DNA of 64,000 nt from Pecten maximus (GCF_902652985.1 NC_047018.1:50592001-50656000), one strand, 5' to 3'; shown: positions 1-64,000, counted from the first letter of the stretch. Notes: a model not told the origin generated them from the sequence alone. A program made the numbers and translations.

Positions 1-599
1 AATAAAACAGTAAGTATCAGAGGAAGCCGTCAACATTCAACTCGTGAAGGTGAAGGGAGAACGTCATTGGAGTATAAAGATTTTATTTGTATTTGGGAAA
101 TGAGATGAGTGGTGGAGAGATGGGGAGATAAGGAAGTTGGGATAGCAGATATTAAAATAGTGAAGTACTGATAGGCTGCCACCCAATGTAACACAACGTG
201 AGGTATAAATAAACTTTACAAACAACACACAATAGACTTGTGTTGTGTTACATGGTCGAAGAAACTAATATCATTTACTAAAAAAAAACCAGATTTACGT
301 GTTAACATGCTATTACGTGGATTTTAAAATTAAAAATAAAACTTCACAAATGCATTAGAAAGATAAACACCAATGTTAAGATAATATGTGTGTATGAATT
401 GATTTTTTTTTTGTATTTATATAACTGCTCATTAAGATTCATACCAGAAATCATATATAACTTTTTGTTTCTGCTGGCCCGATGACAATGATTAATGCTA
501 TACCAATATAAATGTATCCATAGTGTATATATCATTGTCATTTCACATTATCGTCTGTTGTATCTTGAAAGGGACTTGTGGATAGGTCCAAGGTATTAT

Positions 600-1015
600 T
601 TATGTGAAGTAAACAAATTTATTGCCAGTGAAATACAAAAATTTATCAAACTAATAAAACTTTTATTTTCACTGCAGCGATGAGCAGTGAAAATATAAGA
701 TTTTGCATTGAAAATATAAGTTTTCCGTTTTTGACCAATCAAAGTTAACCTTTGTATTTACCTCGTTGTAAACTTGTTGGTTTTTCCAGTCGAAGCGGAG
801 ATAGACAAATTGGTATTTTGCTGTATTCCCACACTTTTTGACACTGATATTTTTTCAATGCTTTCATTTTTTTTAAGTATATGAAATGCAATAAAAAGAA
901 AATTGAATGGTTTCCCATTGAATATAACATATATTTCACTCGTATGACAGAATATATCGATATGTTTCGTGAAATATGTTATATTAAACGAGAAACCATT
1001 CAATATCCTCTATGT
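600..1015. mobile_element. Probable non-autonomous DNA element with a terminal palindrome
   Basis: Imperfect hairpin at 902-1005 (ATTGAATGGTTTC..GAAACCATTCAAT) and GTGAAAATATAAG repeats. The left boundary is uncertain. Confidence 0.45.
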
Positions 1016-1213
1016 AGTATATTTACATGATGAATGACATGGCGATCCTAGAAGTGATTAATGTCGGCTTTTACGAAACAACATACTGGAACACTCTTTA
1101 CTGACCTATCCAATCAGGAAGTAAAATAACCTACCTCACATTTAGTAGTATTAACTATAAACATGTACGTTGTTTAGTTTTTACTAGTTTAAGTTTGCAT
1201 ATAAAGTACTTAC

Positions 1214-1292
1214 TTTCAGATCTTACAGTATAAAATATGACGAAGAGGACTTGGATGACATCCCTTCCTAACAATATCTTTCCCGTCGCCAT
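1214..1292 (-). CDS. Signal-peptide first exon, probably of a third paralogue running off the left edge
   Basis: ATG..MATGKILLGRDVIQVLFVIFYTVRSE followed by a phase-1 GTAAGT donor. Homologous to three other copies (3931-4635, 24868-24949, 39017-39078) with a shared upstream flank. Confidence 0.65.
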
Positions 1293-1792
1293 TCTGAGTT
1301 TAATGGCGACTCTCCACATCAACAAGGAAGTGAAATGGACAGTGTTTAAGTTTCATGTTTCCAATATCAAATGACTGTTTTGCACGAGGTGTATTTTATA
1401 ATGACAAAGCATACTTGTGCCAAACTATTGAGTCAATCGCTATTTAGACGGTGTATTTCATTGCAATAAAACCATACAATATATACACACAGAGTTCTGT
1501 TAACACTAGGCGTAAAATAAACTGCCGATATTTAAACCACGACGTTTAAATGTTTAGATTGCAATCTAGCTGGTAATAATTCCTTTTTGAAGGCTATCGG
1601 TTTGACAATGATTTTTATTCCCGCTTTGAGTCGAGTGTTCTTATAAAAATTCCATAATAAAAAACAAGTATTTTGAATTTAACTCTAACGTAAACAACCA
1701 TATTATATCTTTAATTATGAAGCTGTATTGTATTGCCTTAATTGTTCAGGCCTGTCTATTTATGACATTCTGTTCTCTGATCTTTGCTTATA

Positions 1793-2710
1793 CAGTCGAA
1801 CCCACTTAATGTGAAATCGGATATATTGGAATATCGTTTAATTTGAAGTGAAATTAAATCCCCGTCCGAATGCCTTCTTTGTCTTTGTATTGTTTCATCG
1901 GTTATTTTGAAATCGGTTTATTTGAAATATCGCTTTATTTGAAAGGAAATTATTGCCCCCGGCAATGCTAAACCATTGTTTATGTATCGCTTAAATTGAA
2001 AGTCGCCACGACAGGCTTCGATTACCGGTCATTACGGTACGTGCGTCCGATCAAAAGACAGATAAAAATGATATTCTGATTTACACAATACAAATAAATT
2101 GTGACTTTTAATTATTAAATGCGTTTGTTATGTGCATGAATCTTTATGTTTACGAGTATACCTTGAGGGACACAGCTTATTTTGGCTTCTGCTACATGTA
2201 CAGTATACATCGAAATTGACTCTGATTTAACTACACGCGAGACAATTACAAATGACGAGGCCATTATTAAGGATTTGACAGACAATGCTAACAACGTAAC
2301 CAGAACAGTGATATTGACAACAACCCTCAAACAATTCGTGAAAATCCATCTATCACCGACGCACAGGTCCGATTTCAGACGATAGTTTTCGGAAAGTAGC
2401 CCGGATGTACCGGAAACTTGTTCTCATGTGTGTCCGCGAACTCAACATAAACAAAAACAAGCAACAGTCGAAAACGCCTCCCGTCGAATTTAACATTATT
2501 TCTAATAAACCGTGAAACTACTATCATTTTGGAATCGATTGTAAATACTAAGTAAATGTTGATTAACTATATTGAACAATGGTGTGTTGTTTGACGTAAC
2601 GCTGTACTGAAATATGTCGGCAAAAGGCTGGATCCCGGTTATATTGAAAACCGGTTAATTTGAAGTATTTTGCCATTCCCCAAGCATTTCAATATAGCCG
2701 GGTTCGACTG
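1793..2710. mobile_element. pogo/Tigger-like (Tc1-mariner superfamily) non-autonomous element
   Basis: TIRs CAGTCGAACCC...GGGTTCGACTG flanked by TA on both sides; subterminal TTGAAAT-type repeats; internal acidic peptide remnant YIEIDSDLTTRETITNDEAII. Confidence 0.85.
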
Positions 2711-2919
2711 TATATGTTTAATGTGCATTCGGATTGTACCAGTATCTTATATAATATCTAACTGTATACGGTCCTACTGTTCTCTGACTTTATAGGGCCG
2801 TGTACCCAATGACTGGTCTAATTTGGTTAGTTTATAACGACAAAGTGATACTCTAAAGTAAACCAAACAAGCGGCTTTTGCAAAATGGACAAAATTTATT
2901 AGGGTTAGGGTTAGTGTGA

Positions 2920-3258
2920 AAGAGTTTGTCATTGCCATGGCTGCCAATTACTATTGTGACTTTAAATTGATTGAGCATCCGCCTTATTCGCCTGATCGCG
3001 CTCCATCAGACTTTCAATTATTTCCAAAACTGAAAACAGCTATTTCTGGTTCTCTTACCATAACCCTAACATGCAGTGGATTACTTTCTGAAAAGCCAAG
3101 AAAAAAGAAATCTATAAAAGTGGCATCGAGGCCCTTAAACACCGTTGGCAAAAGGTGTATAGATACTGAAGGGGATTATGTCGAACAATTATACAATATG
3201 TCCGGCAAAATTAAAACCCTTCAATACGAGGCTCACAAATTATCAATTAGCCTTCGTA
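2920..3258 (+). mobile_element. Mariner transposase C-terminal fragment with right TIR
   Basis: HPPYSPDRAPSDFQLFPKLK matches the mariner YSPDLAPxD motif; the fragment ends ..AATTAGCCTTCG/TA. Confidence 0.85.
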
Positions 3259-3930
3259 TATTTCATTGTGTATTTTATCAGAAAGTCTGTGTTGAATAAT
3301 TAGAGTTATCTTCAAAAAACTATGTGTAGAACGTGCTAGGTTTGATCAATATATAGTCATATCAAGTCAAATGATATATGAATTACCGTATATACTGTCA
3401 AAGAGAATATAGGAAGGCTTTGTAGTACATATGAACTCCGTCACCTGAACCTTGTAGATTACCTTGATGAGTCTGGAAGTCCTTCGTCCTATGTAAAAGT
3501 GATGAGACTTTAGGGGGCAAGATAACCTAAATAATCCACTACCTTTACAGTGTTTTACATATGAAAACCATTGAAACAGACTGGAACTAACAACAAACGC
3601 GTCGTGCGACTTTAAGAAAAGACCATGTCATAACACGGTTACGGGGGATAAATAAACTTTTAGCAAAAGAGAAAAACGATAACTCATTAATTAAGTAGAA
3701 TATATCAATTTATATGTGAAATGTGTTATAGAATCGAGTAAGTTGGAGTTTTATTATTGTGTATGTTCTTAGGTAACCTATTTTATATATTTTTGTTTAT
3801 ATACGAATGTTTTTGTTTATATTTTCTTCTTTCTCTTGTCAGGAAAGTGTATAATTATCTACATGGACATACTATAGACAGCCCTCTCCTAATTGTAGCT
3901 TACATGTATATATTACTCGTAAGAACTTAC

Positions 3931-4635
3931 TTTCAGATGAAGCTATATTAAATATGATTCTACCATGTTTGCTATGTAACGCCAGTTTTGATTGGTTTAA
4001 AACCATGTATTATTTTCCAATAACCCACGCTCGTGCCAATAATACACGGTCGTGAGTCACGGCTGTTACAATTTTATATATCTAATATTCACCTGTTATA
4101 CAAAAGGTTACTATAGCCGAGTGGGCTAATGGGTTAGTCTTTCAATAATATTTTATCAAGAAGCGAGTTCGAATCCTACGGAGGCCCCTTTTTTTCTTTT
4201 TTTTTATCCTTTTTTTTTTTTTTTAATTTTCAAAATCAATGCCATATGATAGATGCTCTTATCGTAGTACTGTATTGCCTGTATATTTCATCAACAAATA
4301 ATGCAATACTCAAGAAATAAATTACAAGGTTTTCTAGGGGTTTCTTTGCTGTTTTTCTATTAGAAAGAGGTCGATCTCAGAACTAAACAGTACATGGTAG
4401 AATAGAAATAATCAACTTTGACTCGTGTATTGTTGCAGGATATACAACTCGGACTCGGATATTTTGCAATTTTAATTTAAAAACTCAGGCCTGCGGCCTT
4501 CATTATTAATTTAATTGCAAAATATCCTCGTCCTCGTTGTATATCCTGCAACAATACACAAATCATCGTTAATTATTTCTTAAAGAACAGGACCATGATC
4601 ACACCTTTTCTTAACAATATATTCCTCGTCGCCAT
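3931..4635 (-). pseudogene. Signal-peptide exon split by a 626-bp insertion
   Basis: Joining 4581-4635 to 3931-3954 restores 79 nt encoding MATRNILLRKGVIMVLFFIFNIASSE with a GTAAGT donor. Confidence 0.75.
3955..4580. mobile_element. Non-autonomous DNA element with a terminal long palindrome (Crypton-like architecture)
   Basis: Inserted in the signal exon with no TSD; 12-bp inverted repeat at 3957-3968 and 4392-4403; ~177-bp imperfect palindrome at 4404-4580. Confidence 0.65.
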
Positions 4636-5827
4636 TTCTGAGTTTATGACTCCACATTAACAAGGAAGTAACACGGAAATTGTTAAAGGATTAAGATCAA
4701 ATAGAGGTTTGGACAAGTTGTATTTTGTTATGACTATACAACCACGTCTGAAAGAGCTATTTAACACAAAACCTTCATGTATGTGGACCTAATAATACAA
4801 GCTTACAGCGGTAACACGTCTGTTTTCAGCAGGCGTGCTTTAAAAATGTTTAGCTTGCACTCTAGGTGTTTAATGTCATTACTTGTTATTTATCTTGCTC
4901 TTCAAGTCTGTCGATTTGACAATGATTATATCCCTGCTTTGAAAATACAACACTACTGTTATTATGAAACGTACTAAATCACAAAACGAATATTATTGTG
5001 ACTTATAATATATATCTAACTACATACGCTGATATTAATGTGCGTTCTGATTGTAACATACTATCTAACATCTAACTGTATATAGTGATATTAATTAGCG
5101 TTTAAATTGTACCATTATAATAGCTATTATATCACTGTAGGTGATCACATTTGAGATAGGGTATGTTTGTGACAATAGTTTAATTTTCCCCTCATACATA
5201 TTTTGACACTATCTTATAATCAAGGGAGGCAGCTCCTTATATAGTAGTCTGGTATATCTAAAAGAGAAAGAAATGTTATAATAACATTCTGTGTTTGCCC
5301 ATATGTCATTTGTTAACCAAATTCAGGTAATATACTTTTAAGTGTTTTATTTTCATTGTCATGATCGTAATGACGACAATTGTATGCCATTTAAATGATT
5401 TTACTGTTTTTTTCGTTGATCGTATAATACTAACCTACTTATTTTCAACTTTCAAACAAAATCTTATTTCTCGCGTAATATTCATTTTAAAAGAGAATTT
5501 TACACGTTTTATCATTAATGTACAAATTACTTGAATATATCAAATGAAACGGATATTTATGAGGAAATATTGTAGATAAGTTTACTGCTATTCTAACAGC
5601 CTATTCCATGTTTTCTTAGGGGTATTAGTACGCTTAAATACCAGAATTTCATATTACAACAGGTCTGCAGACCTGTACAGGATGAGGGATAAATGAGAGG
5701 AACCTAATGCATTGATGATGAGCTGCCGGTATCCTTATTGCAGGAAATGCACATCGAAACTTGAATAAAGGAACAGACAATAAAACATTAAGAAATATAA
5801 ATTTTATTAATTGTAATTTACAAGTTA

Positions 5828-6725
5828 ACAAGAGGTCCATGGCCTGAACAGTTACCTACATATTTCAGTTAGCTCTAACCATCAGGTCGAGGGATCAGTC
5901 AGGGTCAAAATGTGTATACTTCGGGATATTTTGGGGTCGCCAAAATTTTGCGTGTTTAGCTCAAAATAGAGTGGTTCAATATTGGTGCATCAGATTTTGG
6001 CGTTTACCATCATGTGTGTTAAATTTTGGCACTTACCTGTAGTTATGTAATTGATGTGTTTGTTCATTATGATACAAAAATATTGTATTTCGTCTCACCT
6101 GGTTGCACAGGTAAACAGTCTTCGCTTGTCCTTGAACACAGCTAATACAACAATCAATATGAAAACGTGAATGAATTGTTTGACATATTTAGCTGAAAAC
6201 ATACCCCTATTGGCCCGTTTTTATCAAAAATAGGAATGGGTATGTAGTAAATAAACGGAAAGACGGTTGCTATAAACCGGATATTGTTCCGACGATCGTT
6301 TTTGCGAAATTTTGGTGTGTCTAATTTTATCTCATTCACCCCAGGCGCCAAATAAACCAAAATATAATCACATCTAAAATATCCCGAAGTACGGTCCATC
6401 AAACTGTTATCCCATTCTGATCATTTCAAACAAGTTTGAAATATTTCCAATGGCATTTTAATAAATGAAGCCCTGTAAACTACAGTATATGTTAGTCCAA
6501 TCCAAGTAGAAAACGTCACTTTTGTCCACTTAGGACCCACAAGGGTGGGGACCATACATTTCCTACATTTGGCTGATCTCTAGTCATGAAAAGTTACTCA
6601 AAATAACAATGTAATATCGTTTCATTGTTTCTTAGAGAAGTTGAAGAGGTAACCTGTTTACGATCTGACGACTCAAGACACATGACGACGGACAAAATGC
6701 TATTAGAATTAGTCACCTGAGACAT
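5828..6725. mobile_element. Degenerate HINE-type element
   Basis: Starts AACAAGAGGTCCATGGCC; ends GACGACGGAC..AGTCACCTGAG. Its right part is paralogous to ~39865-40105. Confidence 0.5.
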
Positions 6726-7005
6726 TTTAAACTAAGAATAACAATATTCTAATAATCCAATAAGCGTTTTAAGGTCAATATTCAGTGCAATTTCCTGTTA
6801 GCCTTTGTATAGAATATTAATTGATTAAATGATTGTCAGTCATCGTGTTAGCATCAGTTCAATTTCAACAATCTTCTATTGCTTTTTAATAGATAAAATG
6901 GTTGACATCAGACAAAGCCTATGTAAATCCTTCCAAATTATTACAACAAAATTAGCATTGACATGTATGCAGTGGTATCCAGTATTACAAGTAAGGGAAG
7001 ATACT

Positions 7006-7269
7006 CTTTGGTTTGGTTTATTTTGTTTAAGTCCTAACAGCAACTACCATTTTTAAAGGCTCTGGTATGTCTCGGCCAGGGGACAGAACCCAAAGTCTAC
7101 TCACAGGGGCGAACGCTCAACTAAAGGCCAAAAGTGAGGCAGTGTCAAGGGAGACGTTAGGAAGAAGAAAGTTGTTAAGAAGAGAAAAGATCCCAAATTT
7201 AGTCGCCTCTTACGATCATGGAATGGGGGCAGCAGGTACAATTATTACGCCCTACCTGCAGAGCAGAGG
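7006..7269 (-). mobile_element. SINE copy with an internal deletion
   Basis: Tail plus head of the same family; AGATACT duplicated on both sides; the paralogous site at ~40380 is empty. Confidence 0.85.
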
Positions 7270-8869
7270 AGATACTATATTCTAATAAAAAAAAATGTAA
7301 AAGAAATTCATTACATCATTGATGTTCCTAACTTCCTACCAATAAAGCAGATTTTCTGGTGAGTTGCCACGTAAATTCTGAGGGCTACATATCCTACAGT
7401 TCTTGTTTGTAAACAATTGATCCAATGGAAAGTCAAGACAATTCGTCTTCAAATCTGCAAATCATGGTATAAATTCAAAGACACCCAGGACAGAACCTTG
7501 TTGGTCTACTGCGTTTACTTCCGATGAAAAAAAAGTCAGTTGATACTCGTTGTTTTTATTCAGAAAGGTAATCTTTCAACCTTTGCAAATCTTTCCCTTT
7601 ATTCCATAGCATCGATTTATAACCCAACTTTGAAAATTAAACTTGATATTAGAATGGAAAAAAAAAATTTCAATGTTGAACACACCGTTATAACAGTTAT
7701 AAGTAATTGATGTTTAGTTTTTTTTTAATATGACAACATGTAATCACGGTTTTGTTCCCTTGGTCTAACATTATGTGAATTAACAAATACATTCTTATAA
7801 CACTGTTTTGACGTATACGAATGGTTGAAAATAAAAAGTAAAGAAAAATTAAAAATCAAATATGACATTCAGCAATTTACAATAAGTCAAATTGATGTAT
7901 ATACATTGTAAATCAATGTAACAAGTATAAGCAGGGTTATCGACATGGAAATATAAAAGTATCGGGAAAACGTAGTTCTTACTCCAGTGGGAGTAGTGAT
8001 ATAAAGTATATTTAGCGCAAGTAGAACATGATTATTGGTAGTGATTTACCTTATAAAGACGGTCACCGTTTATATTTGTATAATAATATATGAGGCAATG
8101 TAACTTGGCTTAAAACCTGTAATGCAGCATCGCTCAGGATAAACTTGATGAAAAGCCGGCCAGCACATTTCGTTTAATTCTGATAAAAAATATACAAGTA
8201 AATTAAATAGAGCTGCAATAAACCTTTATTCTATCTAGAGCAATGTAAAATGTGCTTCAAATTCACCAAAAATTATAGAATGTAAAATAAAAAGTAATGT
8301 GAATAAGATTAAATATCTATTAAAATATAGTGATAGAAACTTCCAACTGAGAGCAGCAAATTACAAACACTGACAAAAGTGATATGTCAAACATCAGTTG
8401 TGTTAATAATTCTATAAAAAATGTTATTGGCTTATGGTTTGATGAGCAATATTTTGTCATCTGATTGAATACATGACTGAGTTAAATGTTTCTCTGTATA
8501 ACTAACAGCACAATAACTTCCTAACAATAGGAGCGGGATGCATGATAATTAATGGATAAAACAATCAGGTTATGTATATGTGAACTTAGATTGGTTGTCG
8601 TCGCATCCTTGACGAAAAATGTTAACCTATAGAAGGATTCAGATATTTACAAGATAAAATGTTACAATCACCAAAGCAAACTAAAGTATATAAATAGTTT
8701 CCTTGGATGATTCAGCATTTTCACTTCATAGTTAAAACTTAATACAGCTGTAACGCATCGCTGTTTACTACGGAAACAATTCCAGAGTATGCATCTTCGG
8801 TAAACTATTAAAGCGAAAGCGGTACATTTAAGAATTTTCCGTAAACTCTGTTTAAAATACATGTTTTCA

Positions 8870-10123
8870 AGTACACGGCGATGGTATCCAGATACTCATT
8901 GATCATTTGATGTACACGTCAGTGGTATCCATGTGATGATTAGTCAGTTCATGTACACGTTAATGGTTTCCAGGTACTCATTAATCTGTACAACTACATG
9001 TCGGTGGTATCAAGGTACTCATTAATCAGTTAATGTACACGTCGGCGGTGTTCAGGTACTCATTAATCAGTTCATGTACACGGCGATGGTATCCATGTAC
9101 TCATTAATCAGTTCATGTACACGTCGGTGGAATCCAGGTGTTCATTAATCAGTTCATGTACACGTCGGTGGTATCCATGTACTCATTAATCAGTTCATGT
9201 ACACGTCGGTGGTATCCAGGTGTTCATTAATCAGTTCATGTACACGTCGGTGGTATCCATGTACTCATTAATCAGTTCATGTACACGTCATTAGTATCCA
9301 GGTACTCATTAATCAGTTCATGTATACGTCGGCGATATCTAGGTACTCATTGATCAGTTCATGTACACGTCAGTGGTATCCAGGTACTCATTAATCAGTT
9401 CATGTATACGTCGGCGATATCTAGGTACTCATTGATCAGTTCATGTACACCTCAGTGGTATCCAGGTTCTCATTAATCAGTTCATGTATAAGTCGGCGAT
9501 ATCTAGGTACTCATTGATCAGTTCACGTACACGTTAGTGGTATCCAGGTATTCATTAATCAGATCAGGTACACGTCAGTGGTATCCAGGTACTCATTAAT
9601 CAGTTCATGTATACGTCGGTTGTATCCAGGTACTCAATGATTAGTTCATCTACATGTCAGTGGTATCCAGGTATTCATTAATCAGTTCATGTACACGTCA
9701 GTGGTATCCATGTATTCATTAATCAGTTCATGTACACGTCGGTGGTATCCAGGTACTCATTGATCAGTTCATGTACACGTTAGTGATATCCAGGTACTCA
9801 TGAATCAGTTCATGTACACGTCGGTGGTATATAGGTATTCATTAATCAGTTCATGTATACGTCGGCGGTATTCAGGTACTCATTAATCAGTTTATGTACA
9901 CGTCGGTGGTATCCAGGTACTCATTGATCAGTTCATGTACACGTTAGCGGTATCCAGGTACTCATGAATCAGTTCATGTACACGTCAGTGGTATCCATGT
10001 TTTTATTAATCAGTTCATGTACATGTCGATGGTATCCAGGTACTCATTAAACTGTTCATGAACACGTCGGTGGTATCCAGGTACTCATTAATCAGTTCAT
10101 GTACACGTCGGTGGTATCCAGGT
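8870..10123. repeat. 41-bp tandem repeat, ~30 copies, beginning in the last exon of gene A
   Basis: Unit TCATTAATCAGTTCATGTACACGTCGGTGGTATCCAGGTAC; period 41 (e.g. 9061 to 9102). Confidence 0.97.
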
Positions 10124-13100
10124 AGTCTTTTATGACGTTGTAGCAGTATTGGTACTGATCCTGCATTTGAAATAATTTCATACTTATCGAAAATGCATAA
10201 GATACACACATTATGATCAGTATAATTGCATAACAAATTAATGGGAAAGGGAAATTACTCTTCCAGACCAGCTAAGCTAAGACTGGAAATTACAAAATAA
10301 GAAAAGATTCATCGTCATCCAGTCAAGAACAAACGCGGATAATATGCCTCAATTGAGTAAACCACCAAGAAAGCAGAGGGGCAAATGCCATAGAAACATT
10401 GATAAATAGAGAATGGAGTTTCCCGGTAAGATAACACTCTTATAATCAGTTTGATAGAAATATTAAACAGGAAGCCAATTCCCAATCCAATCAGGACCGC
10501 CATGAAAGTATCGGTATTATCCACTGAAGTTACGATATCTTTCTTGGAGTAGTGGAAATGTCAATATACGTACAAAATTAATCACAAATGCTGGACGTCG
10601 CACAAGCAGCTGACGTGAAATCTGAAAGATATCTACTTCTTCGTCACTCTTCATTTGGTCTCTGGCATTACTGATACAACAGAATAGCCCACTCTGGGAA
10701 TAGCCATCACTGAAACATCAAAAGAGCATGAATGATATTATCATGATACGCAGAGATTCAAAAGCTTAATGCCTTTCCTCCATATCCTCAACAACCGTCA
10801 ATATCAAGTAGTATTTAATAACGTCTAACAAAAGTATATTATAGATAAATATGAAGGAAAACTACATACCGACACATGACTATTACTGTCTTGGTATCGT
10901 CCGATTTGCGTCTGCTGTCAATTAGTTCCAGTAGGTGAAGCAACATGGACGAATCCTTTGGGACTGATGATTCTCCACCCCATCCAGTCATATGAAACAC
11001 TTTAACAGTGGCATTGAAGCTATTTTCCTAAAAGGAGTCAATTACATTTAGGAAAGACATGTTATTTGCATGCAATGGATAATGTCCATAACGAAAGATT
11101 GCAGACTGCAAAATTATATGTATGATGGATAGGGATTTTCTACTAAGGAGGGGCGGCACAAAATGTTGTTAAAAAACGAAAGTGTCTTTTCCGCAGGCTG
11201 TGCCTTTTCTGACTCCTTCATATCAGAGAAATAAACATGTTCATTTATCAGTATTCATGATAGCATATGTTAAGCCAGAATTTTTGAAATCAGGATTCAA
11301 CAATACATATAAAAACTTCAGACACTGCAAAACATCCATCTTACCGCGTTTTCTATTGCGATTTCTAGCAAAGCGACATTGGCTATTGTTGAAGACTTTC
11401 CTTTGTGTTCCAACGTGAAATTCCCGATGGATTTATCTTCACCTTCCCCTGGAAGCCAGTCCTAAGATAGGTAGAATGCAATATATTCTGATACGGTCAT
11501 ATATCAATATGTGTCTGGCAATACTATACTTCTTGATAACTATTTTACAGAGTTCATTTCCTTTAACAGATGCCAGACAATATTTGTTTTTGTTTCATCA
11601 CGACGAAAATGGAGTATGGCAGGCCCATCTAAAAAACCATGTGTTGCTCCACTGTGACGTCACGAACAAATAATGTCACAGGCTGTAACGTTGATGAAAA
11701 GTCTATACCGTCTATATCGAAATAGATATTAATTTTATGTTACATAGGTACTTTGTAAGATTTTATACGGTTCCAGTTGTAATTTTGTAACGTTGATACC
11801 AATATGAACAGATGAAATTACAGTTTTTCAAATAAACTGCACCTCGAGCTTCTTCATTGCGTAACATTTGTATGGAAACACACTTACAATGTCGTCCGGC
11901 TCGATGATGACAATTGTTTGACAGCTGTGGTCCATTATCATCGTCAAAAGATCCACCACGGTGTCCTCCAGAGGAGTCTGTGTGACGATGTACCCAGTTT
12001 TGGATGTATAGGACTAGGTCAAAGGAAAACGGAATACTTGCTTGCATGTGAATGAAAGGTTGATTACATGTGGGAAGCAATGTAGGAGTGATTACTAGGT
12101 ACGTGTACTGGTTTCATTGGGTAATACTGTCACAGACATTTAGTGAAGTAATCATAAGTAGACCCAACATAAAATCCTTCAGGACTTCAGTATGAAGGAT
12201 GTTAACGTTAAGATTGATTCTTTCACAACATCTCTAAATAATCTCATAGCACATTTTTTTTAATTTGTAACAGCATGGAAATGTACCACTAATTCGCTTA
12301 TCGTTGCGTAATGCATATCTGCCGTTATATCATTGAATGGTGGGGAAAGGTGACCAAGTACAAGATTTGATCTAAAATATCACCCGTAATCCCTTGAACT
12401 GCTCACCTATAAAATCACTTTTTAACAAGCAAGTTCTTTGCCATTCTGATTAACTTACAGACATACATAACACACACATACTAGTTAATCCATTTCAACA
12501 AGGTAAAACAAATGTCACATAATACGCATATTACTTACTGGCACTGACACGGCATTAATGTAGTCCGTTCTACAGTCAGCATATGATCGAAGGTACGCCC
12601 TGAACTTGTCAACTGAACAGAACCAGAGGAAAGCATTAATCACAATACTTCCTTTCCACTAACAATTTCTGATAATTCATATGAAGTTAAGTAGTCGAAT
12701 TTTAATCATACATGGTAGTCTATGACTGGTTGAGTAATGAAGAGGATTTTTTTGTTAAATGCAATTCATCACTACAATTGTTTTATGTTCGATAAAACCG
12801 CAAAGATAAAGTATTATTTTAAATTTGCTGATTTAGGGTAAAACACCAAAACATTGAACTACCGTAAAATACTGTAATTTCATTGATGATTATGCAAGGA
12901 AGGTGTCACTTGACGGGAGACCTTGGTGAGTTGGAATACGTTTGCCAAACGAATAGGCAAGACTAGACCAGGTTTATTGCTTCATGTTGATAGAGCTTTT
13001 ATTGGAAAAAAGGTAAATTTTTACCAGCAACGACTGATAAGGTCCTGTTCTTCATCTTGTTTGATGGCAGTAAGGCGGCTCTGTAGCTTGTCTCATCGTA

Positions 13101-26599: not shown

Positions 26600-27452
26600 T
26601 TACCTTGCTTTAAATACTAAATGTATTGTGTGTGAACACTGGATTGAATGCTTCAGCTACAACCTCCAAAATGGATGTGCAGTCCATCCTAGCTTAACAG
26701 ATGAACACGCAAACATTACCCCTGCCTCAAAGATGAGGAATAAACTGGCCACTTATGTGCTGAACAAAAACATGCTCTACCTGATGAAGCAGTATCAGAC
26801 ATGGGAGATCCAGAAAGACTTGCTTCAATCAATGAACTCTTAGAGCACACAACTGTGCTTTTCAGTATATTTGTGACTAAAACCGCCCACTTTCCAGCAT
26901 ATCCGATGGAAGGATTCAAAGCATTCAACAGGCAGTAGATTATTTTTAACAAATGGGAATCATAGGTGGAAAAATCTTTGATATATCTTGCCAAGAAAAA
27001 CTTCATCACATGGGAGACAAGGGAAGATACAAACTCGTCCCTCACTGGATTCATTTCCCTGTGTAAGCTAATGCCGGGAAAGGGAAATACCATGAACCCC
27101 GGATTCATTAATTGAGATCACGTGGAGAGCTTTTTGGTCAACCAAAGGGACGTAAGGAATGGATCTAGTACAAATCCAACATTGGCACAATATTGGCCGT
27201 CAAATACTGCCATTATTCTTGGACAGTACAGTGTATCAAACAAGGCCAACTAAGGAAAAACGGCCTCCTATTTTTCTGCAACAACATCATGCCCGTTATA
27301 ACTCAGGCAGAAATAAGGATGCAATACGAAAAAGAAGGTCCATCAGGATTTAATGAACGCACGTGTGTTGTCAAAGATAAATACGAAATTTGAAATCTGA
27401 TGTGACAGTAGTGACATATGGCCCTGCTGTGGACAAATAAACGTTAACTTGA
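26600..27452 (+). mobile_element. P-element-like transposase C-terminal remnant
   Basis: TPASKMRNKLATYVLNKNMLYLM and NPGFIN*DHVESFL..QR..RNGSSTNPT resemble the P/THAP9 'KM.V..A' and 'QD.LE.FF..R' blocks; stops and frameshifts present; possible terminus ..AAACGTTAACTTG. Confidence 0.55.
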
Positions 27453-27559
27453 TTTATTTTAACCCTATATTAAATTAAGATCATTAAAACAATGATTACT
27501 TTAACAGATGTGTTTTACCCGTGCTGCGTTGTCCGATAGGAACGACATAGTGTCCTCCT

Positions 27560-27720
27560 GTTGCCCTGCAGGTAGAGCGTAAGAATTGTACCTGCTGCCC
27601 CCATTGCATGATCGTAAGAGGCGACTAAATTTGGGATCTTATCTTTTTTCTTAACAACTTTCTTCTTCCTAATGTCTCCCTTGACAATGCCTCACTTTTG
27701 GCCTTGGGTTGAGCGTTCGC
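27560..27720 (+). mobile_element. SINE 5' fragment
   Basis: Matches 27912-28075. Confidence 0.8.
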
Positions 27721-27911
27721 TGAGTACAAGGATAGTAAACTAAACTCTCCTGTATGAAATTATAATGATGTATTATGTAATTATATAGAGTCAATATGTC
27801 AAGATAATCTCACGTAATAATAAAGTAGAATGATTTAAATGTATTTATGATTTAGAATCAAAATGCTTCTGTTTTAAGAAGCAATATAATGTGGTTGATA
27901 CAGCCTTACTT

Positions 27912-28439
27912 CTGCCCTGTAGGTAGGGCGTAAGAATTGTACCTGCTGCCCCCATTGTATGATCGTAAAAGGCGACTAAATTTGGGATATTCTCTTTCTC
28001 CTTTCTTGCTAATTTTCTGCTTCCTGATGTCTCCCTTGACAATGCCTCACATTTGGTCTTGTAATGAGCGTGCGCCCCTGTGAGGAAGGCTTCGGGCTCT
28101 GTCCCCTGGTCGAGACATACCAGAGTCTTATAAATGTTAGTTGTTGCTCCTGCTTAGCGTTCAGCATATTAGGACTTGGACGACTGGTTCGCCCGTTAGT
28201 ATAATGTGACCGGATGGGATGTCATGCTTGGTGTCATCGGCAGTATGCTTCAGTGAGGTAGCACTATAAATCGGCAAAAGTTCCGGCCTATCAAAAGGAA
28301 ACTTCAACACAAACATATCGCACCTTCCCACAACACACAGACGCACTTAACACACGCATGCATATCGCACGCACGGGAGGCCGTCCTCTAATGACCTCAG
28401 CTGTTGATAGGACAATAAACAAATAAAACCAAACCAAAC
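27912..28439 (+). mobile_element. SINE-like retroposon, apparently full length
   Basis: 5' structured head, degenerate tRNA-like segment, conserved core and (AAACC)n tail; imperfect TSD ACAGCCTTACT / ACAGTCTTATT. Confidence 0.85.
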
Positions 28440-29099
28440 AGTCTTATTTTTCATTTAATTATTTACAGCAGTTCTTGATATAAATCATTATATTTTTTAG
28501 AGCAGAGTGTTGAAGAGTTTCCTAGTTATAAAAATGTATATGCATATTGGTGGAAAATAAAACACGTAAATTCATTCAAAGACGACATTCAACTTAGTTC
28601 CGTAAAAAGGAAAAGTAAACTGCATGCCGTAATAAAATGAATGTATGAGAAATGTAGACATTTAATGTCTTTCATACTTCGACACTTAACAGCCAAGGCA
28701 AGAACGATATAAAAAAAAAATCAAAATTACTTAATAAAACCAGGCGCTGTATATACACATGCACAGCTATTAACTATAACTCACACTTATTGTGATAAAT
28801 TAAGCGTTGGAGTCATAGCCAGGTCAAAATTGTTTTACTTCCTCTTTTGTGTTTCTATTTTGTTTATATGTCGATGAATAATAACGGCAGTGCAGACGGT
28901 TTTAATGGAAAGATGAATATCTACTTCAAAGAAATATATGTACGCCTCAACAGTAGATATCACACGATTGTTGAAGTTATAGCGTACTCTTATAACATTA
29001 CATTTGTTAAAAGGCGCCCACCATTGAATGATCTTTATAGGTTCCATGTCAGATGGTTCTTTTCTCTACTTTTCCCTTCCTCTAAGTCTTACTAAGATT

Positions 29100-30186
29100 T
29101 AGCGATAATGGCTGTCTGTCGGCCATGTTGTTTTCGGATTGGTCCCAAAATGCAATACCAGGGACCAAGGGGAACCTACATATGAAATTTGAGAAAGATC
29201 CCTTCAGTACTTTCTGTAAAATAGCGATAATAAACTTCAATTGTCAAAATACAAGATGGCTGCCTGTCGGCCAGGTTTTCTGACTGGTCTCAAAATCCAA
29301 TATGGATAACTAGGCACAGAGGGCAACATACAAATGAAATTTCAGAAAAATCCCTTCAGTACCTAATGTAAAATAGCGATAATAAACTTCAATTGTCAAA
29401 ATACAAGATGGCTGCCTGTCGGCCAGGTTTTCTGACTGGTCTCAAAATCCAATATGGATAACTAGGCACAGAGGGCAACCTACAAATGAAATTTCAGAAA
29501 GATCCCTTTCATCAATTTCTGATAAATAGCGATAACAAACTTCAATTGTCAAAATCCAAGATGGCTGCCTGTCGGCCATGTCGTTTTCCGATTGGTCTCA
29601 AAATGCAATATGCATAACTAGGCATCGAGGGGTACCTACATATGAAATTGGAGAAAGATCCCTTCAGCACTTTCTTAGAAATAGTGATAACAAGTTTCAC
29701 TTGTCAAAATCTAAGATGGCTGCCTGTCGGCCATGTTGTTTTCCGATTAGTCTCAAAATGCAATATGCATAAATAGGCACCTTGGGGACCTACATATGAA
29801 ATTTGAGAAAGATCCTTTAAGTACTTTCTGAGAAATAGCGATAACAAACTTCAATTGTCAAAATCCAAGATGGCTGCCTGTCGGCCATGTTGTTTTCCGA
29901 TTGGTCTCAAAATGCAATATGCATAACTACGCACCGAGGGGAACCTACATATGAAATTTCAGAAAGATCCCTTCATTAGTTTCTGAGAAATAGCGATCAC
30001 AAATTTCAATTGTCAAAATCCAAGATGTCTGCCTGTCGGCCATGTTGTTTTCCGATTGGTCTCAAAATGCAATATGCATAACTAGGCACCAAGGGAAACC
30101 TATCTATGAAATTTGAGAAAGATCCATTCAGTACTTTCTGAGAAGTAGCGATAACAAACTCCAATGGTCAAAATCCAAGATGGCTG
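29100..30186. repeat. ~154-bp tandem repeat, ~7 copies (HINE-type satellite core without recognisable ends)
   Basis: AAGATGGCTGCCTGTCGGCCA recurs at ~29253, 29405, 29558, 29713, 29867, 30022 and 30177. Confidence 0.9.
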
Positions 30187-31234
30187 TTAAATGATGTCGG
30201 TGTGGTTTACTTAAAAAATACATATGAAAAGTATTCACGATAATATAGTACATTCGTGTTACGATTTTCATATTAGCGTATCGTGAATAGTTGTCAACTA
30301 TCTCGAGAAGCCGATTAGAATTACAGGTAAATCACCCGTGGGCGCCTCAGTCAGTTGCAAAACGTTACCTTGCAAAATAGATAATTGTAACGACCTTCGA
30401 AGTGTTTGTTTACATTATTCTTTGTTGAGAAAACATCGTAGACGGTTGGAACATGCCAATTATAGTAGGATACTTCTACCAAGGTCAGTGAAACAGAATT
30501 TCAGTTTTCAGAAAAGACAGTCTCCGGATTATAAAGGTTTTAACTACTATAGTTTAATAAGGAAAATGCCGGGACCAATCAATAACGCCGGAAGAGACAG
30601 GGATCCAGATTAGACAAGGGTCGGTTTTGGCAAGTTATACTGAAGGAATGCCCCTTTAAGGTTGTTAACACTATTTTAACAACTTTAACTGAAAGAATAC
30701 CGATATAATGAAAACACTTTTTTCTAACTCAAAATCATTAAACCGAGGGTAAGATATGAAGAAATTCTTCGACGTCAGTATTCTGCATCTGTTACGGAAA
30801 TGATCAGAACCAGCCTTTTGAATTTCAAAACCAGCGATGTTACTATAGAAAACTGAAAAATTACTAATTTTGCCATTGAGATAAACAGTTCTCGTCTATA
30901 ATAATGTCTACCAGCGTTGACTGTTTTCTATATTATTTGTAACATTTTTTCTGTAAACCCTTTGATCAAAATAAAACAACCCCTTGATTATTTATTTTAT
31001 TTTCGGAACGAAAACTCATAATTTATTTTGTGCAATTGTAATTGTTATTGCATTATCTGATTCACTAAATGATCGAGTATTTGAGTCCTGCATTTTTCTA
31101 CGTCATGCTTAAATAGGCATGTCAAACATGGCGTGAACTGTCGGTAGTGTACCAAAGTAGGTAACGATCATAATTTACAGTTCCAGAAACAACTGTCTAA
31201 TTCATATATTCAATCAATGCTTCATTTATTGCAG

Positions 31235-32385
31235 GTAACGTCGCCGTAAATAAAATAGCAGAACAAAGTAGCAAGCAGGGGAACCTTGAATATGTAGCTA
31301 GTAAAGTTGTAGACAACTGTGTAAATACAAACATATTTCGGTATTGCTGTACACACACAAAGTCTGATCAAGCAACGGCCTGGTGGCGTGTTGATCTGGG
31401 AGAGCTGGTGACCATTAGTAGGATCACTATATACTATAGAGGTGAGTGGAAAAAAAGATATAATTCCATTACTTAAATTCAAGCAAGCTTCATGACCACA
31501 TGAAAACAAATCATTCTACATAATGTACATATTTCAACTATTAACATAAATAGGGCCAATGTTTATTTGATATCTCATAAACAAAATATTTTGTCCTGCT
31601 GTTTTTCTAAATATTTTTGATGATTTCTTTTGTTTAATGATCGACATACTTTTTGGAATCTATCTATAAAAATTCAGACATTCTGAATCTAAATTGTTTT
31701 CCAATCCAACCGCCACCACTTATCAACAGCATCTTTGAGGCTCCTGTTACTTTGATTTACTCTTCGATAAGAGTCAACAATTTTCCGTCAAAAAGACAAA
31801 ATAACAACAGCGAATGACCGGGTATCATTGTTGTGTATGCAAACCTATTATTAACTCACAGGTGATCGCTTTTGCTGAACCAGCAAGGACTTCAAGAATA
31901 TTTTCCGAAACAAAACAACAATGTTTTGCATGACTATGTTGATTGAAACAACTTGTGTGACGATATAAATACTATTAAGGAACATAGATTTAACTTACAT
32001 CAGATTAACACCCACGCATGCATGCATCCCAAGATTGGGATTTATAGCAGGCGATATTACATTTATTTCTTTTCTCTATTTTCATTCTTTGCACGTGGTT
32101 CCTTACCTGCTAATTATATATATATGTATATTTTTCCAAACAATTTCAATGAAAGATTTGCTGGATACCTTCTTTATGTATCAAATACCACGACTTCTCC
32201 CAGAGACGGCGTCCTCTGTTATGAGGATATGAGTAGCACTAGTGATGCTGTGCAATTGGTGGTGACACACCAGTGCCCGTATGTAGGTCGGTATGTGACT
32301 GTGTACAACTACAGAAACATTCCTAAACGATACAGTTGATATAGTGATGACGCTATTCTGGAGTTGTGTGAAGTACAAGTGTTTG
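31235..32385 (+). pseudogene. F-type lectin (fucolectin/F5-8 type C-like) domain, two exons, disabled
   Basis: Exon 31235-31441 encodes NVAVNKIAEQSS..ASKVVD..CTHT..AWWRVDLG..ISRITIYYR. Exon 32140-32385 encodes ERFAGY..CPYVGRYVTVYN..LELCEVQVFG. The second exon has AA instead of AG at its acceptor and an in-frame TGA at 32337-32339. Confidence 0.85.
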
Positions 32386-33004
32386 GTAAGTATTAATATT
32401 GACTAGAATAAATAATTCGGTGAAGTGATTCTACATACTTTCCATACATTTTACTGCCGTTAAACCCTATATGTGGACCATGAAAGTATAACACCTGTGA
32501 TCTGCACTCGATAGGCGGAACGACAATCAAGATATGCTGTCGATATTATTGTTACTCAGCGTATTTCAAATCTCTAATTTTCTGTCGATTTTTTTTTATC
32601 AATGTGAACATGCGTGAATACAAAACCATCTTCTGAATTTATGTTTCATTTCACGGTGTTGTCAACAGTTAAATTAGAACTCCGCCTACTGCAGGTACAG
32701 CCAATCACCGCCCTCGTAACAAGAGTAGGATGTGGATTACTGGTAGCGTCAGTACATTCTATACAGTCAACACTCGGCAGTAAAGGGAAATATACCAACT
32801 TGAAAACTGCTCATAAGAATAAAATAAAAGTTTTTCGCTGAATTGACATGTATTATTGATCTTTTCACGCTTGTGAATGCCATTAAAATATACAAAACAA
32901 TGACAACCATACCTAAATTAATTTGAATAATTTAAAGAATTGTTAAATTGCCAAAACATTGTCTTGCATAATCGGAAAGGACCCTAGTATTCCAATTACT
33001 CACA

Positions 33005-33495
33005 TTTATTTGTTAAATGTCCTATCAACAGCAAAGGTAGTTTAAGGACGGCCTTCCGTGAGTATGACATGAATGCGTGTTGTGAGTGTTTGTGTTTTGG
33101 GAGGTTGCGGTATGTTCGTGTGCAAGTCTCTTGGTGATATTGCCGAACATTTACCGATTTATAGTGCTACCTCACTGAAGCATACTGCCGAAGACAATCA
33201 GCAGGACACCCAACTCCCACCCAGTCACATTATACTGTCAACGAGCGAACCATTCGTCCCACTCCTAATATGCTGAGGGCTAAGCAGGAGTTGCAACTTC
33301 CATTTTTAAATTATAGTATGTCTCGACAAGGGGATAGAATCTAAAGCCGTCCTCATAGGTGCGAACTCTCAGATAAAGGCCCAAAGTGAGGCATTGTCAA
33401 CCGAGGCATTAAGAAGACTGAGTAAGAAAGAAGAAAAAGGATAAGATCCCATATTTAGTCGCCTCCTACGATCATGTAATGGGGGCAGCAGGTAC
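33005..33495 (-). mobile_element. SINE copy, diverged
   Basis: Reverse complement of the 27912-28439 family along most of its length. Confidence 0.8.
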
Positions 33496-34399
33496 GCAGC
33501 CTCCCAAAACCCACATTCGCACTCCCCACACACATGCATATCGCAAAGAAGGGAGATCGTCCTTAGCTGTTGGTTTGACACATAAAATCATACACTTATT
33601 GCGCACTACGTGATGGACAGGCTTTGACATTTTGAGTTAGTTTTCCATTGTGCTATATTTCATACACTCTCATAGAATAAAGACTATCAGGGTATCGCAT
33701 GGTATTAATATTTCGTTCGCAAAAAGTCTGGTTTGAAAATAAAGGAGAAAGTGCAATAAGGTTAATTTTTGGTTCGATCTCCGATTTACTTCATTGTAAT
33801 ATTAATTATTAACGAGTTGATGTAAATTCATCAAAATGGTATTTAACAATGCGTCACCAATTGCCATAGTTACAGCTCGCTAGACAAGCACTCCTTAACC
33901 GAAAAGACGGTTATATAATATGCATCAAATAAATATCTGCCATGTGCATCTTGTGTCAGGATGAATAATCAGTTAAGCTCAGAAATAAATACACCACTAC
34001 CAATTTCTCAAACCAGTTTGAAAAGCACTTATTAAACAGAATAATGCAATTATGTGTCCTCAGCAACATTGTTTTCCCCTAAGCAACCCTGGATAAATCA
34101 GCTTTAAACCATTTTAATGTGTCAAATACACATAATGTGTACGCTGTATTTTCTAGAATTGATAAGTACCTTGGCGGCTTCTTATTTTAACGTCATGTAT
34201 AGTATACACTTTATCCATGGTTAGCGTGCTCCCATAGTAACCAATTAACCATTTATAGTTTCCTTAGCAACCCTAGATAAATGAGATTAGTGGCAGAGAA
34301 AAACTTATTTGTTAACGGAAAATTAAACATTTCAAATAAAAAAAACTTGAAGCCTTTCTAAATTAAAGAGTAAACAGGCCAATATATCAGCTGAGTTGA

Positions 34400-35250
34400 G
34401 TTCTTCGAAATCCAAATACATATAATGCATACCTTCATTTTTGCACCAAGCTTCCTCTATTTAGTAGTGCAAGGTATTTGTGTCATATTGCACATATCAG
34501 CTGCACATAATCTCCAATATATGGTATCTGATTGTCGGGGACAATGCTTTTGATACGTCCATTCACATATTCCATAATCAATCGAATCTTATGCCTTCTC
34601 TGTGGAGAACTGTGTCTGGCCTCTTGAAAGGGAACGTGGCATTTCGGAGTCGATACCCATTTCTGTTGACGGAATCTCTCAACCCTCTGTCAACAACCAT
34701 AAAATCTTCTTCCTTGGTCCATTCCGTCAAATTCTCATGGTTCCTTTGACGTTGTGCTTCAGGATATAGGCGTCATTGTTCTTGTAATCTACTAAGTATG
34801 GTCCAAGAACAGAAACAATACAGACAGTAGTAGTTACATAACATACATCATGGGCTTCACCAGGGGTCTATTCTTATGCATGCTGTATTATCGTATCTGG
34901 AATTTGAAATTGTGAGACTTTTGGATATAGATGTATGTTCCATCCATGACAAGAATTGCAGACTTGTTCATGATACTGCCAAAAAGCTCCTGAGCCAAGG
35001 GTCTGATATGCTCCTTAATGATTTCATCTGAAGTAGTCTGTTGAAATCTTACATAGGTCCTAGTAAAATGCTCAGACAATGACTTCCTAGCCGAAACAAT
35101 ATATAGCCTCACACTAGATTTGCAAATGTAAAGTGTGTCGACAGCACTTTGTTTGAAATACCTGCACGTAGTTTAACTAACAGTAGGGCAACATATGTCC
35201 GCATTGTTCTGTTCTTTGTTGATCTGATATTGCTGTCTTTAATATGTTGT
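34400..35250 (-). mobile_element. DDE_Tnp_4-type (PIF/Harbinger-ISL2EU group) transposase remnant
   Basis: ILVMDGTYIYIQKS..SMHKNRPLVKPM..GPYL..NNDA..VVDRGLRD with stops and frameshifts. Confidence 0.7.
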
Positions 35251-36039
35251 CTTTTGAGATTCCTATTAGATTGAGGTAGTCCGAATCTTGTATTGACCTT
35301 CCTTTATTCAAATTAATTCGGTACTTTCGATTATTTATGGTAATATACCTTATATTATTAATCAGTTAAATAATGTCACTTCTGTTAAGTTTGAGATGTC
35401 CTTTCTTTTTAAAGAATCCCAAGGGTAGTTTGTTAATGCATGATCAGTGATCTAGTAGTATGATGTTGGGGCATCAGTATTAAGACCCATTTGCAAGTGT
35501 ATAATTTAGGTGTTCTTTATCATTGTTATCATATTCCTTTGTTACATGGCAAATGACCTCTGTATTATGGTAATACATATTATAGTCATGGTTCTATTAT
35601 CTGATGAAAAATTAAACGTCCCTATATTAGCAAACATGTATTAACCTATCGAAGTGGACAAGAGCTAGAGGACGATTCTAACATGTCGCTTTCAGATGTA
35701 ATTCCAGAAAACCAAATGTTTGAAATTCTAATTGTTACAGGATTCGGCTCCGTTTATTTTTTTGCAAATAATTGATCATTTTGGCCCTATTCAGATCATT
35801 TCAAGAATCTGTCAATAATAAGCGGACCCGACGGGGAAAAAGGATTTTTGTTTTTTTTTTCAATTTTTAATTTTTTGAAATAACGTCGTTTTTAGCTCAA
35901 TCATACGTTAAAAAAAAAAAAACAACAGAATTTTACATTCTTATTTGTCATTTATTTTGGGCCAAAATCACAGTTAGTGGACTTTATCCTTGGCCTCTAA
36001 AATGAGTACTTACAATTATCTTGTTTTTTTTTCCAACAG

Positions 36040-37856
36040 GATGTCAAGTAGGGAAATATGGTGACGGACGATGTAACAATCTGTGTTCAGCAGGCTGTTA
36101 TGGTGGTAACTGTAACTCCACAACAGGTGCATGTTTATGTAAGTTACCATTATATATACACATACTTATTATAGAAAGAATATTTTGATCATTCTGAAAC
36201 AATGAGATAAGTAGAAAACGCTTTAAAAATTTTACTTCCAACTTGCAATTTTTGCAACAGGAACGCCAAGCATTTTCCTCAATTTATCGAAGGCGAAATA
36301 AAATATGTCGATTAAGATGATAATACTGTGACATGGCGAAAAGACGATGATAAAGTATCATTTGCTGTGGAGGGACATTACATTTTACAGACTGTATTTC
36401 TGGAAAGCACGGTACTAACTGTGATCAGAGCTGTCCAGAAAATTGTAAGGTTTGGTTTGGTTTGGTTTGGTTTGGTTTATTTTGTTTAACGTCCTATTAA
36501 CAGCTAAGGTCATTTAAGGACGGCCTCCCGTGCGTGCGACATGAATGCGTGTGGTAAGTGCTTATGCGTGTTTTTGGAGGCTGCGGTATGTTCGTGTTAA
36601 GTCTCCTTGTGATAGGCCGGAACTTTTGCCGATTTATAGTGCTACCTAACTGCAGCATACTGCCGAAGACATCCCGCAGCACACCCCACCCGGTCACATT
36701 ATACTGACAACGGGCGAACCAGTCGTCCCACTCCGTGTATGCTGAGCGCTGCTGCCCCCATTGCATGATCGTAGGAGGCGACTAAATTTGGGATCTTACC
36801 TTTTTTTTTTTTTTCTGAACAACTTTCTTCTTCCTAATGTCTTCGTTGACAATGCCTTACTTTTGGCCTTTAGTTGAGCGTTCGCCGCTGTGAGGAAGGC
36901 TTTAGGTTCTGTCCCCTAGCCGAGACATACCAGAGTCTTTAAAAATGGTAGTTGCCTCTCATGTTTAGCGCTCAGCATTTTGGGAGTGGGACGACTGGTT
37001 CGCCCGTTGTCAGTAAAATGTGACCGGGTGGGGTATCCTGCTGGGTGTCTTCGGCAGTATGCTTCAGTGAGGTAGCAATATAAATCGGCAAAAGTTCCGG
37101 CCTATCACAAGGAGACTTAACACGAACATGCCGCTGCCTCCCAAAAATAACATACGCACTCACCACACGCATGCATGTCGTATGCACGGGAGACCGTCTT
37201 TAAATTACCTTAGTTGTTAATAGGATGTTAAACAAAATAAACCAAACCGAACCAAATCTTCCAAATTGATCTAAGAAAGAAAGAACTGTCCTAAAAACTG
37301 TAATGAGAAGTTGTGTAGAAGGGACTCTTTAAACGATGTCAGTGATAACAATACACTAGTTTACATACTGTTAATTACGTAGACAAATTCAGTAATTGTC
37401 TTCTTTAAGTAAATGAAATATAGACTTTTGTTACATCTTTGCACTCTCTGATGAATTACACATTGTGCTTATTTATTTATGTATTTTTTTGTATGAACGG
37501 AACACTTGATTCTGTAAAGGTCGGTTTACTATGATGTTGAATGAGTTATGTTTTAAAAACTTTTTAGGATTTTGCAAATTAAGATGACATTACTAGATTA
37601 GATGTAATTCATAACGATTACAGGAAAAGTGTATAGCTACCATCGTGGTTTCGTTTTAGAAGTAGTTATATTTCCTATGACCAATTGGCAAAGAAGAAGA
37701 TCGAAAATGCGCCTGTTTGTCCATATCGGTTCAACATTATCAATTTAATAGTTTGACTTTAATATGACAACTTTTACAACATGCAAACTACAGGAATTAA
37801 AATAATTAAAAATTGTAATAAGACGTTGTGTAGACGGGACACCGGACACTGTATAG
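36040..37856 (+). pseudogene. EGF-like exons and exon fragments on the plus strand, paralogous to the gene B ectodomain
   Basis: 36040-36138 encodes CQVGKYGDGRCNNLCSAGCYGGNCNSTTGAC. 36391-36449 encodes [20 protein letters not shown] and is cut by a SINE. Fragments lie at ~37285-37327 and ~37811-37856 (ending CTGTATAG/GTGAAT). Intron 36310-36390 matches the reverse complement of gene B introns. Confidence 0.8.
36450..37256. mobile_element. Two SINE copies fused head-to-head (minus 36450-36750, plus 36748-37256)
   Basis: Both ends carry tails; ~290-bp inverted arms; the pair interrupts an EGF exon. Confidence 0.85.
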
Positions 37857-38651
37857 GTGAATAACATACTGCTGAAAACCTAGGCTAATTCTATTTCATT
37901 CCCTTTCAATAAATGAAATACAAACGATTGACAAATCACATAATACATTGAATCATTTTATATGTATTGAAAGAATCATCTTTACTACATACAGTCAATA
38001 GATATTTGACTAAAATCTCAAATATATCACAGACAAAATGTTAGCTAATAATTAGATAATTTTGATGGAATATATTTTCAATCTTATAGATTACGTTCCT
38101 CAGAAGTCAATGGGAACTGTAACGGTCAGCAGTAGCTTCTAATTACCTGTATTGTAAATAATATCATTGCCTCTTTATATACGATGATAGCCTCGAGGAT
38201 ATAAACAGGCTATTACTTTATGTCAAAAGCTGTCATTCGCATTTTAATATAGAGCAAAGAACAAATGCGAACCCATTTCTAATCTTGAGAAATCAATACA
38301 ACTATTTATTTCAGAGAAATCGGAAGACTGTTCAAAGCACGTCTCATTCATCGTTATAACATAGTTTATTTATTATGACGCCAAATCCATTTTCGCATGC
38401 AGCATTCGATGCCATGTATTGACAGCATGATATAAATGGGTATCTATGTATTTAAAGATAGCATTATTTTTCCTGTAACAAACTCCAACAAATACAGAAT
38501 TAAATCTATCAAATACAAACAAGTTTTATTTTTAAATCGACGCTTATTCTATGGTCGCCCTATTCAACAATAAGGAAATTTAATTCGATGATAGTATTTA
38601 AATGTAAACGACGACATAATGATAATATGCGTTAAAGTAACGGGTTGTTCT

Positions 38652-39004
38652 GGTTTGGTTTGGTTTACTTTGTTTAACGTCCTATTAACAGCTGACGTCA
38701 TTTAAGGACGGCATCCCGTGCGTGCGACATGTGTGTGGTAAGTGCTTATGTGTGTTTGAGAGGCTGCTGTATGTTTGTGTTAAGTCTCCTTGTGATAAGC
38801 CGGATCTTTTGCCGATTTATAGTGCTACCTCACTGAAGCATACTGCCGAAGACAACCAGCAGGACATCCCACCCGGTCACATTATACTGACATCGGGCCA
38901 ACCAGTCGTCCCACTCCCAATATGCTGAGCGCTAAGCAGGAGTAGCAACTACCATTTTTAAAGACTCTATGGGTTCTGTCCCCTGTCCGGGACATACCAC
39001 AGTC
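38652..39004 (-). mobile_element. 5'-truncated SINE with a short inverted 5' piece
   Basis: Minus-strand copy at 38652-38968, then the adjacent upstream SINE segment in plus orientation at 38971-39004. Confidence 0.8.
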
Positions 39005-39016
39005 GTAAGTACTTAC

Positions 39017-39078
39017 TTTCAGATGAAGCTCAGGACCATGATCACACCTTTTCTTTTTACTATATTCCCCGCCGCCAT
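39017..39078 (-). pseudogene. Signal-peptide exon with a 17-bp frameshifting deletion
   Basis: MAAGNIVKRKGVIMVLSFI*; 62 nt versus 79 nt in the paralogous copy at 3931-4635. The GTAAGT donor is retained. Confidence 0.7.
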
Positions 39079-41877
39079 TTCTGAGTTTAATGGCGACTGT
39101 ACACTAACAAGGAAGTAACATGGAAATTGCTAAAGGATTAAGATCAAAAAGAAATTGGACAAGATGTATTTCGTTATTACTATAAAACATGTCTGAAACA
39201 CCTTTAGGTACGTGAACCTAATACTACCTAGTAATAAAAGCTTACAGCATGTACACGTCTATTTCCAGTAGGCGTGCATAAACAAATGTTAAGTTTGCAC
39301 TCTAGATATTCAATATCATTACTAGGTATTTGTCTTGCTATTTAAGTCTGGCGATTGGACAATGATTAATATCCGTGCTTTGAAATTAAAACACTACTGT
39401 TATTATGAAACGTACTAAGTTACAAAACGAATATTATTGTAACATTATAATATATAATAGCTAACTATATACGCTGATATTAATGTGCGTTCGGATTGTA
39501 ACATACTATCTAACATCTAACTTTATAAAGTGATATTAATTAGCGTTTAAATTGTACCATTATAATAGCTAACATATAACTGTCGGAGAAAATAATTGAG
39601 ATAGGGCATGTTTGGTACCGTACTTTAATTTTTCCCCACATGCATATTTTGAAAATTTCTTATAATAACGGGAGGCAGCTCCTTATATAGTAGAGTCTCT
39701 GTATATATAAAAGAGAAACACATATGTTTTGATATTAACACTATGTGTAATATTTGCCTATATGTCGTGAGTTAATCAAATTCAGGTAATATACCTTTAA
39801 CTGTTTTATTTTCATTGTCATTACCGTAATGATAACTGTCTGTCATTTGTGATGCGCGGTCAATTACAGTATATGTTGAGTCTAGTAGAAAACGTCACTT
39901 TTGTCCACGTAGGACCCAAGGGGGTGGGGACTTTACATTTCCAAAAAAATGGCTGGTCTCTAGTCATAAAAAGTTACTCAAAATTTCAGTGGGAAATCGT
40001 TTCATTGTTTCTTAGATAAGTTGAAGAGGTTACCTGTTTACGAACTGACGATTCATGACACATGACACAACGGACAAAATGCTATTATAATTAGTCACTT
40101 GAGACTTCTTCACTTAAATATAACAATATCCTTATAATCCAGTAGGCTGTTTAAGGCGAATAATCAGTGCAATTTCCTGTTAGTCGTTGTGTAGAACATT
40201 GTGTGATCAAATGCTTGTCAGTTATCGTGTAAGCATCATTTCAATTTCAACAATCTTTTATTGCTTTTCAATACATCAAATGGTTGACACCAGACAAAGC
40301 CTATGTAAATCCTTCCAAATTATTACAACAAAATTAGCCTTGACATGTATGCAGTGGTATCCAGTATTAAAAGTAAAGGGAGACACTCAAATTTACTAAA
40401 AAAATGTAAAAGAAATTCATTACATCATTGATGCTCCTAACATTGATGCAGAATTGCTGGTGAGTTGCCACGCAAATTCTGAGGCTACAGATCATATAGT
40501 TCTTGTTTGTAAATATGTCAACCATTTATCCTAAGGAAGGTCAAGACAATTCGTCTTTAAATCTGCAAATCATGGTATAAATTGAAAGATACCCAGGACA
40601 GAACTTTGTTGGTCTACTGAGTTTACTTCCGATGAAAAAAAAATCAGTTGATACTCGTTGTTTATATTCAGAAAGATAATCGTTAAACCTTTGTAAATCT
40701 TTCCCTTTATTCCCTAGTGTAAATTTATAACCTAACTTTGAAAAATAAACATGATGTTAGAAAATGGAAGAAATCGCACACAGTAACACACCATTATAAC
40801 AATTAGAAATAATTGATGCTCAGGTTTTTTGTAATATGACAACATAACATACGTTTGTTCTTGGTCTAACATTTATGTGAATTAACAAATACCTTCATAT
40901 GACACTGTTTTGACGTATCCATATGATTGAAAAGAAAAAAACTAAAATATCAAATATGACATTAAGCAATTACAATAAGTAAAATTGATGAATGTTAATA
41001 CACACTTCGTTTAGATAAATAAATTGTAAATCAATGTAACAAGTATAAGCAGGGTTATCGGCATCGAAATATAAAAGTATTGGAAAAACGTAGTTCTTAC
41101 TCCAGTGAGAGTAGGGATATGTAAGTATATTTAGCGAAAGTAGAACATGATTATTCGTAGTGATTTACCTTATTAAAAGGGTCACTGTTCATAGTTGTAT
41201 AATAATATATGAGGCAATTCTACTTGGCTTAAAACCTAAAATGCAGTATCGCTCAGGGTAAACTATATTATATAGTGCTGCAATAAACCTTCATTATAAT
41301 TAAAGCAATGTAAACTTGTAAAAAATGAATGTGATTAAGATTAAATATCTATTAAAATACAGTAATAGAAAATTCCAACTGAAAGCAACAAACTACAAAC
41401 ACTGACAAAAAGTGATATTTCAAACATAAGTTGTGTTAATAATTGTATAACAAAGTTATTGGTTTAAGGTTTTATGAGCTACATTTTGTCATCTGATTGA
41501 ATACAATGAATGAGTTAGATGTTGATCTTTATGATTAACAGCATAATTACTTCCTAACGTTAGGAACGAGATGTATGATGATTAATGGATAAAACGATCA
41601 AGTTATTTATATTTGAATTTAGATTGGTTGGCGTCACGTCCCAAAAATGTTTACATACTGAACGATTCAGATATTTACAGGATAAAATGTCGCAGGTATA
41701 TAGTTCCCTTGGACGATTCAGCCTTTTCACTTCATATCTAAAACTTAATACAGCTGTAGCATAGCGCTGTTTGCTACGGAAGCAATTCCATGGTATGATT
41801 CTTCGGCAAATTATTAAAGCGAAATAAGTACATCTAAGAACTTTCCTTCTACTCTGTTTAACATACATGTTTTCCAG

Positions 41878-43422
41878 AACACGCTGATAGTATTCAGGTA
41901 CTCATTAATCAGTTCATGTACACGTCATGCAGATCCCAGGTACTCATTAATTAGTTCATGTACACGTCAGTTGTATCCAGGTACTCATTAATAATTTCAT
42001 GTACACGTCATGCAGTTCCGCGGTACTCATTTATTAGTTCGGGTACATGTCAGTGGTTTCCAGATTCTCATTAATCAGCTCATTTACACGTCGGTGGTAT
42101 CCAGATACTCATTAATCAGTTCATGTACACGTCAGTAGTATCCAGGTAATGATTAATCAGTTCATGTACACGGTCAGTGGTATCCAGGTTCTCATTAATC
42201 AATTCATGCACACGTCCGTGGTATCCAGGTACTCATAAATCAGTTCATGTAAATGTCGGTGGTATCAAGGTACTCGTTAATCAGTTCATGTACACGTTAG
42301 TGGTATCCAGGTTCTCATTAAACAGTTCATGCACACGTCCGTGGTATCCAGGTACTCATTAATCAGTTAATGTACACGTCGGTGGTATCCAGGTACTCAT
42401 GAATCAGTTCATGTACACGTCAGTGGTATCCAGGTACTCATGAATCAGTTAATGTACACGTCGGTGGTATCCAGGTTCTCATTAATGAGTGCATGTACAC
42501 GTCGGCGGTATCCAGGTACTCATTAAACAGTTCATGTACACGTCGGCGGTATCCAGGTACTCATTAATCAGTTTATGTACATGTCGGTGGTATCCAGGTA
42601 CTCATTAATCAGTTCATGCACACGTCCGTGGTATCCAGGTACTCATAAATCAGTTCATGTACACGTCCGTGGTATCCAGGTACTCATAAATCAGTTCATG
42701 TACACGTCCGTGGTATCCAGGTACTCATTAATCAGTTCATGTACACGTCAGTGGTATCCATGTACTCATTATCAGTTCATGTACACGTCGGTGGTATCCA
42801 GGTACTCATTAATCAGTTCCTGTACACGTCAGTTGTATCCAGGTACTCATTAATCAGTTCATGTACACGTCGGTGGTATCCAGGTACATATTAATCAGTT
42901 CATGTACACGTCGGTGGTATCCAGGTACTCATTAATCAGTTCATGTACACGTCAGCAGTATCCAGGTACTCATTAATCAGTTCATGTACACGTCGGTGGT
43001 ATCCAGGTACTCATTAATCAGTTCATGGACACGTCAGTGGTATCTAGGTACTCATTAGTCAGTTCATGTACACGTCGGTGGTATCCAGGTACTCATTAAT
43101 CAGTTCGTGTACACGTCGGTGGTATCCGGTAGGTACTCATTAATCAGTTCATGTACACGTCGGTGGTATCCAGGTATTCCTTAATTAGTTCATGTACACG
43201 TCGGTGGTATCCAGGTACTCATTAATCAGTTCATGTACACGTCAGTGGTACCTAGGTGCTCATTAATCAGTTCATGTACGCGTCAGTGGTATCCAGGTAC
43301 TCATTAATCAGTTCATGTACACGTCGGTGGTATCCAGGTACTCATTGATCAGTTCATGTACACATCTATGGTATCCAGGTGCTCATTAATCAGTTCATGT
43401 ACACGTCAGTGGTATCCAGGTA
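41878..43422. repeat. 41-bp tandem repeat, ~37 copies, beginning in the last exon of gene B
   Basis: Same unit as 8870-10123. Confidence 0.97.
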
Positions 43423-46400
43423 GTCTTTAATCACGTTGTAGCAACATTGGTACTGCTCCTAAAATAACATTATTTGCATAAAATGATGTCATTAATCGAA
43501 ATACAAGTTTACGTTCCGATTCCAAAAAAACTTTATGCTTTAGATGTATGAAAATTTCTCAGAATCTCATCAACTATTACACAATTTGATCTAATTCACA
43601 AAAGATCAGTCGATATAGATTCCGAAATGTAGCTGTAGGATAGATCATGTGATTCATAAGAGAAGACGCAATTGTTGGAATAGGCAATTATTATTCCTGA
43701 TCAACATGGCAAAGAGGGGCACTCAGAGAATCAGAAAAAAATGTTTAGCTTGAGAGCATCATGTCGAAGATCTCACATTTATCTATGTATCATAATACGT
43801 GTATTTTATGCTTGTACATGCACGACCCGGTTACTCAGTCTTTAGCCAATATCGGATTTTCAGATTGCCATCACAGAAAGTCATCAATGTAAACATGTTA
43901 GATACACACGGATAACTGAATATCAAACGGCATTGTTTTTGTTATATAATACTGGTTTAGGAAAACAAGAAAATAGAAAACGTAATTATAGATCAGATGA
44001 GGAAACCAGTGGAATATAAGTAATACATTTGCATGAAAGGAAACGCTTGATAAAACGGAGAACGCATTTTTCTGGAAAATAAGCACGACTGCCATTCAAA
44101 TTTGGAACTCTTAATGATGTCAAATATCCTATGTAGAAATTGGCGTAGTGACAAAACAATAAACTATTAACTATTTTTCACAATGTAATCATGATGGCGG
44201 GGAAAATAACATATCCGTTAACCTCAAAACCCGTATAAGTCAAAATGTATGTCTAGATATACTTACAAAATTGATTAAAAATGCTGGACGTCGCACAAGT
44301 AGCTGACGAGAAATCTGATAGATATCAACTTCCTCGTCAGATTTTATCTGGTCCCTGGCATTGCTGATACAACAGAAGAGTCCACTCTGGGAATATCCGT
44401 CTCTGGAATACCATAAAAGCAGAAGAAATATTTGCAGTTGACTCGAACAGTTTTTATGAACGATCCTACACATATTTACACAGTAAAATTTGTACTCCTG
44501 TCCTTTTAACACAACAAATACGTACTTCTTTCACAAAGGTCAGAGGTCAGATATCAAACCTAGTATCAATATTTGATCGCTGACACTGGTGATCATGAAA
44601 ATGTTTGAAGCACTTGACGACATTACATACCGACACATAACGAGTGTAGTCTTGGACTCGTCCGATTTACGTCTGCTGTCAACAAGTTCCAGCAGCTGAA
44701 GTAGCGCGGACGAATCCCGAGGGACTGCAGAGTCACTATCCCATCCAGTCATGTGGAACATTCGAACAAGGCTATTAAAGCTAGTCACCTGAAAGAAGTA
44801 AATTCAAATAAGTATATATACCTGTATATGTGTGCAAAATGTTCATAAATTAGAGCGTGTTATCAAAAATATTCAGATTATGATGATGATTTTTCATACA
44901 ACATATAAGATATCTTTCATATTTGTATAAAGTACATGTATGTGGGATAGGAAATTCCACACAATGTGTCGGAAAATCCAAGGTTTTCCCTCATTTTGTC
45001 AGATTTTCAGTCTTTCGCTGATATAAGAGATATCAATACAAATTTGTATGTCCCTTTACCAACACTCAAGACAGCAATTTTGAACCAAGATATTCAACAT
45101 CAAAACCTTACATATTTATATACTAAAAAAAACCGTACCACATTTTCGATAGCAATTTCAAGCACATTGACATTTGCTATTGTTGAAGACGTCCCTTTGT
45201 GTTCCAAAGTGAAATCCCTAATGGTTTTTTCTTCGCCGTCCCCTGGAAGCCAGTCCTAAGATATGAAAATGCATTTAATGATTTAATATGAGTATATTGT
45301 TATGCATAGATCAGACAATGCAACGACTGTGAAAAGAATTTGGTATTTTACGATTAAGTATTTGACTTTAGGTCGACGTTTCAATTTCGGCGTCTACACT
45401 TCGTCTAGTACTGTCACCTTCATCAAAGAATTGACCAGTGCAGGACATGTATACTAAAATGCTACTTGTAAGTGGTTATAATTAAATTCATATATCTTAC
45501 CCTGTATCAAGAAAATGATTGAACATTAAAAATTACTGTGAAGTCAAAAAGAATTTCAGATTAGATCATGGGTATTATTAATCCGTAAAATCAAGAAACA
45601 ATGAGACACCTGTTTTCAGAGTTAGTGGCAGGTATCCGCACTATTTTGCTGTTAAAGAATATTACTTTCTTCCAATAATATTGATTCTAACAATGGCTAT
45701 ACTTATTTTGACATAATGTGTTTAAGTTAATCTCAAGTATCTACTGTTCGTAACAACAAGTGTTTTTTTTATCGTGCTGCCCTGTTGGTATCAATTCTGA
45801 TTAATTTATCTGTGGAAATACGCTTACAATGTCGTCCGGCTCGATGATGACAATTGTTTGACAGCTGTGGTCCATTATCATCGTCAACAGATCCACCACG
45901 GTGCTCTCCAGAGGAGCCTGTGTGACGATGTACCCAGTTTTGGACGTATAGGACTAGGACAAAACAAAACAAAAGGATTTCTGGTATGTGAATGAAAGGT
46001 TAATTACACGTGGAAAGCGATTACTACAAACTTGTATCGGTTCTTTCTGGTAGCATTGCTGCATACATTTGTTTATTAAACCCTAGAATTGTTTAAGTCC
46101 ACAACGTACGATAAATTCAATAGCATGAACGTTGTATAAAATTCAGTAACTCAAAGCATTATCCTCATCATAAGCAGTAGAAGTTAAAAGTGATTCTACC
46201 AACAATCATGGTAGTTGTTTCTAAACAACGAGGTTTTCTTTCCATATCATTCTGGAATAATAATCATAACTCGTAGTTGATATTTTAATATGTATTAAGA
46301 ATATATCGTTAAAGAAAGACAAATATGTACTATCAACAGACCGTATCTGTTCTTGCTACCCTTTCAAATGAATCTAGTATCAATTATCAACAGATAATAC

Positions 46401-49400
46401 ATGTTCTTGCTCGAGACTATTGGTTTTTAAGTTCTAGTATGTATGTTTATCAACAGATAATATATTTTCTTGCTCGAGACTATTGGTTTTTGAGTTCTAG
46501 CATGTATGTTTATCAAAAGACAATATATGTTCTTGCTACCCTATCAAATGAGACTATCGATTTATCATGTTGTTTTGATCATTCCTATTGATTAACATAA
46601 TCTACATCGCAATTTAACACATCACAACTAAAAGACACCAATAATGCATGTGTATCATAATTACTTACAGATGACGTCATGGTAATACTTACGGGCACCA
46701 TCACCGCATTAATGTAGTCTGTTCTACCTTTAGGCTGAGATCTCAGGTACGCCCTATACTCGTCAACTGTTCAGAAAAAGGAGAAACCATTATTCACAGT
46801 ATTCCTCCTTTATTTATAATTGTTCATGCTTATTTTAATTTCTTACATATAAAGAGTTTTCGTCAAATTTTAAAATCTTAATAATTGCAATCATCCTTGC
46901 TGATTAATTAATTGTCTGAAAGTTGCTAGTAAATGATTGGTTATGTGCTTTAAGTGTTATTATTTTCCATTATTGCAGAAACTGTAAGACGGATAATACT
47001 GATCGTAATAGTTTTTCTTTCAATGTACAACATACCTATGTTTTGATATTTTATGTAATCCTTTAAGGTAGTACTTGATTAATTTTGAAAACATTTTTCA
47101 AACGCCTTATTAAGACTCCAAGTCTATATCGCGTCATGCTTAAGGATGTTTGATTGAAAGGAGGTTGGTTCTTACCTGCTAAGACAGACAAGGTCCTGTT
47201 TTTCATCTTGTTGGATGGCAATAGCGCGGTTCTGTAGTCTGCCTCATGGTAAGTTGGTTTCAAAGATTGTGTCATCTAAAGAAATCGTATATTACGAAAA
47301 TACATTGTGATACTTACTTGTCATTACGTTTACAAAATGTAATGTTAAACAAGATAAATTATTATTAAACTAGAAAACATCCGATTATATGGTCACTGTC
47401 GTCGATGGACATAAAGGCTCAGATAAGAACAGTTGAGGTACAACCATTAAACTATCTGGAAAAGGTGTAACCGAATTTCAGCTCACTCAAAATTGCGCTT
47501 TTTAGAGAGATGAGTGTTATGGTTTATGATTTAAAAGAATGTTTTTTTTCGAAAAAAAAAGAAGAAAAGAAAAATCCAAAATAATATTAGCACCAATATA
47601 ATTATGTTCGTAATCGGTATATACACATGTTGTGGTATTGAAAAACAAAATAAATTGGAATATCGTTTTACTCACGTAAGATCTAGATTTCATTAACAAG
47701 ATTTAACCTTGTAACATATGTTTTTCATTCTATCGGGAAAGTATCATTAACAGTTATTTCGAGAGAATGAGTCCCGAAACATATCTATAGTTTTAATTTA
47801 ATTGGTATTTAACAGGAAGTAATTACTTGGTATTCCTTCCTGAGCTTTGTTTGGTTCGTGGGACCGCCATTGGAGAGAACAGTAAGTGTCGTGTGGTACT
47901 TCATTCTTGGAATCACGGTGTCTGGCATATCGAAGGCTTCTATAAGGAGCTGGTGTACAGCTATGTATTGTTCCTAGATCAATGAATGTCTAAACAGTAC
48001 TATCATTTGATGTCTTATGATTGTTACACTAATTATGATAATATCAAATGTTTTAGATTTTTAAAGCGGAAACATATTAAATAAAAGATGTGTTCCCGCG
48101 TTTATGTGCTCAAGTTTAGTTTCTCGTTGATAATCTTTTTGTATTATTCTGAATAGTCAGGACAAGAACAGCTTAAAACAAAACTCTCTAATAAGCATAG
48201 TGGTTTCAATTTTCCGGCAGTTACTTTTCCATTTCTATATAGTTACACACCTGCTTCCTTTTACATGAGATAATTATGACCATGGCCATGTTTGTGTGGT
48301 CGACATCATCGACCTTATCAGATAATGTTTTATCTCATTATGCAGTGAGATGTGTTAAATCCTCATGGATTTGTCTGGAGTTCCGAGATTCCTAATTTTG
48401 TCACGATCTAGATCGCAAGTACATTCTTTTCGAATTTGGTGATAAACACAGAAAAGATATTTCAAGTGGGAAAGAAAGCTAACTCTGAAATTTCTGGAAT
48501 TACAATTACTACACAGTTTCTTAATTAATGAGACACCGGCAGATATAACAAAACATTTTGGAATAAAACATTATATGACTTAAATCATTATCGATTTTTA
48601 TGGAAACCGCGTAACCTACAGCAGTTTGAACCATGTTGATCCTATCCTTCCGCATGGTTTTTATGTATTGCATTACGTCAATGCTACCACACTCCTTCCC
48701 GTATTCTAGGAGTGCGTCCAAGGCAAGGAATGTCCCCGTTCGGCCTATACCAGCACTGCCAAAAATTAATTTATGAATCAATTAATTCACTAATGTCGGA
48801 AGAAATAGAATTAGAAAAAGAGGATACTATATTGTTAACACACAATAAAAAGTAAAAGCATTTCTTCATGACAGTAACAAGGATAGCTTAAAAATATCCC
48901 TTAAAACAGCGGACATGATTGGTGAAATAAACGTGAAATTGATGGATGAAGATAATTGAAAACAAATCGCTTGACCATACCTGCAATGAATAACCATTTT
49001 CCCTGTGAGGACAGTCCTGTAGTTAATCACACGGCGGTGGAAGACAACCAGTTCGTTTGGGTCTGGAGTCCCGTGGTCGGGCCACGTGGTATAGTGGAAC
49101 TGATGTATCTGACGTACTGTCTTTGTCTGAAGGAATAACAAATGAGTAAATTGAATCGAATTGATGGGTAATTCAGTGTATTTATCCACAAACAATTTTG
49201 TTTGTTTCAATTTTCTGCGGCGAAAAATATCTTAAACATATTTTCACGTCATACGATATTTTATGCAATTCGCCTCGAAGTTAAAAAAAACTTCTTCGTT
49301 TCATCAAATCATAAATGAAAAAAAAGTAATTCTAAATGATATAGGTCCGTTTTACTTTGGATACATAAAAAGAGTTCCGATTTTCCATTTGTTGTTATTT

Positions 49401-52400
49401 CAGACTGTTTCATACCTTCTTTTCTGTAACTGTAAGGTCCCGGATGACGTAGAAGGCATACGACCTTTCCCTATCCAAGATGATGCTGAAGTGTGGCGTA
49501 ATCAAAGGTTCTCCTTCATCCGGCCAATATTTGTCACACTTTGGCTGAAATAAAGCAATGAATATAGTTAGTATAGTTTTAGGACACGCTGGTGTTTTAC
49601 ACAATAAATTGTTTTAACGTCATGGGGAGCAAGAACTACATACTGCATCAACATCTCATTTCAATAATTTTACCTTCACTTCTATGAGAGAGCCCACCTT
49701 ATTCAGATGTTCTCACTCCAAACACACAAACCATCCATTTAAACTTTAAAATACGTTACATTTCAGAAATGTATACTAATGAAGTGAACATGTCGATAAA
49801 CAAGTGAGGTGATACAAAAATGATTGATCGCTGAAGATTTAAATGTTATCAACAAACAATTGTTTAAGTCGAGCACAGGTATTTTGCTGTATGTAAGAAA
49901 AGTGATACCCGCACACTGTTTTAAAATTAATTTTGAATAACATCTGAATGTAGATATTGAATAGCGACATACTCTTCCGCCTTCAATCAGATTTGTCAAC
50001 ATAACAATTTTGCCGGTCGTCAGTTGCCAAATCATCCGCCAGAAATCGTTTACAGTTGCAGGCCTTGGTCCTAATAAATAGAATATTAAGAAAGAGATAA
50101 AGTTATATATATATATATATATATAAATTAACTGTTAATCGAGAACTGTTATTTTAAAGCTTCCAGTTTTATAATATAGCTGTCCTCCAGGGACAAAAAC
50201 CGTCTTCGATCATTAGGTCTATTTTTTAATGGATTTGGAAGAAGATTAAGGTGATTTCTCCGGGAGGAAAAGTTCAATTATCAGAGAGCATATTTGTATA
50301 TATTTGCTTTACTTAAACACGTACATTTCTGAATAAATATACTATTTTAATGGTCATGTTTGTATTATTTCTTTGTGTTACTAAATACTGTAATTAAGTA
50401 TGTTTTTTAATTGTTTACAAGTTTACCTTGTGTTGCAACATACTCCGCAGGTTTTGTAACACTCTGTAACAAAAACGATGAACATAATGTGAAATTATTT
50501 AAAACGCATATTCGGGAAAAAAATCTATAAAAATAGGTTAAAAAAAATAAGACACGTCAGTGCAATTGTCGAATTTCGCTCGCATTGTATATAGTCTTCA
50601 CCACTGAAATTTCGGAACAAACTGACAAAACCGGCATGTGATCTAGATTGCATCTATATATTATTACAGTATATTATATTTCATAGTTTCCTTCACTTCT
50701 CGATTTTAAATAATGTAATGAAGGACTCGATACGCGAAACTATGCATTTGGCATTTCAGAGACTGCAAATTCTTTTGTAAGACCACAAGTGATATGATAT
50801 TAGATAATCTGTTAACACCTTGAAATGCTTCATCTTTATCAAGTAGATTATACCGCATAAACCACACTTACGTCGATGTAGTTGGCGTTGATGTAATCGG
50901 AGTATGGATCTGTTCCAACTTTATCAAGAATCACACGGGAATGGTCATCTGTAAAAAAGAAAATATTGATTTACAATATACAATAATAATTTTTTAAGAA
51001 AAATTGTAGCAAAGATTTGCTGGTAATATGATCATATGTATTATTGCCGCTGCTGTCATCAAAACGCTGCAGGAATCGGTACCCAAGTAAACACCAATAT
51101 CCCGATACATTTCTAAAAGTACAAAAATCCAAGTGCGACCTTTGAACAAATAACTTCAACCACTATTACCAAATGATTGGATGCTATTGTGTAAATGTTA
51201 TAAACGGATGAATGCGATTTCTTGTTCACCTATGACTTTTGACCCTTGACCAATGATCCGGAAAATATCTTAATCGAGTTATGGAATTTGAATTATGAAA
51301 CTTCTTTAGAATTTCGGAAGAAAGAGACATCTAATAATTTGATAGACAGATAGACAACCTGATTATTAGAATGTCCTGTTTTTTTCAGCTGTCGTATTCA
51401 CAAAGAGGTAATTATCATTGCGTACCGATAGGAATAGTATTCATTCTAAATTTGATATGATTCATAAATAAAGAAAAATATACTTACAGGGAAATGTGGT
51501 TTTAAATCTGTTCTTTGGCTTGTTTTGTTCTAACATTCCAACTTTATGTTCGTGTAAATCTCCTGACGGTATAGACTGTAACATCATATATAAGAACGTG
51601 TGTATGTTTTTCTATTAAAAGCATATCATCATTATTAAAAATTTAAAAAAAGCGTAGATTGCTTTTGAAATCGACTTTCTCATTCAATCTGATGTACATA
51701 CAAAAGTTTCATATCGGCTTTGTAGAAATGCTTCGAAAGAACAAGTCTACAAGTCATGTGTTCAGGCTCTTCACATTAAACTGGATAACGCAATAAAATT
51801 CAATTCGGCGCTTCCGTGTCTGACTCTCAATTCATATTGAAATGTACAACAGTTATAAGCGTTCACTAGTTGATCCAGGATTTCTTATATTATATATCAT
51901 ATTTATATTTGCATCAGCTTAGACGCCAACGTTACAATTATATGCATTTAAATTTATTTTATATGTAATTTGTTGATATGTATGTACATTATCTAAGAAT
52001 GAATAAATTTTAGATAATGGAACGATAACACACACATTTTACCCTAAATAAACCTTGAGTCGAAGAACATTCTTGGTTTTTTGTCTTGTATCTCCATAAC
52101 ATCAAATGTGTTCAGGTTTATCGTTAAAGATTAATTAACTTTACACAATACTTTGATTGATGTCTCTTTTCTCTTAGCAATTATTATGCCGCTGTATCAG
52201 CCAATGAAAAGCGACGTTACAATCGTTTTTTTAAAGTTATGGGCTGACAGCAAAACAAAAATAGCCACCAAAAATGCTTGTTACGAACAAGATAAGTTAG
52301 TATTAAATAATATGTACCTTATATTCGTTTTCGAAAGCCTTTGCCTTGTTTTGCAGTTTTGTTTGAACAAGAGATTTGAGGGTGGAGACAGGAAATCCAA

Positions 52401-55400
52401 CAGGACCGGAATTATAGTAGACGCTATTAGGAGATCCGGACTTCCCGGCTACCTGCTGAGCGTTTACATATACATGGGCAGAGTCCACGGGTGTTCCATC
52501 TTGATATGTACATCACAAATATACATGTATGCGTACATTATTCCGATGACGATGTGGAATTAAAGATGACGCATATCGACACAGAGTAGTAAATGATCTT
52601 TAGAAATTTTTCTAGTTAACATATATCACCTGCTGTATTACTGAGAGTGTTTTTCTCCGCCGCATCAGATTTGCCAGGCTGATTTTCTGTTTCTAGTGGT
52701 TCGTTGTACATGTTCACGTGTACATTGGAACGACCGATATCGGTAAAGGATTCCTGTTTACTGGCATTTATTCTACGTCTATAAACGGAAAATGAAATAA
52801 TATAAATTTGTGAGAACAATTTTGATACATAGAAAATATCTAATACTGTCTTAAGTATTGCCAAATATATTTGGCGCATCACTCGTGAAAAATATAAAAA
52901 AATATTAGCCATACGAGTTTTATTTATTACATTTTTATTGTAAAATATACCAGGTCAGCTTTTAATTTCCCTCATTGTCGTTTGTCAACAGTGTTTTGAT
53001 AAGTTAAATCAGAAGTGATATTTGAAAAATAACAGAAAGAAGTGATATTTTTCACGAGCGAAATCTATCACTTTAATAGAATGAACAGTTTGGGATATTT
53101 CACTTTTAAAAATGTAATACATTATTTTCCTTTCTTCATCAATGCCTGTCTGAATTAACAAATTATCAAAAACAACAGGAGTCAACTCAAAATCGTATAA
53201 ACGAGGCAAAATGCAATTAAAGAATCAATTCAATATGCATTTAAACATTTCATCTTTAAGAGAACAAGAGTAGGCGTTCACCAAGGGCGTCCTCTGTTTC
53301 CAGACTATCAGGTTCTAAAATATTAGCAATTACGTTGCAAAATAAATATCAAAAATAGCAACACATTGCCATTTATATTAGTTTAGTTCTGTTTTGTTCA
53401 GCTCTGGCAATTTTCAAATAATATACTAATGAGACTACATTTCGAAAAGTGTTCCTCATGAAGAGGTCTCAATGCTGATACTAATTATTTGTTGTCCAAT
53501 CACATTTCAATTATTTCAGTCTTCCTTCTCATTTTTAATATTAAAATGTTTTCAGGTATAACCCATTGGCATTCGATTTATAAATTCTTGAACATTCAGC
53601 GTTTACATTAACAATCTTGATCTTTTTTCTAAATTTCGCTATCTCTATTAGCTTATTAGTTTTTGGAAAGTCCAAAATCACATCATAACGAAAAAATCAA
53701 CTTTTATAGTAAAAAACTTCTCTTTTTTTTTTTTTTCAAGACTAATATCAAATATTCTTACAAGAAGGCGATTGAGTCATTTTAGGTATCAATTATTGAG
53801 TTTGAAAATGTCAAAATCATTTGAAATAATCTAAGAGTGATACATAATATCTAATCAAAAGTTAGGTATTGCATAAAATAGGCTTTCTTAACAAATGTTT
53901 TTCTTATTATTGATGTACAAGCATGAATATCTGTTGAATATTGAAAAATGATGATTATTCTGGCTTCATGCAATTTCTTAATAAACACTGTAATACACTA
54001 CCTTTTTATGAGGATGACAATAACAATAGCGATGACAGCCACAACAATTACCCCTACAATAGCTCCTACTATTGGCCCTGCCTCTACTGGATGATTTTCG
54101 AACGCTTGGGCTTGTGCTGTAAAATATATATATATAAAAACATGTTATAAAAGAATTAAGGTAATTTCTACTTAATCTTCTAAAACATATCGATACTAAT
54201 CCAAAAGCTTCTGTATTATATCATATTTTTCAAATCAATTACTTTAGATTCATGTATACAAATCTAATTTTGACAATGATCTGTTTGTTAAATAACACTT
54301 TCTTTCATGGATTTCATTCTCATTTAACCGTTTGTGCGTTTGTTATCCTTCATGTAAGTTGATTAGAAACGCAGGGATGAAAAAGTACTTGTATTGCAGA
54401 AATCTCCATGGTAACCAGGATCACACGATGTCACACAAACACCATTGTCCTTTATACAGCTACTGCAATAGCCGCATGTCTTGGTGCAATCCATTCCGTA
54501 CAAACCCGGCGTACATTCTTTTGAAAGGCACAGAAAACAAAATTAAAGCTTCACTGCAAGTAGTCAGAATTGGGTTTCTTTATCAGTTAAATATACAAAA
54601 GGGATCAACATATAATAATTTAAGTTCATAATATTAACGGTTATTAATCATATTGTATTATTTTACAGGTAACAGTGCTAAAATAAACTTACCCGTGCAT
54701 TTTCCGCTCTGCTGATCACATTCAGCACAACTACTATTGCATGTCATCAAACAGTTTGTACCGTAAAATCTTGCAGTACAGCCTAGAAATTAAATGTGTG
54801 TCTTAGTTCAGTAACATAACATAATGATGATGACGTTTCTCGATTAACAAGCATTTGTCATACTTGCAAAAGTGATAAATTGTTAAGAGCAGAATGTGTC
54901 AGCGTGTGCGACGTTTTCTTCGATGTAACAAGACAATAATATTTCATTTATTGAAAGGGGAATATTACTGGATGTGTACAGATATTTAAAAGTATATAAC
55001 CTAGTCATTGTTATTCACCTATACAGTCTCCTGAGTCCTTTCTACACAACTTCTCATCACAATTTCTATGACAGTCCTGATCACACGCATCGCCGTACTT
55101 TCCAGTAACGCATTCTGAAAACATAATAAACATACACAATTGATCATAGTCTTTATCTGTTTTTACCAGCCATTATTTGTCACACGTTAATATTACCATA
55201 TTAAAACAAATTAATTGATACAATGAGAATCATTGATATCAAACAGTAACTCACCTTTACAAGATCCTGTGTCCTGATCACACAGCATGTCTTTACAATT
55301 TCTTGAACAGTTCTGATCACAGTTTGTACCGTACTTTTCAGGGATACAGTCTGTAAAATATAATGTCCCTCCATCGCAAATGATACTTTTACGCATATTA

Positions 55401-58400
55401 TCGTTTTGTCGTCATTTAAATGTCACAAAATTATCATCTTAATTAGGGTAATTGGTTTGAAACGACGACAAGTAGTCAGAACCCATGCATTCTCCGCTTT
55501 GCAGATCACATTTAGCACAACTGCTATTGCATGTCATCAAACAGTTTGTACCGTAAAATCTTGCAGTACAGCCTAGAAATTAAATGTGTGTCTTAATTCA
55601 GTAACATAACATAATGATGAAGACGTTTCTCGATTAACAAGCATTTGTCATACTTGGAAAAGTGATAAATTGTTAAGAGCATAATGTGTCAGCGTGTGCA
55701 AAGTTTTCTTCGATGTAACAAGACATTAATATTTCATTTATTGAAAGGGGATATTACTGGATGTTTTCAGTCATTTAAAAGTATATAACCTAGTTATTGT
55801 TAATCACCTATACAGTCTCCTGAGTCCTTTCTACACAACTGCTCATCACAATTTCTAGGACAGTCCTGATCACACGCATCGCCGTACTTTCCAGTAACGC
55901 ATTCTGAAAACATAATAAACATCGCCAGTGAGTGACAGAACCACAAAACACGTTATGTTGTAACGCAAAAGCTTTACTTTGGCTAAACAGGAAACACGAG
56001 GAGAATAACAAAACGTTTACAAAAGAATCCGGATCCGGATAAACTTTCCGGACACACCTAGTGGCGTTACCACTTTTCCTCTTTTTGTAATATATATTAT
56101 CACATATGAAAAGTCACTGAGGTATCAGGAGTACGATGATATTCTCACTAGCCCTTGAAAACGGAATATTTCGTTTGACGACAAGAAACTGAAGCAACAT
56201 TCAAGTAACGTTTGACATCTCGCACATTCGTTAGCTTTTTTGAGGGTCGTGTGCCTTGCTTGAGGTGGGCACACGTGCGGCGCAAGTCACTACAGTCTGA
56301 CTGAAGGTTGTGCCATGCTGACCGACTGATAAATGGCATGGACGCAGACCCTTCAATGATGTCGTTGGTCGAAGCACTGCGCACAACGGAGTCTGTTGAA
56401 ATATTCACGAAGGTGCAGATCTGACATGTGGGTTCCTCACATGAAAGAGCATTACGACTTGAGAAATCTGCAGGTAGATTAGCAGAGCCAGCTACATGTC
56501 GGATGGTGACCTTGAATCGGCTTGCAGTTGACAGAAATGTGGTTACACGTGGGATAGCAGAAAACTCGCCACGGCAGAGCTTTTTGAATGCTTGCACACA
56601 AGGTTTGCTGTCTGTGAGAACACAAGTGTTGTGTGCAGATTGAATGATATATGGCGAAAAGTGTTTAATGGCGGCTGCTATGGAGAGTGCTTCAATATCA
56701 CACGGAAGCCATCGTGCCTGATTCTTTCTCAGTTTGTCACTGAAGAAACCGCCAAGTTCGGTTTTTCCATCGCGTGTGACATAAAGTGTGGCACCTTGAC
56801 CGGGATTCCGAACGGCACCATCGGTTACAATCCATAGCTGGTCGTTAGAACGAGGTAAGGTGATTGTGCGGTTTGATGAAAGCGCTTTCTGGGCAGCTGT
56901 GAAAGCATTGATAAGTTCATCGGACCAAGAGATATTGTCTTTGGATTCGCGGCCCGCAACAGCATCATCTAGAGCAGACATCAGTTTGGAACAATCCTTC
57001 AGCACTCTTGCCATAACTTTGTAAGCGCCGATGAAAGATCTGAGACCTGATACCCTAGAAGGCCTAGAGCATGTGGATAAAGTGGATATGCGGTGAGGAC
57101 TTGCGCGAATAGTCCCTAGGCACCATGTCCATCCTAAAATTGAAGTTTGCTTTGGGGCAATGACAGTTTTTGACGCGGAAAGATTCAATCCGCTCTGTCT
57201 GAGTGCTACAAGAACATCTATCCAGTTGGTCAACAATTCTTCCAATGTGTTACAACCGCAGTATAGGTCGTCAGCGACTTTGGCAACACAACCTTTCTCC
57301 ACCAAGTCACCCAGTACACGGCATGTAAGTTCCTCCAAAGCTGTTTCCGAGCCTGGCATGCCCATGGCACACCTTGCATACACACGGACACCCTTAAATG
57401 GTGTTACTACGCCACAGTATTTCATAGAGTCTCGGGACATTGGTATCTGGTAAAATGCCTTTGTAAGATCAGTGGTAATAATGTACTTCCATTGCGCGAT
57501 CTGTCGTAGTGTAGAATCCACGTCGGGTATGATAGATGGTTGCGGTTTGGCGTAGCAACCAACATCGGCGAACGCAGTAACTAAACGATAACCTCCTTGT
57601 GGTTTCCTAATCAGGAAGGATTGTTTAACATATTCAACGGCAATGTTTATGCCCTCGGGTCGTCTGAAAACACCCATACCCTCAAGCTCGTCAAATTTGT
57701 CTTGCAGTTCTACGAGTTGGTTTCGCGAATATTGAGGAACTCTCCCTTTCCGTTGGGGTGGTTGGACGGGCCCCATGTTGACATGTGCCTGGAACGATCC
57801 AACAGCACCATTGTAGCCTTTGAATGTCGGATTAAACACATCATCGAACTCCAAAAGCACCTTGTTAAATTTGGCCTTCATATTGTGCGGTAAGATGTTA
57901 TCTGGATCTAGTTTGACTAGCTCCGAGTGGTGAGTCATAGTCGAAATTCTGTGCTTACATGTAGGTGTTGCACTTACATCAAGCTCTTGGACGAGGTCAG
58001 GAGAGGTTGTGGTTCTCGCAATGCAGAAATGCTCATGTCTCTTCACTTGTTGAGGCAACTTTGTGAGATTCGGAATACGGGTTTTGCCAGATACGATTGA
58101 CACTATGGTCGGTTGGGGCCAGACGGTGTCATTATCCTTGCCCGCCTCAGGGGGCTCAAGTGCAATTGTCTCATTACTGTGATGAAACTGGTCAGTGAGA
58201 TTAATTTCTATGTACTCACCAGGCCAGATACTTGATCGCGATGGTGCGCGCAGTACACGTCGAACTGCATGTCTATCCATCGATGATGGGGGCGAGTTAT
58301 AGGAATACGTTGAGCTACCACCAACCATGATTAGTCGTTTTGCAGGTCGGACAAGAATATTATTGGCTTCCATCAACGGGATTCCAGCAAGGACATCCGA

Positions 58401-61400
58401 ATCAAGGTTTTCAACAGTAAGTCCCTCGAAATACAAGTGGAGTCCATCAAGAGAGAATGTTGCTCGTGTTTCGCCAAGTAGTTTCAATGGAGACGATCCG
58501 TCGGCTTGGTTCGCAGACTGCCATGTGCTAGTCACTCATTAGCCTAAATTGGATGCACACGACGCGCGCATCATGTTTGCAGTCGCACCGCTATCGATTG
58601 TTAGTCGTACTACAGTATGGGAACAAAACACATCCAAATATGGAGACTGTTGAACTCTGACCCTGTTTATGATTGGAGGCAGAGCCTCTTCACTCTCAGA
58701 ATTATGGTCTGAACTATCATCCTCACAAGTGCCAATGATTTGTTGTGCACGTGCGAAAAATTTCTGGTCCTGTGTTGGAAGGAAGCTACATTTACTTAAA
58801 AAATGGTTACTGTCCCTTCTTTCTGCTTTGCACAGTGGGCATGATTTCCATGGTTTTCTAAACTGTACTGTTTTTGGAGGTGCGGAGGATCGTTTTGATG
58901 AATATGATGCTGCGGTACGCATCGCTCTAGCGTCTTCAGTAGTTTGGAGCTCCTCGCGTAAGGAGTCGAGGGCCTGAGAAATGTCAGGCTTGATGGATGC
59001 GAGAGTTCTTGATCGTAGCTCTGTCCCATACCTTTGCTTCACTAATTTAGGGAGATCACTATGAATGAGCCTTAACCACGTTAAAATCACAAAATTCTCT
59101 AAAGAGGAAGTCATTTCCTCATCTTCAACTATTTCTTCACCGTGATGCGTGATACCGGAATCAGTGCATAACAGGTTGTCCTCTGTAAATGCCATCAATC
59201 TTTGATACAGCTCTTCATATCTTTCAGTGGGTTCAAGTTTGATAGAACAAAAGTCAATGAAGTGAGTCCCTGTCGACTGAAATCCATAATGATATCTGAT
59301 TTGTTGCCAGATAAATGCAATTGAGTTTTTAACAATGGTGTTTCTGGCAATTATGGGGGCATAATTTGCTATTTGTCCTAACATAAGTTCTAAGGTGGTT
59401 ACCTTTTGTTCGCGTGTCTTACGTATAGCCTCGGCAACATCTTCGCCGTCGTTTCAAAGCCCCTATGTGGTGCGGCTCTCGTTTTCCTTTCCCAATGTGC
59501 GCCATCAATTAGAAATGGAGCAAAATTAGAGTCAAGTGAAAGTGTATATACGAGGCTTTGTTTCCAGTTCTCGAATGAATTGACAGTTTCAGTTTTTGTG
59601 AGGCTCCATTGCTGCGGGGCCCTGTGCGCCATGATCGAATATGTATACTTCACAACGTGTAACTGTTACTGCCACTTACGTTATTGTTGTCCAAACGTGA
59701 GTTCACAAACGATGCCACCACGCCAGTGAGTGACATAACCACAAACACGTTATGTTGTAACGCAAAAAACTTAACTATGGCTAAACAGGAAACACGAGGA
59801 GAATAACAAAACGTTTACAAAAGAATCCGGATCCGGATAAATTTTCCGGACACACCTAGTGGCGCATATATAATTGATCATAGTCTTTATCTGTTTTTAC
59901 CAGCCATTATTTGTCACACGTTAATATAACCATATTAAAACAAATTAATTGATACAATGAGAAATATTGATATCAAACAGTAACTCACCTTTACAAGATC
60001 CTGTGTCCCGATCACACAACATGTCTTTACAATTTCTTGAACAGTTCTGATCACAGTTGTATGTACCGTACTTTTCAGGGATACAGTCTGTAAAATATAA
60101 TGTCCCTCCATCGCAAATGATACTTTAACGCATATTATCGTTTTGTCGTTATTCAAATGTCACATTAATATCATCTTAATTAGGGTAATTGGTTTGAAAC
60201 GACGAAAAGTAGTCAGAACCCATGCATTCTCCGCTTTGCAGATCACATGAAGCACAACTGCAATTGCATGTCATCAAACAGTTTGTACCGTAAAATCTTG
60301 CAGTACAGCCTAGAAATTAAATGTGTGTCTTAGTTCAGTAACATAACATAATGATGATGATTTTTTTTCGATTAACAAGCGTTTGTCAAACTTGGAAAAG
60401 TGATAAATTGTTAAGAGCAGAATGTGTCAGCGTGTGCAAAGTTTTCTTCGATGTAACAAGACAATAATATTTCATTTATTGAAAGGGGATATTACTGGAT
60501 GTTTTCAGTCATTTAAAAGTATATAACCTAGTCATTGTTATTCACCTATACAGTCTCCTGAGTCCTTTCTACACAACTTCTCATCACAATTTCTAGGACA
60601 GTCTTGATCACACGAATCGCCGTACTTTCCAGTAACACATTCTAAAAACATAAGAATGAATAATTGATCATGGTCATTATCTGTTTTTACCAGCTTTTAT
60701 TTATTGTCAATAACATTTGTACGATTTATCACATGTTAATATTACCATATTAAAACAAATTAATTGATACAAAGAAAAATATTGATATCGGACAGTAACT
60801 CACCTTTACAGGATCCTTTGTCCCGATCACACAGCGTGTCCTTACAATTTCCTGAACAGTTTTGATCACAGTTAGCACCGTACTTTCCAGGAATACAGCC
60901 TGTAAAATATAACGTCCCTCCATCGCAAATGATACTTTAACGCATATTATCGTTTTGTCGTCATTTAAATGTCACAATATTACTATCTTAATTTTGGTAA
61001 TTGGTTTGAAACGATGACAAGTAGTCAGAACCTGTGCATTCTCCGCTCTGCTGCTCACATTTAGCACAGTTGCTATTGCATGTCATCAAACAGTTTGTAC
61101 CGTAAAATCATCCAGTATAGTCTAGAAAGTAAATGTGTGACTTCATAATGTGAGATAATGATAAAGATGTTCCACGATTAACAAGCATTTGTAATTTGTA
61201 AAAGTGATAAAAGGTTAAGAGCAGAATGTGTAATTCATCAGCGTGTGCAAAGTAATCTTCAATGTAGCAAGACATCCATATTTCATTTATTGAAAGGGGA
61301 ATATTACCTGCATTCAATAGTATATAACCTATTAATTGTTATTTACCTATACAGTGTCCCGAGTCCCTTTTACACAACGTCTCATTACAATTTCTAGGAC

Positions 61401-63653
61401 AGTCCTGATTACACGAATCACCGTACCTTCCAGTAACGCATTCTGAAAACATAATAATGCATAATTAATCATGGTAATTATCTATTTTTGCCGGGTTTTT
61501 TTATTATCAATTTTATTTGCACGATTTATCACACGTTATTATTACCATATTAAAACAAATTGCAGTCAAACCTGTCTATAAAGAACGCCCAATGGGAGAC
61601 AAAAACGGTCAATATAGACAGGTTGCCTTTATAGACAGGTCAAAATTATCTCACAAACCAGTTTCCGTGAAACTGCAATAAATAACTTCTCCCTGAACAG
61701 GAGATTCAGCACATTTTCAGAGGTCAAATCAATGCGTACAATTTTTATGTATATATATATCTTATAAATCTGAAAGATTAATTCTTTATTAAAAAGACTT
61801 TTCCATTAAAAACTCAATAATAAAACATGATTTTCTGGAGTCCAAGACGAAACATAACTCAAAATGGTCTAATGGATACAAAAGTAACTTTTTAAAAATT
61901 TTGTTCTGAAATATTATTATATTTATTTATCAAGTTATCTCCCTTCCTTTCTTAAATTAAAAAACACACAATATTTTATGAATTATTTTGTAATTGATAC
62001 AATTAAAAATATATCAAACAGTAACTCACCTTTACAAGATCCTGTGTCCCAATCACACATCATGTCCTTACAATTTCCTGAACAGTTCTGATCACAGTTA
62101 GTACCGTGCTTTCCAGGTATACAGTCTGTAAAATATCAGTGTCTATCCATAGTAAATGATACTTTAATACATATTATCGTTTTGTCGTCATATAAATGTC
62201 AAAGTATTATCATCTTAATTACCGTTATTGGTTTAATACGACGACAAATAAGGTCCACAATGAGCTTTTAAAAATGAATTTCTGTGCTTTTGATAGTTTG
62301 TATTGTTTTTGAAGGTATGCAAAAACTATCCAATATTTTACTTCGAGATGAGAAAAAAAATCTTCTGACAATCATATCGTAGCAATTTTCGGACAACAAA
62401 CTAAACAAAACTCTCATTCAGATACAAAAACGAAATGTCTTATTATTTCTGCCTCAGAAACTAGATAATGAATTACTACGGCTACTAGATAACTATGTGA
62501 TGTTCTCAACACGTTAACTGCGATAGTGATACAGGTAAACTTAAACGTCTAGTAGAGACCAAGGCGGAATCTTCATCTTACCCTTTAATAATAATTTTTA
62601 AAATGTTAAAAATATACTATACACACTATATAGCTATGAATAATCCGTCACAACAGTTGAACTTTATCGGCGAAGACTGGGGGGAAATGAAAATAAATCG
62701 AAAACACTGGTGTATTAGACAATATTTATGTTAAAATACTATTTACATTGATATTAATAACTTATCTCGATACATGTATATGATATTTTACTGACTTTCA
62801 ATTTTGTTCAATGCATGAGGTTGACTTTGCAAGGTTAACGGTAATAATGGTGAATTCATTTGGTAATATTCTTTATTATATATTATGAATATGCTCGTAG
62901 GCCTGAAGCTCACCATAACATTCCCCATTAAATGTCACAGTATTATTATCTTAATTTTGGTAATTGGTTTGAAACGATGACAAGTAGTCAGAACCCGTGC
63001 ATTCTCCGCTCTGCTGCTCACATTTAGCACAGTTGCTATGGCATGTCATCAAACAGTTTGTACCGTAAAATCATCCAGTATAGTCTAGAAAGTAAATGTG
63101 TGACTTCATAATGTGAGATAATGATAAAGATGTTCCACGATTAACAAGCATTTGTAATTTGTAAAAGTGATAAAAGGTTAAGAGCAGAATGTGTAATTCA
63201 TCAGCGTGTGCAAAGTAATCTTCAATGTAGCAAGACATTCATATTTCATTTATTGAAAGGGGAATATTACCTGCATTCAATAGTATATGCAAGGTTAACG
63301 GTAATAATGGTGAATTCATTTGGTAATATTCTATATCTGAATTTTACTTTATTATGTATTATGAATATGCTCGTAGGCCTGAAGCTCACCATAACATTCC
63401 CCATTAATTTTCTCACACTCTCTGTCCTTGCAATTTTTAGAACATCTATGTTCACATCGAATACCGTACCGCTGATGAGCACAATCTGGAAATACACAAA
63501 ATAATATTTATTTACCTCATGTGTGCTACCTTATTATCGATATCATCGTATATATAGCCATTACAATTGTAAGTACAACGCTATCAACTTTAATATTATT
63601 TTTTTGAATGCATGTCATTAATGGCTTTGACTTCTTTAATGACTCAAGTAAGG

Positions 63654-63689
<36 letters not shown>

Positions 63690-63847
63690 AATTAGAGAGA
63701 ATCACGAACCACTTGACCAAATCAATTACACAGTAGATAAAAATAAATCGCCTATACAGTTTCCCGTGGACTTTTCACACAACATATCCTTACAATTTCG
63801 AGGACAGTCCTGATCACATGTGTTTCCGTACTTTCCAGGGATACAAT
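43390..63847 (-). CDS. Gene B: receptor-type protein tyrosine phosphatase with multi-EGF-like ectodomain, 5'-incomplete (continues past the window end)
   Basis: EGF-like exons: 63752-63847, 63390-63485, 62030-62125, 61347-61442, 60804-60899, 60546-60641, (60220-60309), 59989-60087, 55808-55903, (55483-55572), 55255-55350, 55019-55114, 54693-54782, 54389-54517. TM exon 54002-54116. Juxtamembrane exons 52630-52778 and 52318-52499. D1: 51488-51575, 50872-50948, 50427-50463, 49973-50070, 49416-49544, 48981-49126 (WPDHG..HC), 48620-48755 (SAGIGRTG), 47827-47973. D2: 47176-47275, 46693-46766, 45828-45953, 45139-45255, 44631-44788, 44267-44402, 43390-43458 ([22 protein letters not shown]). Confidence 0.93.
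46328..46555. repeat. 54-63-bp minisatellite, ~4 copies
   Basis: TATCAA(C/A)AGA..GTTCTTGCT at 46331, 46385, 46448 and 46511. Confidence 0.8.
55923..56066 (-). repeat. 3' LTR
   Basis: Direct repeat of 59721-59864 with about 5 substitutions and 2 single-base indels; preceded by the PPT. Confidence 0.93.
56073..56086 (-). other. Polypurine tract
   Basis: AAAAAGAGGAAAAG, 6 nt before the 3' LTR. Confidence 0.8.
56148..58535 (-). CDS. pol: pol fragment: protease C-part, reverse transcriptase, RNase H; truncated before integrase
   Basis: 795-aa ORF with [22 protein letters not shown] (YxDD equivalent), LRSFIG and RNase H motifs VTDG / IEAL / LTDSKP / ADFSSR. No DDE integrase core before the PPT. 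Confidence 0.9.
58539..59632 (-). pseudogene. gag: gag and N-terminal protease region, frameshifted
   Basis: Starts [11 protein letters not shown], frameshift near 59400-59450, zinc knuckle CPLC-x8-H-x4-C, protease motif LTIDSGATA, then TAA TGA in frame with pol. Confidence 0.85.
59710..59720 (-). other. Primer-binding site, tRNA-Leu-like
   Basis: TGGTGGCATCG abuts the 5' LTR and resembles the complement of tRNA-Leu 3' ends (TGGTGGCAGCG). Confidence 0.65.
59721..59864 (-). repeat. 5' LTR
   Basis: Termini CGCCA...TGGCG; followed directly on the minus strand by the PBS TGGTGGCATCG. Confidence 0.93.
61032..61121 (-). pseudogene. EGF pseudo-exon with an in-frame TGA
   Basis: Reads [13 protein letters not shown]..; the first Cys is replaced by Tyr, TGA is at 61108-61110, and the donor is GTTCTG. 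Confidence 0.8.
61563..61990. mobile_element. Truncated Tc1/pogo-like MITE in an EGF-array intron
   Basis: Starts CAGTCAAACCTGTCTATAAAG with TATAGACAGGT subrepeats. It occupies a TA site that is empty in the sister units; no right TIR is seen. Confidence 0.6.
62995..63084 (-). pseudogene. EGF pseudo-exon with an in-frame TGA (copy of 61032-61121)
   Basis: Same lesions; TGA at 63071-63073. Confidence 0.8.
63656..63688 (+). repeat. Poly-G run (~33 nt)
   Basis: Read directly; a shorter G run is at 23124-23145. Confidence 0.9.
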
Positions 63848-64000
63848 CTGAAATCATAAGAATCCTCCCAAAATAATGCTTATTTTAACGTATACTATTG
63901 TTTGGTTCGCTAACATGTAGTTTTCCCTACTTAACATTGAGTATTAATACTCCGAATCTGTCGCAATTGAAAATATTGAAAAATCCACGCCCACCAAAAA

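Follow-up and report, generated by a model that had tools for sequence, protein, structure and literature searches.

The closest described systems come from snails of the genus Biomphalaria. SudRes1 of Biomphalaria sudanica (PMC12297450) comprises MEGF/GBD receptor protein tyrosine phosphatases (RPTPs) that were tied to schistosome resistance by GWAS; as that report describes them, clustered paralogues join a galactose-binding-like domain to multiple EGF domains, a transmembrane segment (TM) and tandem PTP domains, and the locus shows EGF loss, presence or absence of genes between haplotypes, and neighbouring MEGF genes without a PTP, features for which the scallop locus described here offers a likeness. 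The "scavenger class F-like" receptors of LG5R in Biomphalaria glabrata (subgroups 1B and 1C; PMC13712769) are described as fucolectin/EGF/TM proteins that carry a small tail in subgroup 1B and two PTP domains in subgroup 1C, encoded in one cluster with divergent haplotypes, a likeness to the scallop again. By these accounts, lectin-like/MEGF/RPTP clusters (SudRes1, PMC12297450) and a division into short- and PTP-tailed subgroups (LG5R, PMC13712769) are already known. The main text on LG5R characterizes the small tail as having no identifiable signature and does not contain the term ITAM, and its description of the receptors is not known to include lectin swapping or a selection test, in which it differs from the scallop analysis; that on SudRes1 mentions no ITAM, fucose, F-type or bivalve, and the supplements of both may mention tail motifs.

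ITAM tails read by Shark/Syk are described for Draper/CED-1/MEGF10 and CgIgR (bioRxiv 10.1101/198986, PMC6994640), ITAM-Syk signalling having been demonstrated for CgIgR of the oyster (PMC6994640). As described there, neither Draper nor CgIgR has an F-type lectin head or a PTP-tailed sister sharing its head, and the Draper tail is longer than that of the scallop. Searches of the literature outside subscription journals and supplements revealed no paper on a mollusc ITAM tail, lectin swapping or ITAM/PTP pairing in receptors of this architecture. The ectodomain of Draper consists of EGF repeats. Vertebrate paired receptors (KIR, Ly49, Siglec-5/14, SIRP) are clustered, share or exchange ligand domains, evolve by birth-and-death and vary between haplotypes, their inhibitory members recruiting SHP-1/2 through ITIMs. 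CD45/PTPRC, like the scallop RPTPs, has tandem PTP domains, a degenerate D2 and an ectodomain of variable length; it is one gene varied by splicing, without lectin or EGF domains.

We analysed 64,000 nt of Pecten maximus DNA (GCF_902652985.1 NC_047018.1; G000:C4:50592001-50656000), hereafter the window, together with 424 kb of C4 around it, a locus on C7 and the whole of C394, an unplaced contig; modules taken from a full-length paralogue served as queries for exon mapping. Our preferred reading, to which we assign a probability of roughly 0.55, is that the window belongs to a tandem array in which variable lectin-fold heads on EGF stalks are joined to either a tandem PTP or a short two-tyrosine tail, and that these two types form a likely off/on pair that would recognise glycans of microbes or of other cells. 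In such a pair, a glycan would cluster the short-tailed receptor, whose ITAM-like motif would be phosphorylated by a Src-family kinase and would recruit Syk, on the model of Draper and oyster CgIgR. The same glycan, or one like it, would attract an RPTP bearing a related lectin, and that RPTP would oppose the signal by dephosphorylation through D1. Stalk length would set the reach of the receptors, and unequal crossing-over would add, drop and swap modules with the frame intact. Unlike in vertebrate paired receptors, phosphatase and ITAM would each be built into the receptor itself, the former into the inhibitory and the latter into the activating member.

Three minus-strand RPTP paralogues (C, A and B) touch the window (Table 1), as anticipated by an earlier note, made from this DNA alone, that had proposed at least two and probably three head-to-tail genes. 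In the database, proteins labelled as receptor PTPs of Pecten maximus are closest, and proteins of other scallops and oysters come next. RPTP genes run in the order signal peptide, F-type lectin (encoded by two exons, not one), EGF-like exons, TM, intact D1 and degenerate D2; the combination of signal peptide, GBD/fucolectin, MEGF, TM and two PTP domains occurs in gene B and its clustered paralogues, gene A being without the lectin. The likeness to SudRes1 and LG5R 1C is one of architecture, compared through the published descriptions. Intracellular exon structure is conserved, as also claimed earlier: all 15 D1/D2 exons are equal in length between A and B, and the lengths of the TM exon and the two juxtamembrane exons are 3-6 nt apart. 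EGF exons among RPTP genes number from 1 to 18, with one in A, 18 in B (16 of them in the window; 12-14 or more had been estimated) and, by automated count, 10 to 15 in other full-length RPTP genes on C4 and C7; gene C gave 12 EGF matches and lacks the TM-proximal 43-aa EGF. The earlier proposal of a birth-and-death array of RPTPs with variable architecture is supported; the glycan-sensing, immune or allorecognition role suggested with it is putative.

Table 1. Features of the window and its right flank, in window numbering.
Feature	Position	Strand	Remark
Signal-peptide exon of RPTP gene C	1214-1292	-	rest of gene C left of window
Truncated orphan signal-peptide exon	4582-4635	-	
41-bp minisatellite	8866-10124	.	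made of gene A's last codons and stop
Gene A, whole	10092-24263	-	
Gene A, D2 exons	10092-13124	-	P-loop CRDGYSQSG type, catalytic Arg lost
Gene A, D1 exons	13386-21431	-	spliced joints seen at family level
Gene A, TM and two juxtamembrane exons	21909-23447	-	with tyrosine motifs
Gene A, sole remaining EGF-like exon	24174-24263	-	phase 1-1
Junction where about 33 kb of C394 is absent	24851-24853	.	both flanks 100% identical to C394
Signal-peptide exon of neighbouring unit	24868-24949	-	in frame with A, weak donor GTTGCT
Broken F-type lectin and EGF block between A and B	31235-38120	+	opposite strand to RPTPs
Damaged orphan signal-peptide exon	39017-39078	-	limits approximate
41-bp minisatellite behind gene B stop	41890-43433	.	
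Gene B, whole	43390-63847	-	in window; continues to 70571
Gene B, D2 exons	43390-47275	-	
Gene B, D1 exons	47827-51575	-	catalytic motifs intact
Gene B, TM and juxtamembrane exons	52318-54116	-	
Gene B, EGF-like exons (16 in window)	54389-63847	-	mostly tandem three-exon unit
LTR retrotransposon in intron of B's EGF array	55923-59864	-	RT and RNase H
Gene B, lectin	65892-68706		just past window
Gene B, signal exon	70493-70571		just past window

The lectin at the 5' end of gene B, which the earlier note had suggested seeking in the flanks, was found there, and intact paralogues have a lectin too. The stalk of B has grown by duplication of a three-exon unit, corresponding exons being 84-98% identical, and its array is interrupted by an LTR retrotransposon whose terminal repeats match each other at 95% over 145 bp. 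Three EGF exons are dead, by in-frame stops at 61032 and 62995 and, in one outside the window, by a broken acceptor; when they are omitted, B has an open frame of 1358 residues. One EGF exon uses a GC donor. AG and GT/GC at phase 1-1 bound both lectin exons and 17 of the 18 EGF exons of B; a count of 287/287 was given by an exon-boundary caller that tried the expected phase only and is therefore not an independent test. Because the exons are symmetric, modules can be gained, lost or exchanged without breaking the frame. Exon duplication and loss, as suggested earlier, are both evident; exon skipping in B, suggested with them, is only implied, by the dead exons.

In both A and B a single TM is followed by a D1 with WPD, HCX5R and Q-loop, as in receptor-type tandem PTPs, and PF00102 was found twice in paralogue P0004. 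With its motifs intact D1 is predicted to be active, its pTyr loop reading KNRF instead of KNRY and its M0 omega being 0.13; the D2 P-loop is CRDGYSQSG, in which the catalytic Arg is absent. YxN motifs, which we take to be Grb2 sites, are conserved in the juxtamembrane region and at the C-terminus. Orthology with CD45 was considered on account of the D2 P-loop, which presumably resembles that of CD45, and was not supported: the PTP domains scored 323 bits against CD45 versus 380-415 for LAR, alpha, sigma and epsilon, values that express similarity only and not a tree. Since the PTP domains are nearer to LAR/RPTP-alpha, CD45 is an analogy only.

Gene A owes its single EGF exon to the absence of about 33 kb that is present on C394. 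The 151 bases around 24852 consist of two halves, each 100% identical to C394 at sites 33 kb apart, which makes A a deletion product relative to C394; the absent stretch (G000:C394 483337-516325) includes, from the counterpart of A, the signal exon, the lectin and 10 EGF exons; that counterpart has a broken D1 exon of its own. A signal-peptide exon overlooked in the earlier note precedes the EGF exon of A by 600 bp and, when joined, gives an open frame of 755 residues. Probably gene A either has become blind to ligand or is in an early stage of decay. No contig from four runs covered window 24819-25300, which includes this signal exon, a result uninformative on expression. Between C394 and the fetched 424 kb of C4, 11.5 of 587 kb aligned at ≥98%, in differing order and with no unique anchor, and C394 may be read either as the other haplotype or as a second array. 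That the short ectodomain of A and the differences between C4 and C394 are artefacts of assembly we consider very improbable: the array is indeed repetitive, C394 is unplaced and has three gaps, and the junction is known from the assembly alone, yet the sequences that meet at that junction are unlike each other, with a single additional base and without a repeat common to both, the C394 block is gap-free from 434273 to 559725, and the C4 region is without N.

A lectin and EGF block related to the RPTPs had been noted between the genes; it is present, but lies on the opposite strand, is broken (its second lectin exon contains a stop and has lost its acceptor, and its EGF exons are interrupted) and belongs to another type of receptor. 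Its counterpart on C394 runs on to a TM exon and a short ITAM-like tail, and the block is a relic of this second type, for which we adopt from that counterpart the putative label ITAM-tailed. An origin as the inverted ectodomain of A was rejected, C394 carrying both A's full minus-strand ectodomain and the plus-strand counterpart of the block. The short tail contains two tyrosines in the motif DxxYTSI-x10-YEMV, and the form DxxYxxI-x10-YxxV occurs in all nine genomic tail exons examined, one of which has an upstream stop; the published description of the LG5R small tail as signature-less differs in this respect. Genome-wide, 21 tail matches (from 23 candidates) all fall on C4 at 47.9-50.9 Mb or on three unplaced contigs. 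Among 14 related proteins, nine, from four scallop genera, have YxxI/L-x10-YxxI/V/M with differing spacers, and five are without the tail motif, in three or four cases apparently because the gene model stops early. Strict half-motifs of the consensus D/ExxYxxL/I-x(6-12)-YxxL/I occur in five of the 14 (P0050-52, P0055, P0057); the second half is YxxV in all nine genomic tails versus YxxL/I in the consensus, a departure that tells against the paired reading. Tail, TM and EGF exons are spliced together in contigs of runs X1, X2 and X4 (taken to be RNA by guess). In one X2 contig an EGF exon of RPTP type is connected with the short-tail stem across 547 letters; the likeness is 88%, so paralogues contribute.

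The best PDB sequence matches of the lectin are fucolectins, FBP32 (E 2.7e-17) and 1k12, and the same folds rank first in a fold search with a structure model of a paralogue (pLDDT 87), the F-type fold being found in paralogues P0004 and P0047. The His/Arg/Arg triad, as defined in PMC5712786, is conserved among 17 lectins (His in 17, the Arg residues in 16 and 15), while three flanking loops vary. In the full motif HX24RXDX4(R/K) the Arg-Arg spacing is that of the FBP32 second domain and the acidic residue is often replaced; in the cation motif h2DGx, DG is mostly DN or DD. The heads are putative glycan-binding domains, with fucose as a candidate ligand. The proposed comparison of ectodomain with D1 bore out faster evolution of the former, mean dN/dS in the same ten genes being 0.46 for the lectin, 0.62 for TM/juxtamembrane exons, 0.12 for D1 and 0.24 for D2; that the rate of the TM/juxtamembrane exons is no lower than that of the lectin tells against the preferred reading. 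Codon models (M0/M1a/M2a, run with our own script on trees with branch lengths fixed up to scale) detected positive selection in lectin exon 1 (M1a/M2a LRT 41.8; omega 3.7 at 15% of sites; six sites >0.95) and none in D1 or in lectin exon 2 (LRT 1.5), the latter again a point against the preferred reading. The signal persisted after gap removal (LRT 44.6) and exceeded the maximum LRT of 16.1 from 30 runs of mosaic-tree nulls. Selected sites lie in segments aligned to CDR1 and CDR2 of the eel lectin and just past the pocket His; it is the pocket loops that are under positive selection.

Such selection bears on whether the RPTPs act as CD45 does, a bulky phosphatase being excluded from close contacts, or activating Src-family kinases, and so licensing or tuning the ITAM receptor, with stalk length mattering rather than a shared ligand. 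The range of RPTP EGF numbers, the proximity of D1 to LAR/RPTP-alpha and the conserved YxN motifs would suit this role, as would the exclusion of a bulky RPTP described for Draper triggering (bioRxiv 10.1101/198986). Size exclusion, however, requires no diversifying pocket, and here the pocket loops are selected and the heads move between receptor types; we regard a CD45-like role as unlikely.

The two receptor types share and exchange lectin heads. A lectin tree of 39 rows (20 genomic sequences and 19 of 35 database proteins, 16 being dropped as lacking the domain or missed by the pattern) showed 11 changes of tail type versus 11.4 for shuffled labels, at least six of them forced by starred branches, and rejected a single ITAM clade (p-AU 2e-5); tail labels of other species come from database gene models, and two PTP labels from TM/juxtamembrane exons only. 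One ITAM gene and one PTP-type gene share lectin exon 1 at 96.5%. Genes that are sisters by phosphatase carry distant lectins: between C and D, dS is 0.013 in D1 and 0.29 in the lectin, and between E and B, 0.04 in D2 and 0.47 in the lectin. Ligand domains are in this way exchanged across opposite tails within one cluster, as in paired receptors. Identity between paired heads is in most cases no more than about 73%, and another residue often stands in place of the acidic one; that the two types share ligands cannot, therefore, be taken for granted. Exchange could also follow incidentally from unequal crossing-over, given phase 1-1 exons, among independent receptors in a recombination-prone array, with separate roles (scavenging, adhesion, or gamete or self recognition as for oyster bindin) and no on/off pairing. 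The many pseudogenes, orphan signal exons and satellites would fit, and bindin F-lectins are described as diversifying in fertilisation by selection, recombination and splicing (PMC5712786); we nevertheless give this account little credence, as the tail motif and its spacing are kept across four genera, reading frames are open in the swapped genes, which are also represented by database models, and snail genes of like architecture are reported to map to parasite-resistance loci.

A broader reading can be offered tentatively, at somewhat less than even odds: that these are molluscan paired receptors whose inhibitory partner bears its own phosphatase instead of an ITIM, whose selected, glycan-binding heads are repeatedly swapped, and whose haplotypes vary in entire genes as well as in ectodomains, one such variant being a ligand-blind phosphatase allele from a recent 33-kb deletion. 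The snail loci of like architecture are linked to schistosome resistance with the mechanism lacking and their short-tailed members called signature-less; the scallop array would supply a concrete model, with an ITAM-like on-switch, a phosphatase off-switch and exchangeable glycan heads, and the present analysis identifies which lectin loops are under selection. Should the model hold, the array would exemplify how invertebrates can arrive at paired receptors and would be a candidate disease-resistance locus in farmed bivalves.

The array as a whole holds many pseudogenes, orphan signal exons and satellites; with many copies broken, part of the ectodomain variety is decay.

Judged by sequence likeness, pair E-C and pair B-D of the receptor tyrosine phosphatase (RPTP) genes, together with gene A and a broken gene F, look like the two copies of a segmental duplication of about 110 kb; the intracellular parts of the duplicated genes are 94-98% alike, the ectodomains much less so. 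Since clusters of PTP and F-type lectin exon matches occur at many additional places between 1.2 and 50.9 Mb of the same chromosome (C4), the receptor family is far larger than the part mapped here.

On the unplaced contig C394, an RPTP gene (71049-75829) carries an internal duplication of its juxtamembrane and D1 exons, and its database model (P0003) stops after D1; in gene B the acceptor of the second juxtamembrane exon (window 52318-52499) seems to lie 6 nt further downstream than usual. Orphan signal-peptide exons lie upstream of genes in the window and, several more, on C394, and the intact ones on C394 and C4 could serve as alternative first exons. A database isoform of gene I, to the right of the window (P0047), comprises signal peptide, lectin and three EGFs and lacks the TM, possibly representing a soluble decoy form.

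Behind RPTP last exons lies a 41-bp minisatellite whose unit corresponds to the last RPTP codons and the stop (…DTTDVYMN*). We found 17 such arrays across C4, C394 and C7, with 5-34 matches per array; at window 10070-10156 the repeat also occurs in contigs of runs guessed to be RNA. Among the other repeats, the 325- and 158-bp satellites are plentiful in contigs of the runs aligned to the window. A PHD-finger reading frame probably derives from a mobile element.

Features by window numbering (G000:C4)
Feature	Position	Strand	Remark
Orphan signal-peptide exon	4582-4635		upstream of gene
Orphan signal-peptide exon	39017-39078		upstream of gene
41-bp minisatellite	8866-10124		after last exon of gene A
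41-bp minisatellite	41890-43433		after last exon of gene B
Putative duplicated blocks	-65217..1292 vs 43390..111259		sequence likeness
PHD-finger reading frame	25705-26022	-	unconnected with receptors
325-bp satellite	14794-17085		
158-bp satellite	19672-20795		
155-bp satellite	29108-30186
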